Below, piece after piece: positions 1-58,985 of a stretch of DNA of 58,985 nucleotides. A program made the translations under genes and the position numbers. The stretch spans positions 1 through 58,985 of the forward strand of contig JBIIUM010000004.1 of NCBI GenBank assembly GCA_044339985.1, written 5' to 3'. The notes beneath the pieces are model-generated. The model did not search any database. It was not told the DNA's origin and was given only the letters and a program-made list of their open reading frames with translations. This stretch comes from Burkholderiales bacterium. GTDB taxonomy: Bacteria > Pseudomonadota > Gammaproteobacteria > Burkholderiales > Ga0077523. Numbering within the stretch: the stretch's first letter is position 1; the number at the start of each line of letters is the position of its first letter.

Positions 1-1058
1 GCCAGGGACTGCTTCACCAGCGCCACGGTGGCCTCGGCCTTGGCCCAGGCGTCGGGCCAGCAGAAACCCACCACCGTGCTTCCCATCCAGCCGTCCTCGA
101 AGCCGGCCACCACCTTGAGGGCGTCGGGCCGCGGCCGCCCGGTGGCGCCGCTCACCCGCACGCGGTCGGCGCCCAGGTCCTCCAGGCGCAGGGTGCCCAT
201 GTCGAGCACCACGTCGGGGGAGAAGTAGCGGTGCGGGTCGTGCACTTCGTAGAGCAGCTGTTGCCGCACGGTATCGAAGTCCACCCGCCCGCCGGTGCCT
301 GGCGCCTTGGTGATGATGGCCGAGCCGTCCGCCGACACCTCGGCAATGGGATAGCCGATGTGCCCCAGGTCGGGCACGGTGGCCCAGGCGCCGGCCGCGC
401 CGAAGTTGCCGCCGCTGCCCTGGCCCGAGCACTCCAGCAGGTGGCCCACGGCCAGCCCGCCGGCCAGCCGGTCCCAGTCGTCCCAGGCCCAGCCCAGTTC
501 ATGCACCAGCGGACCGAGGAACAACGCGGCGTCGGCCACGCGCCCGGTGAGCACGATGTCCGCGCCTGCCGCCAGCGCCTCGGCAATGGGCCTGGCGCCC
601 AGGTAGGCGTTGGCGAACACCAGCCGGTCGCGCACCTCGGCGATGTCCGCGCCGGTGTCCAGGTGGGCCAGCACTTCGCCCGCCGCACGCAGTTCGTCCA
701 CGCGCTCGAGCAGTGCGTCGCCGGTGACCACGGCGATGCGCGCCCGCCAGCCCCTGGCGCGGAAGGCCGCCACCAGGGCGTCGCGGGCGCCCAGGGGGTT
801 GAGCCCGCCCGCGTTGAGCACGAAGCGCGTGCCGCGCGGCTGCGCCAGCGGCCACAGGGCCGTGAGCATGGGCACGAGGTCGCGCGTGAAGCCTGCCGCC
901 GCATCCCGCGCCTGGTCCTTGCGCAGGATGGCAAGGGTGAGTTCGGCCAGGTGATCCGAGCCGATGTAGCGCACCTCGCCGCGTTCCAGGCTGGCGCGCA
1001 CCGGCAGCCAGGAGTCGCCGTAGAAGCCGAGGCCGGCGCCGATTCGGACCGTCTTCAT
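1..1058 (-). CDS. atuA: AtuA-family (DUF1446) acyclic terpene utilisation protein; 3' end runs off the window
   Basis: Missing from the ORF track because it has no stop in the window. Manual translation from ATG at 1058 gives MKTVRIGAGLGFYGDSW...SDHLAELTLAIL...NAGGLNP...ANAYLGARPIAEALAAGADIVLTGRVADAALFLGP...GHLLECSGQGSGGNF...QLLYEVHDP, which are AtuA motifs. Confidence 0.85.
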   Translation of the reverse strand, partial: MKTVRIGAGLGFYGDSWLPVRASLERGEVRYIGSDHLAELTLAILRKDQARDAAAGFTRDLVPMLTALWPLAQPRGTRFVLNAGGLNPLGARDALVAAFRARGWRARIAVVTGDALLERVDELRAAGEVLAHLDTGADIAEVRDRLVFANAYLGARPIAEALAAGADIVLTGRVADAALFLGPLVHELGWAWDDWDRLAGGLAVGHLLECSGQGSGGNFGAAGAWATVPDLGHIGYPIAEVSADGSAIITKAPGTGGRVDFDTVRQQLLYEVHDPHRYFSPDVVLDMGTLRLEDLGADRVRVSGATGRPRPDALKVVAGFEDGWMGSTVVGFCWPDAWAKAEATVALVKQSL

Positions 1059-1342
1059 CGTGTGTGCGCGTGCAGGCGGGCGGTGGAGAGCATGGGATGT
1101 TGCGATGCGACACGCCGCGACGGCGTCGCCGGCCGCCACGATAGCGGGCCGCGTGCGCGCGCGACAAGCCGGACGCACGCCTTGCGGGGCGCGGGTGGGC
1201 ACCTATAGACTCGACGCCGATGCCACCGGCGGCGGGACGCAGCCAAGGTCCACATCATCAGCCGGAGCTTTCCCGAGGCGGCCCGATCCGTGACGTTCGC
1301 AAGTGACATCCAGCCCTGGCGGTGCCGGGGCAGCGCAGGTGC

Positions 1343-2221
1343 ATGGTGCAGTTGATCCAGTTGCTGGTGAGCGGCATCTCCCAGGGCTGCATCTACGGCC
1401 TGATCGCGCTGGGCTTCGTGCTCATCTACAAGGCCACCGAGACGGTGAATTTCGCCCAGGGCGAGCTGATGATGCTCGGGGCGTTCGCGGGGCTCGGCGG
1501 CACCGTGTACCTGGGGTTGCCCTTCTGGGTGGCGTTCGCGGGGGCGGTGGCGGTGACGGCCTTGCTGGGGGTGCTCACGGAGCGTCTGGTGCTGCGGCCG
1601 ATCCTGGGCCAGCCGGCCTTTGCCATCGTGATGGTCACGCTCGGCCTGGGCTACGTGGGCCGGGGGCTCATCACCATGATTCCGGAAGTGGGCACGGAGA
1701 CCCACGCACTGCCCGCGCCGTTCAAGGACGAGGTGGTGAAGCTGGGCGGGCTGGTGCTGGGCATGGAGCACGTGGTGGTCATCGGTGTCACCGTGGCGCT
1801 GTGCGCCGTGCTGTACGCGGTGTTCCGGTTCACGCGCACGGGCATTGCCATGCAGGCGGCCTCGCAGAACCAGCTGGCTGCCTGGTACATGGGCATTCCG
1901 GTGCAGCGCCTGAACGGGCTGATCTGGGGGATCAGCGCCGCGGTGGCGGCGGTGGCGGGAGTGCTGCTGGCGCCCATCACCTTCGTGCACGCCAACATGG
2001 GCTTCATCGGGCTCAAGGCCTTTCCGGCGGCGGTGGTGGGTGGCTTCGGGAGCCTGCCCGGGGCGATCGTCGGCGGGCTGGTGATCGGGGTGGTGGAGTC
2101 GCTGTCGGGGTTCTACCTGCCCGAGGGATTCAAGGATGTGGCCGCCTACGTGGTGGTGCTGGTGATGCTGGTGGTCAAGCCCAACGGCCTGTTCGGCGAG
2201 AACCTGCGCAAGAAGGTTTGA
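1343..2221 (+). CDS. Liv/HAAT-type ABC transporter permease (LivH-like)
   Basis: MVQLIQLLVSGISQGCIYGLIALGFVLIYKATETVNFAQGE; hydrophobic; KAFPAAVVGGFGS motif. Start moved to ATG 1343. Confidence 0.92.
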   Translation: MVQLIQLLVSGISQGCIYGLIALGFVLIYKATETVNFAQGELMMLGAFAGLGGTVYLGLPFWVAFAGAVAVTALLGVLTERLVLRPILGQPAFAIVMVTLGLGYVGRGLITMIPEVGTETHALPAPFKDEVVKLGGLVLGMEHVVVIGVTVALCAVLYAVFRFTRTGIAMQAASQNQLAAWYMGIPVQRLNGLIWGISAAVAAVAGVLLAPITFVHANMGFIGLKAFPAAVVGGFGSLPGAIVGGLVIGVVESLSGFYLPEGFKDVAAYVVVLVMLVVKPNGLFGENLRKKV

Positions 2222-2227
2222 GCGGCC

Positions 2228-3304
2228 ATGCGCTTTGTCTTCAAGACCAGTTACGACCACGACATCGGGCTGTTTCGCCACGAGGGGCAGCGGTTCTGGT
2301 ATGCGCTGCTGGCGGTGGCGCTGCTGGGCGCCCCCTGGGCGTTGTCGGAGTACTACCTGGCGCAGCTGGTGCTCATCTGCATCTACGGCATCGTGGGGCT
2401 GGGGCTGATGCTGCTGTCGGGCTACACCGGGCTCATCTCCATGGGGCACGCAGCCTTCCTGGGGGTGGGCGCGTACACCGAGGCGGTGCTCTCGGCGCGG
2501 GGCTGGCCCTTTGGGCTGTCCATGGCCTGCGCGGTGCTGCTCTCCAGCGCCACGGGGATCGTGGTGGGGCTGCCGGCGCTGCGGGTGAGGGGGATCTACC
2601 TGGCCATCGCCACGCTGGCCTTCGGCTTCATCCTGGAGGAGGTGCTCACGCGCTGGGAGGCGGTGACGGGCGGCAATTCCGGGCTGTCCGTGGGGCGCAT
2701 CGAGCTGGCGGGCTGGACGGTGGCGAGCACCACGCAGTTCTACTTCCTGTGCCTCGGGCTGGCGGTGGCGAGCACGCTGCTGGTGCTCAATCTGCTGCGC
2801 TCGCCCACGGGGCGGGCCTTCGTGGCGATCCGCGACTCCGAGATCTCGGCGCAGAGCATGGGCATTCACCTGGCCTGGTACAAGACACTGTCCTTCGCCA
2901 TCAGCGCGGGGCTCACGGGGCTGGCAGGCGGGCTGTACGCCCACAAACTGCGTTTCCTGTCGCCCGAGCAGTTCACGGTGCTGCAATCGGTGGAAATGTT
3001 GATGATGGTGTTCGTGGGTGGCATCGGCTCGGTGCACGGGGCGTTCTTCGGCGCGGCCTTCGTGATTGCGCTGCCGCAGTTCATCAGCGTTTTCGCGGCC
3101 AAGCTGCCGGCGGCCATCGGCAGCGCCACGGGGCTGCAGGCCACGGTGTTCGGGCTGGTGCTGGTGGCCTTCATCCTGTTCGAGCCCCTGGGGTTATACG
3201 GGTGGTGGTTCAAGGCGCGCACCTACCTCGAGCTGTTTCCCTTCTATCGCCGGGGGATGTTCCGGCGGCAGAAGGCGTTCCAGAAGTCCGACCGGCTGCG
3301 ATGA
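2228..3304 (+). CDS. Liv/HAAT-type ABC transporter permease (LivM-like)
   Basis: GYTGLISMGHAAF, GLPALRVRGIYLAIATLAF and SPTGRAFVAIRDSE motifs. Confidence 0.92.
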   Translation: MRFVFKTSYDHDIGLFRHEGQRFWYALLAVALLGAPWALSEYYLAQLVLICIYGIVGLGLMLLSGYTGLISMGHAAFLGVGAYTEAVLSARGWPFGLSMACAVLLSSATGIVVGLPALRVRGIYLAIATLAFGFILEEVLTRWEAVTGGNSGLSVGRIELAGWTVASTTQFYFLCLGLAVASTLLVLNLLRSPTGRAFVAIRDSEISAQSMGIHLAWYKTLSFAISAGLTGLAGGLYAHKLRFLSPEQFTVLQSVEMLMMVFVGGIGSVHGAFFGAAFVIALPQFISVFAAKLPAAIGSATGLQATVFGLVLVAFILFEPLGLYGWWFKARTYLELFPFYRRGMFRRQKAFQKSDRLR

Positions 3305-4083
3305 GCGCGCTGCTGGAGGTGGGGGCTCTGGAGATGCGCTTTGGCGGGGTGCGCGCCGTGGGGGGCGTGAGCTTCGAGGTGCGCGAGGGCGAGGTGTTCA
3401 CGCTGATCGGGCCCAACGGGGCGGGCAAGACCACGGTGTTCAACCTGATCAGCCGGCTCTACACGCCCACGGCGGGGACCATCCGGTTTTGCGGGCAGGA
3501 CCTGCTGACGGTGCCGGCGCACCGGGTGGCGCGGCTGGGTATTGCGCGCACCTTCCAGAACATCGAGCTGTTCGAGCACGCCAGCGTGTTGCACAACCTG
3601 CTCATCGGGCGGCACGTGCACCGGCGCACGGCGCTGTGGCAGGAGATGCTGTTCACCCCGGCGGTGCGCGAAGCCGAGCGCACCTTCCGCGCCCATGTGG
3701 AGCGGGTGATCGACCTGCTGGATCTTCAGCACCACCGCGATGGGCTGGTGGCGGGTTTGCCCTACGGCGTGCGCAAGGTGGTGGAGCTGGGGCGGGCGCT
3801 GGCGGTGGGCCCGAAGCTGCTGCTGCTGGACGAACCCTCCTCGGGGCTGAACGTGGAGGAGACCGATGACATGGCCTTCTGGATCCAGGACATTCGCGAC
3901 GACCTGGGGATCACGGTGCTCATGGTGGAGCACGACATGTCGCTGGTGTCGCGGGTGTCGGACCGGGTGCTGGCCATGAACCAGGGCGAGGTGCTGGCGC
4001 AGGGCACGCCCGCCGAGGTGCAGTCGCACCCGGCGGTGATCGAGGCCTACCTGGGCGCGCCCGCCGGGGCGAGGGCGGCATGA
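3301..4083 (+). CDS. Liv-type ABC ATP-binding protein (LivG-like)
   Basis: ATGA overlap with the previous stop; Walker [27 protein letters not shown]. It is the C-terminal part of track ORF 1303..4083. Confidence 0.92.
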   Translation: MSALLEVGALEMRFGGVRAVGGVSFEVREGEVFTLIGPNGAGKTTVFNLISRLYTPTAGTIRFCGQDLLTVPAHRVARLGIARTFQNIELFEHASVLHNLLIGRHVHRRTALWQEMLFTPAVREAERTFRAHVERVIDLLDLQHHRDGLVAGLPYGVRKVVELGRALAVGPKLLLLDEPSSGLNVEETDDMAFWIQDIRDDLGITVLMVEHDMSLVSRVSDRVLAMNQGEVLAQGTPAEVQSHPAVIEAYLGAPAGARAA

Positions 4084-4856
4084 GCGCGGACGCCATCCTC
4101 ACCCTTGCCAACGTGGAGAGCGCCTACGGCCCGGTGAAGGCGATCCGCGGCGTGAGCCTGTCGGTGCGCGCGGGCAGCATCGTCACGGTGCTGGGGGCCA
4201 ACGGGGCGGGCAAGTCCACCATCCTGCGCACCATCTCGGGCATCATCGACCCGCAGAAGGGCAGCATCGCCTTCGAGGGCCAGCCCATCCACGGGCTGGA
4301 CCCCGGGCAGATCGTGCGCCGGGGCATCTCCCACGTGCCCGAGGGACGGGAGGTGTTCCCGCTGCTGTCGGTGCACGACAACCTGATGATGGGGGCCTAC
4401 ACGCGCACCGATCGCGATGGCGTGGCCGCGGACCTGGAAACGGTGTACGGCTACTTCCCCATCCTGAAGGAGCGCGCCCGCCAGGAGGCCGGCCAGCTCT
4501 CCGGGGGCCAGCAGCAGATGCTGGCCATCAGCCGCGCGCTCATGAGCCGGCCCAAGCTCATGCTGCTGGATGAACCCAGCCTCGGACTGTCGCCCCGGCT
4601 CACCCAGGAGATCTTCGCCATCGTCACGCGCATCAACCGCGAGCGCGGCACCACCTTGCTGCTGGTGGAGCAGAACGCGGCGCTTGCCCTGGAGGTGGCC
4701 CACTACGGCTACGTGCTGGAGGTGGGCCGCATCGTCATGGAAGACACCTGCGAGCGGCTGCGCCAGAAGGAGGACATCCAGGAGTTCTACCTCGGCATGA
4801 AGGATGCCGGCGTGCGCGGCGAGCGCCGCTGGAAGAAGAAAAAAATGTGGCGTTGA
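4080..4856 (+). CDS. Liv-type ABC ATP-binding protein (LivF-like)
   Basis: GANGAGKS, VPEGREVF, LSGGQQQMLAI, LLDEPSLGL, VEQNA. Confidence 0.92.
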   Translation: MSADAILTLANVESAYGPVKAIRGVSLSVRAGSIVTVLGANGAGKSTILRTISGIIDPQKGSIAFEGQPIHGLDPGQIVRRGISHVPEGREVFPLLSVHDNLMMGAYTRTDRDGVAADLETVYGYFPILKERARQEAGQLSGGQQQMLAISRALMSRPKLMLLDEPSLGLSPRLTQEIFAIVTRINRERGTTLLLVEQNAALALEVAHYGYVLEVGRIVMEDTCERLRQKEDIQEFYLGMKDAGVRGERRWKKKKMWR

Positions 4857-4869
4857 GGGCGAGGCGACG

Positions 4870-6726
4870 ATGATCACCCTGTGGAATCCCGCAGCAGCGC
4901 CAGTGCCCCCCCGGCTGGCGGACGGCCCCACCATTGCGGCCATGTTCCTGCAGGCCGTGCGCCTGCGCGGCGACGCGGTGGCGCTGCGCCAGAAGGACAT
5001 GGGCATCTGGCAGGCCGTCACCTGGCGCGAACTGGGCGATATTGCCCGCGAGGTGGCGCTGGGCCTCGCCTCCCTGGGTTTCGCGCCCGGCGAGGTTGCA
5101 TCCATCCTGTCCAGCACCAACCGCGAATGGATGTTCGCCGACCTGGGCGTGCTGTGCGCCGGCGGCGTGGCCAACGGCATCTACCCCACCGACTCGGCGG
5201 CGCAGTGCGAATACCTGCTGTCGGATTCGGGCTCGGCGTACGTGTTCGTGGAGGACGAGGAGCAACTCGACAAGATCCTCGCGGTGCGCGACCGGCTGCC
5301 GGGGCTGCGGCGCATCGTGGTGTTCGACATGGAGGGCCTGCGGCGCTTCGATGACCCGCAGGTGATGAGCCTCGAGGCGCTGCGCGAACTGGGCCGCGCA
5401 CGGCTTGGCAGCCATCCGGAGGAGTTCGAGCGGCGCGCCGCGTCCCGGGCGCCGGAGGACCTCGCCATCCTCGTCTACACCTCGGGCACCACCGGCAAGC
5501 CCAAGGGCGCCATGATCAGCCATCACAACCTGGTGTTCATCACGCGCGCCTACCAGCGGGCCATCCCGCAGTGCGAAGCGGACGAGCGCGTGTGCTTCCT
5601 GCCCCTGTGCCACATTGCCGAGCGCGTGGGGGGCGAGTACTTCAGCATCCACGCCGGCGCGGTGCTCAATTTCGTGGAGAACCCCGACACGGTGCCGGAG
5701 AACGTGCGCGAGATCGCGCCCACGGTCATGACGGCGGTGCCTCGGGTGTGGGAGAAGTTCTACTCGGGCGTCACCATCGGCATCCGCGACGCCACGCGGC
5801 TGCAGCAGATCGCCTACGGGTGGGCGCTGGGCGTGGGCCGCCAGGTGGCAGAGCGCTTCGTGGCGCGCCAGCCCGTGCCGCGCGGCTTGCGCCTGCGCTA
5901 CCGGCTGGCCCGCTGGATCGCCCTGGATAACGTGCGCCGCATGATCGGCCTGCACCGCGCGCGTTTTGCGGTGACGGGGGCGGCGCCCATCTCGCCCGAC
6001 CTCGTCCATTGGTACCTCGCCCTGGGCGTGCCCATGGTGGAGGTATGGGGCCAGACCGAGTCGGTCGGAGGGGTGACCTTCAATCCCCTGGACGGTATCC
6101 AGCCGGGCAGCATCGGCAAGGCGGCCCCCGGCGTGGAGGTGGCCGTGTCTCCCGAGGGAGAGTTACTGATCCGCGGCGAGAACGTGTTCATGGGCTATCT
6201 CAACCAGCCCGGGAAAACCGCCGAAACGCTGCGTGAGGGGTGGCTGCACACCGGCGACGTGGGCAGCGTGGACGCCGAGGGCTACTTCCGCATCACCGAC
6301 CGGATGAAGGACATCATCATCACCGCCGGCGGCAAGAACGTGACGCCCTCGGAATTCGAGAACCAGCTCAAGTTCTCGCCCTACATCACCGACGCCGTGG
6401 TGATCGGCGACCGCCGTGCCTATCTCACGGCGCTGGTGATGATCGACCAGGAAAACGTGGAGCAGTACGCCCAGGAGCACGACATCCCGTTCTCCAACTA
6501 CGCCAGCCTGTGCCGCGCGCCGGAGATCGTGGCGCTGATCGGCGCCGAGGTGGAGAAGGTGAATCGCCAGTTCGCGCGGGTGGAGCAGGTGAAGACGTTC
6601 CGCCTCATCGACCAGCGCCTCACCGCGGAGGACGAGGAACTCACGCCCACCATGAAGCTCAAGCGCGCGTTCGTGCAGCGCAAGTACGCCGAATTGATCG
6701 AATCCATGTATCGTCAGTCCGCCTGA
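4870..6726 (+). CDS. Long-chain acyl-CoA synthetase (AMP-dependent ligase, FadD15/ACSL-like)
   Basis: YTSGTTGKPKG, FLPLCHIAER, WGQTE, GWLHTGDVG, RMKDIIITAGGKNV, ELTPTMKLKR. Start taken at ATG 4870, after GAGG. Confidence 0.93.
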   Translation: MITLWNPAAAPVPPRLADGPTIAAMFLQAVRLRGDAVALRQKDMGIWQAVTWRELGDIAREVALGLASLGFAPGEVASILSSTNREWMFADLGVLCAGGVANGIYPTDSAAQCEYLLSDSGSAYVFVEDEEQLDKILAVRDRLPGLRRIVVFDMEGLRRFDDPQVMSLEALRELGRARLGSHPEEFERRAASRAPEDLAILVYTSGTTGKPKGAMISHHNLVFITRAYQRAIPQCEADERVCFLPLCHIAERVGGEYFSIHAGAVLNFVENPDTVPENVREIAPTVMTAVPRVWEKFYSGVTIGIRDATRLQQIAYGWALGVGRQVAERFVARQPVPRGLRLRYRLARWIALDNVRRMIGLHRARFAVTGAAPISPDLVHWYLALGVPMVEVWGQTESVGGVTFNPLDGIQPGSIGKAAPGVEVAVSPEGELLIRGENVFMGYLNQPGKTAETLREGWLHTGDVGSVDAEGYFRITDRMKDIIITAGGKNVTPSEFENQLKFSPYITDAVVIGDRRAYLTALVMIDQENVEQYAQEHDIPFSNYASLCRAPEIVALIGAEVEKVNRQFARVEQVKTFRLIDQRLTAEDEELTPTMKLKRAFVQRKYAELIESMYRQSA

Positions 6727-6753
6727 AGCGGACATCACGGAGGAGGACAGACC

Positions 6754-7932
6754 ATGAAAACCATCGCAGCACTGGCCGCCGCGGCCCTCGCGGGCCTGGC
6801 AGTGGCGGCCCCCGCGGCTGCCCAGACCCAGGGGGTGAGCGACAAGGAGATCGCCATCGCCACCATCCAGGATCTCTCCGGCCCCTTGGCGGGCTACGGC
6901 AAGCAGGCCCGCAACGGCCAGCAGATGCGCGTGGACGAGATCAACGAGGCGGGCGGGGTGCGTGGACGCAAGCTGCGCTACCTGGTGGAGGACAACGGCT
7001 ATGATCCGAAGAAGGCGCTGCTGGCCGCCCAGAAGCTGTCCACCGACGACAAGGTGTTCGCCATCATCAGCCACATCGGCACGGCCACCAACATGGCGGC
7101 CATGCCCATTCAGTTCGAGCGCAACGTGATCAACTTCGTGCCGCTCACCGGCGCCCGGCAGATGTTCGATCCCTTCCACCCGCTCAAGTTTGCCTTTGCC
7201 ACGCCCTATTTCGACCAGTTGCGGGTGTTCGTGCCCCAGCTCGCCAAGGAGAAGGGGGCCAAGAAGATCGGCATCATCCACCAGGATGACGAGACCGGCC
7301 TGGAGATGTTGCGCGGCACGGAGGCGGGCCTCAAGACCATCGGCCTGTCGCTGGTGGAGAAGACCTCCTTCAAGCGCGGCGCCACGGACTTCTCCTCGCA
7401 GGTGGCCAAGCTCGCGGCGGCGGGCTGCGACATGGTGGTGCTGGGCACCATCATCCGCGAGACCGTGGGCACCGTGGCCGAGGCGCGCAAGATCGGCTTC
7501 AACCCCATTTTCATCGGATCCTCGGCCATGTACACCAACCTGATCCACCAGCTCGGCGGAAAGGCGGTGGAAGGCGTGTATGCCGTCCACACGGTGGCGC
7601 ATCCGTATCCTGACGAGCAGAGCAAGCCGGTGGCCGACTGGGCCGCCCGGTACAAGGCGAAATTCGGGGAAGATCCGACCGTGTTCTCGGTGTACGGCTA
7701 CACCGCCGTGGACATGTTCGCCAAGGCTGCCGACAAGGCCGGCCAGAACCTCACCACGGAGGGCTTCATCGCCGTCATGGAGTCCACCACCTTCCCGCCG
7801 GACATGTTCGGCTCGCCCGAATTCCGGGTCACCAAGACCAACCGTCTGGGCATCAACGATGCACGCCTGAGCCAGATCCAGAGCGGTCGTTGGAAGGTGG
7901 TTTCGAAGTACGTGGAAGTGCGGCCGGAATAG
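6754..7932 (+). CDS. Periplasmic substrate-binding protein, Liv/type-1 PBP family
   Basis: Strong RBS GGAGGAGG; Sec signal ending AAA-Q; DLSGP, INEAGGVRGRK, EDNGYDP and DFSSQVAKL motifs. Confidence 0.92.
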   Translation: MKTIAALAAAALAGLAVAAPAAAQTQGVSDKEIAIATIQDLSGPLAGYGKQARNGQQMRVDEINEAGGVRGRKLRYLVEDNGYDPKKALLAAQKLSTDDKVFAIISHIGTATNMAAMPIQFERNVINFVPLTGARQMFDPFHPLKFAFATPYFDQLRVFVPQLAKEKGAKKIGIIHQDDETGLEMLRGTEAGLKTIGLSLVEKTSFKRGATDFSSQVAKLAAAGCDMVVLGTIIRETVGTVAEARKIGFNPIFIGSSAMYTNLIHQLGGKAVEGVYAVHTVAHPYPDEQSKPVADWAARYKAKFGEDPTVFSVYGYTAVDMFAKAADKAGQNLTTEGFIAVMESTTFPPDMFGSPEFRVTKTNRLGINDARLSQIQSGRWKVVSKYVEVRPE

Positions 7933-7945
7933 TCGGGTCGCGGGC

Positions 7946-9856
7946 CTACCCGGCGGGGGCGATCTCCACCAGCACCCGTCCGGGCGCCACCTGCTCGTTC
8001 ACCGCGACGCTCACCGACAACACGGTACCGGCCGTGCGTGCGGTGAGCGCGTGTTCCATCTTCATCGCCTCCAGCGTCACCATCACATCCCCTGCTGCCA
8101 CGGCCGCGCCGGGCGCCACGGCCACGTGGGTCACGCGTCCGTTGATGGGCGCCAGCAGGTGGCGGTCGCGGGATGCGGTTTGCGCCGTGGCCCGGGCCGC
8201 GAGCCGCAGGTCCTGGAATATCCATTCGCCGCCTTGCGTCTGCAGTTGGATGCGCCCGTCCCGGCGATGGCACCGGCAGGGCTCCTGTGCAGTGAAGACA
8301 TGCGCCTCGCCCGCCAGCCGCGCCTCGGCACCACCGTCGCGCCGCAACACCACGGTGCCTTCCATCTCCGTGTCGCCGTGGGACACGCGCACCGGCACCG
8401 CGATCGGGCCGGCGCTCGCGAATCCGTGCCACGGCGCCGGCAGCGAGGCGGGGCGCACGCTCAGCCATGCCGCGAGCGCGAATTCCCGCGCCGCGGGCGC
8501 GGCACGGCGCGCGGCGGGATCGCCGAAGTGGGTGTCGAGGAAGTCCGTGGAGAGCTGGCCGGCCGCAAAGGCGGGATGGTCGAGCACCCGCGCCAGGAAG
8601 TCGCGATTGGTGCGTACCCCGAACAGCTCCGTCTGGGCGAGGGCATCGCGCAGCGCCTCGCGCGCGGCCTCGCGGGTGGGCCCGTGGGCAATGATCTTGG
8701 CGAGCATGGAGTCGTAGAACGGCGACAGCGTCATGCCCTCGGCCACCGCGTGGTCCGTGCGCACGCCCTGGGGCGCCTGCCAGCGCTCCACCCGGCCCGA
8801 CTGGGGCATGAAGCCGGCGGCCGGGTCCTCGGCGCACAGGCGCACCTCGATGGCGTGGCCGTCGGCTGCCAGATCCTCCTGCCGCCACGGCAGCGCTTCG
8901 CCGCGCGCCACGCGCAGCTGCCACTCCACCAGGTCGAGCCCGGTGACCGCCTCGGTGACCGGGTGCTCCACCTGCAGACGGGTGTTCATTTCCATGAAGT
9001 AGAACGCGTCGTCCTGCAGCAGGAACTCCACGGTGCCCGCGCCCGTGTAGGCCACGGTGGCGGCGGCGCGCACCGCGGCCTCGCCCAGGCGGGCGCGCAG
9101 CACGGCCGGCAACCCTGGTGCGGGCGTCTCCTCCACGATCTTCTGGTGGCGGCGCTGGATGGAGCAGTCGCGCTCGCCCAGGTGGAGCAGGGCGCCGTGG
9201 TTGTCGCCGAACACCTGAACCTCCACGTGGCGCGGCGCGAGCAGCGCGCGCTCGAGGATGAGTCGGTCGTCGCCGAAGGCCCCGGCGGCCTCGGCGCGCG
9301 CGGCGCGCAGCGCGGCGGGCAGGTCGGCCCCGTCGCGCACCAGGCGCATGCCGCGCCCGCCGCCGCCGGCCGCCGCCTTGATCATCACCGGAAAGCCAAT
9401 CCGCTTCGCCGCTTCTGCAAGTGTTGCCTCGTCCTGGGCGGGGTCGTCGTAGCCGGGCAGCACCGGCACGCCGGCGGCCGCCATGCGCCGCCGGGCCAGC
9501 GCCTTGTCGCCCATGGCCTCCATGGCCTCGGGGGAGGGGCCCACGAACAGCATCCCCGCCTCCCTCACCGCCCGTGCGAAGGCCGGTTTCTCCGACAGGA
9601 AGCCATAGCCGGGATGGATGGCGTCCGCACCGGTGCTCCTGGCGGCGGAGAGGATCCTTTCCGCCATCAAGTAGGAGTCGGCGGGCAGGTGGCCGCCGAT
9701 GCGCACCGCCGCGTCGCAGGCGTGCACGTGCGGAGCGCCCGCGTCCGCATCGGAGAACACCGCCACGGATGACAGCCCCATGCGCCGCGCCGTGCGGGCG
9801 ATGCGGCAGGCGATCTCGCCGCGGTTGGCGATGAGCAGGCGTCGCAGGGCGGTCAT
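7946..9856 (-). CDS. atuF: Geranyl-CoA/methylcrotonyl-CoA carboxylase biotin-containing subunit
   Basis: LIANRGEIA, HPGYGFLSE, GGGGRGMR, RDCSIQRRHQK, EMNTRLQVEHPVTE and C-terminal biotinylation motif EAMKM; sits in a run with atuB, C and D. Confidence 0.85.
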   Translation of the reverse strand: MTALRRLLIANRGEIACRIARTARRMGLSSVAVFSDADAGAPHVHACDAAVRIGGHLPADSYLMAERILSAARSTGADAIHPGYGFLSEKPAFARAVREAGMLFVGPSPEAMEAMGDKALARRRMAAAGVPVLPGYDDPAQDEATLAEAAKRIGFPVMIKAAAGGGGRGMRLVRDGADLPAALRAARAEAAGAFGDDRLILERALLAPRHVEVQVFGDNHGALLHLGERDCSIQRRHQKIVEETPAPGLPAVLRARLGEAAVRAAATVAYTGAGTVEFLLQDDAFYFMEMNTRLQVEHPVTEAVTGLDLVEWQLRVARGEALPWRQEDLAADGHAIEVRLCAEDPAAGFMPQSGRVERWQAPQGVRTDHAVAEGMTLSPFYDSMLAKIIAHGPTREAAREALRDALAQTELFGVRTNRDFLARVLDHPAFAAGQLSTDFLDTHFGDPAARRAAPAAREFALAAWLSVRPASLPAPWHGFASAGPIAVPVRVSHGDTEMEGTVVLRRDGGAEARLAGEAHVFTAQEPCRCHRRDGRIQLQTQGGEWIFQDLRLAARATAQTASRDRHLLAPINGRVTHVAVAPGAAVAAGDVMVTLEAMKMEHALTARTAGTVLSVSVAVNEQVAPGRVLVEIAPAG

Positions 9857-9873
9857 GACGGAAGGTCAGCCCT

Positions 9874-11025
9874 TCAGCGCCGCGGCAGCGTGCCCATGTG
9901 CTTGGCGATGATGCCCAGCATCACCTCGTCCGCGCCGCCGCCGATGGAGGCGAGCCGCCCGTCGCGCCAGGCGCGCGACAGCGGGTTGTCCCACATGAAG
10001 CCCATGCCGCCCCAGTACTGCAGGCAGGCGTCGGGAATCTCGCGCGACAGCCGGCCTGCCTTGAGCTTGGCCATGGAGGCCAGTTCGGTCACGTCCTGGC
10101 CCTGGAGATGGAGATCCACGGCGCGCCAGGTGAGCGCGCGCAGGCACTCCACCTCGGTCTTCAGTTCCGCGAGGCGGTAGTGCACCACCTGGTGGTCGAG
10201 TACGGACTTGCCGAAGATCTGGCGGTGGCGCACGTAGGCCACCGTCTCCTCGATGTTGTTGGTGAGGCTCTGGATGGCGGAGGCGGCGGCCCACAGCCGC
10301 TCCTCCTGGAACTGCATCATCTGGTAGGTGAAGCCCAGTCCCTCCTCGCCGATGCGAAAGCGCTGCGGCACGCGCACGTCGTCGAAGTGGATCTGCGCCG
10401 TGTCCGAGGCGTTCATGCCGAGCTTGCGCAGCTTGCGGGCCACGCTCACGCCCGGGGTCTTCATGGGCACGCAGATGAGCGTCTTGGTCCTGTGGGGCGC
10501 ACCCTCGGAAGTGTTGGCAAGCAGGCACATCCAGTCGGCCTGGGTGCCGTTGGTGGTCCACATCTTTCCACCGTTGATCACGTAGTCGCCGCCGTCCTTG
10601 CGGGCCGTGGTGCGGATGGAGGCCACGTCCGAGCCCGCGCCCACCTCGGAGACCCCGAGGCAGGCCACGTACTCGCCGCTGATGGAGGGGGCGAGGAACT
10701 GGCTGCGCACCTCGTCGGAGCCGAAGCGCGCCAGCGCCGGCGTGGCCATGTCGGTCTGTACGCCGATGGCCATGGGGATGGCGCCGCAGCGGATGTGGCC
10801 GAGGGTTTCGGCCATGAGCGCGGCGTAGGAGTAGTCGAGCCCCATGCCGCCATAGGCTTCCGGCTTGGTGAGGCCGAGGAAGCCCAGCGCACCCATCTTG
10901 CGGAACAGCTCGTGGGCCGGGAAGACCTGCGCTTCCTCCCACTCGTCCACAAAGGGGTTGATCTCGTTGTCGATGAAGCGGCGCAGGTTGCGCCGGATCT
11001 CCTCGTGCTCCTGAGTGAGCTGCAT
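9874..11025 (-). CDS. atuD: Citronellyl-CoA dehydrogenase (acyl-CoA dehydrogenase)
   Basis: MQLTQEHEEIRR...PMAIGVQTDMATPALARFGS...CLGVSEVGAGSDVA...GGKMWTTNGTQADW...IGGGADEVM; AtuD-type subfamily plus gene context. Confidence 0.88.
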   Translation of the reverse strand: MQLTQEHEEIRRNLRRFIDNEINPFVDEWEEAQVFPAHELFRKMGALGFLGLTKPEAYGGMGLDYSYAALMAETLGHIRCGAIPMAIGVQTDMATPALARFGSDEVRSQFLAPSISGEYVACLGVSEVGAGSDVASIRTTARKDGGDYVINGGKMWTTNGTQADWMCLLANTSEGAPHRTKTLICVPMKTPGVSVARKLRKLGMNASDTAQIHFDDVRVPQRFRIGEEGLGFTYQMMQFQEERLWAAASAIQSLTNNIEETVAYVRHRQIFGKSVLDHQVVHYRLAELKTEVECLRALTWRAVDLHLQGQDVTELASMAKLKAGRLSREIPDACLQYWGGMGFMWDNPLSRAWRDGRLASIGGGADEVMLGIIAKHMGTLPRR

Positions 11026-11058
11026 GGTCGTCTCCCGGATGTGGTGGAAGGCGCTGGG

Positions 11059-12690
11059 CTACATCCGCCCGACGCCGAAACTCACCGGCCGCACCGGCCG
11101 CTGGGCGGCCTCCAGGCACACCGACAGCGCCAGGGCCACCACCGCGCGGGTGTCGCGCGGGTCGATCACGCCGTCGTCGAGCAGCAGGCCGGAGGTATGG
11201 AAGGCCGACTGCTGGCTCTCGAAGCGCGTCACGATGCGGGCGCGCAGCGCCGCAGCAGCCTCTGGCGGCACCGTGGCGCCGCGGCGCCGCGCGCCTTCCT
11301 CCATGACGATGGCCATGGTGGTGGCGGCCTGCTCGGCGCCCATGACGGCGGTGCGGGCGTTGGGCCAGGAGAACACGAAGCGCGGGCCGAAAGCGCGGCC
11401 GCACATGCCGTAGTTGCCCGCGCCGAAGCTCGCGCCGCACATGACCGTGATCTGCGGCACCGTGGCATTGGACACCGCCTGGATCATCTTCGAGCCGATC
11501 TTGATCATGCCCTCGCGCTCGGACTGGGTGCCCACCATGTAGCCGGTGGTGTTCTGCAGGTAGAGCAGCGCGATGCCGGCCTGGCAGCAGTGCTGGATGA
11601 AGTGGGTTGCCTTGGCGGCGCCAGCCGGGTCGAGCGGGCCGTTGTTGGTGATCAGCCCGACCGCCATGCCGCACAGCCGGGCGTGGCCGCAAACCGTCTG
11701 CGGGCCGTATCCGGCCTTGAACTCGAGGAACTCCGAACCGTCCACCAACCGTGCGATCACCTCGCGCATGTCCACGGGCTTGCGGCCGTCGGCGGGCATG
11801 ACGCCCAGCAGTTCGTCGGCCGGATGCAGCGGCGGATCACCCTCCGGCAGCGGCAGGTTGTGGCTGCCCCACGGCAGCGCCGCCAGCAGATCGCGGGCGA
11901 TGCGGATGGCATCGGCGTCGTCCTCCGCCAGGTACTCGGCGGTGCCCGAGACGGTGGCGTGCATGAGCGCGCCGCCCAGGTCCTCGTCGGTGGCGACCTC
12001 GCCGGTGGCGGCCTGGAGCAGCGGCGGACCGGCCAGGAAGGCGCGCGCCCGGTCGCGCACCATCACCACCACGTCCGAGAGGCCGGTCATGTAGGCGCCG
12101 CCGGCGGTGGAGGAGCCGTGCACCACGCCGATCACGGGGATGCCGGCGGCCGACAGGCGCGCCAGGTTGTGGAAGCCGCGGCCGCCGAGCACGAAGTGCT
12201 CCACCCGGTACTCGAGCAGGTTCGCGCCGGCCGACTCGATCAGGTGCACGAAGGGAAGCCGGTTGGCGAGCGCGATATCCTGGGCGCGCTGGAACTTCTC
12301 GATGCCCATGGGCTGCAGCGCGCCTGCATCGATGCCTGCGTCATCCGCCACCACCAGGCAGCGTACGCCCGAGACGTATCCGATGGCCGCGATGGCGCCG
12401 CCGCCGGGAATGGTGGTGTCCGGCGTGCTGGGCACGCCGTCATCGTGGTCCTGGCACCAGCCAGCCAGCGTGGACAGTTCGAGCAGGGGCATGCCCGGGT
12501 CGAGCAGCAGCGCCAGGCGTTCGCGCGGCAGGCGCTTGCCCAGTTTCGCGAAGCGCGGTGCCACGGCGGCCGAGGCCTCGCGGGTGCGCGCCTCGGCGGC
12601 ACGCAGTTGCGCGAGCAACGATTCCATGTGGGCGCGGTTGGCGCGGAAGCCCTCGGAGCCGGGCTGCAGCGCGGTTTCGAGGACTGGCAC
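11059..12690 (-). CDS. atuC: Geranyl-CoA carboxylase carboxyltransferase subunit
   Basis: LPRERLALLLDPG, ESAGANL, VHGSSTAGGAY, FLAGPPL, GASFGAGNYGMCGR, DDGVIDPRDTR. Confidence 0.88.
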   Translation of the reverse strand: MPVLETALQPGSEGFRANRAHMESLLAQLRAAEARTREASAAVAPRFAKLGKRLPRERLALLLDPGMPLLELSTLAGWCQDHDDGVPSTPDTTIPGGGAIAAIGYVSGVRCLVVADDAGIDAGALQPMGIEKFQRAQDIALANRLPFVHLIESAGANLLEYRVEHFVLGGRGFHNLARLSAAGIPVIGVVHGSSTAGGAYMTGLSDVVVMVRDRARAFLAGPPLLQAATGEVATDEDLGGALMHATVSGTAEYLAEDDADAIRIARDLLAALPWGSHNLPLPEGDPPLHPADELLGVMPADGRKPVDMREVIARLVDGSEFLEFKAGYGPQTVCGHARLCGMAVGLITNNGPLDPAGAAKATHFIQHCCQAGIALLYLQNTTGYMVGTQSEREGMIKIGSKMIQAVSNATVPQITVMCGASFGAGNYGMCGRAFGPRFVFSWPNARTAVMGAEQAATTMAIVMEEGARRRGATVPPEAAAALRARIVTRFESQQSAFHTSGLLLDDGVIDPRDTRAVVALALSVCLEAAQRPVRPVSFGVGRM

Positions 12691-12691
12691 T

Positions 12692-13555
12692 TCAGGCGTC
12701 CTTCAGCACGTCGGGCGTGCGCGCCAGGTGAAAGCCGTCGAAGGCCGCCGTGGCCCGCCCGCTGCCCACCTCGGGCCAGATCCGCTTGGCATTGGGCGCC
12801 GCGCCGTCGATGCGGATGCACGCACCGGAGATGAAGGCGGCGGCCGGAGAGAGAAGGAAGACGATGGCGGCTGACACCTCGGACTCGGTGCCCAGGCGGT
12901 GCAGCGGCACGTTGCGGTGCAGGCCGCGGATCAGCTCGCGCATGTGCGGCGGGTAGCGATCCATGCCGCTGGAGGCGATCCAGCCTGGCGCCACGGCGTT
13001 CACGCGCACGGGCGCCCATTCGAGCGCCGCGGTCTCGGTGAAGTTGAGCATGCCTGCCCGCGCCGCGCCGGAATGGCCCATGCCGGGCATGCCCAGCCAC
13101 ATATCGGCCAGCATGTTGACCATGGCGCCGCCGTGCGTGGCCATGCAGCGGTTGTAGCACTCCCGCGCCATGAGGAAGCCGCCGGTGAGGTTGCTGCGCA
13201 CCACCGCGTCCCAGCCCTTCGCCGAGATCTGCGCCAGCGGCGCGGAGAATTGCCCCCCGGCGTTATTCACCAGTGCGTCGATACGGCCGTGCAGAGCGAG
13301 GATGGTGTCGACGGTGGCGGCCACGCGAGTTTCCTCGCGGATGTCGCACACATGAAGGGAGGCGCGGCCGCCAGCCTCGGCGATCTCCTGTTGCACCGTG
13401 GCGAGCCGGGTTTCGTCGCGGCCCACCAGGGCCACGGTGGCGCCGAGGCTGGAGAGTTCGTGGGCAGTGCAGCGCCCGATGCCCGATCCGCCGCCGGTGA
13501 CGATGGCCACCTTGCTGGCGAACAGGCCTGGCTTGAAGACGGACTGGTAGCTCAA
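12692..13555 (-). CDS. atuB: Short-chain dehydrogenase, citronellol/citronellal dehydrogenase type
   Basis: TTG start at 13555 gives (M)SYQSVFKPGLFASKVAIVTGGGSGIGRCTAHEL, NNAGGQF and HSGAARAGM, characteristic of AtuB; stop lies 1 nt before the atuC start. Confidence 0.85.
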   Translation of the reverse strand: MSYQSVFKPGLFASKVAIVTGGGSGIGRCTAHELSSLGATVALVGRDETRLATVQQEIAEAGGRASLHVCDIREETRVAATVDTILALHGRIDALVNNAGGQFSAPLAQISAKGWDAVVRSNLTGGFLMARECYNRCMATHGGAMVNMLADMWLGMPGMGHSGAARAGMLNFTETAALEWAPVRVNAVAPGWIASSGMDRYPPHMRELIRGLHRNVPLHRLGTESEVSAAIVFLLSPAAAFISGACIRIDGAAPNAKRIWPEVGSGRATAAFDGFHLARTPDVLKDA

Positions 13556-13571
13556 GGTGCGCCGGGCTGGA

Positions 13572-13593
13572 TGGACTTTCACGAGCGAGTCTA
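13572..13593. promoter_or_regulatory. Imperfect inverted repeat (candidate operator) overlapping a TAGACT -10 element for atuB
   Basis: TGGACT-N10-AGTCTA in the AT-richer divergent intergenic gap. Confidence 0.3.
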
Positions 13594-13718
13594 ATTGAAT
13601 TCGCGGCACCCCCGCGGTTTCATGCCATCCGGGGCCGCGCCGGCAGGCGAGAGAAGGGGGCATGACGCGCCCCGCGGCGCCGCTACACTCCACTTCCCGC
13701 GCCTTCCGGAGATCGTCC

Positions 13719-14723
13719 GTGTCCATACCCCAGAACCGCCAGCTTCGCCTCGCCCGCATCCCGGTGGGCCTCATCGCCCCTGGCGACTTCGCCCTCGCCT
13801 CCGAACCCGTGCCCGAGCCAGGCGAGGGCCAGGTGCTGGTGCGAACCCGGTTCGTCTCCCTGGACCCCACCAACCGCATCTGGGCAAATGGCGCGCCCAG
13901 CTACCTTCCCGCCGTGAAGATCGGCGAGGTGATGCGCAGCGTGGGCGTCGGCGTGGTGGAATGCTCGCGGGCCGCCTCGCTGCCCGAGGGAACCCTCGTG
14001 GAGGGCATGCTCGGCTGGCAGGAATACACGCTGGCCAAGGCCGCCGAGCTGTCGCGAATCGTTCCCTACCCCGGGGTGCCGCTGGAGCGCTACCCTGGCG
14101 TGGCGCCGCACATCGTTCTGACGGCCTACTTCGGCCTCAAGGAAGTGGGCGCCGCGAAGCCGGGCGAAACGCTGGTGGTGTCGGCGGCCGCCGGCGCGGT
14201 GGGCTCCATCGCCGGACAGATGGGCAAGCTCATGGGCATGCGCGTGGTGGGCATCGCGGGCGGCGCTGAAAAGTGCGCCTGGCTGCGCCACATAGGCTTC
14301 GACGGCGTCATCGACTACAAGTCCGAGGACGTGTCCGCGGGCCTCAAGGCGCATTGCCCGAAGGGCGTTGACGTGTACTTCGACAACGTGGGCGGGAAAA
14401 TCCTCGACACGGTTCTGGCGCGCATGAACCTGTTCGGGCGCGTGGCGGTGTGCGGGCTGATCGCCAACTACAACGCCACCGAGCCCGTTCCGGGCCCCTA
14501 CAACTTCGGCGCCGTCCTGATAAAGCGCCTCACCGTGCGCGGCTTCATCGTGATGGACTACTACGGCCGCAAGGATGCGGCGCTGGCGGAGATCGTGCCC
14601 TGGGTCGGCGAGGGCCGGCTGCAGTGGAAGGTGGATGTGGTGGAGGGCCTGGAGAACATCCCGTCGGCGATCAACAGGCTGTTCGATGGTTCCAACAAGG
14701 GCAAGCTCGTGGTGAGGGTCTAG
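13719..14723 (+). CDS. NADP-dependent alkenal/double-bond reductase (CurA/YncB/PTGR-like, MDR family)
   Basis: FVSLDPTNR, LTAYFGL, VSAAAGAVGS, GIAGGAEKC, GVDVYFDNVGG, NKGKLVV. GTG start at 13719, after GGAG. Confidence 0.9.
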   Translation: MSIPQNRQLRLARIPVGLIAPGDFALASEPVPEPGEGQVLVRTRFVSLDPTNRIWANGAPSYLPAVKIGEVMRSVGVGVVECSRAASLPEGTLVEGMLGWQEYTLAKAAELSRIVPYPGVPLERYPGVAPHIVLTAYFGLKEVGAAKPGETLVVSAAAGAVGSIAGQMGKLMGMRVVGIAGGAEKCAWLRHIGFDGVIDYKSEDVSAGLKAHCPKGVDVYFDNVGGKILDTVLARMNLFGRVAVCGLIANYNATEPVPGPYNFGAVLIKRLTVRGFIVMDYYGRKDAALAEIVPWVGEGRLQWKVDVVEGLENIPSAINRLFDGSNKGKLVVRV

Positions 14724-14725
14724 GA

Positions 14726-15520
14726 ATGCAGGTGCGCGATCTGTTCTCCCTGCAGGGCCGCGTGGCCCTGGTCACCGGCGGCTCTCGCGGCATCGGCCGC
14801 ATGATCGCCGCCGGCTTCATCGCCTCCGGCGCCAAGGTCTACATCTCCGCGCGCAAGGCCGAGGCCTGTGATGCCACCGCGGCCGAGCTATCGGCGGGCG
14901 GCGGCGCCTGCATCTCGCTGCCGCAGGACATCTCCACGGTGGATGGCTGCCGGGCGCTGGCGGCCGAGATCGGCCGGCGCGAGCCGCGACTGGACATCCT
15001 GGTCAACAACGCCGGCGCAGCCTGGGCGGCGGATTTCGACGTCTTCCCCGAGCACGGCTGGGACAAGGTGATGAACCTGAACGTCAAGTCGCCGTTCTTC
15101 CTGACCCAGGCGCTGCATCCGCTGCTCCGGGCTGCCGCCAGTGACGAGCGGCCGGCCAAGGTGATAAACATCGCCTCCATCGACGGCCTGCGGCTCAATC
15201 CGCTGGAAACCTACTCCTACCACGCCTCCAAGTCGGCGCTGATCTTCCTCACCAAGCGCATGGCCGCGCGGCTGGTGCGCGACCGTATCGTCATGAGCGC
15301 CATCGCGCCGGGGCCGTTTGCCTCGGAGATGAATCGCGCAGCGCGCGACCGCGCCGAAGAAGTGGCCGGGCGCACGCCGCTCAAGCGCATCGGCCGCGAC
15401 GAGGACATGGCTGGCGCGGCCATCTACCTGGCCTCCCGGGCCGGCGATTACGTGGTGGGCGAGACCATTGCCGTGGATGGCGGCATCACCCACGCCAACG
15501 CGTACCCGGGGCCGAGCTGA
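14726..15520 (+). CDS. Short-chain dehydrogenase/reductase (RhlG-like subgroup)
   Basis: LVTGGSRGIG, LVNNAG, NIASIDG, catalytic YHASK, IAPGPF; ATG 2 nt after the previous stop. Confidence 0.9.
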   Translation: MQVRDLFSLQGRVALVTGGSRGIGRMIAAGFIASGAKVYISARKAEACDATAAELSAGGGACISLPQDISTVDGCRALAAEIGRREPRLDILVNNAGAAWAADFDVFPEHGWDKVMNLNVKSPFFLTQALHPLLRAAASDERPAKVINIASIDGLRLNPLETYSYHASKSALIFLTKRMAARLVRDRIVMSAIAPGPFASEMNRAARDRAEEVAGRTPLKRIGRDEDMAGAAIYLASRAGDYVVGETIAVDGGITHANAYPGPS

Positions 15521-15561
15521 GTTACCGGCTGCGCGAGACCCGCGGCGCCCCGGAAAAGCCG

Positions 15562-15567
15562 TAAAAT
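15562..15567 (+). promoter_or_regulatory. Sigma70 -10 element for the tRNA gene
   Basis: TAAAAT followed by a GC-rich discriminator (CGCGGCGTC) just before the tRNA. Confidence 0.5.
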
Positions 15568-15576
15568 CGCGGCGTC

Positions 15577-15650
15577 GCGGGTGTAGTTCAATGGCAGAAC
15601 GAAAGCTTCCCAAGCTTTAGACGTGGGTTCGATTCCCATCACCCGCTCCA
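15577..15650 (+). tRNA. tRNA-Gly (anticodon CCC)
   Basis: GCGGGTG acceptor stem pairs with CACCCGC; anticodon arm AAAGC-TTCCCAA-GCTTT; T arm GTGGG-TTCGATT-CCCAT; encoded CCA; 74 nt. Confidence 0.97.
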
Positions 15651-15739
15651 GTCGCAGTCTCGGGCGAGACCCTTGGCTTTGCCGGAACGGCGCCGGTTTT
15701 TGCGCAGGGCAACGGAGCACCGAAGCGAACCCCCTTCTC

Positions 15740-17824
15740 ATGGCACAGGATCGACCCCATCGAGCCAGGCATCCGGCGGCGCAGCCCCGTCTGAGCCCTG
15801 GCGCCAAGCCTGTCAGGCAGGGAAGCTTCCATGCCCTGGTGGAACTCGCGCCGGATGCAGTGTTCGTCGTCTCCGGCGAGCAGATCGCGTTTGTGAACGA
15901 GGCGGGCATCCGGTTCATGGGCGCGGCGGGCGCGGCCCAGTTGCTGGGGCGCGTGTGGGTCGATCTGATTCATGCCGATGACCGTTCGCGGTTCGTCCAT
16001 CGCGTCCAGAACCCCGGTGCGGGTGCGCTTCGAGTGGACTTGCGCTACCTGCGCCTGGATGGCGACGAGGTGTCCGGCGAACTGGTCGGGGCCCCCGTGC
16101 GCTGGAGCGGGCGGCAGGCGTTGATGCTGACGATTCGCGATTCCACCCAGAACCGCGAGGCGATGGCGTGCCTGGAGCGCATGCGCGTGGCCATGGATAC
16201 CGCGCCCGATCCCATTTTCCTGGTGGATCGCGATACCTTGCGTTACGTGGATGTGAACGAGGCGGCGTGCCAGTCGCTCGGATACACCCGAGAGGAGTTG
16301 CTGGCTCTTGAGCCCGCGCTCATCACGGAAGGGTTCGACCGGGCGGCCATGGGAGCCGCGTACGCTGCGCTGCCCGTGGGGCGCAGGGTCGTGGAAACCC
16401 GGGAGCAAAGCCTGCGTCGCCTGCGCCGCAAGGACGGTTCCCTGCTGACCGTCGAAATCCGCCGTTCGGTGGTTCGCGTGGGGGGGCGTGACCTCGTGGT
16501 GGCGGTGGCGCGCGACATCGCCGAGCAACTGCGAACCGAAGCGGCCCAGGCGCGCTTTCGCCTCGCCATGGATGTTGCCGCCGAGGCCGTGTACCTGGTG
16601 GACCCGGCCACGCTGAAGTTCGTGGATGCAAACGATACCGCCTGCCAGTTGCTGGGCTACAGCCGTGAGCAACTCCTGCAACTGGGCCCTGTCGACATCG
16701 TGGCCGATGCCTCCAACTCGGATATCGAGCAGGCGGTGCAGTTCACCATCTCCAAGGCGCCCAAACCCTGCCGTGTGGAGCGCGACCGCTGGCTGCGCCA
16801 CGCCGATGGCCACCTGATTCCCGTGGACGTCTACCGGGCTGCGCGCATCATCGACGGCGGGGCTGTGGTGATGGCCGTCGCTCGGGACGTCTCCGACCGC
16901 CGGCAGGCCGATGAGTTGTTGCGGTTGCGCACCACCGCGGTGGAGGCAAGCGACAGCGCCATCGTCGTGGTGGATGTGCGCAAGCGCTATCACCCGATCC
17001 AGTACGTGAATCGCGCCTTCGAGCGAATCACCGGTTATTCCTCGGTGGAAGTCGTGGGGCGCAACAGCGCCATCCTGCTGAGGGACGATCTCGATCAGCG
17101 CGACCTGGAAATGCTTCGCGCGGCGATGTCCTCCGGCAAGGAGGCCCGTGCCCTGCTGCGCAACTACCGCCGCGATGGACGAATGTTCTGGAGCCAGATT
17201 GCGGTGTCGCCGGTGCGCGACGCCCACGGTGTGGTAACCCACTACGTGACCACCTTCTCCGATGTGACCGAACTCATCCTGTATCGCAAGGAGCTGGAGC
17301 ACCGCGCCACCCACGACCCGCTCACCGGGCTCGCCAACCGCGAACTCCTGGACGATCGTGTAAGCGTGGCCCTCGCTTCGGCCACGCGGCACCGCCGCCT
17401 GGTTGCGCTCGCCTTCATCGATCTGGATGGTTTCAAGGGCGTCAATGATGCCTTCGGGCACGACGCCGGTGACGAGTTGCTCAGGTCGGTGGCCAGGCGG
17501 CTGTCCGGATGCGTGCGCGACGCCGACACGGTGGCGCGGCTGGGCGGCGATGAGTTCGTGCTGTTGCTCACCGACCCTGAAAGCAGGAATGATGTGCAGC
17601 AGGTCTTGCAGCGGGTGCGCGATGCCGTGGAGGAACCTCACTCGGTGGGAGGCGTGCCGGTGCGCCTGACCTGCAGCATCGGCGTTGCGCTGTTCCCGGA
17701 CGACAGCTCTGCGGCAGGCGGTGGCGACAGCATGTTGCGGCTTGCGGACCAAGCGATGTACCGCGCCAAGATGGAGGGCCGCAACCGCGTCTGTTTCACC
17801 TCGCCGGCGCCAGCCGGACAGTGA
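15740..17824 (+). CDS. Cytoplasmic diguanylate cyclase with four PAS/PAC domains
   Basis: Four PAS repeats (e.g. YVDVNEAACQSLGYTREELL, FVDANDTACQLLGYSREQLL); HDPLTGLANR, DLDGFKGVND, RDAD I-site, GGDEF. Start uncertain; ATG 15740 chosen because the track start overlaps the tRNA. Confidence 0.9.
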   Translation: MAQDRPHRARHPAAQPRLSPGAKPVRQGSFHALVELAPDAVFVVSGEQIAFVNEAGIRFMGAAGAAQLLGRVWVDLIHADDRSRFVHRVQNPGAGALRVDLRYLRLDGDEVSGELVGAPVRWSGRQALMLTIRDSTQNREAMACLERMRVAMDTAPDPIFLVDRDTLRYVDVNEAACQSLGYTREELLALEPALITEGFDRAAMGAAYAALPVGRRVVETREQSLRRLRRKDGSLLTVEIRRSVVRVGGRDLVVAVARDIAEQLRTEAAQARFRLAMDVAAEAVYLVDPATLKFVDANDTACQLLGYSREQLLQLGPVDIVADASNSDIEQAVQFTISKAPKPCRVERDRWLRHADGHLIPVDVYRAARIIDGGAVVMAVARDVSDRRQADELLRLRTTAVEASDSAIVVVDVRKRYHPIQYVNRAFERITGYSSVEVVGRNSAILLRDDLDQRDLEMLRAAMSSGKEARALLRNYRRDGRMFWSQIAVSPVRDAHGVVTHYVTTFSDVTELILYRKELEHRATHDPLTGLANRELLDDRVSVALASATRHRRLVALAFIDLDGFKGVNDAFGHDAGDELLRSVARRLSGCVRDADTVARLGGDEFVLLLTDPESRNDVQQVLQRVRDAVEEPHSVGGVPVRLTCSIGVALFPDDSSAAGGGDSMLRLADQAMYRAKMEGRNRVCFTSPAPAGQ

Positions 17825-18888
17825 GCGGCGCGGACGGGAGCTTCTCGGCGCGCCTGTCGCGCTGGCAACGCGCCCATGGCCGCCAACACCTTCCCTGGCA
17901 GGGCACGCGCGATCCCTACCGCATATGGCTGTCCGAGATCATGCTGCAGCAGACGCAGGTGGGGGCCGTCATCCCTTACTTCGAGCGGTTTCTGGCGCGC
18001 TTTCCTGATGTGACCGCGCTCGCCGCGGCCGCCGAGGACGAGGTGCTGGTTCTGTGGAGCGGGCTTGGCTACTACGCCCGGGCGCGCAATCTGCATCGTG
18101 CCGCGCGCGTGGTGATGGCACAGCATGGGGGATGTTTTCCCGCCAGTGCCGCGGCCCTGGAGAGCCTGCCCGGCGTGGGCCGGTCCACGGCAGCGGCAGT
18201 GGCAGCCTTCGCCTTTGGCGAACGGGGCGCGATTCTCGATGGCAACGTCAAGCGGGTGCTGGCGCGCCATGCAGGGGTGGAGGGGTGGCCAGGCGAGCCC
18301 GCCGTGACAGCGCGGTTGTGGGAGATCGCCGAGGCACGGCTGCCGGTTTCGGGCATTGAAGCCTACACCCAGGGCCTCATGGATCTGGGCAGCATGGTGT
18401 GTACCCGTGGCCGCCCGCGCTGCCTGCAATGCCCGGTGACGGAGGATTGTGTCGCGCACCAGGCTAATGCCGTGGAACGGCTGCCCGCCGCCCGGCCCCT
18501 CAGGGTGTTGCCGGAGCGACACACCGCGTTGCTGATCCTCGACTGTTGCGGGCAGGTGCTGCTGGAGAAACGGCCTGCCAGCGGCATCTGGGGGGGGTTG
18601 TGGAGTTTCCCGGAATTGGCGGTGGATGACGACCCGGCCACCGGCGCACGGCGGCGCTTCGGCCTGGAAGCCAGCTCTGCCGAAATCCTTGGCACGGTGG
18701 ACCATGGTTTCACGCACTTCCGCCTGCGCATGCATCCCGTCCGGTTGAAGGTGCCGGCGCAAGCGCGGTGCAGCCCCGGGGAGCCAGGCCTTTTATGGCA
18801 GCGGCCGGCGCAGGCCGCTGCGGCGGCGGTGCCGGCGCCCATCCGACGCATCCTGTTGAAACTGGACCCCGGCGGGGCCGCTGGCTGA
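17821..18888 (+). CDS. mutY: A/G-specific adenine glycosylase
   Basis: LPWQ...DPYRIWLSEIMLQQTQV, WSGLGYYARARNL, LPGVGRSTA, DGNVKRV, 4Fe-4S motif CX6CX2CX5C. Confidence 0.96.
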   Translation: MSGADGSFSARLSRWQRAHGRQHLPWQGTRDPYRIWLSEIMLQQTQVGAVIPYFERFLARFPDVTALAAAAEDEVLVLWSGLGYYARARNLHRAARVVMAQHGGCFPASAAALESLPGVGRSTAAAVAAFAFGERGAILDGNVKRVLARHAGVEGWPGEPAVTARLWEIAEARLPVSGIEAYTQGLMDLGSMVCTRGRPRCLQCPVTEDCVAHQANAVERLPAARPLRVLPERHTALLILDCCGQVLLEKRPASGIWGGLWSFPELAVDDDPATGARRRFGLEASSAEILGTVDHGFTHFRLRMHPVRLKVPAQARCSPGEPGLLWQRPAQAAAAAVPAPIRRILLKLDPGGAAG

Positions 18889-18896
18889 GGGGCTGC

Positions 18897-19472
18897 TCAG
18901 ACGCTCTCGATCATTTGCAGCACCCGGTCCAGCCGTGCGGTGGCGTCGTTGGATACCAGCAGGCGCTGTTTTTCCAGCAGTTCAACGGGCAACAGTTCCA
19001 CCAGCCGGTAAGACAGCCAGGAGGCATCCTGGAAGTGGTGGGGCGGCGGATACTCTTCTCCCAGGCGCTCGATCAACTCGCGCGCCAGTCGCGCGCAGGG
19101 GGCGTGGCGCTCGGCCACGGGTGCCACGGGCTCGGCGTCGAGCAGCGCCACCTCCCCCAGCAGCAGGCCGTCTTGGGCAACGCGCGTGGACAGCAGCCGG
19201 AAGCGGCGCACGCCGCGGGTGCGAAGCTCGAAAATGCCCAGTTGCGGCATGTCCCAGTGCTCGATGTGCGCCACGCAACCCACTTCGCTGGGCATGGCGG
19301 GCCCACCCACCTCACGACCTTCACTGATCAGGCATACCCCGAAGCCGGTGCCGTCCCGCAGACAAGCCTTGGTCATGGCCAGATAGCGCTGCTCGAAGAT
19401 GCGCAGCGCCAGGAGCCCGCCCGGAAACAGGACCGTGTTGAGGGGGAAGATCGGCAGGTGTTCGCCAGGCAT
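18897..19472 (-). CDS. Stand-alone LON peptidase N-terminal (substrate-binding) domain protein
   Basis: LPIFPLNTVLFPGGLLALRIFEQRY...FGVCLI...EVGCVAHI...KQRLL; start at ATG 19472. Confidence 0.88.
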   Translation of the reverse strand: MPGEHLPIFPLNTVLFPGGLLALRIFEQRYLAMTKACLRDGTGFGVCLISEGREVGGPAMPSEVGCVAHIEHWDMPQLGIFELRTRGVRRFRLLSTRVAQDGLLLGEVALLDAEPVAPVAERHAPCARLARELIERLGEEYPPPHHFQDASWLSYRLVELLPVELLEKQRLLVSNDATARLDRVLQMIESV

Positions 19473-19482
19473 GGTGCTTCGC

Positions 19483-20109
19483 TCAGGGCTCCACCGGGGG
19501 TTCGCCCCAGCGGCGCACCAGGTCGTGAGGCATGCCGATCTGGTCGAGCACCCGCGCCACCACGAAGTCAACGATCTCCTGCACGCTGCGCGGCTGGTGG
19601 TAGAAGCCGGGGTTGGCGGGCAGGACGATGGCGCCGGCGCGCTGCAGCCGCAGCATGTTCTCCAGGTGGATGGCCGAGAAGGGCGTCTCGCGCGGCACCA
19701 GCACCAGCCGGCGCGACTCCTTGAGCATCACGTCCGCGGCGCGCTCGATGAGCGTGTCGGCAAGCCCTGCGGCGATGGCCGCCAGGGTGCCCATGGAACA
19801 CGGGCAGATGACCATGGCATCGGCCGGGTTGGAGCCCGAGGCGAGCGGCGCGAACCAGTCCTCGCGGCCGAACACCTCGAGCTGGCCGTCGGCGGCGCCG
19901 AAGGCCTCGGTGAAGTGGCGTTGCGCCTCGCGGGGTTGCGCGGGGAGCTTGAGGCCCAGTTCCTGACGCGCCACCACCTGCGCCACTTGCGAGTAGATGA
20001 GCCACACCCGCGCGCCACCGCGCAGCAACTGCTCCAGAAGCCGGATGCCATAGGCCATGCCCGAGGCGCCGGTGAGCGCCACGGCAACGGTGCGCGGTGC
20101 GGCACTCAT
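19483..20109 (-). CDS. ubiX: Flavin prenyltransferase
   Basis: VALTGASG, APLASGS, PCSMGTL, RAADVMLKE, PRETP, PANPGFY; start at ATG 20109. Confidence 0.95.
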   Translation of the reverse strand: MSAAPRTVAVALTGASGMAYGIRLLEQLLRGGARVWLIYSQVAQVVARQELGLKLPAQPREAQRHFTEAFGAADGQLEVFGREDWFAPLASGSNPADAMVICPCSMGTLAAIAAGLADTLIERAADVMLKESRRLVLVPRETPFSAIHLENMLRLQRAGAIVLPANPGFYHQPRSVQEIVDFVVARVLDQIGMPHDLVRRWGEPPVEP

Positions 20110-20699
20110 TGGGCGGTGGCCTCGGGTGGTTCCGCAGGCCGGACCGCGGCAGCCGCCTCTCCTCGCAGCTTCGAAACCAGCGCGTCGAGGCGCTCGACCT
20201 CGGCCTTGAGCGCTTCGAGTTCGCGCTTTTTCGCGGCAAGCTGGGCCTCGTCGCGCGCCAGGTCCGCCTCGCGCTTGCGCTTGGCTTCGGCCAGCGCGCA
20301 CATCACCTCCAAAAACCGATCACCAACCGTTTCGGGCACGACCGGGGCGGCCTCCGCCTCCGGCTGCGTGCTGCTTTCCACCAGCGTGCCCTCCTCCGCC
20401 AGCAATTGCCAGGCAAGGGCACGCAGCGTATGGTCGCGGCAGGACACTCGCTCGCGATAGATGGCCATGCGCACCATGCCGCCGCGGGCGCGTACGGGGC
20501 GCTCAAACACCACTTTGCGCCAGTAGGTCACGTCATCACCGGCGACGGAAACCTTGGTGCGGTCGTAGAAGTGCTGGTCGGCGCCGCTGGCGGAAACGCG
20601 CAACCACTCCGCGGCCGTGGCGCCTTGCCAGGGGAACAGCGCTGCCGCCGCACCTGCAGCAAGCAGCCGCCGCGCGTATCCGGGGCGCCGCTCAGGCAT
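20106..20699 (-). CDS. Exported protein, surface-adhesin E-like domain plus C-terminal coiled coil
   Basis: Signal [21 protein letters not shown], then EWLRV...FYDRTKV...YWRKV...VSC...[16 protein letters not shown]; heptad-rich tail; overlaps both neighbours. Confidence 0.6.
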
Positions 20700-21537
20700 C
20701 GGCGAGCTCGCGGTGTCGCAGCATCACCGGGCGCCCACCGCCGAAGTGACGTGACAGAGACTCGGCGAAGTACACCGACCGGTGACGCCCGCCTGTGCAG
20801 CCGATGGCCACGGTGAGATAGCTGCGGTTGTCGCGTACAAAGCATGGAAGCCAGCGCTCGATGAAGTCGCGAATGTGCTGCAACATGGCCATGGCGTTGT
20901 GGTCGGCTTCGAGAAAGGCGGCCACGGGCGCATCGCGGCCGGTGAGGGGTCTCAGCCGCGGATCGTAGTGGGGGTTGGGCAGGCAACGCACGTCGAACAC
21001 GAAATCCGCGTCCAGCGGGATGCCGTGCTTGAAGCCGAAGGACTGGAACAGCAAGGTGAGATCGGCGGCTGCCTGCAGGCTGACGAACTCGCGCACCCAG
21101 CGGCGCAGCGTGCCCGCCGCGAGGTCGCTGGTGTCGATGCGGTGGCCGATGTCCACCAGCGGCTGGAGCAGGATGCGCTCGCGCTCGATGCACTCGGTAA
21201 GGGTGAGGCGGCCATCGGAGAGGGGATGGCGGCGGCGTGTTTCCGAGAATCGCTTCACCAGCGTGTCGGTCTTGGCATCGAGGAACAACACCTTGATGTC
21301 GTTCACCCGCCCGGAAAGAGCCTCGCGCTGGCGCGGCACCTCGCCCAGGCCATCGCCGCTGCGCACGTCGACACTCACCGCCACCCGGTCGTAGCCGGAG
21401 GTCTGGAGAAACTGCACCAGCTCCACCAGCAGCCGGGCGGGGAGGTTGTCCACCACGTAGAAGCCGGCGTCCTCGAGGACGTTCAGGGCAATGCTCTTGC
21501 CCGACCCCGAAAGCCCGCTGATCAGCACCAGCTGCAT
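20692..21537 (-). CDS. rapZ: RNase adapter protein
   Basis: [53 protein letters not shown]. Confidence 0.96.
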
Positions 21538-21581
21538 GGCGAAGGCCGGAGCTCAAGACCCGCCGAGGCCGGCGAGCGCGC

Positions 21582-22538
21582 TCACGACGGCTCCTCGGGC
21601 GTGCCGGAGTCCATCTGCTGCTCCTGGCGGCGGATGAAGTCTTGCGTGCTGTCGATGCCGCGCAGCTGCAGCACGTAGTTGCGCACCGCCGCCTCCACGA
21701 GCACGGCGAGGTTGCGTCCCGCAGCCACCGGCAGCTGCACCTTGCGCACGGACACACCCATGATCTCCTCGGAACTGGCGTTCAACGGCAGGCGGTCGAG
21801 ACCGGGAAACTGGCCTCCCACCGGGCGCTCGAGCTGCACGATGAGCTTGAGGTTCTTGCGCTGGCGCACCGCGGTCTCGCCGAAGATGGTGCGGATGTTG
21901 AGCATGCCCAGGCCGCGTACTTCGAGGAAGTCCTTGAGCAGTTCGGGGCAGCGCCCTTCGAGGGTTTGCGGGGCGATGTGGTAGAGCTCGGTCACATCGT
22001 CGGCCACCAGCCCGCTGCCGCGGGTGATGAGTTCCAGCGCGAGCTCGCTCTTGCCCACGCCGCTGTCGCCGGTGATCAGCACGCCCATGCCCAGCACGTC
22101 CAGCATCACCCCGTGGCGGGTGACGAATTCCGCCAGCACCCGCCCCAGGTAGGTACGCAGCACCCAGATGATCTGCAGGCTGGGCAGCGGCGAGGACAAC
22201 ATGGGCACATTGAGCGCCGAGGACAGGCTCGCCAGCACATCTGGGGCATGCTCGCCGTCGCTCAGGATCAGGCAGGCCATGCCGCTCGCGGAGAGATAGT
22301 CGAGAAGCTGCCGGCGGGTGTCCTCGTCGAGGCTTTGCAGGTACTCGGCCTCGGTGTGGCTGAAGATCTGGATCCAGTTCGGATGGATGAAGTTGAGGTG
22401 CCCCGTGAGGCCCTTGCTCGAACCGCTGATCCGCTGGGAGTCGAGCACCGGGCAGGTGGACCGGTCGCCCTGCAACCATGCGAGCTTGAGCTCCGAGCGG
22501 TTGTCGTCAAACAGCTGTGCGATGCTGACCTGGGGCAT
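21582..22538 (-). CDS. hprK: HPr kinase/phosphorylase
   Basis: HGVMLDV...GVLITGDSGVGKSELALELI...LVADD...LEVRGLG...PVAAGRN; start at ATG 22538. Confidence 0.95.
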   Translation of the reverse strand: MPQVSIAQLFDDNRSELKLAWLQGDRSTCPVLDSQRISGSSKGLTGHLNFIHPNWIQIFSHTEAEYLQSLDEDTRRQLLDYLSASGMACLILSDGEHAPDVLASLSSALNVPMLSSPLPSLQIIWVLRTYLGRVLAEFVTRHGVMLDVLGMGVLITGDSGVGKSELALELITRGSGLVADDVTELYHIAPQTLEGRCPELLKDFLEVRGLGMLNIRTIFGETAVRQRKNLKLIVQLERPVGGQFPGLDRLPLNASSEEIMGVSVRKVQLPVAAGRNLAVLVEAAVRNYVLQLRGIDSTQDFIRRQEQQMDSGTPEEPS

Positions 22539-22992
22539 GGGGTTCCCAAACGGCGATGATGTGTTGCAGGTCGGCCGCCCTGGCGGCCGCGCACAGCCGT
22601 GCCCGCATGTCGCGATCACTGAACATCTCGGCCAGCTCAGAGAGAATCTGCAAGTGCAGGTCGGTGGCCTTCTCGGGCACGAGCAACACGTACACGAGAT
22701 TGACCGGATTGCCGTCTGGCGCCTCGAAGGGGATCGGCTGGCGGATGCGCACGAATGCTCCGGCGGCTTCCTTGAGACCCTTCACGCGGCCGTGGGGCAC
22801 CGCCACGCCATGCCCCAACCCCGTGGAGCCCAGGCGCTCGCGGGCGAACAGGCTGTCATACACCGTGGAACGGGATATGCCGATGGAGTTTTCAAACAGC
22901 AGGCTGGCGTGCTCGAACACGCGCTTCTTGCTGGCCACGTCGAGGTTGTCGATGACGCGTTCCAGGGGCAGCAGGCGGGACAGCAGGCTCAT
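22507..22992 (-). CDS. ptsN: PTS EIIA(Ntr)
   Basis: SKKRVFE, ARERLGSTGLGHGVAVPHGR, HLQILSELA; start at ATG 22992. Confidence 0.95.
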   Translation of the reverse strand: MSLLSRLLPLERVIDNLDVASKKRVFEHASLLFENSIGISRSTVYDSLFARERLGSTGLGHGVAVPHGRVKGLKEAAGAFVRIRQPIPFEAPDGNPVNLVYVLLVPEKATDLHLQILSELAEMFSDRDMRARLCAAARAADLQHIIAVWEPHAPGQHRTAV

Positions 22993-23023
22993 GGGGAACG
23001 GAGGGCGGCGATAGCGCGGGCGA

Positions 23024-24553
23024 TCAGAGCGCCTTGCGCAGGTTGACCGGCAGAATCTGCAGCGACTCGCGGTACTTGGCAATGGTGCGGCGGGCCACCA
23101 CGATGCCCTGCTTGCCCAGGATCTCGGAGATCTGGCTGTCGGATAACGGCCGATGCGAGTCTTCCTCTCCCACCATCTGCTTGATGAGCGCGCGGATGGC
23201 CGTCGCGGAGCATGCGCCGCCGGTATCGGTGGCCACGTGGCTGCCGAAGAAATACTTCAGCTCGAAGATGCCGCGCGGCGTGAGCATGAATTTCTGGGTG
23301 GTCACGCGCGAGATGGTGGACTCATGCAGGCCCAGCAGGTCGGCGATCTCGCGCAGCACCAACGGCCGCATGGCAACCTCGCCATGCTCGAAGAAGTGGC
23401 GCTGGCGGTCCACGATGCATTGGGACACCCTCAGGATGGTGTCGAAGCGCTGCTGGACGTTCTTGATGAGCCACTTCGCCTCCTGCAACTGGCTGGAGAG
23501 CTGCTGGTGGCTGGCGTCACGGTTACGCGACAGGATGTCGGCATACAGGCGGTTTACGCGCAGCCGAGGCATGGCGTCGGGGTTGAGCGACGCCAGCCAC
23601 ATGCCCTTCACCTTGCGCACGATCACGTCGGCCACCACGTAGCGCGCCTCGTCGCGGGAGTAACGAGACCCGGGCCTGGGGTCCAGCCCGGTGATCACCC
23701 GCTGTACTTCCCGCAAGGTGTCCTGGTCGCACTTCAGCACCCGCTTGAGGCGCGCGAAATCGCGTGCCGCCAGGGCATCGAGGTGGTCGCGCACCACTGT
23801 CAGCGCCAGACTCCGGTATGGCATCTCGACCGGCATCGCGCGCAGTTGCAACTCGAGACATTCGGCAAGGCTGCGGGCGCCGACCCCGGCGGGCTCGAGC
23901 TGCTGCACGTGGCGCAGGGCCACCAGCAGATCGTCCTCGTCCGCCTGCAGGTCCGCGGGCAGCGCCTCCGCGAGTTCAGTGAGGTCGGTCTTCAGGTAGC
24001 CGTCGTCATCCAGGGAATCCACGATGGCCCCGGCGAGCTGCTTGTCATGCGAGGGCAGCGGCACCATGTTGAGCTGCCAGAGCAGGTGTTCCCGCAGGCT
24101 GGTGGCGCCAGCGGCCGTCTGCGGGTAGTCGCCATCCTCGCCCTCGGGCGGCTGACTGCCGCCGTAGCTGCCTTCGTCCGTCCAGTCGGGCTCCTCGGGC
24201 CGATCGGCCTCGGCCGATGCAGCGGCCGAGCCGGCAGCCTCGGGCAACTCGGGCCGCGACTCGTCGAAATCGTCCATGGTCGAGTCGGGGGCGCCGCCGC
24301 TGTCGGACGGGCTATCGCCACCAGCGGAAGCCTCTGCAGCGCCTTCGGGCTGACCTTCGCCGGGCGCGCCCGAGCCGCTGCCCGCGGCGTCGTCGTCGTC
24401 GTCGTCGCGTTCGAGCAGCGGATTTTCCTGCAGGAACTTTTCCAGTTCCTGGTTGAGCTCGAGCGTGGATAGCTGGAGAAGCCTGATCGACTGCTGCAGC
24501 TGAGGCGTGAGCGTCAGGTGCTGCGACAGCTTGAGCTGCAGGGAGGGCTTCAT
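23024..24553 (-). CDS. rpoN: RNA polymerase sigma-54 factor
   Basis: LTLTPQLQQSIRLLQL region I, HESTISRVT, RpoN box ARRTIAKYR. Confidence 0.98.
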   Translation of the reverse strand: MKPSLQLKLSQHLTLTPQLQQSIRLLQLSTLELNQELEKFLQENPLLERDDDDDDAAGSGSGAPGEGQPEGAAEASAGGDSPSDSGGAPDSTMDDFDESRPELPEAAGSAAASAEADRPEEPDWTDEGSYGGSQPPEGEDGDYPQTAAGATSLREHLLWQLNMVPLPSHDKQLAGAIVDSLDDDGYLKTDLTELAEALPADLQADEDDLLVALRHVQQLEPAGVGARSLAECLELQLRAMPVEMPYRSLALTVVRDHLDALAARDFARLKRVLKCDQDTLREVQRVITGLDPRPGSRYSRDEARYVVADVIVRKVKGMWLASLNPDAMPRLRVNRLYADILSRNRDASHQQLSSQLQEAKWLIKNVQQRFDTILRVSQCIVDRQRHFFEHGEVAMRPLVLREIADLLGLHESTISRVTTQKFMLTPRGIFELKYFFGSHVATDTGGACSATAIRALIKQMVGEEDSHRPLSDSQISEILGKQGIVVARRTIAKYRESLQILPVNLRKAL

Positions 24554-24630
24554 GGAAAACCGCCGCGGGCGCGGTGAAGCGCGACGAAACCTATGGGGAG
24601 GGGAACGAGAATCGGGCCATGGACTGCCGC

Positions 24631-25380
24631 CTATAGCTTGAAATGCTCGCCCAGATAGACTTTTCGCACCGCTTCATTATAGACGATCTCCTCTGGATGA
24701 CCGTATGCCAGGACCGAGCCGTCGTTGATGATGTAGGCCCGGTCACATATGCCGAGCGTCTCGCGCACATTGTGGTCGGTGATCAGCACGCCGATGCCGC
24801 GATCCTTGAGGAAGCGGATGATGCGTTGAATCTCGATCACGGCAATTGGGTCCACGCCCGCGAAGGGTTCGTCCAGCAGGATGAAGCGCGGATCGCTGGC
24901 GAGTGCCCGGGCGATCTCGACGCGCCGCCGCTCGCCCCCGGAAAGGCTCACCGCCGGGCTGTTGCGAAGGTGCGAGACGTGAAGGTCCATGAGTAGCGCA
25001 TCGAGGCGCTCTCCTACCCGCGTTGTTGGCAGATTGCCCAGTTCGAGCACGGCGCGGATGTTCTCGGCCACCGTGAGCTTCCGGAAGATGGAGGGTTCCT
25101 GGGGGAGGTAGGACAGCCCGAGGCGTGCCCGCTTGTGGATGGGCAGGCGGCTCACGTTGCGACCGTCGAGGAAAATCTCGCCGCCATCGAGCGGCACCAG
25201 TCCCACCATCATGTAGAAGCAGGTGGTCTTGCCCGCACCGTTGGGCCCCAGCAGCCCAACCACCTCGCCGCTGCGCACCTCCAGCGACACGTCCCTGACA
25301 ACGGTGCGGGCGCGATAGCGTTTGGCCAGCGAAGCCGCGCGCAGTTCCGACACAGCGGCGCCTGCGCCGGGGGCGTTCAC
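24631..25380 (-). CDS. lptB: LPS export ABC ATPase
   Basis: [52 protein letters not shown]. Confidence 0.96.
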
Positions 25381-26000
25381 CGGGTGCCGCCCGAGAGATC
25401 AGGGGCGGGCTTCAGTACGCTGCCCCCGGATGCGGAACCGGGCACGCCTTCGCCGGGCTTGGCCTTGGGCTGAATCACAGCCCGTACCCGCCCGCCGCCC
25501 TGGCCAGCGGGCGCGCTGGTGCCGCCGGCATTGCCATGGACCTGGAAGAATTCGGTGGTGGCGTTGTAGGAGATGTAGTCGCCGCGCACTTCGTCACCGC
25601 CTTTGGTGAGGTGGGCCGCGTTGAACATCTGCACCAGGTCTTTCTTGCCGTCGTATTCCAGGCGCTCGGCAAACCCGTCCACGTACTCGTCTACGCCGTC
25701 GCGCTTCTGGCGAAACGTTGCCGGGCGGCCCCATGCCACGCCGTAGCTGAAGCCTTCGGCATCCTGGCGCACCACCACCCGGTCACCGCGCAGCCGCAGG
25801 GTTCCCTGTGTGATCACCACGTTGCCTTCGAACACCGATTCTTTCTTCGCATCATCCACCAGCATGCGGTCTGCTTCGATGTTGAGCGGTTTCTGGCGGT
25901 CGGCCTTTTCGGCCGCAGCTGAAAAGGCCGCCAGGGCAAGCATGCCCGCGAAAAGCGCTTCAGCGGCGCGGGTCGAGCGGAGAAGCGGTGGGACCGTCAT
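25377..26000 (-). CDS. lptA: LPS transport periplasmic protein
   Basis: [44 protein letters not shown]; lies between lptC and lptB. Confidence 0.93.
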
Positions 26001-26568
26001 ATTGGACCTTCACGTTTGACAGCATCTTCAGGGTCCTGGCGCGGTTGTTGAATTCCATGCCCACACCGTCTGCTTGCAGCGTGCCGCGGGTCAGGGTGAC
26101 GGGCTTGTCGGTGCGCGCGAGGTCCTGGTCGGGGATGAGGTGCAGAAACTCGGTGGCCAGATGCAGAGGCGGGGCATCGGCATAGGCAGCGCGCGAGATG
26201 CGCACCGCGCCGGTGAAGTAAACGTGTTCGCCGTTGCGCGACAGCAACGCCCGCCGCGCGGTTGCATGTACCGGCGCCGCGGGGGGCGCGTAATGGAAGA
26301 ATTCCGGCTCCTCCACCTGGGTGCTGTCGTCGTCGGGGTGGTGGACCATGCGCCGCCCGTTCAGGGCATGGCGGCGTGTGCCGTCGGGGTAGAGCTTCAC
26401 GGCCGCGAAATTCTCCATGATCATGTCCGGATCGTGGCGGCTGGTGCCATCTCTGGGCGGGGTGGGCGGGCGCACACGCTGGTCGAGCCAGCCGGTGAGC
26501 CCAGCCAACAGCGCCAGCAACAGCACCGGATACCAGCGTACGAGCCGGTCGGCCAGCGACGAGTTCAC
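25960..26568 (-). CDS. lptC: LPS export protein
   Basis: Single N-terminal TM segment, HDPD, HHPDDD, TDKPV, GVGM; conserved gene position. Confidence 0.9.
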   Translation of the reverse strand: MNSSLADRLVRWYPVLLLALLAGLTGWLDQRVRPPTPPRDGTSRHDPDMIMENFAAVKLYPDGTRRHALNGRRMVHHPDDDSTQVEEPEFFHYAPPAAPVHATARRALLSRNGEHVYFTGAVRISRAAYADAPPLHLATEFLHLIPDQDLARTDKPVTLTRGTLQADGVGMEFNNRARTLKMLSNVKVQYDGPTASPLDPRR

Positions 26569-27095
26569 ACCAGAAAGGCGGCCTGAGCCGCCTCCAGCCG
26601 CCCTTGGGCGCGAAGGATGTATTCGCAGGCCTCTCGGACTGCGCCGCGGCCGCCCGAAGCCGCGGTCACCAAGTGGGCGTGGCCGCGCACCAGGTCCGGC
26701 GCGTCGGGCACGGATATGGCAAGGCCGCAGCGACGCAGCACAGGCAAGTCGGGGAGATCGTCACCCATGTAGCTTGCCTCGGCCGGGTCGAGTCCGACTT
26801 CGGCGAGCAATTCCGCAAAGGCGGCAAGCTTGTCCTGCACCCCCTGGCGCAACAAGGCGATGCCAAGCTCCGCCGCGCGCAGTTCCACTGTCCGTGAGCG
26901 GCGGCCGGTGATGATGCCCAGCATCACGCCGCTGCCAGCCAGCATCTTCAGCCCCAGCCCGTCGAGAATGCTGAAGCCTTTGGATTCCCGGCCGGCGTCG
27001 TCGAGCCAGACGGTGCCATCAGTCAACACACCATCCACGTCAAAGGCCGCAAGACGGATCCGGCGTGCGCGCGCCTCTGGACTCGGACTCGTCAC
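26565..27095 (-). CDS. kdsC: KDO 8-phosphate phosphatase
   Basis: FDVDGVLTDG, IITGR, YMGDDLPD, GGRGAVRE. Confidence 0.95.
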   Translation of the reverse strand: MTSPSPEARARRIRLAAFDVDGVLTDGTVWLDDAGRESKGFSILDGLGLKMLAGSGVMLGIITGRRSRTVELRAAELGIALLRQGVQDKLAAFAELLAEVGLDPAEASYMGDDLPDLPVLRRCGLAISVPDAPDLVRGHAHLVTAASGGRGAVREACEYILRAQGRLEAAQAAFLV

Positions 27096-27104
27096 GGCGC
27101 TGGC

Positions 27105-28103
27105 CTATATGACCCGGGCACGGAACAGGTCGTGCATGTTGAGCGCGCCCACCAGGCGGCCCTGGTCCACCACCAGGAGACCGTTGATGCGTCGGCGGTC
27201 CATCTCCTCCACCGCCTCCACGGCCAGGCGCGAGGAGGCGATGGTGCACGGTGCGCGCGTCATCACCGCCGTCACCGGTGAGCCCAGCCCATGGCCGCTG
27301 GCCAGGGCGCGGCGCAGGTCGCCGTCCGTGAACAGCCCCGCCACCGCGCCGCCCGTGTCCAGCACCGCGGTCATGCCCATGCTCTTGCTGGTGATTTCGA
27401 ACAGCGCCTGCTCGATGGTGGCGGTGTCGGGCACTCGAGGCACCTGCTCGCCCGTGCGCATCACGTCGCCCACGTGGGTCAGCAGGCGGCGGCCCAGGGT
27501 GCCTCCCGGATGGGACCGCGCGAAATCCTCCGGACCAAAGCCGCGGGCCTCCAGGGCGGCCACTGCCAGGGCGTCTCCCAGGGCGAGGGCGGCGGTGGTG
27601 CTGGCGGTGGGCGCGAGCCCCAGCGGGCAAGCCTCCTCTGCCACCGCGGCATCCAGGTGAACATCGGCCTCGCGCGCCAGCGTCGAGGCGGCGTTTCCGG
27701 TGAGAGCCACCAGTCGCGCGCCGCGCCGCTTCACCAGCGGCACGATCGACAGCAGTTCGGCGCTTTCGCCCGAATTGGACAGCGCGATCATCACATCACC
27801 CGCGGTGATCATGCCCAGGTCGCCATGGCTCGCCTCGGCAGGGTGCACGAAAAAGGCGGGTGTGCCGGTGCTCGCCAGCGTGGCGGCGATCTTGCGCGCC
27901 ACGTGGCCGGACTTGCCCATGCCGGAGACCACCACTCGGCCAGTGCAGGTCAGCAGCAGTGCCAGCGCTTGGGAAAAACTGGCGTCCAAGCGCGCGGACA
28001 GCGCCGCCACGGCGCGCGCTTCGATGTCGAGCACGCGCCGGCCGGTGGCCAGCGCCTGCTCCGGCGCGAGCTGTCCAAGGGTGTTTCCGAGGGTGCCTGG
28101 CAT
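27105..28103 (-). CDS. kdsD: Arabinose-5-phosphate isomerase (KpsF/GutQ family, SIS + 2 CBS)
   Basis: GMGKSGH, STGTPAFFVHPAEASHGDLG, APTASTT, HPGGTLG. Start at ATG 28103, with a TATACT -10 element at 28113-28118 (minus). Confidence 0.95.
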   Translation of the reverse strand: MPGTLGNTLGQLAPEQALATGRRVLDIEARAVAALSARLDASFSQALALLLTCTGRVVVSGMGKSGHVARKIAATLASTGTPAFFVHPAEASHGDLGMITAGDVMIALSNSGESAELLSIVPLVKRRGARLVALTGNAASTLAREADVHLDAAVAEEACPLGLAPTASTTAALALGDALAVAALEARGFGPEDFARSHPGGTLGRRLLTHVGDVMRTGEQVPRVPDTATIEQALFEITSKSMGMTAVLDTGGAVAGLFTDGDLRRALASGHGLGSPVTAVMTRAPCTIASSRLAVEAVEEMDRRRINGLLVVDQGRLVGALNMHDLFRARVI

Positions 28104-28210
28104 GGAGCGCCGAGTATAGCGCGCACCCCCCGCGCGGCTCGCACAACACGTCATGGCGCAAGGGCCCAAGGGGCGCGTGTGCTAGATTCGAGAGAGCGCG
28201 CAGCCACGCC

Positions 28211-30169
28211 ATGCACGACGCCCTCTCGCTCGCACTCATCCTGCTCGCCGCCGCGGTGTTCGTGGTGGTCCTGTTCCGTCGCCTGGATTTGCCGCCGCTG
28301 CTGGGCTACCTGATGGTGGGCATCGGCATCGGGCCCCACGCCAGCGGGCTGCTGCCCGATGTGGAGCATGTGGCGCCGCTGGCGGAGTTCGGCGTGGTGT
28401 TCCTGATGTTTTCCATCGGGCTCGAATTCAGCCTTCCCAAGCTCATGACCATGCGCCGGCTCGTATTCGGGCTGGGCACGGCGCAGGTGGTGCTGACGGC
28501 ATTCCTGGCGGCGCTCGTGGTGAAGCTTGCCGGGCAGGGCTGGGCGGCGGGACTGGTGGTGGGTGCCGCGGCCACCATGTCTTCCACGGCGATCCTCGGC
28601 AAGATGCTGGCGGAAAAACTTGAACTCAACAGCGCCCACGGTCGCCAGATCATGGGTGTGCTGCTGTTCCAGGACCTGGCTGTGGTGCCGCTGCTGATTC
28701 TGCTGCCGGCGGTGGCCGCCGGCGGCGGCGCCCTGTGGGCGAATCTGCTGGACGCCGCCTGGAAAGCCGCGGTGCTTCTTGTGCTGTTGCTGGGGGTGGG
28801 CCAGCGGCTGATGCGCCCCTGGTTTGCCGTGGTGGCGGCGCGTCGTTCGCCCGAGCTGTTCGCCCTCAACGTGCTGCTCATCACCTTGCTGCTGGCCTGG
28901 CTCACGGAGCAGGCCGGCCTGTCCCTGGCGCTGGGCGCCTTCGTGGCTGGCATGCTGATCTCCGAGACGCCCTATCGCTTCCAGGTGGAGGAGGACATCA
29001 AGCCGTTCCGCGACTTGCTGCTGGGGCTGTTTTTCGTGAGCGTTGGCGCACGTCTCGATCTGGCGCTGGTGTGGCAGCAGGCGGCCGTGGTGGGCGCGGT
29101 GGTGGCAGCGCTGCTGGCGCTCAAGGCCGCGTTGGTGGCCGGGCTTGCGCGGTTGTTCGGCGCCGATGCCGGCACCGCCATGCGCACCGGCCTTGCCCTG
29201 GCAGGAGCGGGCGAGTTCGGTTTCGTCATGCTGTCGCGCGGCGCCGAGTTGCAGATGCTGTCGCCAGGCGCGCAGCAGGTGGTGCTGGCGGGGCTGGTGC
29301 TGTCCATGCTGGCCTCCCCCTTCATCGTGCAGGAGTCCGAGCGCCTGGTGCGGCGCTGGATAGGCTCGGACTGGATGACTCGCGCCATGGCGCTGCACAA
29401 CATCGCCGTGCAGACCATGGGCGCCCAGTCCCACGTGATCATCTGCGGCTATGGCCGCAGCGGCCAGAACCTGGCCCGCATCCTCGAGCAGGAGGCCATC
29501 GCCTTCGTGGCGCTGGACCTGGACCCGCGCCGCGTGCAGGAGGCTTCCCTGGCGGGTGAGTCGGTGGTGTTCGGCGACGCTGCACGCACTGAGGTGCTGT
29601 TGGCCGCCGGGCTGATGCGGGCCGCGGCGCTGGTGGTGTCCTACGCGGATACGCATTCGGCGCTGCGCATCCTGGAAGTGGTGCGCAACCAGCGCCCCGG
29701 CATGCCGGTGATCGTGCGCACCCTGGATGAAGCCGACGTGGACACGCTGCGCAATGCCGGCGCCGCCGAGGTGGTGGCCGAAATCATGGAGGGCAGCCTG
29801 ATGCTTGCCTCCCACGCCCTGATGCTGCTGGGGGTGCCCTTCAACCGGGTGCTGCGGCGAATACGCTCCACCCGCGAGCAGCGCTACAGCCTGTTCCGCG
29901 GCTTCTACCCCGGCATCACCGACTCCGCCGACGAGGAGCCCGTGCGGTTGCACTCGGTGCAGTTGCCTCCGGGCGCGGCAGCCATCGGCCGGCGGCTGGA
30001 GGACCTGGATTTCGCCCACGCACGGGTGGACGTCACCGCCATCCGCCGCCACGGCGTGCGCGGCCTGGACCCCGCGCCCCAGACCGTTCTGGAAGAGGGC
30101 GACGTGCTGGTACTGAAGGGGCGAGAGGCCGATCTGGCCGTGGGTGAGGCGCTGTTGTTGAGCGCCTGA
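28211..30169 (+). CDS. CPA2-family monovalent cation:proton antiporter (Kef/YbaL-like) with TrkA-N and TrkA-C domains
   Basis: LAEFGVVFLMFSIGLEFS, LLFQD, ALGAFVAGM, GEFGF, CGYGRSG nucleotide-binding fold; ATG 28211. Confidence 0.92.
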   Translation: MHDALSLALILLAAAVFVVVLFRRLDLPPLLGYLMVGIGIGPHASGLLPDVEHVAPLAEFGVVFLMFSIGLEFSLPKLMTMRRLVFGLGTAQVVLTAFLAALVVKLAGQGWAAGLVVGAAATMSSTAILGKMLAEKLELNSAHGRQIMGVLLFQDLAVVPLLILLPAVAAGGGALWANLLDAAWKAAVLLVLLLGVGQRLMRPWFAVVAARRSPELFALNVLLITLLLAWLTEQAGLSLALGAFVAGMLISETPYRFQVEEDIKPFRDLLLGLFFVSVGARLDLALVWQQAAVVGAVVAALLALKAALVAGLARLFGADAGTAMRTGLALAGAGEFGFVMLSRGAELQMLSPGAQQVVLAGLVLSMLASPFIVQESERLVRRWIGSDWMTRAMALHNIAVQTMGAQSHVIICGYGRSGQNLARILEQEAIAFVALDLDPRRVQEASLAGESVVFGDAARTEVLLAAGLMRAAALVVSYADTHSALRILEVVRNQRPGMPVIVRTLDEADVDTLRNAGAAEVVAEIMEGSLMLASHALMLLGVPFNRVLRRIRSTREQRYSLFRGFYPGITDSADEEPVRLHSVQLPPGAAAIGRRLEDLDFAHARVDVTAIRRHGVRGLDPAPQTVLEEGDVLVLKGREADLAVGEALLLSA

Positions 30170-30178
30170 GCGCAGGGC

Positions 30179-30213
30179 AAAAAACGTCCGCGCGCGGGGC
30201 GGGCGGACGTTTT
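30179..30213. terminator. Rho-independent, probably bidirectional terminator between the antiporter and the major pilin gene
   Basis: AAAACGTCCGC...GCGGACGTTTT stem, with an A6 run on the left (U-tract on the minus strand). Confidence 0.75.
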
Positions 30214-30247
30214 CCCACGCTGCCGCACGGAGGGCAGCCGCGGAGCG

Positions 30248-30949
30248 CTACATGAAGCTGGCGGCGCCGCAGTTCACGTTGGTCTGGCCGGTGAGGTTCC
30301 ACGCGCCAGCGGCCGTGATGCAGGCCGGCGCTGCGCCCGGAGCGTCGGGAGCAGTTCCACCCTGGGTGAAAACAGAGAACACGAACGAGCCGGAGATTCC
30401 GTTGCCGTCGTCGGTCTTGCGGTCCACCTCCGCAACGATTTCCACCGGGATCTGGCTGCCTGTCTTGAGGCTGTGACGTTCAGCGGCTGTGGCGCCAGTG
30501 GCCACTGCGTAAACATTGTCGTAGGCAAGCCCGAGGTACTGGCCGTACGGGTTCTTGGGGATCACCAAATCGCCGACGGTCGCGTTATACACATAATTGC
30601 CATTGATGAAACCAGACTTGGACAGGTGCTCCCAGACAAGGAAGGGCTCGGTTACGGCTGAATTGCCCGTTCCGGACGATTTGATGACGCCATCGCCGTT
30701 GCCGTTGGTGGTGGCGCCCTGGATGTTCTGCACAGCGCTGGCGTAATCGCCTGGCAGGCCGCGGTAGCGATCCTGAAAGCCGAAGAACGCGGCCTTGATG
30801 CCGTCCTGCTGCTGGATGAGATTGCGCACGCGCGCCGAGGTGATGAGTTCCTGCCCCTTGAGGATGCCGCCGAGCAGCAGCCCGATGATCACCAGCACGA
30901 TGGCGATTTCGATCAGCGTGAAGCCTTTTTGGGGGTTGCGGGGTTTCAT
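30248..30949 (-). CDS. Putative major pilin/pseudopilin with class III signal peptide
   Basis: MKPRNPQKG|FTLIEIAIVLVIIGLLLGG (G-1, F+1, E+5); C-terminal Cys pair; own promoter, RBS (AAGGA) and terminator. Confidence 0.88.
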   Translation of the reverse strand: MKPRNPQKGFTLIEIAIVLVIIGLLLGGILKGQELITSARVRNLIQQQDGIKAAFFGFQDRYRGLPGDYASAVQNIQGATTNGNGDGVIKSSGTGNSAVTEPFLVWEHLSKSGFINGNYVYNATVGDLVIPKNPYGQYLGLAYDNVYAVATGATAAERHSLKTGSQIPVEIVAEVDRKTDDGNGISGSFVFSVFTQGGTAPDAPGAAPACITAAGAWNLTGQTNVNCGAASFM

Positions 30950-30990
30950 GGCAGATTTCCTTGAGTGATACGACTCGCGGATAACCGCAG

Positions 30991-31005
30991 GCTATTTTCG
31001 TGCCA
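30991..31005 (-). promoter_or_regulatory. Sigma54 (-24/-12) promoter of the pilin gene
   Basis: Minus strand TGGCACGAAAATAGC: GG-N10-GC spacing exact, 1 mismatch to TGGCACG-N4-TTGC, 41 nt upstream of the ATG. Confidence 0.8.
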
Positions 31006-31020
31006 GCTGGCCAAAATGAA

Positions 31021-31046
31021 TATTCTTTTGTTTACACAATGACTTA
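31021..31046. promoter_or_regulatory. IHF-like site with A/T tract
   Basis: TATTCTTTTGTTT followed by ACACAATGACTTA (CAA-N4-TTA core of WATCAANNNNTTR), between the promoter and the putative enhancer. Confidence 0.55.
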
Positions 31047-31100
31047 AAAAAATCGCCTGCATCGGCGTAGATGCTTGCCGCCGCGAGCGTTGCACCATTC

Positions 31101-31134
31101 GACGGCGTTTCGACTGTGTTGACGGTTTTTCGGC
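31101..31134. promoter_or_regulatory. Tandem candidate enhancer (UAS) boxes for a sigma54 activator
   Basis: GACGGCGTTTCGAC (31101-31114) and GACGGTTTTTCGGC (31121-31134), 20 bp periodicity, about 120-155 nt upstream of the inferred start site. Confidence 0.55.
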
Positions 31135-31171
31135 GCGCGCCCTGGGGGTATCCGGTGCCGGGGCGGCGGTG

Positions 31172-31915
31172 TCAGGGCGTGTTGCCCGTTGACGGGCGAT
31201 GTAGCTGCAGCCTCTCGAGCCGTTCGGCGAGAAAGCGGATCTCGCTCGGGTCGGTGACCGTGCCGCTGGCCAGCAACCCGCCCAGCAGCACCCGGGCAGC
31301 TTCATACTCGCCCAGATCTTCCCGCAGGAAGATGTGCATCTGCCGGGCCCAACCGGGTACGCCGGGGCCGTGGGCATGGTCGCGCAGCGCGTCGGCGTAG
31401 CGCACCGCCAGCGGCAGGTCCTTCAGGCGATGCTTGGCCATGATGGCGCCGTGGGCCAGCCAGGGCCAGCGGCGCTCGGGGTCTTCCAGGAATTTCTCCA
31501 GGACGAACTCCGCCATGAGGCGCGATTTTTCAGGGAACCCGTACACCTGGCCGTACACATGGGAGGCCATGAGCAGCGGATACTGCCCGGCAGGATCAAG
31601 GCCCAGGATGCGGTCTAGCCATCCGGCTACGCGGGGGTAATCGAGTTCGGCAAAGGGGATGCTCACGCCAGGCTGATTGTCGAAGGCTTGCAGCCACAAC
31701 GTCAGAATCTGGGCGAGGCCGATGGGCTCGCCGAGCGCCGCGACTCGAAGCGCCGCCAGAGCGGGGGGCACCGGCAGATCACCAGCTTGCGCCTTGGGAG
31801 GGGAGCGCTGCCACTGAAAGCCCAGGTGCAGGGCGAGCGCCAGCGCCAGAGCGGCGAGGGTTGCCGCGGGTACGGCAGCCATGGGCCGCTCATCGCGGTG
31901 CTGCCGCGGCTTCAC
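31172..31915 (-). CDS. Membrane-anchored helical (TPR-like) accessory protein, possibly PilG/XapA-like
   Basis: N-terminal TM segment, then LWLQAFDNQPG...LDYPRVAGWLDRILGLDPAGQYPLLMA...WPWLAHGA...PGWAR; GTGA overlap with the permease; alternative start ATG 31882. Confidence 0.65.
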   Translation of the reverse strand: MKPRQHRDERPMAAVPAATLAALALALALHLGFQWQRSPPKAQAGDLPVPPALAALRVAALGEPIGLAQILTLWLQAFDNQPGVSIPFAELDYPRVAGWLDRILGLDPAGQYPLLMASHVYGQVYGFPEKSRLMAEFVLEKFLEDPERRWPWLAHGAIMAKHRLKDLPLAVRYADALRDHAHGPGVPGWARQMHIFLREDLGEYEAARVLLGGLLASGTVTDPSEIRFLAERLERLQLHRPSTGNTP

Positions 31916-32691
31916 TGGTTGCGCCGGTAAAGGTCGAAGCAGGCCGCCGTGAACAGCAGCAGCACGTACACCGCGCTCTGCGCGGCGATCCCGGGCAGTT
32001 CAGCCCAGGGCGCGCCTTCGCCCAGGAGCCACGCCGTGCGGGTGAACCGATCCAGATCGGGCAGTGCCAACTCGACGGTACGTACCGCCACTACTGCGGC
32101 GCGGTGCGTCCAGGAGCCATCGTCCAGCAGCGCCGAACCAGCGATCAGCACCACCGCCGCCATGGTCCGCGAAAGGACGTAGAAGGACAGCACGAAGGCG
32201 GCCGCCAGCATGAGCTGGCTGAACGTGATGACGCAAAACAGCGCCGCCGCCGCCACCAGCAGGCTTTCCAGGCCCAGAGACAGCGCCCAGGCGCACCACG
32301 CACCCGCCGGCGCCACTGCGGCCAGGGGCAACGCCAGCACCGCCGAGGCAGCCAGCGCAACGGCGCCATAGCCCAGCAGCTTTCCGCACAGGTATTGCCC
32401 GCGGGTGATGTCCGCCGCCAGCAGCAGCTCGGTGACTTTGTCCTGGTTTTCGCGCAGCATGCTTGCAAGCACGTGCATGCACACCACGAACACGGCTGCG
32501 AGCCGCACGCCGGCAGCCAGCAATCCGGCCTGGATACGCGCAGCCTCCGTGATGGCAAGACTCCGCGCGAACAGCGCGGCGCCGAACAGCGATAGGGCCA
32601 TGGCCAGCACGATCCAGGGAAGGCGCGTGCGCAGCGCCTCGATCCACGCAAAGGAAGCCACTACGCGAATGCGCTCGACAGCGCTGGACAT
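31912..32691 (-). CDS. ABC-2-type exporter permease (PilI/Xap-like)
   Basis: About six TM segments; EALRTR near the N-terminus, ELLLAADITRGQYLCGKLLG, LPDL and C-terminal FDLYRR motifs. Confidence 0.8.
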   Translation of the reverse strand: MSSAVERIRVVASFAWIEALRTRLPWIVLAMALSLFGAALFARSLAITEAARIQAGLLAAGVRLAAVFVVCMHVLASMLRENQDKVTELLLAADITRGQYLCGKLLGYGAVALAASAVLALPLAAVAPAGAWCAWALSLGLESLLVAAAALFCVITFSQLMLAAAFVLSFYVLSRTMAAVVLIAGSALLDDGSWTHRAAVVAVRTVELALPDLDRFTRTAWLLGEGAPWAELPGIAAQSAVYVLLLFTAACFDLYRRNQ

Positions 32692-32787
32692 CAGGGTTGC
32701 TCGCGGTCAAGGATAGACAGCCGGATGTTAACCGACGCGATCCTGCCCGCGCCCTCACAGCCGCCCCATTGATTCCCGCCGCCCGCC

Positions 32788-34500
32788 ATGCCGCTGCCTT
32801 TTGCCGCTGAATTTCTCTGGCGCCGCCAGAACCTGACCTTCAGCCTGATGCTGGCGGCCCTGCACCTTGCCCTGGCGCTCGAACTGCAGGGTGGCGCACT
32901 CAAGGCGTTCGTGCTCATGCATTTCGGACTGTTTCTTCTCTGGCAACCCATGTGGCAGGGCGGTCGCGATCTGGTGCCGGGCCATGCGGCTGTGCTGGTG
33001 GCGGCGGGTGTTGCCCTGGCCTGGTGGTCCAACGGGTGGTTGCTGGCGTTGTGGATTGCCGTGCTGTTTGCGCTGATCGGCAGCCGCTTGCCGGGTATGC
33101 GCGACGGGCGCCAGCGCGCAGCCTCGTTGCTGGCCGCTTTTTACTTGATGGCGCTGTTGTTTGCTTGGGTGGTTCCCAAGCTTTTCGAAAACGCACAAGG
33201 CTATCCGCCCTTCGCGCTCGACCTGATTCGCTATGGCCTGATCGTGCCGGTGGTGATCATCGCGTGGCTGCCTGCCGAGGCGCGCTCCGAGCCCGCCCGT
33301 CAGGGCATCGACCTGGTGTACAGCCTGCTGCTGTTCCTGCTGATGGTGGTGCTGGTGCTGGGCGCGCTGTTCGTGCAGCGACTGGCGGGGGGGGGCTACG
33401 TGGCAGCGCTTGCCGCCACCGTGCTGGGGGTCGCGGCGATGCTGCTGCTGCTGGCATGGCTTTGGGACCCTCGCGGGGGCTTCGAGGGCATCGGGCAACT
33501 GCTGTCCCGGTACTTCCTGAGCCTGGGGCTGCCGTTCGAGCAGTGGATGCACCGCCTTGCGAGCCTCGCCGAGAGCGAGACCGATCCGGAACGCTTCCTC
33601 AGCAGCGCCTCTCGGGAGATGCTGGGTCTGCCCTGGTTATCGGGTGTTTCCTGGCAGTGCGAACGGGGCAGCGGGGCGGCGGGCGTTGCCAAGGGCGCAG
33701 TGACACGCCTGAACGCCGGGGGTCTGATTCTGGAGATGCACACCCGCGTCAGGCCGAGCCCGGCGTTGCTGATGCATATGCGCCTGCTGGCGCAGTTGCT
33801 GGGCGACTATTACGCCGCAAAGGTGCGAGAGGAGGCGCAACGCAGCAGCGCGTATGTGCAGGCCGTGCACGAAACCGGCGCTCGCCTCACCCACGATGTC
33901 AAGAACCTGTTGCAGTCGCTGCGCTCCCTGTGTTCGGCAGCGCAGTCCGCGGGCGCCCGCGACGACGAGGCGCTGCGGCGGCTGATCCAGCGTCAACTGC
34001 CGCTGATGGCGCAGCGGCTTCAGGTGACCCTGGACAAGATCGAGGCGCGTCCCGCTTCCGGTGAGGAGCGCGATGCACCGGCGGCCGAGTGGTGGCGCGC
34101 CCTGGGGCAGCGCCATGCCCACGAGCGGGTGGATCTGCGCGCCCGAACCCTGCCGGCTTCGGCCCACGTGCCCGCCGATCTGTTCGATCGCGTCGTGGAG
34201 AACCTGCTGCACAACGCCCTGGAGAAGCGCCAGCGGCGCGAGGCTTCGGAGGTGACCGTGGAACTGGCCTGCGAGGGCAATGCCTGCCGCCTGGCGGTAA
34301 GCGATGATGGCGAAGCCGTGCCCCAGTCTTTGGCCAGGCGCCTGTTCGAAGCGCCCGTGCCCTCGGCCAGCGGGCTGGGGGTCGGCTTGTATCAGAGCGC
34401 CCGGTACGCCGCCGAGCGCGGCTACCGCCTGACGCTGGAGCGCAATGTGCGCGGCGACGTGCGCTTCGTGCTGGCGCCGGCCGATTCAGACCCGGGTTGA
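32788..34500 (+). CDS. Polytopic membrane sensor histidine kinase (PrsK-like H-box)
   Basis: About 8 TM segments; H-box LTHDVKNLL, N-box ENLLHNALE, G1 SDDG, G2 GLGVGLYQS. Confidence 0.88.
   Translation: MPLPFAAEFLWRRQNLTFSLMLAALHLALALELQGGALKAFVLMHFGLFLLWQPMWQGGRDLVPGHAAVLVAAGVALAWWSNGWLLALWIAVLFALIGSRLPGMRDGRQRAASLLAAFYLMALLFAWVVPKLFENAQGYPPFALDLIRYGLIVPVVIIAWLPAEARSEPARQGIDLVYSLLLFLLMVVLVLGALFVQRLAGGGYVAALAATVLGVAAMLLLLAWLWDPRGGFEGIGQLLSRYFLSLGLPFEQWMHRLASLAESETDPERFLSSASREMLGLPWLSGVSWQCERGSGAAGVAKGAVTRLNAGGLILEMHTRVRPSPALLMHMRLLAQLLGDYYAAKVREEAQRSSAYVQAVHETGARLTHDVKNLLQSLRSLCSAAQSAGARDDEALRRLIQRQLPLMAQRLQVTLDKIEARPASGEERDAPAAEWWRALGQRHAHERVDLRARTLPASAHVPADLFDRVVENLLHNALEKRQRREASEVTVELACEGNACRLAVSDDGEAVPQSLARRLFEAPVPSASGLGVGLYQSARYAAERGYRLTLERNVRGDVRFVLAPADSDPG
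33387..33395 (+). repeat. G9 homopolymer within the kinase gene
   Basis: ctggc-GGGGGGGGG-ctac, currently in frame (A-G-G-G-Y). Confidence 0.9.
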
Positions 34501-34527
34501 AGATCGGCCAGACGTTACCGCCCGGCG

Positions 34528-35379
34528 TCAGGGCAGGGTGCCCGCCGCGATCATGCGCGCCAGCAGGGTGGAGGGCGAAATCCAAACGATCTGGTCGTCG
34601 AACTGGTCGGACCCCGCGGAGTCCCGGGGGCGGCTGACGAAATACAGTTTTCCCGTGGCGGCGGTGAGGTGATCGCCGGTGTTTTCCCGCTCGTCATCGC
34701 TGAAGCTCGCGGGTGCGGGTCCATTGGGACCAAGCGAGAAGACCACTGCCACGGCGTTACCGTTGGCGAGCGCGTAATTGCCGCTGCCCGTGCAACTGGT
34801 ATCCGCGAAAGCAGCCCGGGCAGAAGCGCAAACGCTCAGGTAGCCGTCGCTACCCGCGATCGATTGCAGCGAAACCTTGCCGGCGGGCAGTGGCGAAACA
34901 CCCGAGATGGCGCCTGTGGTGGTAACCGGATTGGCGATGGCCCCCACGGCGAAGGAAGCATCCACCGAGGAGCGTACCGCGTAGCGGATGCGGTTGGAAT
35001 TGGCGCCAGCACTGTCCACCAGACCAAAGGGATCGGACAGATAGCCCTGAGCGTCCACGCCCGACATCCCCAAAGTTGCCGCGGGCAGAAACCCGGCCTG
35101 AACGCTACAGGGGCCTCCCCCTGTTGGTGCCTCAGCACCGTTGCTCGTTGCGGTGGCCGGGCATGGCAGCCGTGCATTCACGGCGGCGAAGGCAAGCAGC
35201 GCCTCGCGGGCATCCTCGAGCGAGCGCCGGGTTTCGTCCCAGCGGCGCTGCTCCACCTGGGTGGCCAGCGGCACCAGCAGCCCGGCGAGCAGCGTGGCCA
35301 CGATCACCAGGCCAAGAGCCAGTTCGATGAGCGAAAGGCCGCGTTGGCGGCATTGCGAAATCATCGTCAGGGAGGGCAT
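34528..35379 (-). CDS. Minor pilin/pseudopilin with class III signal peptide
   Basis: RQRG|LSLIELALGLVIVATLLAGLLVPL, RLPCPA, FDDQIVWIS; alternative start at 35364. Confidence 0.85.
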   Translation of the reverse strand: MPSLTMISQCRQRGLSLIELALGLVIVATLLAGLLVPLATQVEQRRWDETRRSLEDAREALLAFAAVNARLPCPATATSNGAEAPTGGGPCSVQAGFLPAATLGMSGVDAQGYLSDPFGLVDSAGANSNRIRYAVRSSVDASFAVGAIANPVTTTGAISGVSPLPAGKVSLQSIAGSDGYLSVCASARAAFADTSCTGSGNYALANGNAVAVVFSLGPNGPAPASFSDDERENTGDHLTAATGKLYFVSRPRDSAGSDQFDDQIVWISPSTLLARMIAAGTLP

Positions 35380-36818
35380 GCGGCAGTCACGGGGACCGTC
35401 AGCGAGGCATCGATGCCGCAGACGATGTTGTCGTTGAAGGGCGCCGGGCCAGAACTGGCGAATGCACCGTTGCCAGCCATGGAGGCTTGGGTCCTGTTGG
35501 GTTCCTCGAGGTAGTTTGCCACGTCCTGTACCTCGGTGGTGCCAGGGCGGCGTGACTGACCGGCGAACGGCGGGCCGGCGAACATAACCCCGGCTGCCAT
35601 GGGGGTGCCGTTCACGGTGATGCAGTCGTTGGCGCCGCAACCGCGGCCACCCGCACTGCCGGCGGGGCGGAAGGCATCGCTGAGGGCATAGAACAGCTGG
35701 TCCTTGAAGTTGGCGTACCAGATGTTGGTCTGCGCGGTCCAGTTGGCGCATCTGCCGCCCACGCTGCTGGTACCCAGCAGTCGTAAGGCCGCGTTGCCCG
35801 TCACGCCATTCGAAACCGGCGTCTTGAAGGGGACGCGCCCGGAGAAAGTGTTGTCCGCATCCTGCTGGCTGTCGCTGTTCACGATGTCGGCGGTGATGGG
35901 CGCCGCCCAGGGGAGTCGTTCGTCAGCCGGATCGCTGGGGTACCTCGCGACGCACTCCGCCACCTTCCGGGTGAGGTCGGCGGCCCTGGCCTGAAAAAAG
36001 CGGCTGCGCCAGATGGCTGACCACACCTCCCGGGCGGTGATGACGATCAACTGATCGTTGAACCCCGGCACGGCGGGGCCTTGGACGAAACTGCTGTTGG
36101 CGCCGGCGTCGGGCGCCGTGGTGGCGATCAGCGCATTGTCGATCCCGGCACGGGTATCCAGGTAATTCGAGGCCGCATAGTTGCCGCCGCAGTCGGAAGT
36201 GCCGGTCACGCGGGTCCGGTTCTGACCACCCAGCGCGAGACCAGGTGCGAAGACGATGGCCACGGCACGGTCGTAGCCGTTGTCGGCTGTCAAACGGCTG
36301 GCGCCGTCCGGCCCGAACACGTCCAGCTGGCCGGGTGTATCCCAGTTGAACAGGTCGCGCTGGGTTGTCTGATCGGCGGCCGCGATGAAGTCGTTGGTCT
36401 TGAGGGCGCTGGCTTTGTAGCGCCCCGCCACGGCGTACCACAGGCACTCGCCCGAGGCATCGCGCAGGGTCGGGATGTCCAGCGTGTACCAGGGCAGCCG
36501 TCCAAGGGCATTCACGTTCCGCCCGCGACAGGGAGAATCGGCCGTACCGTCGCGGGTATCGGCGGAGGTGTCCGGACAGGGCAGGAAGCCCGGAAGGTCT
36601 TCGCTGGGGTCGTGGTTCTCCGCGTAGGTCACTGCATAGGCCAGCAGCGCGGCCTTGGCCTGCACCAGCGCTTCGCGGGTGGTGCGATCGCGCGAGGCGG
36701 TGTCTGTGCCAGTGACCCGTGAGGTGAGCAATCCCGCGGTGAACAGCACCGCCAGCAGGCCCGCCATCACCAGCAGGGCGAGCATCAGGGCGCCGCGCTG
36801 CACACGTCGCGAGGCCAT
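35367..36818 (-). CDS. Large PilX/GspK-like minor pilin (no Glu+5), Cys-rich, two-domain
   Basis: MASRRVQRG|ALMLALLVMAGLLAVL, LPCPD, GRLPWYTL, CLWYAV; start at ATG 36818. Confidence 0.8.
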   Translation of the reverse strand: MASRRVQRGALMLALLVMAGLLAVLFTAGLLTSRVTGTDTASRDRTTREALVQAKAALLAYAVTYAENHDPSEDLPGFLPCPDTSADTRDGTADSPCRGRNVNALGRLPWYTLDIPTLRDASGECLWYAVAGRYKASALKTNDFIAAADQTTQRDLFNWDTPGQLDVFGPDGASRLTADNGYDRAVAIVFAPGLALGGQNRTRVTGTSDCGGNYAASNYLDTRAGIDNALIATTAPDAGANSSFVQGPAVPGFNDQLIVITAREVWSAIWRSRFFQARAADLTRKVAECVARYPSDPADERLPWAAPITADIVNSDSQQDADNTFSGRVPFKTPVSNGVTGNAALRLLGTSSVGGRCANWTAQTNIWYANFKDQLFYALSDAFRPAGSAGGRGCGANDCITVNGTPMAAGVMFAGPPFAGQSRRPGTTEVQDVANYLEEPNRTQASMAGNGAFASSGPAPFNDNIVCGIDASLTVPVTAACPP

Positions 36819-36819
36819 T

Positions 36820-37359
36820 TCAGTCGCCCGGTTCAGCAGGTTTTGTGACGGGTGCCGGGGTGGGCGCCGGCGCCGGTGGACGCTGATAGGGTTCGGCCAC
36901 CCGGTTGCTGGACGAATTGACGCTTTGCCCCACCCGCAGCCGCACCCGGCGGCCGTTCTCGCCAAGGCGCAGGTCGGCGCTTTCGTCGGCCAGGCTGCCG
37001 CGGACGACGCCGCGCTCGCCCATGCGCTCGCTGACGGCCTCGTTGTTGATCCACACGGTAGCTTCACCGTCGCTGCGCCGCACGATGCCCTGCAGGGTGT
37101 AGGTGCTGCTCACCGGGGGCGCACTGGCTGCCTCCGCAGGCTTGGCGCGCGTCGCCGGCTTGGTGGATGGGCGCGTGCCCCGGGAGAGCAGGGCACGGCG
37201 GTCTTCGTCCATGGCAGCGCGCTGTTGGGGGGTGTAGAACAGCCTCCCGAGGGCAGGGGGGGCAGGGGCTGCCGCATCGGTATCCGGTGCAGGCTGGGCT
37301 CCCGCCAGGAAGGCTTGCATGGCCAGCAGAATGCCGCCGATCCAGCACCACGGGCTCAT
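36820..37359 (-). CDS. Exported accessory protein of the filament system (MshK/PilP position)
   Basis: Signal peptide, LGRLFYTPQQRAAMD, LQGIVRRSDGEATVWINN, VRLRVGQ; ATGA overlap with the upstream gene. Confidence 0.7.
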   Translation of the reverse strand: MSPWCWIGGILLAMQAFLAGAQPAPDTDAAAPAPPALGRLFYTPQQRAAMDEDRRALLSRGTRPSTKPATRAKPAEAASAPPVSSTYTLQGIVRRSDGEATVWINNEAVSERMGERGVVRGSLADESADLRLGENGRRVRLRVGQSVNSSSNRVAEPYQRPPAPAPTPAPVTKPAEPGD

Positions 37360-37967
37360 GGCCTTTTCTCCGTCTCCACGTCCGGCACGGTGATCCAGGC
37401 GATCTCGCACTCCGCACTCACATTGGACAACGTGCCGGAGGGATCGGCGCCCCCGGTACGCGTCAATTGGCAGGCGTTGATGGTGAACAGCCCGGTGCGT
37501 TTCTCGGCCAGGCTGCGGAAGAAGCGCATGAGGTCTTCCTCGTGAACCAGGGGGATGGTGAGCCTTGCGATGGATTGACGCACGGGCAGGTCGCCGGCCC
37601 CCAACTCGTTCGCCAGCGGGTAGGGGCCTTGTTGCCCGATCTGGTACTGCAGGTTGTCCAGGGCCAAGTCGCGGTTGGCCGCGGATAACCCGTCGACCCA
37701 CGTGAGGCGTTGCTCGGCGCCCACGAAGCCCAGCGCCTGCAGTGCCTGGTACGTAGGCAGGTAGCGTTGGATCAACGCCTTTTCGCTGCCGGCATTGCTT
37801 TGCTTCAGGCGAGCATCGGAGAGCTCGCGTTGCTGGACCGCGAGCCGCTGTTGGGCGGCGCTCACCAGAGTTTCCGAATGGCGCGCCAGCTGCACCGCGC
37901 CAACCGTCACCACCGCAAGCACGGCCACGGGCAGCAGCAAGGGGGGCACAGAGCGGGGCCGCTTCAC
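37356..37967 (-). CDS. Bitopic alignment-complex protein (PilO/GspM-like)
   Basis: N-terminal TM segment, coiled coil, HEEDL followed by beta-rich C-terminus; overlaps both neighbours. Confidence 0.7.
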   Translation of the reverse strand: MKRPRSVPPLLLPVAVLAVVTVGAVQLARHSETLVSAAQQRLAVQQRELSDARLKQSNAGSEKALIQRYLPTYQALQALGFVGAEQRLTWVDGLSAANRDLALDNLQYQIGQQGPYPLANELGAGDLPVRQSIARLTIPLVHEEDLMRFFRSLAEKRTGLFTINACQLTRTGGADPSGTLSNVSAECEIAWITVPDVETEKRP

Positions 37968-39523
37968 GTGCCGCCCCCGCCCTCGCGCATGCGAACCATA
38001 ACCTCGAAAACAGCGGAAGCCTTTCGTTGCGCGCGAGCGCTGGTGGAACCAGACAGGACCTGCTGCGAACTGTCGTCCAGGGGATACTTGACTACGCGCA
38101 CGTCGGCCACCGCAGGATTGGCGCGCAGTTGCTCGGTGAACAGCCGAATGGTGTCCACGGCGGCGCGGTAGTTGCCATCGAAGGGCGAGATTTCACCCAA
38201 AACCATCCCGGTGGCGCTGGGGGAATCACCCCCCGGGCCAGGATTGACGGGGCCGCCAAGGGCGCCGGATTGACTGGATTTTCCGTAGCGCCAGTTGATG
38301 GTTTGAAGCGAGATGGACGGCGCCTTCTCCAGCGCCTGGGAAAGCGCCAGCAACAGCGGCTCCGGGCTTGGCGCCGTGGCACGCAGACGCTGCGCGAATT
38401 CGGCCGTTTTCTGCATGACCACCGCGCTGGCAGGCGCGGCGGGAAAATCCCGTGTCAGTTTCTCGTACAAACGGAGGAAGCGCTCAGCTTGCGCGGCTGC
38501 CTCCACGGTCTGATCATCAAGGTCCACGGCGCGGTACAACTCGGTTCCGAACCAAAGGCTACCAGCGGCGGCCACCACCCCGCTGGCGACAAACAAAAGG
38601 TGGCGCAGCCGGTAGAGCCGGTAGTCGGACACCATGTCCGCCATCGCCAGGCTGGGGGCCGAGACCTTGCCGCCCAGCAGGTGCAGATGCAGGGCATCGC
38701 GCGAGGTATCCAGTACGGTGGCAGGAATCCCCAGTCGCTTGACCAAGGCAGACTGGGGCAGGTGCTGGCACAGGAGATTGACACCCAGGTTCAGGATTCG
38801 CTGCGGTAACAGCGTCAATGAGTCGTCCTGGTCGAGGATAGCCACCTGTATCACGTCGTCAGCGGTGGTGATGCCCTGGGAGTCGAGATACAGGCGCGTG
38901 TTGCGTACTTCGCTGGCGAAGACTATCTCCAGCCCGCGATCCTCGGAGGCGTGCAGCGGCGTGAGGCGGGAGAGGCGGAACACGCCGTCCTTGAGGAAGG
39001 TCTGGCGCAGCCCTGCCTGCTGCCGGGATATGAGCAGCAGGTTGCGCGTGTCGAGCTTCAGGAGTTTGGCCACGGCGGGTGTGACCGTAGGCAGCGCATG
39101 CACCGCCACCAGGGGCAGGCCGCGCTCGCGCAGGATGCGCAACCAGGGCGTGATGGCTTCCGCCCCGGTCAGGGCGCAGAACATCGCAATATCCTCGCGC
39201 CGCCCGCCGGTCTTGCCCGTGCCTTGGGAGACGACGCTCGCCGCACAGAAGGGGGTGCCGCGGTAGTACTGCTTGAGCTTGCGCGCCAGCAGGTCCCGCC
39301 GGTCTCTCCCGGTGGTATGGGGCAACGTCTCGAAGCGGTAGTCTTCCTCCGGGCTGTCCACCACGACCAAGGCGGGCGTCCCGGTGGATTTTTCAACCCA
39401 TGCGCCAAAGGCCGTGAGGCCATCGTCATCCGCCCCGAAGGCGCTCACCTCGACGAGGTTGCGTTCCCACCGGGCGACCGTGGCGCCGGACGGAGACAGG
39501 CAGATCAAGACGCGGCGGGCCAT
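37964..39523 (-). CDS. GspL-like (PilM-PilN fused) alignment-complex protein
   Basis: About 310 aa cytoplasmic domain (VVDSPEEDYRFETLPH, LRQTF, FRLSRL), one TM segment, then coiled coil and PilN-like periplasmic domain. Confidence 0.7.
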   Translation of the reverse strand: MARRVLICLSPSGATVARWERNLVEVSAFGADDDGLTAFGAWVEKSTGTPALVVVDSPEEDYRFETLPHTTGRDRRDLLARKLKQYYRGTPFCAASVVSQGTGKTGGRREDIAMFCALTGAEAITPWLRILRERGLPLVAVHALPTVTPAVAKLLKLDTRNLLLISRQQAGLRQTFLKDGVFRLSRLTPLHASEDRGLEIVFASEVRNTRLYLDSQGITTADDVIQVAILDQDDSLTLLPQRILNLGVNLLCQHLPQSALVKRLGIPATVLDTSRDALHLHLLGGKVSAPSLAMADMVSDYRLYRLRHLLFVASGVVAAAGSLWFGTELYRAVDLDDQTVEAAAQAERFLRLYEKLTRDFPAAPASAVVMQKTAEFAQRLRATAPSPEPLLLALSQALEKAPSISLQTINWRYGKSSQSGALGGPVNPGPGGDSPSATGMVLGEISPFDGNYRAAVDTIRLFTEQLRANPAVADVRVVKYPLDDSSQQVLSGSTSARAQRKASAVFEVMVRMREGGGGT

Positions 39524-39531
39524 CGCGGGCG

Positions 39532-40731
39532 CTATACCTTGATCTTGCCGATCATGTCGTAGACGGGGGAGAGAACGGCGAACATGATGAGCGCCAACAG
39601 CCCGCCGAGTACCAAGGTCAAGGCGGGCTCGATCATCTTCAGCGCTTTGTCCACGGAATCCTTGACGTCCCGGTTGTAAAAATAGCTGATGTTGAGCAGC
39701 GCCGTATCCAGTGCCCCGGTATTTTCGCCCATGCGCAGCATCCGGATCACCAGCGGCGGGAACAGCCCGAGTTTCTCGAAGCTATGAGAGACCGGCTCCC
39801 CGGCATTGATTTGTTGCCAGGCGCGGTTCAAACCATCGGCGACCACCTTGTTGCCAACGACTCCCTCGGTGATGCGGATGGCATCGAGCACCGTCACGCC
39901 GGAGCGGTACATGAGCGCGAAAGCATTGGCGAACCGTGACAGGATGATCTTTTGCAGGATGGGCCCAAGCACGGGGAGCTTCAGTTTGAGGCCATCGAAC
40001 TTGAACGCGGCCCTGGAGTTCGACTTCACCGCCGCCGCCGCCGCCCCGCCCGCCAGAAGGGGCACGCTCAACAGCGCCCACCAGTAGTTCACCACGAATC
40101 CGGAAATCGCGATCAGGGCTCGAGTCTGCCAGGGCAGGTCCACCCGCATGGTCTTGAGAACCCCCACCACCTGGGGCACGAGATAGATGAGCAGGAACAG
40201 CAGCACGGCGGAAACCACCACCAGCACCATGGCGGGATAGATGAGCAGCTTCTTCGTCGTGCTGGCGAGCTCGTCCTGCCACTTGAGCGTGGCGGTGAGA
40301 TTCTCGAATACTTCTTCCAACTGGCCGGTTTGCTCGCCCGCTCTGACGAGGTTTACGAAAACGGAATCGAACACCGTGGGAAACGCGCTCATGGCCTGGG
40401 ACAACAGCTTGCCGCCTTCGATATCCTCGAGCATGGAGGCCACGATGGTCCTGAAACGAGGACTGGGCAGCGTGTCGCGCAGGTCGCGCAGACCATCAAC
40501 CAGCGGGATACCTGCCCGGGCCAGTTGCTCGATGTCAAAGCAGAAATTGATGACGTCCTTGCGGTCAATCGAGGCAGCGGTCGCCGATCCGGCGCTCGTC
40601 TGGCGGAAACTCACCAGATCGAGTCCGATGTGCTTCAAGCGCGCCTCCAGATCGGCATCGTTGACCGCATCCATGCGGCCGGTGGTGCCCCGGCCCGCCT
40701 GGTCTATTGCCTTGTACTGAAAGGAGGGCAT
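39532..40731 (-). CDS. Inner-membrane platform protein (GspF/PilC/MshG family)
   Basis: MPSFQYKA, AGIPL, EGGKLLSQAM, AGEQTGQL, YPAMV, GENTGALD, IEPAL. Confidence 0.95.
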   Translation of the reverse strand: MPSFQYKAIDQAGRGTTGRMDAVNDADLEARLKHIGLDLVSFRQTSAGSATAASIDRKDVINFCFDIEQLARAGIPLVDGLRDLRDTLPSPRFRTIVASMLEDIEGGKLLSQAMSAFPTVFDSVFVNLVRAGEQTGQLEEVFENLTATLKWQDELASTTKKLLIYPAMVLVVVSAVLLFLLIYLVPQVVGVLKTMRVDLPWQTRALIAISGFVVNYWWALLSVPLLAGGAAAAAVKSNSRAAFKFDGLKLKLPVLGPILQKIILSRFANAFALMYRSGVTVLDAIRITEGVVGNKVVADGLNRAWQQINAGEPVSHSFEKLGLFPPLVIRMLRMGENTGALDTALLNISYFYNRDVKDSVDKALKMIEPALTLVLGGLLALIMFAVLSPVYDMIGKIKV

Positions 40732-40777
40732 CGGGTCGGCGGTGTTGCGGCGCCAGTTGCCGCAGGACGGCGCGTGG

Positions 40778-42526
40778 TCAGGCCAGGCGTCCGGTCAGGT
40801 CGATGGAACGAGAGACTTCGGCGAGGCTGGTCAGGCCCTCCAGCACCCGCGCCACGCCCTCGTCGGCCAGTGGGCGAAACCCCTTTTCCACCGCCATGCG
40901 GCGCAGTTCGCGGGTGGTTGCTCGGCGCGCCACCAGTTCGTCCAGGTCGCCGTCCATGTGCAGGATTTCCAGCACCGCCACGCGTCCCTTGAAGCCGCGG
41001 CCATTGCAGTGCCTGCACCCGCCCTCGGTGTGGCGGCAGATCGTATCCGTGCTCGGCGGCGGCAGCCCGAGGATGTGCTTCTCCTCCAGCGATGGCTTGT
41101 ACTCGGTCTTGCAGTGCGCGCACAGGGTTCGCACCAGCCGCTGGGCAATCACCCCGATCACGTTACCCGCAATGATGTCAGGCATGACCCCGATATCGAA
41201 AAGTCGAGGGAATGCCCCCAGCGCCGAGTTGGTGTGGAGCGTGGTGAACACCTGATGGCCAGTCATGGCAGCACGGAAAGCCATGTCGGCGGTGTCCTTG
41301 TCGCGTATTTCCCCCACCAGGATGATGTCCGGATCCTGACGCATCATGGAACGGATGCCGTTGGCGAAATCGAGTTTGACCGATTCGCTCACGGAGGTCT
41401 GGCGCATCAGCGGCACCGGATACTCCACCGGATCCTCGAGAGTCATGATGTTGACTCCCTCCACGTTCATCTGCGCGAGCAGCGAGTAGAGAGTGGTGGT
41501 CTTGCCCGACCCGGTGGGTCCGGTGATCAGCAGGATGCCCTCGGGGCGAGCCAGCATCAGGTTGAGTTTTGCCATCACCGGTTCGGCGAGTTGCAGCTGT
41601 TCGAGGGTGATGATGGACTTCTCGCGATCGAGCACCCGCAGGACGATGTTCTCGCCGTGAATGGTGGGATGGCTCGCCACGCGGAAGTCCACCGGCCGGC
41701 CATTCAGGTTCAGCGACAGTCGCCCGTCCTGGGGCGCGCGCGTCTCGGCGATATTCATGCCGCTGATGACCTTGAGGCGAACGGCGATGCCGGGCCAGTA
41801 CATCTTGTGCAGGCTGCGAATCTGCTCGAGCACCCCGTCAATGCGATAGCGCACCCGCAGGAAGGCCTGCTCGGGCTCGAAGTGGACGTCGGACGCGCCA
41901 CGCTTGACGGCATCGATCAGCAGCGCCCCCACCAGCCGCACGATGGGCTGGGTGTACTCGTCATCGGCAGCCTGGAGGCTTTGCCAGTCGAGCTCTCCGG
42001 TCTCGATCTCTCGAAGTATGCCGTCCACCGACAGTTCGTGACCATAGAACTGGTCGATGTAGTCTTCGAGCTGGGCCTGGCCCGCGAGCACGGTGCGCAG
42101 TTGCACGTCGCCGGGCAACGAGGCGCGCAACTGGTCGATGACCATCACGTTGAACACCTCCGTGACGGCCACCAGAAGCACGCGAGCCGTGGCGTCGAAC
42201 GCAATGGGCAGCAGGCGGTTTCGGCGAGCGAATTCCTGCGGCACGAGCTTCAGCGCCTCGGCATCCACCACCACCTCAGCCAAGTCGATGGCGTCCTTGC
42301 CGATGGATCGCGCCATGATGTCGCGAACGGTGGCCTCGGTGACGAACCCCAGGCGCACCAGCAGCCTCCCCACCGGCATCTTCTGGGTTTTCTGCTCCGT
42401 GAGGGCGATGCGCAATTGGTCTGGCGTTATGAGCCCTTCCTGGACAAGCAACTCCCCCAGGCGCATCTTGCGCCGTTGGTCGGAAGCCACCGCCCGCGTC
42501 TGCGCTGCGCTGACCGGCGCGTTCAT
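40778..42526 (-). CDS. Assembly ATPase (GspE/PilB/MshE family) with MshEN motif
   Basis: RLGELLVQEGLI, ASDVHFEP, RYRIDG, PQDGR, GPTGSGKTTTLY, TLEDPVE, MRQDPDIILVGEIRD, AAMTGH, tetracysteine motif. Confidence 0.96.
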   Translation of the reverse strand: MNAPVSAAQTRAVASDQRRKMRLGELLVQEGLITPDQLRIALTEQKTQKMPVGRLLVRLGFVTEATVRDIMARSIGKDAIDLAEVVVDAEALKLVPQEFARRNRLLPIAFDATARVLLVAVTEVFNVMVIDQLRASLPGDVQLRTVLAGQAQLEDYIDQFYGHELSVDGILREIETGELDWQSLQAADDEYTQPIVRLVGALLIDAVKRGASDVHFEPEQAFLRVRYRIDGVLEQIRSLHKMYWPGIAVRLKVISGMNIAETRAPQDGRLSLNLNGRPVDFRVASHPTIHGENIVLRVLDREKSIITLEQLQLAEPVMAKLNLMLARPEGILLITGPTGSGKTTTLYSLLAQMNVEGVNIMTLEDPVEYPVPLMRQTSVSESVKLDFANGIRSMMRQDPDIILVGEIRDKDTADMAFRAAMTGHQVFTTLHTNSALGAFPRLFDIGVMPDIIAGNVIGVIAQRLVRTLCAHCKTEYKPSLEEKHILGLPPPSTDTICRHTEGGCRHCNGRGFKGRVAVLEILHMDGDLDELVARRATTRELRRMAVEKGFRPLADEGVARVLEGLTSLAEVSRSIDLTGRLA

Positions 42527-43950
42527 TGGGTGCCGTCCTCGAGCGGGGCGAGTTGCCCGATGCGCGCCACGGCAGCCTTCTGGTCGAAGCCAGCGCGGCC
42601 CTGGGAGAGGGACAGTTCCATCGCTTTGCGATAAAACTGCAGGGCGGGCTTTGGCTGGCCGAGGCGATCGAGGCTCACGGCGAGGTTGAAGGCGAAATCA
42701 GGATTGCCCGGCTCGGTCTGGAAGGCCTGGAAGTAGGCTCGCTGCGCCTGTGCCCATTGGGACTGGCTGGCGTGCAGGTTTCCAAGCGTGAAATACAACT
42801 GACCGGACGGTTCGCGGGAGATCATTTCCCGCAACCGGCTTTCCGAGCCTACCGGGTCCGATGAGCCCATCAGGCCGATGATCCCGGAGTGGGCGGCGGC
42901 ATTCTGCGGATCGAGGTCCAACACGCGTCCGTAATACTCGCCCGCTCGTTCGGTGCGCCCCTGCCGCCAGGCAATGGAGGCAAGACCCAACAGGGCGTCG
43001 ATGTTGCGCTGATCCAGGGCCAGCACCGATTCATAGGCCGCCTCTGCCTCGGCGAGCCGCCCTCGCTGGGCGTGCCCCCAGGCCTCCTCGATGCGGGCGA
43101 CGACCCCGCGTGGCAATTCCGTGGGCTGCACCTTGACGCGGTCTTCAACGGGCACTGTGGGTACGTTGCCCGCGGCACGGGTCTTGGGACGCTCCAGCCG
43201 CGCCGGCTCGACGCTGGAATTCTGTTCGCGCGGGGTGGCTTCAGGCCGTTTGCGGGCACCGGGTGCCCGAAGGGTGGGTGCGGGGAGGTTGGAGAGATCG
43301 TCCGCGCTGCTCAAAGACAGTCTGGCGCCAGCGGACGTTTCACCCGGCCCCACCCTGGGCGATGATTCCTCCGCCGCCCTCGGCGTTTTCTGGGCAACAG
43401 CGGGTTCCTGATTGGCCCCAGGAGCAGACGGTGCGGTTTGCGCGGGTGCGGCAGCGGGCAAACCGGGTGGCGGTGCATCGAGGATGTCGGGCATGGGCGC
43501 ACCGGTTTTTGGTACGCCTGGGGACACTGCGGTCCGGACTGCCATGGGCCGGGGCTGGCGATTCTCGTCGTGCGGTGCTCCGGAGAGCATCCCTGGATTG
43601 AATATGGCGATGTACACGTACACCCCATAGCCCAGCATGAAAACCGCCGCCGCACCGAGGAAAAGGGGGACTGGCCGAAGGTTGAAGCCGGACAGCAGGC
43701 GGGGCCGGGGTTCGCGAGCCTCGGCGCCGAGCACTGCAGCGGCTTGCTGAGGAGACGGTTCCGGACCCTCGGCGCCCGTGGAGGTGGCCGACAGGTCGCC
43801 AAAGGCAGGAGCGGATGAGCCTATGAAGGGTTCCGCCGGCTGGATCTCGCCTGGCTCCAGTTCGAGCCCGGAACGAGAAACGTCCGAGTCGGTCTGGACC
43901 GATTCGCGGTTCTTGGCCGCCTTCTGCAGGGCCTGGAGCAGCAGGCTCAT
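42523..43950 (-). CDS. Bitopic TPR protein (MshN-like)
   Basis: MSLLLQALQKA N-terminus, one TM segment, Pro/Ala-rich linker, C-terminal TPRs (ALLGLA, YFTLGNL, FAFNLAVSLD). Confidence 0.82.
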   Translation of the reverse strand: MSLLLQALQKAAKNRESVQTDSDVSRSGLELEPGEIQPAEPFIGSSAPAFGDLSATSTGAEGPEPSPQQAAAVLGAEAREPRPRLLSGFNLRPVPLFLGAAAVFMLGYGVYVYIAIFNPGMLSGAPHDENRQPRPMAVRTAVSPGVPKTGAPMPDILDAPPPGLPAAAPAQTAPSAPGANQEPAVAQKTPRAAEESSPRVGPGETSAGARLSLSSADDLSNLPAPTLRAPGARKRPEATPREQNSSVEPARLERPKTRAAGNVPTVPVEDRVKVQPTELPRGVVARIEEAWGHAQRGRLAEAEAAYESVLALDQRNIDALLGLASIAWRQGRTERAGEYYGRVLDLDPQNAAAHSGIIGLMGSSDPVGSESRLREMISREPSGQLYFTLGNLHASQSQWAQAQRAYFQAFQTEPGNPDFAFNLAVSLDRLGQPKPALQFYRKAMELSLSQGRAGFDQKAAVARIGQLAPLEDGTQ

Positions 43951-43956
43951 GGCGGG

Positions 43957-45870
43957 TCAGCGTGCCCCGGGAGCGTCAAGGGACCCAGCGCCCATCTGCT
44001 CGGTGCGTGGCAGCAGCCGGCGCAGGCCCTTGAGTTCGTCCGAGTCGAGGGACGGGTTGGACACCACCACCGGCCGCAGAAAGATCACCAGCTCGGACTT
44101 GCGCGCCAGTTCATTGCGGTAGGCGAACAGGTCTCCGGCACGGGTGTTGCCCAAACCCGGCACCTGGTTGCGGTTGCGGTCCACCTCGTCCTTGATGAGG
44201 CCGCCGAGGATGGCTGTCTGCCCGCTCACCACCTGCAGAACGGATTCGATCTCTCGAACCTCAACCACGGGGATCTCGTTCTTGAGGTTCCTGTCTGCGA
44301 GGGTTGGGTTGGGGTCTGCGACAACTCCCACCTGGCTGGTGACCGTCGGGCGCACGGTAAGCGTGATTTGGCCGTTATCGTTGATCTGTGGCGTCATGCT
44401 CATCACCAGCCCGATGGGCACCGTGCGCGCGGTGGTGGTGACGTTGGTGGTGGAGCCCGCATTCACAGTGGTCAGGACGGTGGATTGAACGGTGAAGTAC
44501 ACCTGGTTGCGCACCACCTTGAGCAGCGCCGTCTGGTTGTTGAGCGCCATCAACTTGGGGCTGGAGAGTACGCGGGCGTTGCCGAACTGCTCCAGCAGCT
44601 TGAGCGTGGCGAAGATGTTGCCGGCCGCATCCGCGGAATAGCCCACGGTCATGGAGGGTGGGCTGCCCATGGCGCCGGCGGTCATGAGCTGACGGAAGGT
44701 GAAACCCGCCCCCGGGCTTCCGGCCACGCGCCCCCAGTCCACGCCTGCCTGGTATTGACGCGACAACTCCACTTCCACGATGGTGGCTTCGATCAGCACC
44801 TGGCGCTGCACCGACGACATGACGCTGTCCAGGTACTCCCGCACCAGGACGTGCTGGGCCTGGGTAGCCATGACCGTTACGGTCCCGGCCACGGGGTTCA
44901 CCACTACCTCGTTGATCACATCGCCAGGAATGGGCGCCGCCTGCTGGCCGTCGAAAGCGGTGGCGAAGAGGTCCTTGGCATTTTCCCCGGCGCGGGCGAC
45001 AGCTTCTGCCTGAGCGATGCGCTCATCGCGGCGCTGCTTGAGCGCCTCGGCCCGGGCGGCGCGCTCCTCGGAGGATTGTGTCTGGGCCCGCGTGGCCGAC
45101 AGAATCGACTTGACGTTGCCTTCCAGAGTCTTCCAGAAGTCGTTGGTCGAGGTGGTGGTCACCGTGGTGGACGAAGCGTTGGCTGCACCCCCCCCGCCGC
45201 CGCCTCCTCCTCCTCCGCCCCCGCCCCCACCACCCGCGCCGCCGGTTCCGACGGTGGCGATGATGCCCGACACGCCCACGGTGGAGTCGGTATTTCGGAC
45301 GACGTTCACGTAATTGACTCTGTAGGTGCTGATGTAGGGCGTGTCGGCCTGTACCGAAATGGAGCGCCCGTCCTGCTTCCAGCGCAGGTTGGCCTGCCTA
45401 GAAATGCGATCCAGGATGGCGGGCAATGTTTCGTCTATGGCGTTGAGGCTCACGACCCCAGTGATGCCGGGATGGACGTCGATGTTCTGCCTGGTGTCGC
45501 GGGCCAGCGCGAACAGAAGTTCCTTCACGGGTACTTCGTTGACGACCACGCTGTAGGTGGGCAGCGTCGGCTTTGGCCGCGGCGCGGGTGGTGGGGGTAC
45601 GGAAACCGGCGCCGGCACATCCCCGGCGCCGGAGGGCGCCGCTGTAGTGTTGGCTGTGAGATGCCCCTCGGAAACGGGCAGGGAGGGCGCCCGGTAACTG
45701 CAGCCGGCAAGCAAACCCATGCCCAGGGCGATGGCCAAGGTAACCGTGGAGACGGGGATATGACAGGGAAGGAAGGAGGCCCGACCCGCGCCGCCGCTTC
45801 CCGCGGCGCTGCTGCGAACAGGTTGTGCGTGCGCCCCTCGGCGGGCAAGGGCTCGCCTCTCGGCGGGCAT
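43957..45870 (-). CDS. Lipoprotein secretin (MshL/GspD family)
   Basis: Lipobox LAGC, VKELLFALARD, RQVLIEATIVEV, GVDW, LSSPKLMALNNQTA, ILGGL, KSELVIFLRP. Start uncertain (ATG 45927 or 45870). Confidence 0.92.
   Translation of the reverse strand: MPAERRALARRGAHAQPVRSSAAGSGGAGRASFLPCHIPVSTVTLAIALGMGLLAGCSYRAPSLPVSEGHLTANTTAAPSGAGDVPAPVSVPPPPAPRPKPTLPTYSVVVNEVPVKELLFALARDTRQNIDVHPGITGVVSLNAIDETLPAILDRISRQANLRWKQDGRSISVQADTPYISTYRVNYVNVVRNTDSTVGVSGIIATVGTGGAGGGGGGGGGGGGGGGGAANASSTTVTTTSTNDFWKTLEGNVKSILSATRAQTQSSEERAARAEALKQRRDERIAQAEAVARAGENAKDLFATAFDGQQAAPIPGDVINEVVVNPVAGTVTVMATQAQHVLVREYLDSVMSSVQRQVLIEATIVEVELSRQYQAGVDWGRVAGSPGAGFTFRQLMTAGAMGSPPSMTVGYSADAAGNIFATLKLLEQFGNARVLSSPKLMALNNQTALLKVVRNQVYFTVQSTVLTTVNAGSTTNVTTTARTVPIGLVMSMTPQINDNGQITLTVRPTVTSQVGVVADPNPTLADRNLKNEIPVVEVREIESVLQVVSGQTAILGGLIKDEVDRNRNQVPGLGNTRAGDLFAYRNELARKSELVIFLRPVVVSNPSLDSDELKGLRRLLPRTEQMGAGSLDAPGAR
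45187..45234 (-). repeat. Poly-glycine coding tract (about 16 codons) in the secretin
   Basis: Mixed GGT/GGG/GGC/GGA codons, in frame. Confidence 0.9.
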
Positions 45871-45938
45871 TGGTGCGCACCAAAAGGAGGAAGCGCGGGG
45901 CCTTGAGTTGGGAGGGGGCGTGAGCATGGACTAATAAT

Positions 45939-45967
45939 AATATGAGCGGGGTCGAAACGGCTGTAAA
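45939..45967 (-). promoter_or_regulatory. Candidate sigma70 promoter for the secretin-to-minor-pilin operon
   Basis: Minus strand TTTACA-N17-CATATT within an AT-rich patch (TATTATTATTAG). Confidence 0.4.
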
Positions 45968-46152
45968 TACTTGATGCAGCGCGAGACTGCCCATGTCCGT
46001 CGGTCGTGGGCCTGCTGGAGGTTCCGCCCCCCGGGGTGTTGGGAATCGATGCCCGAATGGACCGTTGCCAGACTCACCACTGATGCTAACGGCCGAACGG
46101 CAGCGTACTTGAGAGGGGCATACCCCGGGCATTGCCCGGGAAATGGGGGCGG

Positions 46153-47127
46153 CTACGGAGCCTTGGGCAGCGAAGGCGCTGGAGGCGCCGGCGGCGAGGA
46201 ACTGTTGCTTTGCTGAAACACCCACCAGGCGCTGCCCGCCGCAATCACCATGACGACGGCGATCACGCCGGTTATCCAACCACGAGAAAGCCGCGACCGG
46301 CGTTGCGCTGCCGATGGCTGGTTGAACTCGCTATCCCGAACCGCCACCCGGGCGTGCTCGATCGTCACCGTATGGGTGTTGGCGGCGAAGGCCGCCAGCA
46401 GCGTTTTCTCGGCGATCAGGTTGATTCGGCGGGTGAGCCCGCCGCTGGCGCGGGCGATGAAGGCGACCACCTTGGGAGGGAACAGCGCCGGCCCCCGGTA
46501 GCCGGCGGCATGCAGACGGAAGTTGAGGTACTCGCCGATGTCCGGTTCCGCCAAGGGCGCGAGATTGAAGCTGTGAGTGATGCGTTCCCTGAGTTGGCGG
46601 ATACTGGTTTCGCTCAGGTTTTCGTCCAACTCCGGCTGGCCGAAGAGCACAAGCTGCAACAACTTGTGGCGGTCGGTTTCGAGGTTGGAGAGCAGCCGGA
46701 TTTCCTCCAGGGTGGCAATCGGCATCCCCTGCGATTCTTCCACGAACACCACCACTTGCCGGCCTTCGGAGTGGCGCCGCAACAGGTAATCGTGCAGCGC
46801 GTGCATAACCTCCAGGCGTTTGGCATCGCGTGCCACCGGCAGCTGCAGCTCGAAGGCAATCGCGTGCATGATTTCGTCGGGCGAGACGCTGGGATTGCCA
46901 AGATAGACAATGTCGACGCGCTCGGCGAGCCTTGCCTGCAGCATGCGGCACAGCATGGTCTTGCCGCTGCCCACTTCGCCGGTAACCTTGATGATCCCCT
47001 CGCCGTTGAGGATGGCGTAAACAAGGGCATCCAGAACCGCTCCGCGGTTGGCGCCCTCGAAAAAAAACTCGGTGTCGGGCGTGATCCGGAAGGGTGGGCG
47101 CTTGAGCCCGAAAAAAGCGTAGTACAT
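46153..47127 (-). CDS. ExeA/GspA/MshM-family AAA ATPase with C-terminal TM anchor
   Basis: MYYAFFGLKRPPFRITPD, TGEVGSGKT, VFVEESQ, LFGQPEL, RQLRERI, SGGLTRRIN; start at ATG 47127. Confidence 0.93.
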   Translation of the reverse strand: MYYAFFGLKRPPFRITPDTEFFFEGANRGAVLDALVYAILNGEGIIKVTGEVGSGKTMLCRMLQARLAERVDIVYLGNPSVSPDEIMHAIAFELQLPVARDAKRLEVMHALHDYLLRRHSEGRQVVVFVEESQGMPIATLEEIRLLSNLETDRHKLLQLVLFGQPELDENLSETSIRQLRERITHSFNLAPLAEPDIGEYLNFRLHAAGYRGPALFPPKVVAFIARASGGLTRRINLIAEKTLLAAFAANTHTVTIEHARVAVRDSEFNQPSAAQRRSRLSRGWITGVIAVVMVIAAGSAWWVFQQSNSSSPPAPPAPSLPKAP

Positions 47128-47134
47128 GCGCCCC

Positions 47135-48589
47135 CTACGCCCGCCCGCCGGGGCTGCTGCCCGCCGCGTGGGTGTCGTGGCCCTGAACACGGCCGTAGAG
47201 GGTGGTGCGACGAACGCCAAGCATGCGGGCTGCCTGGCTGAAGTTGCCGTGGCTCATGGCGAGTGCAGCCTCCACGAAGCAGCGTTCCCACTGACGCAGA
47301 GTCTCGTCCAGGTCGAGGTTGTGACGCGTCTCAAGGATTCCGCGGGCCGCCTGCACGCTGGGCTCGAAGCTAAACGCAGGCGTAGCCGTTTCCTCATGGG
47401 ACGGGAGCGAACCCGCGAAATCTAGCTCCGTGGCGAGTTGCTCTCGGCTGACCTTTTGGCCGGAGTGCCGGGTTATCAGCCGTATCACCACGTTACGCAA
47501 TTCACGCACGTTACCGGGGAAGGGATAATCCATCCACAGCGCAAGCGCTTCTGGAGAAAGAACAAATGGCGTTGCGCCTGTCTGGGCCGCATACAGCGCC
47601 GTAAAGTGTTCCAGCAGCAGCTGACGGTCTTGCCCCAGCTCGCGCAGCGGCGCCACCTGAATGGCAAACACGGACAACCGGTGATAGAGGTCAAGGCGGA
47701 AGCGGCCTGCGCGCACCTCCTCCCGCAACCCGCGGTTGGTGGCGGCAATCACCCGGGCTTCGCTGTGCCGCGACTGGGTTTCGCCGACGCGCTGAAACTC
47801 GCCGTTTTCCAGGACACGCAGCAACTTGGCTTGCAGCTCCAGAGGCAGCTCGCCGATCTCGTCAAGGAACAGCGTGCCGTCGCGAGCGTCTTCGAAGTAA
47901 CCGCTGCGGGCTCCGGCGGCGCCGGTGAAAGCCCCCTTGGCGTGGCCGAACAGGGTGGGTTCCACCAGGTTTGCCGAAATGGCGGCGCAGTTCAGGGCGA
48001 GATAGGGTCGTCCAGCACGAAGGCCGAAACGGTGCAGTGCCTCGGCCACCAGTTCCTTCCCGCTACCCGATTCGCCTTCAATGAGCACGGGAAAGGGCGA
48101 ACTGCCGTACAGGGCGATCTGCTCGCGCAGTCGCTCAATAGGGAAGCTCCTGCCCACGATGCCGCTGGTGGCGGCAGGGTCGCGCTTCTCGGCTGCACTG
48201 AAGCCGGAGGCGCGCAGCAGCAACTCCTTGAGGCGCTCGGGCTCGCACGGCTTGGCCACAAAATCCACCGCGCCCAGGGCGCGAGCATGGCGGGCGTTCG
48301 CCTCGTCGTTCTGGCCTGAGAGCACCAGGATTTTCATGTGTGGTGCGGCGCCGAGCAGGTCTCCGATGAGCTTGAAACCCTCGTCGGGGCGGTGCGGCGT
48401 GGGCGGAAGGCCCAGGTCCACCAGCGCGAGGCCGGGCGGCTCGCCGAGTTGCATCAGGAGGCTTTGCACCTGGCCACGGGAATCGGCGGCATAGACGTTG
48501 AAGTCACGACCAAGCACGAAGGACAGGGTATCGGAGATCAGCGGATCGTCATCGACGATCAGCAGGTCGGGCCGGACCTTGGTCTCCAT
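47135..48589 (-). CDS. Sigma54-dependent response regulator (REC-AAA+-Fis HTH; PrsR-like receiver)
   Basis: LLIVDDD, VDLGLPP, KP; GESGSGKE, intact GAFTGA, FLDEIGE, FPGNVREL; HTH NFSQAARMLGVRRTTLY. Confidence 0.94.
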   Translation of the reverse strand: METKVRPDLLIVDDDPLISDTLSFVLGRDFNVYAADSRGQVQSLLMQLGEPPGLALVDLGLPPTPHRPDEGFKLIGDLLGAAPHMKILVLSGQNDEANARHARALGAVDFVAKPCEPERLKELLLRASGFSAAEKRDPAATSGIVGRSFPIERLREQIALYGSSPFPVLIEGESGSGKELVAEALHRFGLRAGRPYLALNCAAISANLVEPTLFGHAKGAFTGAAGARSGYFEDARDGTLFLDEIGELPLELQAKLLRVLENGEFQRVGETQSRHSEARVIAATNRGLREEVRAGRFRLDLYHRLSVFAIQVAPLRELGQDRQLLLEHFTALYAAQTGATPFVLSPEALALWMDYPFPGNVRELRNVVIRLITRHSGQKVSREQLATELDFAGSLPSHEETATPAFSFEPSVQAARGILETRHNLDLDETLRQWERCFVEAALAMSHGNFSQAARMLGVRRTTLYGRVQGHDTHAAGSSPGGRA

Positions 48590-48596
48590 GGAGGAC

Positions 48597-49328
48597 TCAG
48601 GCGGCCCGAGGCTCATCGATCAGCCTCAGGAACGCCTGCTCCAGTGAAGCGTCACCGTGGGAAGCGCGCAATTGGGCGGGCCTGCCCACGTAGCGCAGGT
48701 GGCCGCGGTGCAGCACGGCCATCCGGCTGCACATCTCGTCCACGTCAGCGAGCGCGTGGGAAGTGATGAACACGGTGGCGCCGCCCGCGTGGCGCTCTCG
48801 CAACACTGCTTTGAGCAGCGCCCGGGCCTTGGGATCGAGACCGCTGGTGGGTTCGTCCAGCACAAGCATGGGGCGGCCCGCGAGCAGGGCGCAGGCAAGC
48901 CCAAGTTTTTGCGTCATGCCTTTGGAGAAGGCGCGCACCGGCTTGTCGAGAGCCCCCGCATCGAGGTCAAGGCTGGAGATGGTGGAACGAGCCAGTGCTT
49001 CATCGTACCGTTGTCCGTAGAGCCGCAGCATGAGGCGAAGAAAATCCCTCCCCGTGGCATAGAAGGGGGCATTGAATCGCTCGGGCACGAACGCGATGCT
49101 GGAACGCGCTTCGGTGCGCGTACTCGGGATGCCGAAAAGTTCGATGCGACCCTCTTCAGCGCGGTTGGCGTCGAGCAGACACTTGATCAGCGTGGTCTTG
49201 CCGGCGCCATTCATGCCCACCAAGCCGAAGAAATCTCCCTGATCCACTTCCAGATTCACCTCCGCCAGGGCGGCCAGCGGGCCGAAGCGCTTGGTGACCT
49301 GATCGATGCGAAGGGCGGGTGGCGGCAT
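48597..49328 (-). CDS. ABC exporter ATP-binding protein (PilH/XapD-like)
   Basis: GMNGAGKTT, FSKGMTQKLG, LDEPTSGLDP, SHAL; start at ATG 49328. Confidence 0.9.
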   Translation of the reverse strand: MPPPALRIDQVTKRFGPLAALAEVNLEVDQGDFFGLVGMNGAGKTTLIKCLLDANRAEEGRIELFGIPSTRTEARSSIAFVPERFNAPFYATGRDFLRLMLRLYGQRYDEALARSTISSLDLDAGALDKPVRAFSKGMTQKLGLACALLAGRPMLVLDEPTSGLDPKARALLKAVLRERHAGGATVFITSHALADVDEMCSRMAVLHRGHLRYVGRPAQLRASHGDASLEQAFLRLIDEPRAA

Positions 49329-49498
49329 TCGGAAGGAGGACCTGAAGCCTCGGAGTGCCCGCTTGGCGAAACGCCGCGGAACCCGGCAACGGTAACGGAA
49401 TCGAAAGGTTGCCTCAAGCACGGCCTCATCCGAGAGGCATTCGCTCGGGGCCAGCGGGTTACAATCTGCGCCTTTTTTCGAACCCTGCAGGCTGCCCT

Positions 49499-50308
49499 TT
49501 GTCCTCGGAAAGTCTAGTTGAACTCGACGCAGTGGAGTTCGCCTACGCGCAGCGACCCATTCTCAAGGGGGTGAGGATGCGGTTTCCGCGCGGCTCGGTG
49601 GTGGCGATCATGGGGGGCAGCGGTTGCGGCAAGACCACGCTGCTGCGATTGATCGGAGGCCAGTTGCGTGCCTCGAAGGGCGAAGTGCGGGTGGAAAGTC
49701 AGGATGTGGCGGGGCTTTCCCACGGGGCGCTTTACCGGCTGCGCCGTCGTATGGGCATGCTGTTTCAGTTCGGTGCCCTGTTCACCGATCTGACCGTGTT
49801 CGACAACGTGGCTTTTCCGCTGCGCGAGCACACCAGTCTGTCCGAGACCATGATCCGCGACCTCGTGCTCATGAAGCTGCAGGCCGTGGGACTCAGGGGC
49901 GCCGCACAATTGCGTCCGGCGGAACTGTCTGGAGGCATGGCGCGGCGTGTGGCGCTGGCGCGCGCCGTGGCCCTGGATCCCATGCTCATCATGTACGACG
50001 AGCCCTTCACGGGCCTCGACCCTATTTCCCTCGGGGTGATCGCGAACCTGATCCGGCGCCTGAACGACGCGCTCGGCGCCACCTCAGTGCTGGTGACGCA
50101 CGATGTGGAGGCGTCGCTGCGCATCGTCGACTACGTCTACATCCTGGACGGCGGCCTCATCGTGGCCGAGGGCACGCCCGAGCAGATCCGGGCTTCTGCC
50201 GAGCCCCTGGTGCATCAATTCGTCCATGGCGAGGCTGATGGCCCGGTAGGCTTTCACTACCCGGCAGCCGGGCTTGCCCAGTCTTTCGGCATGGGAGAGC
50301 GGCCATGA
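49499..50308 (+). CDS. mlaF: Mla phospholipid ABC ATPase
   Basis: MGGSGCGKTT, GMLFQFGALFTD, LSGGMARRVALARA, YDEPFTGLDP. Probable TTG start at 49499; TACAAT -10 element at 49460. Confidence 0.93.
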   Translation: MSSESLVELDAVEFAYAQRPILKGVRMRFPRGSVVAIMGGSGCGKTTLLRLIGGQLRASKGEVRVESQDVAGLSHGALYRLRRRMGMLFQFGALFTDLTVFDNVAFPLREHTSLSETMIRDLVLMKLQAVGLRGAAQLRPAELSGGMARRVALARAVALDPMLIMYDEPFTGLDPISLGVIANLIRRLNDALGATSVLVTHDVEASLRIVDYVYILDGGLIVAEGTPEQIRASAEPLVHQFVHGEADGPVGFHYPAAGLAQSFGMGERP

Positions 50309-51099
50309 TGGGAGCGCTTGACGCTGGCCTTCGGTCCCTGGGTGCCCGGGTGGTGGACGGCGTTTGGAAACTCGGCTGCGCCACGCGCTTCACGGGCACG
50401 CTGCTGGCACGGTCGGCCCCGGCGCTGCGTCGCCCCCAGTTGTTGCTCGACCAGGTGCACTTTACCGGTGTGCTGTCGCTCATCATCATCGTGGTGTCTG
50501 GGCTGTTCGTCGGGCTGGTGCTGGGGCTGCAGGGTTACGAGACCCTCAAGCGCTATGGCTCGGCGGAGGCGCTTGGCACGCTGGTCGCGTTGGCGCTGGT
50601 ACGCGAGCTTGGGCCGGTGGTGGCGGCGTTGCTCTTCGCGAGCCGTGCGGGTTCAGCCATCACGGCGAAGATCGGCATCATGAGGTCCACCGAGCAACTC
50701 TCGGCCATGGAGATGATGGCCGTGGACCCCTACAGCCGGGTGCTGGCGCCCATCTTCTGGGGAGGGGCCATTTCCATGCCGCTGCTGGCGGCCATCTTCA
50801 GCGCCTGCGGCGTGTTCGGCGGCTACCTGATCGGCGTAGTGGTGCTGGGCGTGGATTCGGGCGCCTTCTGGTCGCAGATGCAGGCTGCGGTGGATGTCTG
50901 GGACGATGTGGGCAACGGCGTGATCAAGAGCGTTGTGTTCGGCGTGGCCGTCACGCTCATCGCGCTGTTCGAAGGCTGGGATGCGCCGCCCACCGCCGAA
51001 GGGGTGTCCTATGCCGTGACGCGCACCGTGGTCACCTCGGCGCTGGCTGTCCTGGCACTTGATTTCGTCCTCACCTCGTTCATGTTCACTGGGGTTTGA
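50305..51099 (+). CDS. mlaE: Mla permease
   Basis: LGLQGY, RELGPV, SRAGSA, EQLSAMEMMAVDP, TVVTS. Confidence 0.95.
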   Translation: MMGALDAGLRSLGARVVDGVWKLGCATRFTGTLLARSAPALRRPQLLLDQVHFTGVLSLIIIVVSGLFVGLVLGLQGYETLKRYGSAEALGTLVALALVRELGPVVAALLFASRAGSAITAKIGIMRSTEQLSAMEMMAVDPYSRVLAPIFWGGAISMPLLAAIFSACGVFGGYLIGVVVLGVDSGAFWSQMQAAVDVWDDVGNGVIKSVVFGVAVTLIALFEGWDAPPTAEGVSYAVTRTVVTSALAVLALDFVLTSFMFTGV

Positions 51100-51103
51100 A
51101 CAC

Positions 51104-51577
51104 ATGAAACGCACCACCGTCGATTTGTGGGTTGGCCTGTTCGTCACCGCCGGGCTGGCGGCGCTGATGGTTCTCGCCCTGAAGGTGGGCAATGCCACCA
51201 CAGTGAGCGCTGCCGATGGTTACCGTGTCACGGCTGAGTTCGACAATATCGGCGGCCTCAAGCCGCGCGCGCCGGTGAAGAGCTCCGGCGTGGTGGTGGG
51301 TCGCGTGGAGCGCATCGAACTGGATACGCGCAAGTTCGTCGCCCGGGTCACGCTGCGCCTGGACCGACGCTACGACTTCCCGTCCGATTCCTCGGCCTCC
51401 ATCCTGACAGCCGGGCTGCTGGGCGAGCAGTACGTGGGGCTGGAGGGCGGCGGTGACGAAAAGCTCCTCAAGGATGGTGACCGCGTGACGATCACGCAGG
51501 GGGCCATGATCCTGGAGCGCATGATTGGGCGCTTCCTGTACGGCAAGGCTGCCGAGGGGCCCCAGCCCGAGAAATGA
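51104..51577 (+). CDS. mlaD: Mla MCE-domain protein
   Basis: DLWVGLFV, FDNIGGLK, GVVVGRV, ILTAGLLGEQY. Confidence 0.95.
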   Translation: MKRTTVDLWVGLFVTAGLAALMVLALKVGNATTVSAADGYRVTAEFDNIGGLKPRAPVKSSGVVVGRVERIELDTRKFVARVTLRLDRRYDFPSDSSASILTAGLLGEQYVGLEGGGDEKLLKDGDRVTITQGAMILERMIGRFLYGKAAEGPQPEK

Positions 51578-51631
51578 GCCCACCGCCCGCGGTCGCCGTG
51601 CCGGCGCCCGGGCTTTTGCTGGAGAACAGCC

Positions 51632-52279
51632 ATGACGACGACACCGATGTTTCCCGGCCGCAGCCTGGCCGCTCTGGCCCTGTTGGCCCTCGGCCTGGCC
51701 GGCGCGCCGGCGCGTGCCCAGGTGGTACCGCCCGACGAACTGGTGCGGGCCACCTCCGAGCAGGTGCTCAAGATGGCGGCCGAAGACACCGGCGCCAAGA
51801 ACGGCAACACGGCCAAGCTGGTGGAGCTGATCGAAACCCGCGTGGTGCCGCACTTCGACATGAGGAAGGTCACGCGGCTGGCGGTGGGCAGGCCGTGGCG
51901 CGAGGCCACGCCCGAGCAGCAGGCCACGCTGGTGCGCGAGTTCCAGAACCTGCTGGTGCGCTCCTACGCCGCCGCCTACACCGCCTATCGCCAGGTGAAG
52001 GTGGAGGTGCCCCCCGTGAAGCTGACCGGCGGCGAGGAGGAGGTGGTGGTGAAGACCCGCATCCTGCTGCCGGGTGGTGCGCCGCCAGTGGGTGTGGACT
52101 ACGCCATGGGCCGTTCTGATACCGGCTGGAAGGTCTTCAACGTCACCGTTGACGGCGTGAGCCTGGTCACGACCTACCGTAACGAGTTCGCTGCCCAGAT
52201 TCAGAACGGCGGCATCGACGGCCTGATCGGCTACCTTCGGGAGCGTAACGCCCGGGTCGGACGGCCGGCAGCGAAATGA
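51632..52279 (+). CDS. mlaC: Mla periplasmic phospholipid-binding protein
   Basis: Signal peptide, LAVGRPWR, LLVRSY, WKVFNVTVDGVSLVTTYR, GIDGLI. Confidence 0.93.
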   Translation: MTTTPMFPGRSLAALALLALGLAGAPARAQVVPPDELVRATSEQVLKMAAEDTGAKNGNTAKLVELIETRVVPHFDMRKVTRLAVGRPWREATPEQQATLVREFQNLLVRSYAAAYTAYRQVKVEVPPVKLTGGEEEVVVKTRILLPGGAPPVGVDYAMGRSDTGWKVFNVTVDGVSLVTTYRNEFAAQIQNGGIDGLIGYLRERNARVGRPAAK

Positions 52280-52569
52280 GCGCCGTGCTGCACGAGGGTC
52301 GGCTGGCCGTCTCGGGGCCGGTCACGCTGCAAACCGTGGAGGCGCTGGTGGCGAGTGGCGACGCCCTGATCCGCGAGGGCGCCCGGGTCGTGGATCTGTC
52401 CGGGGTGGCGGAGGTGGATTCGGCGGCGCTCGCCATGTTGCTCCACTGGATCCGCGCTGCCCGCGGCGCCGGCCGCCCCCTGGCTGTGGACAACGCCCCG
52501 GACTCGCTGCGCAGTCTGGCGAGGCTCTACGACCTGGAAGCGCTCGTGTTCGGCGCGGGAGCGCCTTGA
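52276..52569 (+). CDS. mlaB: STAS-domain protein
   Basis: VDLSGVAEVDSAALAMLL, LARLYDL; follows mlaC. Confidence 0.9.
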   Translation: MSAVLHEGRLAVSGPVTLQTVEALVASGDALIREGARVVDLSGVAEVDSAALAMLLHWIRAARGAGRPLAVDNAPDSLRSLARLYDLEALVFGAGAP

Positions 52570-53477
52570 CCCCGGCCATTGAAGTCAGCGGGCTGGGCAA
52601 GCGCTACGGTGGTGTGCAGGCGCTCGACGGTGTTGACCTTGAGGTGGCGCCGGGAGAATTCTTTGCGCTTCTGGGTCCCAACGGGGCAGGCAAGACCACC
52701 CTCATCAGCATTCTCGCCGGGCTGGCGCGCCCCGATCGCGGCGAGGCCAGGGTGATGGGCCATCACGTGGTGCGCGACTATCGCGCGGCGCGTCGCGCCC
52801 TGGGAGTGGTGCCCCAGGAACTGGTGTTCGACCCCTTCTTCACCGTGCGCGAGACGCTTCGCATCCAGAGCGGCTATTTCGGACTGACGCGCAACGACGC
52901 CTGGATTGACGAGATCCTCGGTCACCTGGACCTCACCGCCAAGGCCAACGCCAACATGCGCACACTTTCCGGGGGCATGAAGCGCCGGGTGCTGGTGGCC
53001 CAGGCCCTGGTGCACCGCCCGCGGGTGATCATCCTCGACGAACCCACCGCCGGCGTGGACGTGGAATTGCGCCAAGGTCTGTGGGCCTTCATCCGGCGCT
53101 TGAATCAGGCTGGTCACACCATCGTGCTCACCACTCACTACCTGGAGGAGGCCGAGACCCTCTGCTCGCGGGTGGCCATGCTCAAGTCGGGGCGGGTGGT
53201 GGCGCTGGACACCACGGCGAACCTGCTGGCGGGGTTGTCGGGCGTGCACCTCAAGGTGCGGCTCGAACCCGACTGCCTGCCCGAGGCGCTGCGCGCCAGG
53301 GCCCTGCCGGGCTCGGGCGGACTCCAGGTGATCGCCCTGGAACGCGCCGCCCTGGTGGCTGACGCGCTGGCGGCGCTGCGCGCCGAAGGCATCCAGGTGC
53401 TGGATGTGCAGATCGAGCAGCCCGACCTCGAAGAGGCTTTCCTGCGGCTGGTGGGGCGCGAGGAGCGCACGGCGTGA
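52566..53477 (+). CDS. ABC transporter ATP-binding protein (YadG-like)
   Basis: [41 protein letters not shown]. Confidence 0.92.
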   Translation: MTPAIEVSGLGKRYGGVQALDGVDLEVAPGEFFALLGPNGAGKTTLISILAGLARPDRGEARVMGHHVVRDYRAARRALGVVPQELVFDPFFTVRETLRIQSGYFGLTRNDAWIDEILGHLDLTAKANANMRTLSGGMKRRVLVAQALVHRPRVIILDEPTAGVDVELRQGLWAFIRRLNQAGHTIVLTTHYLEEAETLCSRVAMLKSGRVVALDTTANLLAGLSGVHLKVRLEPDCLPEALRARALPGSGGLQVIALERAALVADALAALRAEGIQVLDVQIEQPDLEEAFLRLVGREERTA

Positions 53478-54229
53478 GCGGTTTTCTAACCCTGTTGCGC
53501 AAGGAGCTGCTGCGCTTCTGGAAGGTGGCCTTCCAGACCGTCGCCGCGCCCATCCTCACCGCGGCGCTCTATCTGCTGGTGTTCTCCCACGTGCTGGAGG
53601 CCCACGTGCAGGTCTATCCGGGTGTTTCCTACACTGCCTTCCTGGTGCCTGGGCTGGCGATGATGTCGTTGCTGCAAAACGCGTTTGCCAATACCTCTTC
53701 GTCGCTGATCCAGTCCAAGATCACCGGCAATATCGTGTTCGTGTTGCTCACGCCCCTGTCCCATGCCGAGCTGTACTGGGCCTACATCTGCGCGGCCGTG
53801 GTACGCGGGGTGATGGTGGGGGCCGGCGTGTTCGCCGTCACCTTCATCACCGGGCCGGTGCCCTTGCCCCATCCGCTATGGGCGGCGGCCTTCGCTGTGC
53901 TCGGCGGGGGCATCCTGGGCGCCCTTGGGCTCATCGCCGGCATCTGGGCGGACAAGTTCGACCAGTTGGCGGCATTCCAGAACTTCGTCATCGTGCCGCT
54001 CACTTTCCTGTCGGGGGTGTTCTACTCGGTGCACTCCCTGCCGCCCTTTTGGCAGGCCGCCTCTCACCTCAACCCGTTCTTCTACATGATCGACGGCTTC
54101 CGCTACGGCTTCTTCGGCGAGTCCGACATCGCGCCGCTTACCGGCCTTTGCATTGTGGGGGCCACTTTCGGCGGCTTATCATTCGTGTCGCTGCGGTTGC
54201 TGCGCAGCGGCTGGAAACTGCGCTCCTGA
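53474..54229 (+). CDS. ABC-2 permease (YadH-like)
   Basis: FLVPGL, NAFANTSSS, PLTFLSGVFYS, NPFFYMIDGFRYG. Confidence 0.92.
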   Translation: MSGFLTLLRKELLRFWKVAFQTVAAPILTAALYLLVFSHVLEAHVQVYPGVSYTAFLVPGLAMMSLLQNAFANTSSSLIQSKITGNIVFVLLTPLSHAELYWAYICAAVVRGVMVGAGVFAVTFITGPVPLPHPLWAAAFAVLGGGILGALGLIAGIWADKFDQLAAFQNFVIVPLTFLSGVFYSVHSLPPFWQAASHLNPFFYMIDGFRYGFFGESDIAPLTGLCIVGATFGGLSFVSLRLLRSGWKLRS

Positions 54230-54272
54230 AGGCCCCCGCGAGCGCACCTTCTCCCTTCTCTCGGTTCGCCCC

Positions 54273-54512
54273 ATGCTCAGTCCCGACACCGTCCGCCAGT
54301 ACATCGCCGACAACCTGCCCTGCGAACACCTTGAAGTGAGCGGCGATGGCGCGCACTTCGAGGCCGTCATCGTGAGCACTGAATTCACGGGCAAGAACCG
54401 CGTGCAGCGCCATCAGGCGGTCTACAAGGCCTTGGGCGAACGCATGCGCGAGGAGATTCACGCCCTGTCCATGCAGACCCTCACGCCGGACGAGTGGCGC
54501 GCGCGGGGCTGA
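54273..54512 (+). CDS. ibaG: BolA-family protein
   Basis: GDGAHFEAVIVS...RVQRHQAVY...EIHALS...TPDEW; directly upstream of murA. Confidence 0.88.
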   Translation: MLSPDTVRQYIADNLPCEHLEVSGDGAHFEAVIVSTEFTGKNRVQRHQAVYKALGERMREEIHALSMQTLTPDEWRARG

Positions 54513-55775
<1,263 letters not shown>

Positions 55776-55839
55776 GGGCGCCTGCGCGCCCGGCTCCGGT
55801 AGAATCCGCTCCCCCTTTGCCATACCCGCCGCGCTCGCC

Positions 55840-56499
55840 GTGAAAGGCATCACCATTGCCCTGTCCAAGGGCCGCATCTTCGAGGAAACCGCGCCCTTGC
55901 TGGCGGCCGCGGGCATTCGCGCGGCCGAGGACCCGGAGCGCTCGCGCAAGCTGATCCTCCCCACCAACCGGCCCGATGTGCGCATTCTCATCGTGCGCGC
56001 CTCGGATGTGCCCACCTATGTCCAGCACGGTGCCGCCGACCTGGGGATCGCCGGCCGTGACGTGCTCATGGAACATGGCGGCGCCGGTCTGTACCAGCCG
56101 CTCGACCTGGGCATCGCCCGCTGCCGGATGATGGTGGCCGTGCCCGAGGGCTTTGATTACGCCCTGGCGGTGAAACAGGGGGCGCGGCTGCGGGTGGCCA
56201 CCAAGTACCTGCGCACCGCCAGCGAGCACTTTGCTGCCAAAGGGGTGCACGTGGAGCTCATCAAGCTGTACGGCTCCATGGAATTGGCGCCGCTGGTGGG
56301 CCTGGCGGACGCCATCGTCGATCTGGTTTCCAGCGGCAACACGCTGCGCGCCAATCATTTGTTGGCAGTGGAGGAAATCGCGCCGGTGTCGGCGCGGCTG
56401 GTGGTGAACCAGGCCGCGCTCAAGCTGCGGCGCCCGTTGCTGCAGCCGGTGATCGACGCCTTCGCCACCGCCGTGCGCACTGCCGCGGAGGCGGCATGA
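55840..56499 (+). CDS. hisG: ATP phosphoribosyltransferase, short form
   Basis: [49 protein letters not shown] start at 55840; TAGAAT -10 element at 55800. Confidence 0.95.
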
Positions 56500-57797
56500 A
56501 CATCACGCGCCTCGATTCCTCGACGCCTGGCTTCGAGGCCGGGCTTGCCCGCCTGCTGGCATTCGAAGCCAGCCAGGACCCCGGCGTGGAGGACACGGTG
56601 CGCGCCATCCTGGCCGATGTGCGTGCCCGCGGCGACGTGGCACTGCTGGAATACACGCGCCGTTTCGACCGCGTGCAGGCCGAGTCGGTGGCGGCGCTGG
56701 AGATTCCATCGGCAGCGCTGCGCGATGCACTCGCCGCCCTGCCGGCGGCGCGCCGCGAGGCGCTGGAGCAGGCAGCAGCGCGCATTCGCCGCTATCACGA
56801 GCGTCAGGCGGCCCCCTCATGGTCATTCGCCGACGAAGACGGCACGCTGCTGGGCCAGCAGGTGACGCCGCTGGACCGGGTGGGCATTTACGTGCCGGGC
56901 GGCAAGGCGGCCTATCCCTCCAGCGTGCTCATGAACGCCTTGCCGGCGCGCGTGGCGGGCGTGGGCGAAGTGGTCATGGTGGTGCCCACACCCGGCGGCG
57001 AGCGTAACCCGTTGGTGCTGGCGGCGGCGGCCCTCGCTGGTGTGGACCGGGTGTTCGCCCTGGGCGGCGCCCAGGCCGTGGCCGCGCTCGCCTGGGGCAC
57101 CGACACCGTGCCCGCCGTTGACAAGATCGTGGGGCCGGGCAACGCCTGGGTGGCGGCGGCCAAGCGTCAGGTGTTCGGGGTGGTGGGCATCGACATGGTG
57201 GCGGGGCCGTCCGAAATCCTCGTCATCAGCGACGGCAGTGCGCCAGCCGATTGGCTTGCCATGGATCTGTTTTCCCAGGCCGAGCATGACGAACTGGCCC
57301 AGGCGGTGCTGCTCACGCCCGATGCTGCGCACCTCGAGGCAGTGGCTGCCGCCATGCAGGCGCAGATCGATGTCATGCCGCGCCGCGACGTGATCCGAGC
57401 CTCGCTGGAGCGGCGCGGGGCCCTGGTGAAGGTGCGCGACCTGGCCGAGGCGTGCCGGCTTGCCAATCGCATGGCGCCCGAGCACCTGGAACTGGCGGTG
57501 CAAGAGCCTGGCGCGTGGGTCGGTCAGCTGCGCCACGCCGGCGCCATTTTCATGGGCCGTCACTCCTGCGAGGCCCTGGGGGACTACTGCGCCGGACCCA
57601 ATCATGTGCTGCCCACGGCGCGCACCGCGCGTTTTTCCTCGCCCCTGGGTGTGTACGACTTCCAGAAGCGCACCAGCCTGATTCACGCCTCCGCCCGGGG
57701 CGCGGCGCGGCTGGGGCTTATTGCCGGCGAACTGGCCGACGGCGAGGGCCTGCCGGCCCACGCGGCCTCAGCCCGGCTGCGCGCTGCCGCATCGTGA
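56496..57797 (+). CDS. hisD: Histidinol dehydrogenase
   Basis: [55 protein letters not shown]. Confidence 0.97.
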
Positions 57798-58912
57798 CCG
57801 ATCCCCTCGCCAGCGGTTGCCTCGACGGCCCGCTTTCCGCTGCCGCTTCCCCCGCCTCGGTGCTGCGCCCCGAGGTGCTGGCCCAGAGCGCCTACCATGT
57901 GGCCGATGCCCGGGGCATGGTGAAGCTCGACGCCATGGAAAACCCCTACCCTCTGCCCGAAGCGGTGCGCGAGACGGTGGCAAGGCGGCTGGCGGACGTG
58001 GCGGTGAACCGCTATCCCGACGCCGCTTGCCATGAACTCAAGCAGCGGCTGCGCGCCGCCGCCGGGGTTCCGGCGGCTGCCGAGTTGCTGCTTGGCAACG
58101 GGTCGGACGAAATCATCCAGATGCTGGCGTTGGCCGTGGCGCGGCCCGGCGCAGTGATCCTGGGCGTGGAACCTTCCTTCGTCATGTTCCGGCTGCTGGC
58201 GGGCCTGGCCGGGGCGCGTTGGGTGGGTGTGCCGCTGCGCGCCGACTTCAGCCTGGATGAGGCTGCCCTCCAGGAGGCCATCGAGCGCCACCGGCCTGCG
58301 CTGGCGCTGCTCGCCTATCCCAACAACCCCACGGGCAACCTGTTCGACCGTGCCGCGCTGGAGCGTGTCATCGCCCGGCTGCCGGGGCTGGCGGTGGTGG
58401 ACGAGGCCTATCACGCCTTTGCCGGCGACAGCTTCGCCGGTGCGCTGGCGCGCTTTCCGAATCTGCTGGTGATGCGCACGCTCTCCAAGCTTGGACTGGC
58501 CGGACTGCGGCTGGGCTATCTCATGGGCAGTCCGGCCTGGATCGGCGAATTGGAAAAGCTGCGCCTGCCCTACAACATCAACGCGCTCACCCAGGCGGCG
58601 GCCACGGCGATTCTGGAACATCCCGAGGTGCTGGAAGGCCAGGCCGCGGCGCTGCGTGCGGCGCGCGGCGAACTGGCCGCTGCCCTTGAGCGCCTGCCGG
58701 GGGTTACGGTGTTCCCCAGCGCCGCTAATTTTTTGTTGCTGCGGGTGAAGTCCGCGCCGCGGGTGTTCGACGCGCTGAAGGCGCGCGGCGTGCTGGTGAA
58801 GCTGGCCGACGGCAGCCACCCGTTGATGGAAGGGTGCCTGCGGGTGACGGTAAGCACCCCGGAGGAGAACCACCTGTTCCTGCAAGCGCTGGATGAATCC
58901 CTGCTGCCGTGA
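57794..58912 (+). CDS. hisC: Histidinol-phosphate aminotransferase
   Basis: [46 protein letters not shown]; GTGA overlap start. Confidence 0.95.
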
Positions 58913-58920
58913 GTATCGCC

Positions 58921-58985
58921 ATGTCCCACACTTCCTTCATCCGCCGCGCTGAAGTGGAACGCGCCACGCTGGAGACGCGCATCCG
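58921..58985 (+). CDS. hisB: Imidazoleglycerol-phosphate dehydratase, N-terminal fragment running off the window
   Basis: MSHTSFIRRAEVERATLETRI matches the HisB N-terminal R-x-T-x-E-T-x-I pattern; follows hisC. Confidence 0.75.
   Translation, partial: MSHTSFIRRAEVERATLETRI

Follow-up and report, generated by a model that had tools for sequence, protein, structure and literature searches.

A putative MSH-related type IV pilus locus with sigma54 two-component and ABC-2 transporter genes in a Burkholderiales bacterium

Organization of the locus

What does the gene block at positions 30248-49328 of the 58,985-nucleotide stretch of DNA analysed here (the window) build, and where does it belong among the type IV filament systems? 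Examination of open reading frames, translations and Pfam and NCBIfam matches identified 16 genes (P1 to P16), which specify a secretin-bearing type IV filament machine together with an ABC-2 transporter (ATPase P1, permease P14 and TPR-like partner P15), a sigma54 response regulator (P2) and a multi-pass histidine kinase (P13). The initial annotation had counted 15 genes; every gene that it listed was found where it had been placed, but the total is 16. As it had also described, the neighbours are housekeeping genes, and neither PilT nor a prepilin peptidase is encoded in the window. A KefB-like gene, lptCAB and rpoN flank one end of the block, whereas mlaFEDCB, murA and hisD flank the other. 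In genome-wide searches, Peptidase_A24 matches occur only on contig C228, and PilT-like ATPases are encoded on contigs C14, C16 and C204. The locus cannot be called self-contained, as had been proposed, because the prepilin peptidase gene lies outside it.

From these genes, the locus rather likely specifies a complete type IV filament machine with a secretin, one that relies on a prepilin peptidase from elsewhere in the genome. Our overall reading, which we also regard as probable, is of a c-di-GMP-gated, sigma54-controlled adhesive pilus from an MSH-related lineage that is known from its genes alone. Below, this lineage is termed type B and canonical-order MSH loci are termed type A.

Core components and the predicted c-di-GMP input

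The secretin lipoprotein P4 (43957-45927, minus strand; Secretin 115.5 bits, Secretin_N_2 33.6 bits) has the lipobox LLAGC and a glycine run in its N-terminal half, and its start codon is uncertain. Its NCBIfam scores are 237.4 bits for MshL (TIGR02519; cut-off 250.2), 126 for GspD and 96 for PilQ. As 11 of 25 relatives score above the MshL cut-off and MshL is the only secretin family matched at E ≤ 1e-50, type B secretins are, by profile, MshL-type. P5 (42523-43950, minus strand), a membrane-anchored protein with matches to Pfam TPR families and a hydrophobic segment at residues 94-118, is MshN-like: it aligns with MshN of canonical-order loci at an hhalign probability of 98.9. The kinship with MSHA that had been proposed is supported by these two proteins. 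The ExeA/MshM-like AAA+ ATPase P3 (46153-47127, minus strand; AAA_22, 93.9 bits) has a C-terminal membrane segment (residues 286-304) and 35-44% identity to MshM of canonical-order loci; its single NCBIfam match is to the ExeA-like family TIGR03015 (212 bits, below the cut-off of 324.5). The inner-membrane platform protein P7 (39532-40731, minus strand) belongs to the GspF/PilC family, with two stretches matching T2SSF (174.2 bits) and an NCBIfam score for GspF of 309.6 bits, below the cut-off of 424.

The extension ATPase P6 (40778-42526, minus strand; T2SSE, 395 bits) carries an N-terminal MshEN domain (53.7 bits). It exceeds the cut-off of NCBIfam model NF053729 (65.1 bits against 38) and falls below the respective cut-offs for PilB (498.7 bits) and GspE (493.3 bits). 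Of its MshEN c-di-GMP motifs, that at residues 22-45 fits the strict pattern and that at residues 51-74 only the relaxed one; regular expressions detected the tandem motif in 22 of 36 type B ATPases. Gating by c-di-GMP through MshE is described for MSHA (PMC4624765, PMC7096442), and c-di-GMP is most likely a signal input of this machine too, putatively received by the MshEN domain of P6.

Assembly proteins

P8, P9, P10 and P11 have no Pfam or NCBIfam match. P8 (37964-39523, minus strand) is a bitopic assembly protein that combines a cytoplasmic domain of PilM/GspL-like actin fold with a single membrane helix and a periplasmic alpha/beta domain. Its AlphaFold model (pLDDT 85.1) matched PilM (2ych_A, E-value: 4.4e-13) and the EpsL/GspL cytoplasmic domain (1yf5, E-value: 5.4e-9) in Foldseek searches, and hhalign gave weak matches to MshI1 and MshI2. 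Its earlier designation as GspL-like is upheld at the level of fold but not of sequence, where none of 33 family members has a significant Pfam match. In another class, a 944-aa protein joins a P8-like N-terminal domain to MshEN and T2SSE domains.

P9 (37356-37967, minus strand) adjoins P8 in a conserved neighbourhood and is a bitopic protein with an N-terminal hydrophobic segment (residues 10-28). It is assigned the PilO/GspM role from position and topology alone, and hhalign detected no significant match to MshJ. P10 (36820-37359, minus strand) is a small exported protein with a signal peptide and the motif LGRLFFTPEQR, conserved in its homologues; from its position we infer a role in the place of PilP/MshK (hhalign probability against MshK, 16). 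Comparison by hhalign linked neither P9 nor P10 to PilO/PilP or MshJ/MshK.

Relationship to other type IV filament systems

In the ATPase phylogeny, type B proteins form their own clade (UFBoot 97, SH-aLRT 89) and stayed together in every one of 200 bootstrap trees. The type A, GspE and PilB clades are each supported at 100/100, their reference sequences having been set by gene order and NCBIfam cut-offs and not by named experimental systems. Relations among the clades are modestly supported (SH-aLRT 83-92) under a root on the long PilT branch, and a sister relationship of type B to type A is not rejected (AU p 0.158). The platform-protein tree also splits type A from type B (support 99). Sequence identity of P6 to type A ATPases is 33-38%. 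To type B ATPases from other orders and classes it is 56-61%, with lower values of 50-51% for three outlying regions. Both types occur side by side in three genomes (G576, G627 and G268). Nesting of the core within a known clade was considered and rejected for the ATPase, which falls outside the canonical-order MSH, GspE and PilB clades.

Matches to P1, P13, P14 and P15 were found in none of 18 canonical-order MSH regions, in line with the earlier statement that canonical MSH loci lack an ABC exporter and a sigma54 two-component system of their own. The suggestion of a distinct type IV filament subclass is likewise sustained, by the separate ATPase clade and by co-occurrence of the ABC and two-component genes with the core. 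These sequence comparisons support type B as a lineage in its own right, widespread and akin to the Vibrio MSHA pilus.

Pilins and the nature of the filament

The locus has only three pilin-like genes, in contrast to MSHA, T4aP and T2SS, each of which has more; this counts against our reading. The major pilin P16 (30248-30949, minus strand; N_methyl, 33.9 bits) is separately transcribed and 233 aa long, with a 9-residue leader, Gly-1, Phe+1 and Glu+5, and C-terminal cysteines at positions 210 and 227; residues 1-40 of the mature protein are near-identical across families. The minor pilin P12 (34528-35364, minus strand; N_methyl, 21.7 bits) has the prepilin cleavage/methylation motif and Glu5, and its hhalign match to type A minor pilins is confined to the N-terminus. 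P11 (35367-36818, minus strand) is a large pilin-like protein with an N-terminal hydrophobic segment at residues 10-28 and, in the alignment, no Glu5; its relatives range from 296 to 1057 aa, and it is a candidate tip subunit or adhesin.

A T2SS-like pseudopilus, which would make this a secretion system instead of a pilus, would also fit the bitopic GspL-like protein P8, the ExeA-like ATPase P3 and a large pilin lacking Glu5. The length of P16 and its C-terminal cysteine pair argue against a pseudopilus, however, as do its near-invariant N-terminus and the variable length of P11. Most likely, the machine builds an adhesive pilus for surface attachment.

Predicted sigma54 regulation

P2 (47135-48616, minus strand) has the domain order REC, AAA+ and Fis-type HTH (Response_reg 53.3, Sigma54_activat 208.8 and HTH_8 37.2 bits), and its NCBIfam scores for NtrC (332 bits) and PrsR (328 bits) are below the respective cut-offs. 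The histidine kinase gene P13 (32788-34500, plus strand; HATPase_c, 41.4 bits) is oriented convergently to P12 and divergently to P14. Hydropathy indicates about 7-8 membrane segments before HATPase_c and no large periplasmic domain, and the top NCBIfam match is PrsK (51 bits, below the cut-off of 300). Among 58 full regions of the order, P2 was found in 49 and P13 in 34.

A sigma54-type -24/-12 promoter element, TGGCACGAAAATAGC (30991-31005, minus strand), lies 56 nt 5' of the P16 start and differs from TGGCAC-N5-TTGC by one mismatch. The predicted pilin promoter tracks with the presence of P2: such an element precedes the major pilin gene in 26/26 loci with the regulator and 0/4 without it, against a background rate of 0.056 per 150 nt.

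The ABC-2 module

P1 (48597-49328, minus strand; ABC_tran, 80.6 bits), the first gene of the long operon, encodes a DrrA/ABC-2-type ATPase with drrA as its top NCBIfam match (151.8 bits, below cut-off). It is at the same place in 34 of the 58 regions of the order; in other classes it is located after the pilin gene. P14 (31912-32691, minus strand) is an ABC-2 type permease with about six membrane segments by hydropathy (ABC2_membrane_3, 28.8 bits, below the cut-off of 31.6). Many loci lack the module (P14 is present in 32 of the 58 regions, 31 of them with P15), so the core can do without it.

P15 (31172-31915, minus strand) starts at a GTG codon at 31915 (247 aa) that overlaps the P14 stop. 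We describe it as a membrane-anchored, TPR-like helical-repeat partner of the permease. It has no Pfam or NCBIfam family match and belongs to a family of at least 3666 clusters, of which the best 120 are nameless or "hypothetical" and without a Pfam domain. Its structure model is all-helical (pLDDT 87.2) and matches only generic TPR folds (E-value: 2e-3 or weaker). P15 is tightly coupled to the machine at the genome level: 31 of 32 P15-bearing genomes also carry P8. The predicted P14-P15 complex scored 0.52 (best of three controls, 0.00). This mark was reached by 58/80 solved complexes and 2/110 mismatched pairs; of those that passed, only 7 of the 80 solved complexes but both mismatched pairs scored 0.60 or lower. 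Prediction runs agreed in at least 88% of contacts, with a partner pLDDT of at least 73. The models lend weak support to P14 and P15 forming a complex.

Proposed mechanism

Kinase P13 would phosphorylate the activator P2, which would then fire the -24/-12 promoter of P16, resembling the action of PilS-PilR on pilA. The prepilins would be cut by the single prepilin peptidase of the genome, encoded at another locus. Binding of c-di-GMP to MshEN may switch on P6, which would dock both to the P8 cytoplasmic domain and to the platform P7 and then drive polymerization of P16, with P12 and the large, Glu5-less P11 priming at the tip. The filament would exit through the MshL-type secretin P4, whose assembly P3 and P5 may aid. 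P1/P14 and P15 are a putative dedicated accessory; the analogy with PilGHI of Myxococcus suggests pilin handling in the inner membrane as one possible role, and export of a pilus-associated surface polymer would be another. Any retraction would use PilT encoded elsewhere in the genome.

Distribution and precedents

P8, used as the marker protein, was found in 21 of 25 genomes of the host's family; within the order, in 228 of 401 sampled genomes, spread over 92 of 167 genera; and further in 52 of 300 genomes in the class sample (E ≤ 1e-10) and 41 of 201 in the phylum sample, 38 of these being in other classes. The expectation of similar clusters in other Betaproteobacteria is confirmed by the order-wide sample. 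Across many families of the order, genes 1-12 and 14-16 keep their order, with gene 13 reversed, and the insertion site between mlaF and kefB-lptCAB-rpoN was the same in all ten genomes checked, from eight families. Identical gene order in dozens of genomes places the locus far beyond chance. All five accessory genes are present in 26 of the 58 full regions, in 12 of 26 families sampled; they also travel with the core outside the order, and the ABC part is found in other classes.

Short RNA-library contigs at least 99% alike, from three libraries of two studies, map to P1, P2, P4, P6, P7, P8, P13, P14 and P16, with P16 covered in three runs. They hint at expression, but are open to DNA carry-over and uninformative as to strand or level.

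The label "hybrid" describes a real combination of parts but overstates its novelty. The T4aP loci of Myxococcus xanthus are described as carrying pilS/pilR plus the ABC genes pilGHI (PMC6060248, PMC3724824), so that pilSR-pilA-pilGHI likewise places two-component and ABC genes at a T4P locus; PilGHI is reported to be required for T4P in this species (PMC3724824). As early as 2013, a genome paper (PMC3770913) described rearranged MSH in Gallionellaceae, reporting clusters homologous to MSH but with "significant gene rearrangement" from two Betaproteobacteria.

Gene content and genomic setting

The evidence places the locus at 30248-49328 among type IV filament machines of an MSH-related lineage that is widespread. 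Judged from its sequence, the lineage would be characterized by a GspL-like fused assembly protein, a sigma54/two-component pilin switch, a predicted c-di-GMP-sensing motor and an ABC-2/TPR module. An adhesive pilus is its most likely product. The initial annotation had proposed a distinct type IV filament subclass, and separate clades, synteny and linked accessory genes support that proposal; a search of the open-access literature returned neither experimental work on any member nor a description of such a subclass.

Analysis of ORFs and their translations gave 16 genes in this interval, rather than the 15 first counted, of which 15 are on the minus strand and one, encoding the histidine kinase P13, is on the plus strand. 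The genes originally listed were confirmed by ORF, Pfam and NCBIfam analysis. They encode an ABC ATPase (P1), a regulator with REC, sigma54 AAA+ and HTH domains (P2), an ExeA/MshM-like AAA+ protein (P3), a secretin with a lipobox (P4), a TPR protein (P5), a T2SSE ATPase with an MshEN domain (P6), a T2SSF platform protein (P7), a prepilin-motif protein (P12), the kinase, in which HATPase_c is the sole recognized domain (P13), a protein with a weak ABC-2 permease match (P14) and a 233-aa pilin (P16). P8, P9, P10, P11 and P15 had no family match in Pfam or NCBIfam, and together with P14 they make six proteins without a threshold-passing family in either collection. The junctions from P1 to P12 are tight (overlaps or gaps <50 nt, except for one 225-nt gap ahead of P4). 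P12 and P13 are convergent and P13 and P14 divergent, while the GTG start of P15 overlaps the P14 stop and a 222-nt gap lies ahead of P16. A run of approximately 18 glycines is found between the N-terminal domains of the P4 secretin (about 45180-45241), and this stretch was skipped as a repeat in read mapping. Scanning of the locus for sigma70 promoters and terminators identified sites that were no more numerous than in shuffled sequence.

Housekeeping genes flank the locus on both sides: KefB-like, lptC/A/B, rpoN, hprK and rapZ on one, and mlaFEDCB, a second ABC-2 pair, murA and hisD on the other. It separates two envelope-biogenesis blocks, rpoN (23024-24553) with lptB/A/C (24631-26568) and mlaFEDCB (49355-52569), which are direct neighbours in E. 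coli. The sigma54 gene rpoN lies 6 kb from the predicted sigma54-dependent pilin gene P16, and a gene encoding a PAS-PAS-GGDEF diguanylate cyclase (15623-17824, plus strand; GGDEF 161 bits) lies 12 kb from the P6 gene.

The genome (3.59 Mb in 336 contigs, 99% complete) carries its sole prepilin peptidase gene outside the window on contig C228 and genes for PilT-like ATPases only on contigs C14, C16 and C204, which agrees with the original observation that PilT and prepilin peptidase are absent from the window. Also encoded elsewhere are a separate true PilB (contig C72, 717 bits), a TfpB-type pilus ATPase (contig C247, 27307-29082; 905.6 bits, over the cut-off of 850), a 611-aa GspE/PilB-family ATPase that has a long branch and scores below every equivalog cut-off (contig C93, 3134-4969) and two further secretins. 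Four extension-type ATPases are thus found in one 3.6-Mb genome.

Relationship to MSH systems

Homologues of all five mandatory MSH kinds (mshA, E, G, L and M) are present in the locus, in line with the MSHA-like character first noted for its secretin, AAA, TPR, ATPase and platform set. P4 scored 237.4 bits against the MshL model TIGR02519, just under the cut-off of 250.2. Among 25 secretin relatives from the lineage of this machine (hereafter type B), 11 were over this cut-off, 13 scored 209-249 bits and one had no match at 1e-50, a threshold at which no other secretin family was matched. P5 aligned with MshN at an hhalign probability of 98.9, and P6 reached 53.7 bits with Pfam MshEN and 65.1 bits with the MshE-related c-di-GMP motif domain NF053729 (cut-off 38), which identifies it as an MshE-type ATPase. 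With the ExeA-like, MshM-type P3 and the GspF-type platform P7, these genes occupy one locus without prepilin peptidase or PilT. The published MSH model likewise comprises mshA, E, G, L and M, grouped at one locus that has no peptidase, and 191 systems of the MSH kind and 884 of the generic kind are described (PMC6668835); Betaproteobacteria go unnamed in the main text of that source (Denise et al. 2019).

These features would also be expected if the locus were an ordinary MSHA locus with shuffled gene order, orthologous to that of Vibrio and with the ABC and two-component genes as incidental neighbours, and similar clusters have been called MSH in genome papers. In Sideroxydans ES-1 and Gallionella ES-2, MSH-homologous clusters show "significant gene rearrangement" relative to Vibrio and Pseudoalteromonas (PMC3770913), and an "MSHA pilin cluster" was listed for Gallionellaceae MAGs in 2023 (PMC10734482). 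By description alone, these Betaproteobacterial, MSH-homologous and rearranged clusters are like type B, whereas the accessible portions of these reports are at the level of annotation ("data not shown") and mention no ABC module, two-component pair, sigma54 promoter or separate clade. We nonetheless consider an ordinary MSHA locus unlikely, based on comparisons with canonical loci.

Across the class, 146 of 400 genomes had an MshL-model match that passed the cut-off. Twenty regions were fetched around the best MshL matches, of which two were type B and 18 were MSH loci of canonical order (type A). The type A order is I1-I2-J-K-L-M-N-E-G-F followed by pilins, the same as that of the MSHA locus of Vibrio cholerae, which has a set of seven pilins. 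In contrast, the window has the non-canonical order M-L-N-E-G-P8-P9-P10, with the assembly genes last, and three pilin-like genes. Type A loci retain PilM_2 (38.7 bits) and PilN (28.4 bits) domains, whereas P8, P9 and P10 match nothing and type B has its PilM and PilN predicted to be fused as a divergent GspL-like protein. The initial annotation had stated that canonical MSHA loci lack an ABC exporter and their own two-component pair, and P1, P8, P13, P14 and P15 were indeed unmatched in all 18 type A regions, with a weak P2-like gene (34-36% identity) in three. Type B adds both the sigma54 two-component pair and the ABC-2 module. P6 has 33-38% identity to type A ATPases, which is no higher than its identity to GspE (37-44%) or PilB (33-35%), whereas type B ATPases from other orders are about 60% identical to it. 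The solved N-domain of MshE from V. cholerae (5htl) scored 61.8 bits against P6, compared with 108 bits against a type A ATPase.

For phylogenetic analysis of the ATPases, 53 rows were used, including eight GspE rows and six PilB rows plus the genome's own PilB (both groups set by NCBIfam cut-offs), with PilT as the outgroup; type A references were set by gene order and the MshL cut-off and are not named experimental systems. Type B formed a clade with UFBoot/SH-aLRT support of 97/89 and was recovered intact in every one of 200 bootstrap trees (100%), while type A, GspE and PilB were each supported at 100/100. With PilT rooting, type B branched first, followed by type A, GspE and then TfpB, the C93 ATPase and PilB, on a long root branch and with between-group supports of only 83-92 SH-aLRT. 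A clade uniting types A and B, which would speak for an ordinary MSHA locus, was not recovered in the tree and was not rejected by the AU test either (delta lnL 3.9, p 0.158). A platform tree, built without an outgroup, split types A and B at 99; tblastn at 1e-8 picked up no platform paralogues in the window's own genome. In these two trees, of a kind suggested as a check on the initial annotation, the ATPase is not nested within type A, GspE or PilB, and the platform protein is not nested within type A.

Type A and type B loci adjoin in three genomes (fetched regions L145/L144 of G627, L153/L154 of G576 and L077 of G268), an arrangement that looks like an old tandem duplication or repeated co-location. 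Because the two types coexist in one genome, they would be paralogues and not one system, and this coexistence again speaks against an ordinary MSHA locus. Type B thus appears to be MSH-related by its secretin, MshM, MshN and MshE-type ATPase, yet to form a separate paralogous lineage. Two paralogous machines present together in one cell would be lumped if "MSH" were defined by the MshL/MshE pair.

Comparison with type II secretion systems and type IVa pili

With the one exception of NF053729, all core proteins of the locus scored below equivalog cut-offs. P6 gave 498.7 bits with PilB (cut-off 675.65) and 493.3 with GspE (630.25), P7 gave 309.6 with GspF (424), and P4 gave 126.4 with GspD (351.35) and 95.9 with PilQ (284.35). 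The pilins matched GspG and GspH over their N-terminal 22-25 residues only, at 27 and 22 bits (cut-offs 80 and 89). GspC, GspI-K and GspM were unmatched by the locus proteins in Pfam and NCBIfam, as were PilM_2, PilN, PilO and PilP in Pfam, and GspL_C was matched by one of 33 P8 relatives (E-value: 0.016). By its content of GspE/F/D equivalogs and GspC, G-K, L and M, the locus does not match a type II secretion system (T2SS), and by its content of PilB/PilQ equivalogs, PilM/N/O/P and a retraction ATPase, it does not match a type IVa pilus (T4aP) system.

A T2SS-like machine deserves consideration, in which a short pseudopilus of P16, P12 and P11 would push one or more exoproteins through the secretin while the ABC exporter supplies or modifies the substrate. 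The bitopic P8 shares both the architecture and the cytoplasmic fold of GspL (1yf5, 4pht_Y), the locus encodes a secretin lipoprotein along with an ExeA-like ATPase, and the top NCBIfam matches of P6 and P7 include GspE and GspF, but all of the Gsp scores are sub-cut-off, the secretin is MshL-type and the ATPase falls outside the GspE clade (100/100). The large pilin-like P11 lacks Glu5, as does GspK, and the locus has no retraction ATPase; however, the pilin similarity to GspG and GspH is confined to the N-terminus, several Gsp components are unmatched and no conserved candidate substrate gene is present in the locus. The major pilin also argues against this reading, being large (233 aa) with a C-terminal, predicted disulfide-bearing cysteine pair and with its own strong predicted sigma54 promoter, as in abundant structural pilins. 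Secretion of this kind is therefore improbable, and an adhesive pilus of the MSH-related lineage is preferred.

Assembly proteins and pilins

All named relatives of P8 in a large protein collection are annotated as "hypothetical protein", and none of its relatives there has a Pfam domain. In the AlphaFold model of P8 (pLDDT 85.1), residues 1-285 form one alpha/beta domain and residues 368-512 another, and the long helix between them (295-359) contains the single membrane segment. The best Foldseek match was PilM (2ych_A, E-value: 4.4e-13), with P. aeruginosa PilM close behind, followed by FtsA and then by the cytoplasmic domain of EpsL/GspL (1yf5, E-value: 5.4e-9; 4pht_Y is the same domain in complex with GspE). 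In profile comparisons P8 showed weak, collinear similarity to MshI1 (probability 48.5) and MshI2 (probability 69.7). From the PilM/GspL fold and the resemblance to MshI1 and MshI2, P8 is predicted to be a GspL-like PilM-PilN fusion. The label "GspL-like" given to it initially thus stands for fold and architecture and fails for sequence, where GspL_C is matched by a single relative. In the ESM Atlas, the P8 and P15 clusters contain only "hypothetical protein" entries; a PilM_2 lead emerged for P8 and TPR leads for P15, all of them weak. When PDB sequences were searched with profiles of these two families, no match was significant.

In other classes, about 35 matches span only the first ~300 positions of the P8 profile and lie in open frames of 772-999 aa. 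The one checked (region L228, 6238-9072, plus strand) encodes 944 aa, with a P8-like N-domain followed by MshEN (431-518) and T2SSE (545-930). This fusion of a P8-type N-domain to an ATPase argues that the actin-fold domain of P8 should hold the ATPase. This second ATPase sits beside a normal one in type B-like loci.

P9, which has an N-terminal membrane segment, and P10, which is exported, are in the positions of PilO/PilP or MshJ/MshK. Neither P9 with MshJ nor P10 with MshK gave a significant hhalign result, such that the initial "PilO-like" description of P9 holds for position and not for a link to the PilO/MshJ family. P10 (36820-37359) has a conserved LGRLFFTPEQR motif, and its homologues across families share LGRLFFTPEQRA-LD directly after the signal peptide; no family known to us has this motif.

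The leader of P16 is 9 residues long, with Gly-1, Phe+1 and Glu+5; a pair of C-terminal cysteines lies at positions 210 and 227, and over the first 40 residues of the mature protein the families hardly differ. P12 has Glu5, whereas P11 lacks it and has relatives that span 296-1057 aa. The length range and missing Glu5 of P11 would fit a tip subunit or adhesin.

Predicted regulation of the pilin and motor

The sequence TGGCACGAAAATAGC at 31005-30991 (minus strand) departs from the sigma54 consensus at a single position and precedes the P16 start by 56 nt; transcription from it would be expected to begin about 12 nt downstream of 30991. Loci with a recognizable P16 were surveyed for GG-N10-GC elements with ≤2 mismatches located 39-79 nt upstream. 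Such elements were found in 26 of 26 loci with the regulator P2 and in none of four without it (regions L077, L078, L099 and L102), compared with a background rate of 0.056 per 150 nt. Region L093 also has the element, and the half region fetched there excludes the part that would carry the regulator. A second sigma54-like site, upstream of P1 (49673-49659, two mismatches), was dropped as it lies inside the mlaF-like reading frame.

In the kinase P13, residues 1-225 contain about 7-8 hydrophobic segments, and a large loop is lacking. PilS, the kinase of the PilS-PilR pair, senses pilin. With a receiver-bearing sigma54 activator, a membrane kinase and a -24/-12 promoter, the locus has the features of a PilS-PilR-type system, as a likeness in working and not in membership. 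By analogy, the arrangement of P2, P13 and the predicted P16 promoter resembles that of PilS-PilR acting on pilA (PMC6058289).

Using the 24-residue MshEN motif text of PMC5013675, a strict match was found in P6 at residues 22-45 and, after a 5-residue spacer, a relaxed match at 51-74. Among 36 type B ATPases, regular expressions identified the tandem motif in 22.

The ABC module

The P15 family comprises at least 3666 clusters, and the best 120 of these are nameless or "hypothetical" and have no Pfam domain. Sources name Ampullimonas aquatilis and Noviherbaspirillum, which include cultivable bacteria, for P15 relatives. The family is highly conserved (60% mean column identity), and P15 is modelled as a membrane-anchored, all-helical repeat protein (pLDDT 87.2). 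Foldseek returned only generic TPR matches with E-values of 2e-3 or weaker; one of them, the type IV pilus factor PilW (2vq2, E-value: 0.014), was too weak a match to infer kinship. Prediction of a P14-P15 complex gave weak support (score 0.52, versus 0.00 for the best of three controls).

In a sample of 91 genomes of the order, P15 was found in 32 besides the window's own, and 31 of these 32 also have P8, the exception being a genome that is 68% complete. P15 and P8 are on different contigs in several genomes. This near confinement of P15 to P8 genomes, like the linkage of the ABC and two-component genes to the machine over three taxonomic ranks, counts against their being incidental neighbours of an ordinary MSHA locus. 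The initial annotation had named a failure of these genes to co-occur elsewhere as an argument against a distinct subclass, and the opposite was observed.

Outside the order, P13 and P14 are both present in 10 of 20 type B regions, and P1 was found once, after the pilin gene. In other classes, contiguous P14-P15-P16-P1 occurs in four of eight regions and P14-P15-P16 in one more, and no match to P2 or P13 was found in these eight regions. It follows that the machine has been accompanied longer by the ABC module, the two-component pair having been added within the class. Regions L227, L228, L229 and L233 of other classes have the order 4-12, 14, 15, 16, 1 (then 3), which looks cyclically permuted relative to the window. 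In this order of bacteria the sequence is 1, 2, 3-12, 13, 14-16, and the ABC ATPase lands 12 genes from its permease.

A comparable grouping is known from Myxococcus xanthus, in which genes for the T4aP machine are clustered with a sigma54 two-component pair, with the gene of the major pilin and with an ABC transporter (ATPase, permease and third protein), and PilGHI is needed for piliation (PMC6060248, PMC3724824). In Geobacter, which has a similar arrangement, the ABC ATPase gene xapD lies near pilS (PMC5585712). Both of those machines are T4aP with PilB/T/C/M/N/O/P/Q, whereas P6 is sub-cut-off for PilB and no family-level match to PilQ or PilMNOP was found in the window's locus. The ABC ATPase is also separated from its permease in this order of bacteria, unlike in M. 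xanthus, and P1, P14 and P15 agree with PilH, PilI and PilG by make-up and proximity to the pilin and two-component genes alone.

A type IV filament for DNA uptake, for cell-cell aggregation or exopolymer-linked floc formation or for extracellular electron transfer, with the ABC-2 module exporting a polymer that works with the filament, is highly unlikely: the Geobacter xapD gene (GSU1501) lies near pilS and pilC and is described as encoding a sugar ABC transporter needed for growth on electrodes (PMC5585712), bacteria of freshwater and sediment type make up the observed carriers, and the best sub-threshold NCBIfam matches of P2, P13 and P3 are proteins of PEP-CTERM/exopolysaccharide systems, but those matches are far under their cut-offs, the locus has no glycosyltransferase or polysaccharide synthesis gene, and no competence genes are linked to it. 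A PEP-CTERM/exosortase link (matches to PrsR, PrsK and TIGR03015) was likewise set aside because all scores were far below the cut-offs.

Distribution and conservation

P8 was chosen as the marker for the lineage because it is without a known family. A search with P8 alone retrieved one relative, at 91%. P8 was found in 21 of 25 sampled genomes of the family and in 228 of 401 sampled genomes of the order, representing 92 of 167 genera. With a P8 profile (E≤1e-10), it was found in 52 of 300 genomes in a sample of the class and in 41 of 201 in a sample of the phylum, 38 of which belong to other classes. Carriers thus make up more than half of the genomes sampled from the order and between one-sixth and one-fifth of those sampled from the class and the phylum, which substantiates the earlier expectation of similar clusters in other Betaproteobacteria. 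These tallies include genomes flagged as unpublished (G394, G225, G050, G556, G722, G454 and G710), while the loci analyzed come from others; G050 was counted in one tally on regulation and the ABC module.

The order takes in nitrifiers, iron oxidizers and wastewater and lake bacteria (by source names), and the machine is probably a main c-di-GMP-controlled attachment organelle of environmentally important Betaproteobacteria. The nearest public relatives of P8 and P15 that were checked are nameless or "hypothetical".

Sixty regions of ~20 kb were collected around P8 homologues of the order; with half regions L093 and L101 left out, 58 regions from 26 families were searched with the 16 window proteins (tblastn, E≤1e-4). 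The exact order 1-12, 13 reversed, 14-16 recurs among them, and P3-P12 form an invariant core. P1 was found in 34 regions, P2 in 49, P13 in 34, P14 in 32 and P15 in 31, and all five of these accessory genes were found together in 26 of the 58, from 12 families. The conservation survey suggested with the initial annotation thus shows that both the gene order and the accessory set recur. The regulator and kinase are kept without the ABC genes in regions L069, L070, L072, L080 and L082, the ABC genes are kept without the two-component genes in L077, L078, L083 and L102, and neither set was found in L079, L097, L099 and L103.

The insertion site was the same in 10 of 10 genomes from eight families, bounded at one end by mlaF and at the other by kefB, an unnamed ORF and lptCAB(-rpoN). 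Because this site is fixed, the locus is a long-standing chromosomal feature passed on vertically, as opposed to a mobile island.

A broader reading is that type B is a fourth major secretin-bearing filament lineage, ranking with T4aP, T2SS and MSH and ancestral to several classes of Pseudomonadota, in which ABC-2/P15 is an integral, energy-coupled part. We regard this as possible and rather doubtful. If it were true, ABC-2/P15 would do a job that no characterized filament system needs, such as extraction or proof-reading of pilins at the inner membrane, or would alternatively export a lipid or glycan carried by the filament. The permease-P15-pilin-ATPase block of other classes and the Mla/Lpt site would then reflect an old role in envelope biogenesis.

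In one of a pair of relatives (regions L048 of G201 and L047 of G159), the type B ATPase gene was recovered as two tblastn pieces in different frames, and the secretin reference of another of this pair contains a stop codon. A frameshift, pseudogene or assembly error may be responsible in each case.

Short contigs from three metatranscriptome libraries of two studies were ≥99% alike to the locus and fell on P16, P14, P13, P8, P7, P6, P4, P2 and P1, and a fourth RNA library contained relatives at 95-99%. These contigs indicate presence in an RNA library, give neither strand nor level and do not prove transcription; the parts of the locus without an RNA contig are uninformative on expression. 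Matching DNA for the stretch was found in lake-water metagenomes.

What the first reader, a model, noticed from the sequence alone, without database searches (positions are those of the whole stretch)
30991..31134. Complete sigma54 promoter architecture readable upstream of the pilin, including a candidate new activator binding motif
Seen, in order going upstream of the ATG: TGGCACGAAAATAGC (-24/-12), an AT tract with an IHF-like CAA-N4-TTA core (31021-31046), then two boxes GACGGnnTTTCGrC exactly 20 bp apart (31101 and 31121). The first box is one mismatch from a GTCG-N6-CGAC palindrome. Established: enhancer-IHF-sigma54 is the standard layout for bEBP-activated promoters such as PilR-pilA. 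Inference: the boxes are the binding sites of the regulator at 47135..48589, giving a testable motif for its regulon.
Basis: partly seen in the sequence, partly recalled or inferred. Interest (0 to 1): 0.7.

Follow-up and report, generated by a model that had tools for sequence, protein, structure and literature searches.

The report
Sigma-54 pilin promoter with conserved enhancer
An uncultured lake bacterium's pilus-subunit gene has a textbook sigma-54 promoter, and its paired upstream activator sites are conserved across many related genomes, so this is an ordinary kind of switch with a binding motif I found no report of.

Summary
Taken alone in this window, none of the elements beats chance. 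Comparison with relatives makes the case.

- **Promoter:** a GG-N10-GC element with at least 9 of 11 consensus positions lies upstream of the orthologous pilin in 50 of 59 distinct regions (0.54 expected).
- **Boxes:** the two 14-bp boxes (consensus GYCGARAAnTCGWC, an imperfect GTCG-N6-CGAC palindrome) recur 20 bp apart in 54 of 55 regions with two or more boxes. A matrix built only from relatives finds exactly one site in this 3.59-Mb genome, at 31101-31134.
- **DNA-level selection:** in most relatives the boxes overlap the last codons and stop codon of the upstream gene and force rare codons there. The conservation is therefore on the DNA, not the protein.
- **Candidate binder:** the cluster's NtrC-type response regulator and a multi-pass histidine kinase co-occur with the promoter and boxes. 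Binding is inferred, not shown.
- **IHF:** the site is strong in relatives (36 of 59 vs 7.6 expected) but degenerate here (2 mismatches).
- **Regulon:** it appears to be this single promoter.
- **Transcript data:** RNA-library contigs give conflicting hints about the start site.

This is a new member of a known kind, of moderate interest.

The parts
31121..31134 (-). Distal activator box GCCGAAAAACCGTC, centre about -148.5 from the predicted start site
   Evidence: Letters confirmed. It is part of the only genome-wide hit of the relatives' box-pair matrix (33.4 bits) and is the best single-box hit in the window (20.0 bits).
31101..31114 (-). Proximal activator box GTCGAAACGCCGTC, one mismatch from GTCG-N6-CGAC, centre about -128.5
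   Evidence: It is identical in the 94%-related genome G012 although the flanks differ.
31006..31056 (.). AT-rich tract (42-47% GC in a 68% GC genome) with a T7 run and a degenerate IHF-like site, ACACAATGACTTA, at 31034-31046 (+)
   Evidence: Composition. Three sites have 2 mismatches to WATCAANNNNTTR, not significant alone. Relatives carry strong IHF consensus sites at the equivalent place.
30991..31005 (-). Sigma-54 -24/-12 element TGGCACGAAAATAGC (GG at 31004-31003, GC at 30992-30991)
   Evidence: Conserved position and sequence in orthologs.
30979..30979 (-). Predicted transcription start, 12 nt after the C of the -12 GC
   Evidence: Inference from the usual geometry. An RNA-library contig of run X20 ends at 30978, but a contig of X22 from a 93%-similar strain extends past the -24 element. 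The evidence is conflicting and weak.
30956..30962 (-). Ribosome-binding site AAGGAAA, 6 nt before the ATG
   Evidence: Read. Identical in G012.
30248..30949 (-). Pilin gene, 233 aa, prepilin-type N-terminal cleavage/methylation motif (QKGFTLIE)
   Evidence: PF07963 33.9 bits and TIGR02532 27.7 bits. Found in 46 of 61 related genomes. RNA-library contigs cover it.
30179..30213 (-). Intrinsic terminator after the pilin gene: an AAAACGUCCGC...GCGGACGUUUU stem followed by a U-run
   Evidence: RNA fold -27.1 kcal/mol, z = -3.92, 0 of 200 shuffles as good. The simple scan did not list it.
31172..31915 (-). Conserved gene of unknown function (ORF-U, 247 aa) that precedes the pilin. In most relatives its last codons and stop codon are the box pair; here it ends 38 nt before the boxes.
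   Evidence: No Pfam or NCBIfam hit. 485 related loci in genome contigs. Box position relative to the stop codon.
32788..34500 (+). Multi-pass sensor histidine kinase (hydrophobic stretches across residues 15-228, HATPase_c at the C-terminus), likely partner of the regulator
   Evidence: An ortholog lies 1-3 kb from the pilin wherever both were found, with the same phyletic pattern as the regulator in 37 relatives.
47135..48616 (-). NtrC-family response regulator: REC, sigma-54 AAA+ domain with GAFTGA, Fis-type HTH. Candidate binder of the boxes. Public annotations start at 48589 (484 aa).
   Evidence: Ortholog 15-22 kb from the pilin on the same contig in 20 genomes including this one.
23024..24553 (-). 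rpoN (sigma-54) gene
   Evidence: NF004598, 734.4 bits against a cut-off of 621.

Best explanation
The pilin gene at 30248-30949 is a one-gene transcription unit. It runs from a sigma-54 promoter (-24/-12 at 30991-31005, predicted start near 30979) to an intrinsic terminator at 30179-31213's counterpart 30179-30213.

The two 14-bp imperfect palindromes at 31101-31114 and 31121-31134 are centred about -128 and -148. Their centres are 20 bp, two helical turns, apart. They form the enhancer: two dimers of an NtrC-family activator bind there. DNA bending across the AT-rich spacer then brings the activator to the closed sigma-54 complex. In relatives IHF does the bending; here the candidates are a degenerate IHF site and a T-tract. 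ATP hydrolysis by the activator opens the promoter.

The most likely activator is the response regulator at 47135-48616, phosphorylated by the multi-pass kinase at 32788-34500. The circuit seems dedicated to this single promoter.

Shown by computation: conservation and uniqueness of the promoter and boxes, selection on the boxes at the DNA level, and co-occurrence with the kinase and regulator. Inferred: who binds, the start site, sigma-54 dependence, and bending.
For: **Promoter.** In 59 distinct orthologous upstream regions, 50 have GG-N10-GC with at least 9 of 11 consensus positions (0.54 expected from shuffles) and 30 have at least 10 (0.04 expected). In 56 of 59 the GG lies 38-70 nt before the ATG. 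rpoN is in the window. No sigma-70-like promoter was found in 30200-32800.

**Boxes.**
- A 34-nt matrix trained on 14 relatives (own genome and its twin left out) scores 31101-31134 at 33.4 bits. The next best hit in 3.59 Mb is 17.1, and the reversed-genome maximum is 18.2.
- 61 of 80 further public loci carry the pair at 23 bits or more on the sense strand, against 0 of 80 on the antisense strand.
- Without imposing any spacing, the two best single boxes are exactly 20 bp apart in 54 of 55 regions.
- A pattern scan of 61 genomes gave 28 hits, 19 of them within about 310 bp upstream of the pilin. The control gave 5.

**DNA-level rather than protein-level selection.**
- In 58 of those 61 loci the pair overlaps the upstream gene's tail and stop codon.
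- The GAC arm is kept whether it contains the stop (TGAC) or follows it (TAG-CGAC).
- Codon use in the tail is skewed compared with the body of the same genes: Ser TCG+TCA 97% vs 27%; Arg AGA 56% vs 2%; Thr ACC 2% vs 52%; Lys AAA 77% vs 43%.
- The tail is not conserved as protein.
- The pair is fully intergenic here and in 3 other loci.

**Regulator.**
- It has REC, Walker A, GAFTGA and HTH_8. It is 1 of 6 strong sigma-54 activator genes in the genome.
- An ortholog is present in 39 of 61 genomes. In 20 of them it lies on the pilin's contig, 15-22 kb away.
- All 15 genomes without the pilin also lack the regulator and the kinase.
- In distant genomes, 9 of 10 pilin loci with the regulator have the promoter at 9/11 or better, and the tenth has it at 8/11. 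By eye, 9 of the 10 also have paired GTC-N8-GAC boxes. 0 of 5 genomes lacking the regulator have the promoter at 9/11 or better, and I saw no such boxes there.

**Bending.** An IHF consensus with at most 1 mismatch lies between boxes and promoter in 36 of 59 regions vs 7.6 expected. IHF alpha and beta genes are present in this genome.
Against: - No experiment was done, so binding, sigma-54 dependence and the start site are all inferred.
- Related genomes are not independent, so the counts overstate the support.
- The window's own IHF-like sites have 2 mismatches and are not significant. Neither this genome nor G012 has a site with at most 1 mismatch.
- An RNA-library contig of run X22, from a 93%-similar strain, covers the whole pilin gene and runs 36 nt beyond 30971. 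That takes it through the strain's -12 and -24 elements, which a start at about 30979 would not give.
- L031, whose upstream gene is 84% identical, keeps a GG-N10-GC but has no recognisable box pair.
- G005 has the boxes but no regulator ortholog in its assembly. Its contig, however, starts less than 15 kb before the pilin.
- The regulator's HTH (RTTLY helix) is conserved, but that is common to the whole family and does not single it out.
- By consensus count alone, the -24/-12 match is not above the genome's background.
Confidence: 0.68

Rival explanations
1. The promoter and enhancer are real, but the boxes are bound by another protein. That could be one of the other five sigma-54 activators of this genome, or a repressor or other dimeric helix-turn-helix protein.
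For: The genome has 6 strong sigma-54 activator genes. Nothing here shows contact between the cluster's regulator and the boxes. In G049 the regulator lies 168 kb from the pilin and kinase pair. G005 has boxes with no regulator ortholog found.
Against: The regulator and kinase orthologs share the pilin promoter's distribution: 15 of 15 pilin-less genomes lack both, and the 5 distant genomes with the pilin but no regulator lack the promoter at 9/11 or better, with no boxes seen. It is the only DNA-binding regulator identified in the cluster. The box pair occurs once per genome, as expected for a dedicated local regulator.
Confidence: 0.2
2. The -24/-12 match is not the working promoter. The pilin would be transcribed by read-through from the upstream genes, or from a start further upstream in the AT-rich tract.
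For: The X22 RNA-library contig extends through the -24 element of a 93%-similar strain. Consensus matches of this quality are as common as in the reversed genome (343 vs 288).
Against: The element is conserved in sequence and position in 50 of 59 regions vs 0.54 expected. No sigma-70-like promoter was found. The X20 contig, identical to the window, ends at 30978. Contigs cannot define transcript ends, and RNA libraries can hold DNA.
Confidence: 0.05
3. The boxes are conserved only because in relatives they encode the C-terminal tail of the upstream protein. The copy in this window would then be a non-functional remnant of that coding sequence.
For: In 58 of the 61 loci with a strong box pair, it lies in the last codons of the upstream gene, always in the same frame. 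In another frame the window's boxes read AEKPSTQSKRRR, like the relatives' tails.
Against: - The tail is not conserved as protein, yet the DNA is.
- Codon choice in the tail is extreme and fits the motif.
- The GAC arm is conserved across or beyond the stop codon.
- The boxes stay intact in non-coding DNA here and in G012 while the flanks diverge, including a 1-nt indel.
- Distant genomes carry the pair in a kinase-pilin intergenic region with no upstream gene of this kind.
- The window gene's own tail has lost the motif (-19.9 bits).
Confidence: 0.04
4. The boxes act as RNA: hairpins at the 3' end of the upstream transcript, serving as a terminator or stability element.
For: Each box is a near-palindrome and lies at or after the end of the upstream gene.
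Against: The box region folds worse than shuffles (-5.6 kcal/mol, z = +2.09). The stretch before the T-run is no better than shuffles (z = -0.07). No terminator-like site was found there and no Rfam match. Conservation is of specific bases (G1, G4, G12, C14), not of pairing: position 2 is C in 42% while position 13 is A or T.
Confidence: 0.02

Closest known systems
PilS-PilR / sigma-54 control of pilA in Pseudomonas aeruginosa
   Same: A pilin gene is driven by a sigma-54 promoter and activated by an NtrC-family response regulator. Its kinase has many membrane segments. PilS is described as an atypical kinase with six transmembrane segments that interacts with PilA (passages of PMC6058289). 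The kinase here has hydrophobic stretches across residues 15-228.
   Different: The pilus machinery here is of the MSHA type: MshL-like secretin, and an MshE-like ATPase with a c-di-GMP-binding N-terminus. The paper gives the hallmarks of PilR sites as a NifA-like TGT-N11-AGA plus GTCT elements; the boxes here are GYCGARAAnTCGWC pairs. Orthology to PilR or PilS was not tested. Pilin sensing by this kinase is speculation.
Nps-Npa / RpoN / IHF control of pilE in commensal Neisseria (a betaproteobacterium)
   Same: A pilin promoter dependent on RpoN, IHF and a two-component activator. I saw only the title and the start of the abstract of PMC6528607 in the listing.
   Different: That is a type IVa pilin in a cultured host-associated genus. 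Its binding motif was not read here, and no sequence comparison was made.
PrsK-PrsR / sigma-54 promoters of PEP-CTERM genes (Haft et al. 2006, PMC1569441)
   Same: The logic and the way of discovery are the same: a conserved upstream motif plus a -24/-12 motif before single-gene operons, with a distribution matching an NtrC-type regulator, a membrane kinase and a TPR protein (passages). The best NCBIfam hit of the kinase here, and a top-three hit of the regulator, are PrsK and PrsR. The cluster's AAA ATPase scores best against the PEP-CTERM-associated ATPase model, and the PrsT model is the TPR protein's second-best hit; both are below cut-off.
   Different: All those scores are far below the curated cut-offs (328 vs 502.6; 51 vs 300). 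The target is a pilin, not a PEP-CTERM protein. PrsR motif 1 is a 17-nt motif ending in TTTACA about 63 nt before the sigma-54 motif. Here the motif is a pair of 14-mers 68-231 nt before it.
NifA upstream activator sequence TGT-N10-ACA (recalled, not from a call)
   Same: A dyad-symmetric site of about 14-16 bp for a Fis-type HTH of a sigma-54 activator, more than 100 bp upstream, often with IHF between. Several distant relatives' boxes read TGTC-N8-GACA, which fits TGT-N10-ACA.
   Different: In this genome and its genus the flanking T and A are absent and the conserved core is GYCGA...TCGWC. The site is unique in the genome, so it is not a nif-type regulon.

Membership tests
Sigma-54 (-24/-12) promoter | GG and GC dinucleotides spaced 10 nt apart within TGGCAC-N5-TTGC (consensus recalled) | tested here: met
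   TGGCACGAAAATAGC at 30991-31005, 10 of 11 specified positions.
Sigma-54 (-24/-12) promoter | Sigma-54 encoded by the organism | tested here: met
   rpoN at 23024-24553, 734.4 bits vs cut-off 621.
Sigma-54 (-24/-12) promoter | Element conserved at the same place before orthologous genes | tested here: met
   50 of 59 regions with at least 9/11 vs 0.54 expected; 56 of 59 lie 38-70 nt before the ATG.
Sigma-54 (-24/-12) promoter | Transcription starts about 12 nt after the GC and depends on rpoN | tested here: inconclusive
   The X20 RNA-library contig ends at 30978. The X22 contig of a related strain runs through the -24 element. Contigs cannot define ends, and rpoN dependence is not testable with these tools.
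Enhancer (UAS) of a bacterial enhancer-binding protein | Dyad-symmetric sites, usually in tandem, roughly 80-250 bp upstream of the -24/-12 element | tested here: met
   Two 14-mers near GTCG-N6-CGAC, 20 bp apart, with the pair centre 113 nt before the GG here and 68-231 nt in relatives.
Enhancer (UAS) of a bacterial enhancer-binding protein | Conserved as DNA, independent of coding | tested here: met
   Codon skew, conservation across the stop codon, intergenic copies, and a unique genome-wide hit.
Enhancer (UAS) of a bacterial enhancer-binding protein | Bound by a sigma-54 activator with an intact GAFTGA loop and a DNA-binding domain | not testable with these tools
   A suitable regulator exists (REC, GAFTGA, HTH_8) and co-occurs with the boxes. 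Binding was not tested.
IHF-assisted sigma-54 promoter | IHF consensus WATCAANNNNTTR (recalled) between enhancer and promoter | tested here: not met
   In the window the best sites have 2 mismatches, with a shuffle fraction of 0.05-0.09. In relatives the feature is met: 36 of 59 with at most 1 mismatch vs 7.6 expected.
IHF-assisted sigma-54 promoter | IHF alpha and beta genes present | tested here: met
   TIGR00987 150.8 bits (cut-off 120.25) and TIGR00988 130.5 bits (cut-off 119.95).
PrsK/PrsR (PEP-CTERM) two-component system | Scores above the curated cut-offs of TIGR02915 and TIGR02916 | tested here: not met
   Regulator 328 bits vs 502.6; kinase 51 bits vs 300, C-terminal part only.
PilS/PilR two-component system | Orthology to PilR and PilS, and PilR-type sites (NifA-like TGT-N11-AGA plus GTCT, as quoted in PMC6058289) | tested here: inconclusive
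   No PilR or PilS model was listed among the NCBIfam hits and no reference sequence was compared. The boxes do not show the quoted hallmarks.

The most novel reading that the evidence does not exclude
This would be a dedicated, single-target sensory circuit that arose separately from PilS-PilR. A PrsK/PrsR-like multi-pass kinase and NtrC-type regulator would autoregulate the major subunit of an MSHA-type pilus, perhaps by sensing pilin in the membrane as PilS does. Its enhancer is a dual-use sequence: across most of the family the two activator sites are written into the last eleven codons and the stop codon of the upstream gene. They dictate that protein's tail (AEKSTxPSK*) and its rare codons. 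This genome's lineage has moved the enhancer about 38 nt beyond the stop codon.
Probability: 0.3. Interest if true: 0.55.

Novelty: new member of a known kind. Interest (0 to 1): 0.4.

Why it matters
- It gives a concrete, testable DNA motif (GYCGARAAnTCGWC, two copies 20 bp apart) and a single target promoter for a regulator and kinase pair. That pair is widespread in uncultured freshwater and groundwater Betaproteobacteria and is annotated only generically (485 related loci; public names).
- It suggests that an MSHA-type pilus in these bacteria is switched on by a signal through sigma-54. RNA-library contigs from lakes do hold the pilin gene.
- The enhancer overlaps the stop codon of the neighbouring gene and visibly distorts codon choice there. 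This is a clean natural example of a regulatory site constraining a coding sequence.
- The mechanism itself is textbook.

Tried and rejected
- **In-window statistics:** counts for the -24/-12 and box patterns are not significant. A genome-wide consensus count of -24/-12 matches is no better than the reversed genome.
- **Sigma-70 promoters and terminators:** a scan of 30200-32800 found nothing near the site.
- **Suspected terminator at 31046-31075** (CGCC..GGCG plus T7): the fold is no better than shuffles.
- **Boxes as RNA hairpins:** rejected. Rfam gave no match in 30850-31300.
- **IHF site in the window:** only 2-mismatch sites.
- **Single-box scan of the window:** one extra hit at 39384 (17.9 bits) lies inside a coding region, with no partner box and no -24/-12 element nearby. 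I treat it as unexplained or chance.
- **Second pilin-like gene on contig C133:** neither boxes nor a -24/-12 element with 9 or more consensus positions upstream.
- **PrsR motif (ends in TTTACA):** a TTTACA lies in the AT tract on the opposite strand, but about 27 nt from the promoter rather than about 63. I do not take it as a PrsR site; the published logo could not be seen.
- **Regulator HTH alignment across 21 genomes:** the RTTLY helix is conserved, but this is not specific. The window's lineage differs in the helix region (R for H before RTTLY, G for S, V for M) and also has CCGTC/CCGAC right arms. That is a one-lineage hint of co-variation, not a test.
- **RNA-library contigs:** the four runs laid showed no cover over 31026-31950. 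I draw no conclusion from that.
- **Literature:** four answered searches found no description of this motif or of sigma-54 control of an MSHA-type pilin in Betaproteobacteria. Subscription journals are not covered, and no supplements were consulted.
Full report
**Setting.** The window is contig C76 of a 3.59-Mb, 68% GC draft genome. Public look-alikes are uncultured Betaproteobacteria/Burkholderiales/Rhodocyclaceae genomes assembled from metagenomes. Runs holding this DNA are labelled lake-water metagenomes.

The finding lies in the 222-bp gap between a gene of unknown function (ORF-U, 31172-31915, minus strand) and a 233-aa gene with a prepilin N-terminal methylation motif (30248-30949, minus strand). 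The surrounding genes are:
- rpoN (23024-24553);
- a multi-pass histidine kinase (32788-34500, plus strand);
- minor-pilin-like ORFs;
- MSHA-type pilus machinery: a GspF/PilC-like platform (39532-40731); an MshE-like ATPase with a c-di-GMP-binding N-terminus (40778-42526); a TPR protein; an MshL-like secretin (43957-45927); and an ExeA/MshM-like AAA ATPase (46153-47220);
- an NtrC-family response regulator (47135-48616).

**1. The observation.**
- TGGCACGAAAATAGC is at 30991-31005 on the minus strand.
- The boxes GTCGAAACGCCGTC (31101-31114) and GCCGAAAAACCGTC (31121-31134) are 20 bp apart.
- The proximal box is one mismatch from GTCG-N6-CGAC.
- A CAA-N4-TTA core sits in the AT-rich tract.

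Judged inside the window alone, none of this beats chance. The promoter pattern gives 2 matches against 1.24 expected. The box pattern gives 2 against 0.78, and it was derived from these same sites. The IHF-like sites have 2 mismatches. Genome-wide, -24/-12 consensus matches are as frequent as in the reversed genome, 343 vs 288. The question therefore had to be settled by comparison with relatives.

**2. The promoter is conserved.** The pilin has matches in 46 of 61 related genomes. The upstream gene's family has 485 loci in the public genome collection, of which 80 were fetched. I assembled 71 upstream regions that had both a box pair and a pilin start; 59 were distinct.
- 50 of 59 carry GG-N10-GC with at least 9 of 11 consensus positions. 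Shuffles predict 0.54.
- 30 of 59 carry at least 10 positions, against 0.04 expected.
- In 56 of 59 the GG lies 38-70 nt before the ATG.

No sigma-70-like promoter was found between 30200 and 32800. Downstream of the pilin there is a strong hairpin followed by a U-run at 30179-30213 (-27.1 kcal/mol, z = -3.9). The pilin therefore looks like a one-gene unit of about 800 nt.

**3. The boxes are a conserved DNA element.**
- A 34-nt matrix was built from 14 relatives, leaving out this genome and its 94% twin. It scores 31101-31134 at 33.4 bits. The next best site in the whole genome scores 17.1, and the best in the reversed genome 18.2. This is an out-of-sample hit, and it is unique.
- Of the 80 further loci, 61 have the pair at 23 bits or more on the sense strand and none on the antisense strand. 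These are 59 distinct 34-mers, some from genomes also in the training set.
- With a single-box matrix and no spacing imposed, 55 of 64 distinct regions have at least two boxes. In 54 of those 55 the two best are exactly 20 bp apart.
- A degenerate pattern with up to 3 mismatches hit 28 places in 61 genomes. Nineteen of them lie within about 310 bp upstream of the pilin gene. The backwards control hit 5 places.
- The pooled single-box consensus is GYCGAAAAWTCGWC. G1, G4 and C14 are nearly invariant and G12 is at 94%. Many relatives carry perfect GTCGA-N4-TCGAC or GTCG-N6-CGAC palindromes.

**4. DNA-level selection, not protein-level.** In 58 of the 61 loci the pair overlaps the last codons and the stop codon of ORF-U. 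Most often the stop TGA lies inside the final TGAC arm (35 loci), or a stop codon precedes a CGAC arm (8 loci). This raised the rival that the boxes are merely a conserved protein tail. Five things argue against it.
- The tail is not conserved as protein, whereas the body of ORF-U is.
- The GAC arm is kept whether it contains the stop or follows it.
- Codon choice in the tail is strongly skewed towards the motif, compared with the bodies of the same genes. In 56 distinct sequences: Ser TCG+TCA 97% vs 27%; Arg AGA 56% vs 2%; Thr ACC 2% vs 52%; Lys AAA 77% vs 43%.
- The pair is fully intergenic in this genome, in its twin and in three other loci. In distant genomes it lies between the kinase and pilin genes with no ORF-U at all.
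- In this window ORF-U's own tail has lost the motif (-19.9 bits). The intergenic copy, 38 nt beyond the stop, is intact. It is nearly identical in G012 although the flanks differ, including a 1-nt indel.

The two copies share a CCGTCAAC core, and the gene still ends in CCCTGAC as in some relatives. That suggests the enhancer was duplicated or displaced out of the gene in this lineage. This is an inference of low weight.

As RNA the boxes do not fold (z = +2.09), and no Rfam family matches.

**5. Who binds.** The regulator has a receiver domain, Walker A, an intact GAFTGA loop and a Fis-type HTH. It is one of six strong sigma-54 activator genes in the genome.
- Orthologs at E <= 1e-100 are in 39 of 61 genomes. 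In 20 genomes, this one included, they share the pilin's contig, 15-22 kb away.
- The kinase ortholog (E <= 1e-60) is also in 39 of 61 genomes and lies 1-3 kb from the pilin. The two lists agree for 37 relatives. G001 has only the regulator, and G005 only the kinase.
- All 15 genomes without a pilin match lack both.
- Among distant genomes, 9 of 10 pilin loci from regulator-bearing genomes have the -24/-12 element at 9/11 or better, and the tenth has it at 8/11. By eye, 9 of the 10 also show paired GTC-N8-GAC boxes 19-21 bp apart; the exception is G051. The five genomes with a pilin-like gene but no regulator have no -24/-12 element at 9/11 or better, and I saw no such boxes there.
- G005 has the boxes but no regulator ortholog. 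Its contig starts less than 15 kb before the pilin, so the gene may simply be unassembled.

These counts come from related genomes and overstate independence. They show linkage, not contact. The regulator's recognition helix (RTTLY) is conserved in all orthologs, but it is typical of the whole family.

**6. Bending.** Between boxes and promoter, 36 of 59 relatives have an IHF consensus with at most one mismatch, many of them perfect. Shuffles predict 7.6. This genome encodes IHF alpha and beta. Here and in G012, however, no site has fewer than 2 mismatches. The enhancer is also closer to the promoter: the pair centre is 113 nt from the GG, against mostly 140-230 nt elsewhere. IHF help is therefore plausible but unproven here. 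The T7 run and the AT-rich tract (42-47% GC) may contribute intrinsic curvature, which is my inference.

**7. Transcript data.** Four metatranscriptome runs hold contigs of the pilin gene.
- A contig of X20, identical to the window, spans 30792-30978. It ends 1 nt from the predicted start at 30979.
- A 794-nt contig of X22 comes from a strain 93% similar. It covers the whole gene and continues 36 nt beyond 30971. The 30 letters shown match G012's own sequence as printed (my reading), through the -12 element and into the -24 element. The six further letters, which are not shown, would carry it through the whole TGGCAC.

The first is a weak hint for the predicted start. The second is a weak hint against it, or for read-through or DNA in that library. 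Contigs cannot define transcript ends.

**8. Comparison with known systems.** The design matches three known cases:
- PilS-PilR/sigma-54 at pilA (passages of PMC6058289);
- RpoN/IHF/Npa at pilE of commensal Neisseria (listing only);
- PrsK-PrsR at PEP-CTERM genes (passages of PMC1569441).

It is not a PrsK/PrsR member: scores are 328 vs 502.6 and 51 vs 300. Its boxes do not show the quoted PilR hallmarks or the PrsR motif. In distant relatives the boxes fit the recalled NifA-type TGT-N10-ACA geometry.

Four answered literature searches found no description of this motif or of sigma-54 control of an MSHA-type pilin in Betaproteobacteria. Public annotations of the three proteins are generic.

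**Verdict.** It is a new member of a well-known kind of switch. One locus used in the matrix, in alignment A1 and in the counts (L025, from G050) is from an unpublished genome. No claim depends on it alone.

Noticed in passing
L032-L110 and L003-L030 (relatives); window 31172-31210 for comparison: In 58 of the 61 loci with a strong box pair, the enhancer boxes overlap the last codons and stop codon of the upstream gene and impose rare codons there (AGA, AAA, TCG/TCA, ACG). In this window the gene's own tail has lost the motif and the boxes sit 38 nt beyond the stop.
   Followed up: yes
window 40778-42526 (-): The pilus assembly ATPase carries an N-terminal MshE-type c-di-GMP-binding domain (NF053729, 65.1 bits vs cut-off 38). 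Pilus assembly may therefore also respond to c-di-GMP.
   Followed up: no
window 39371-39384 (-): A lone box-like 14-mer, GTTGAAAAATCCAC (17.9 bits; reversed-window maximum 12.5), lies inside the 5' part of the ORF 37964-39523. It has no partner box and no -24/-12 element nearby.
   Followed up: partly
G000 contig C133:946-1635 (-): A second, 45%-identical pilin-like gene elsewhere in the genome has neither the box pair nor a -24/-12 element with 9 or more consensus positions upstream.
   Followed up: partly
G007:C1:3013172-3017184, G019:C73:41301-45348 and other relatives: Relatives carry tandem arrays of up to five paralogous pilin genes after the promoter, whereas this genome has one at the locus. 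In G053 both tandem pilins have their own -24/-12 element.
   Followed up: partly
L031:2215-2466: A relative whose upstream gene is 84% identical keeps a GG-N10-GC before the pilin but has no recognisable box pair (best 8.1 bits).
   Followed up: partly
window 31912-32691 (-) and 48597-49421 (-): An ABC-2-type permease-like gene next to ORF-U and an ABC ATPase gene next to the regulator flank the pilus cluster. Their link to the pilus is unknown.
   Followed up: no
L117 (G051:C365:3657-3690): A 28-bit box-pair match lies inside the 3' part of the kinase gene, about 1.5 kb before that genome's pilin. The pilin's own upstream region there shows a different inverted repeat (CGTCAAC-N18-GTTGACG).
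   Followed up: no
window 23024-28169: rpoN sits in the usual kdsD-kdsC-lptC-lptA-lptB-rpoN arrangement, 6.4 kb from the pilin promoter.
   Followed up: no
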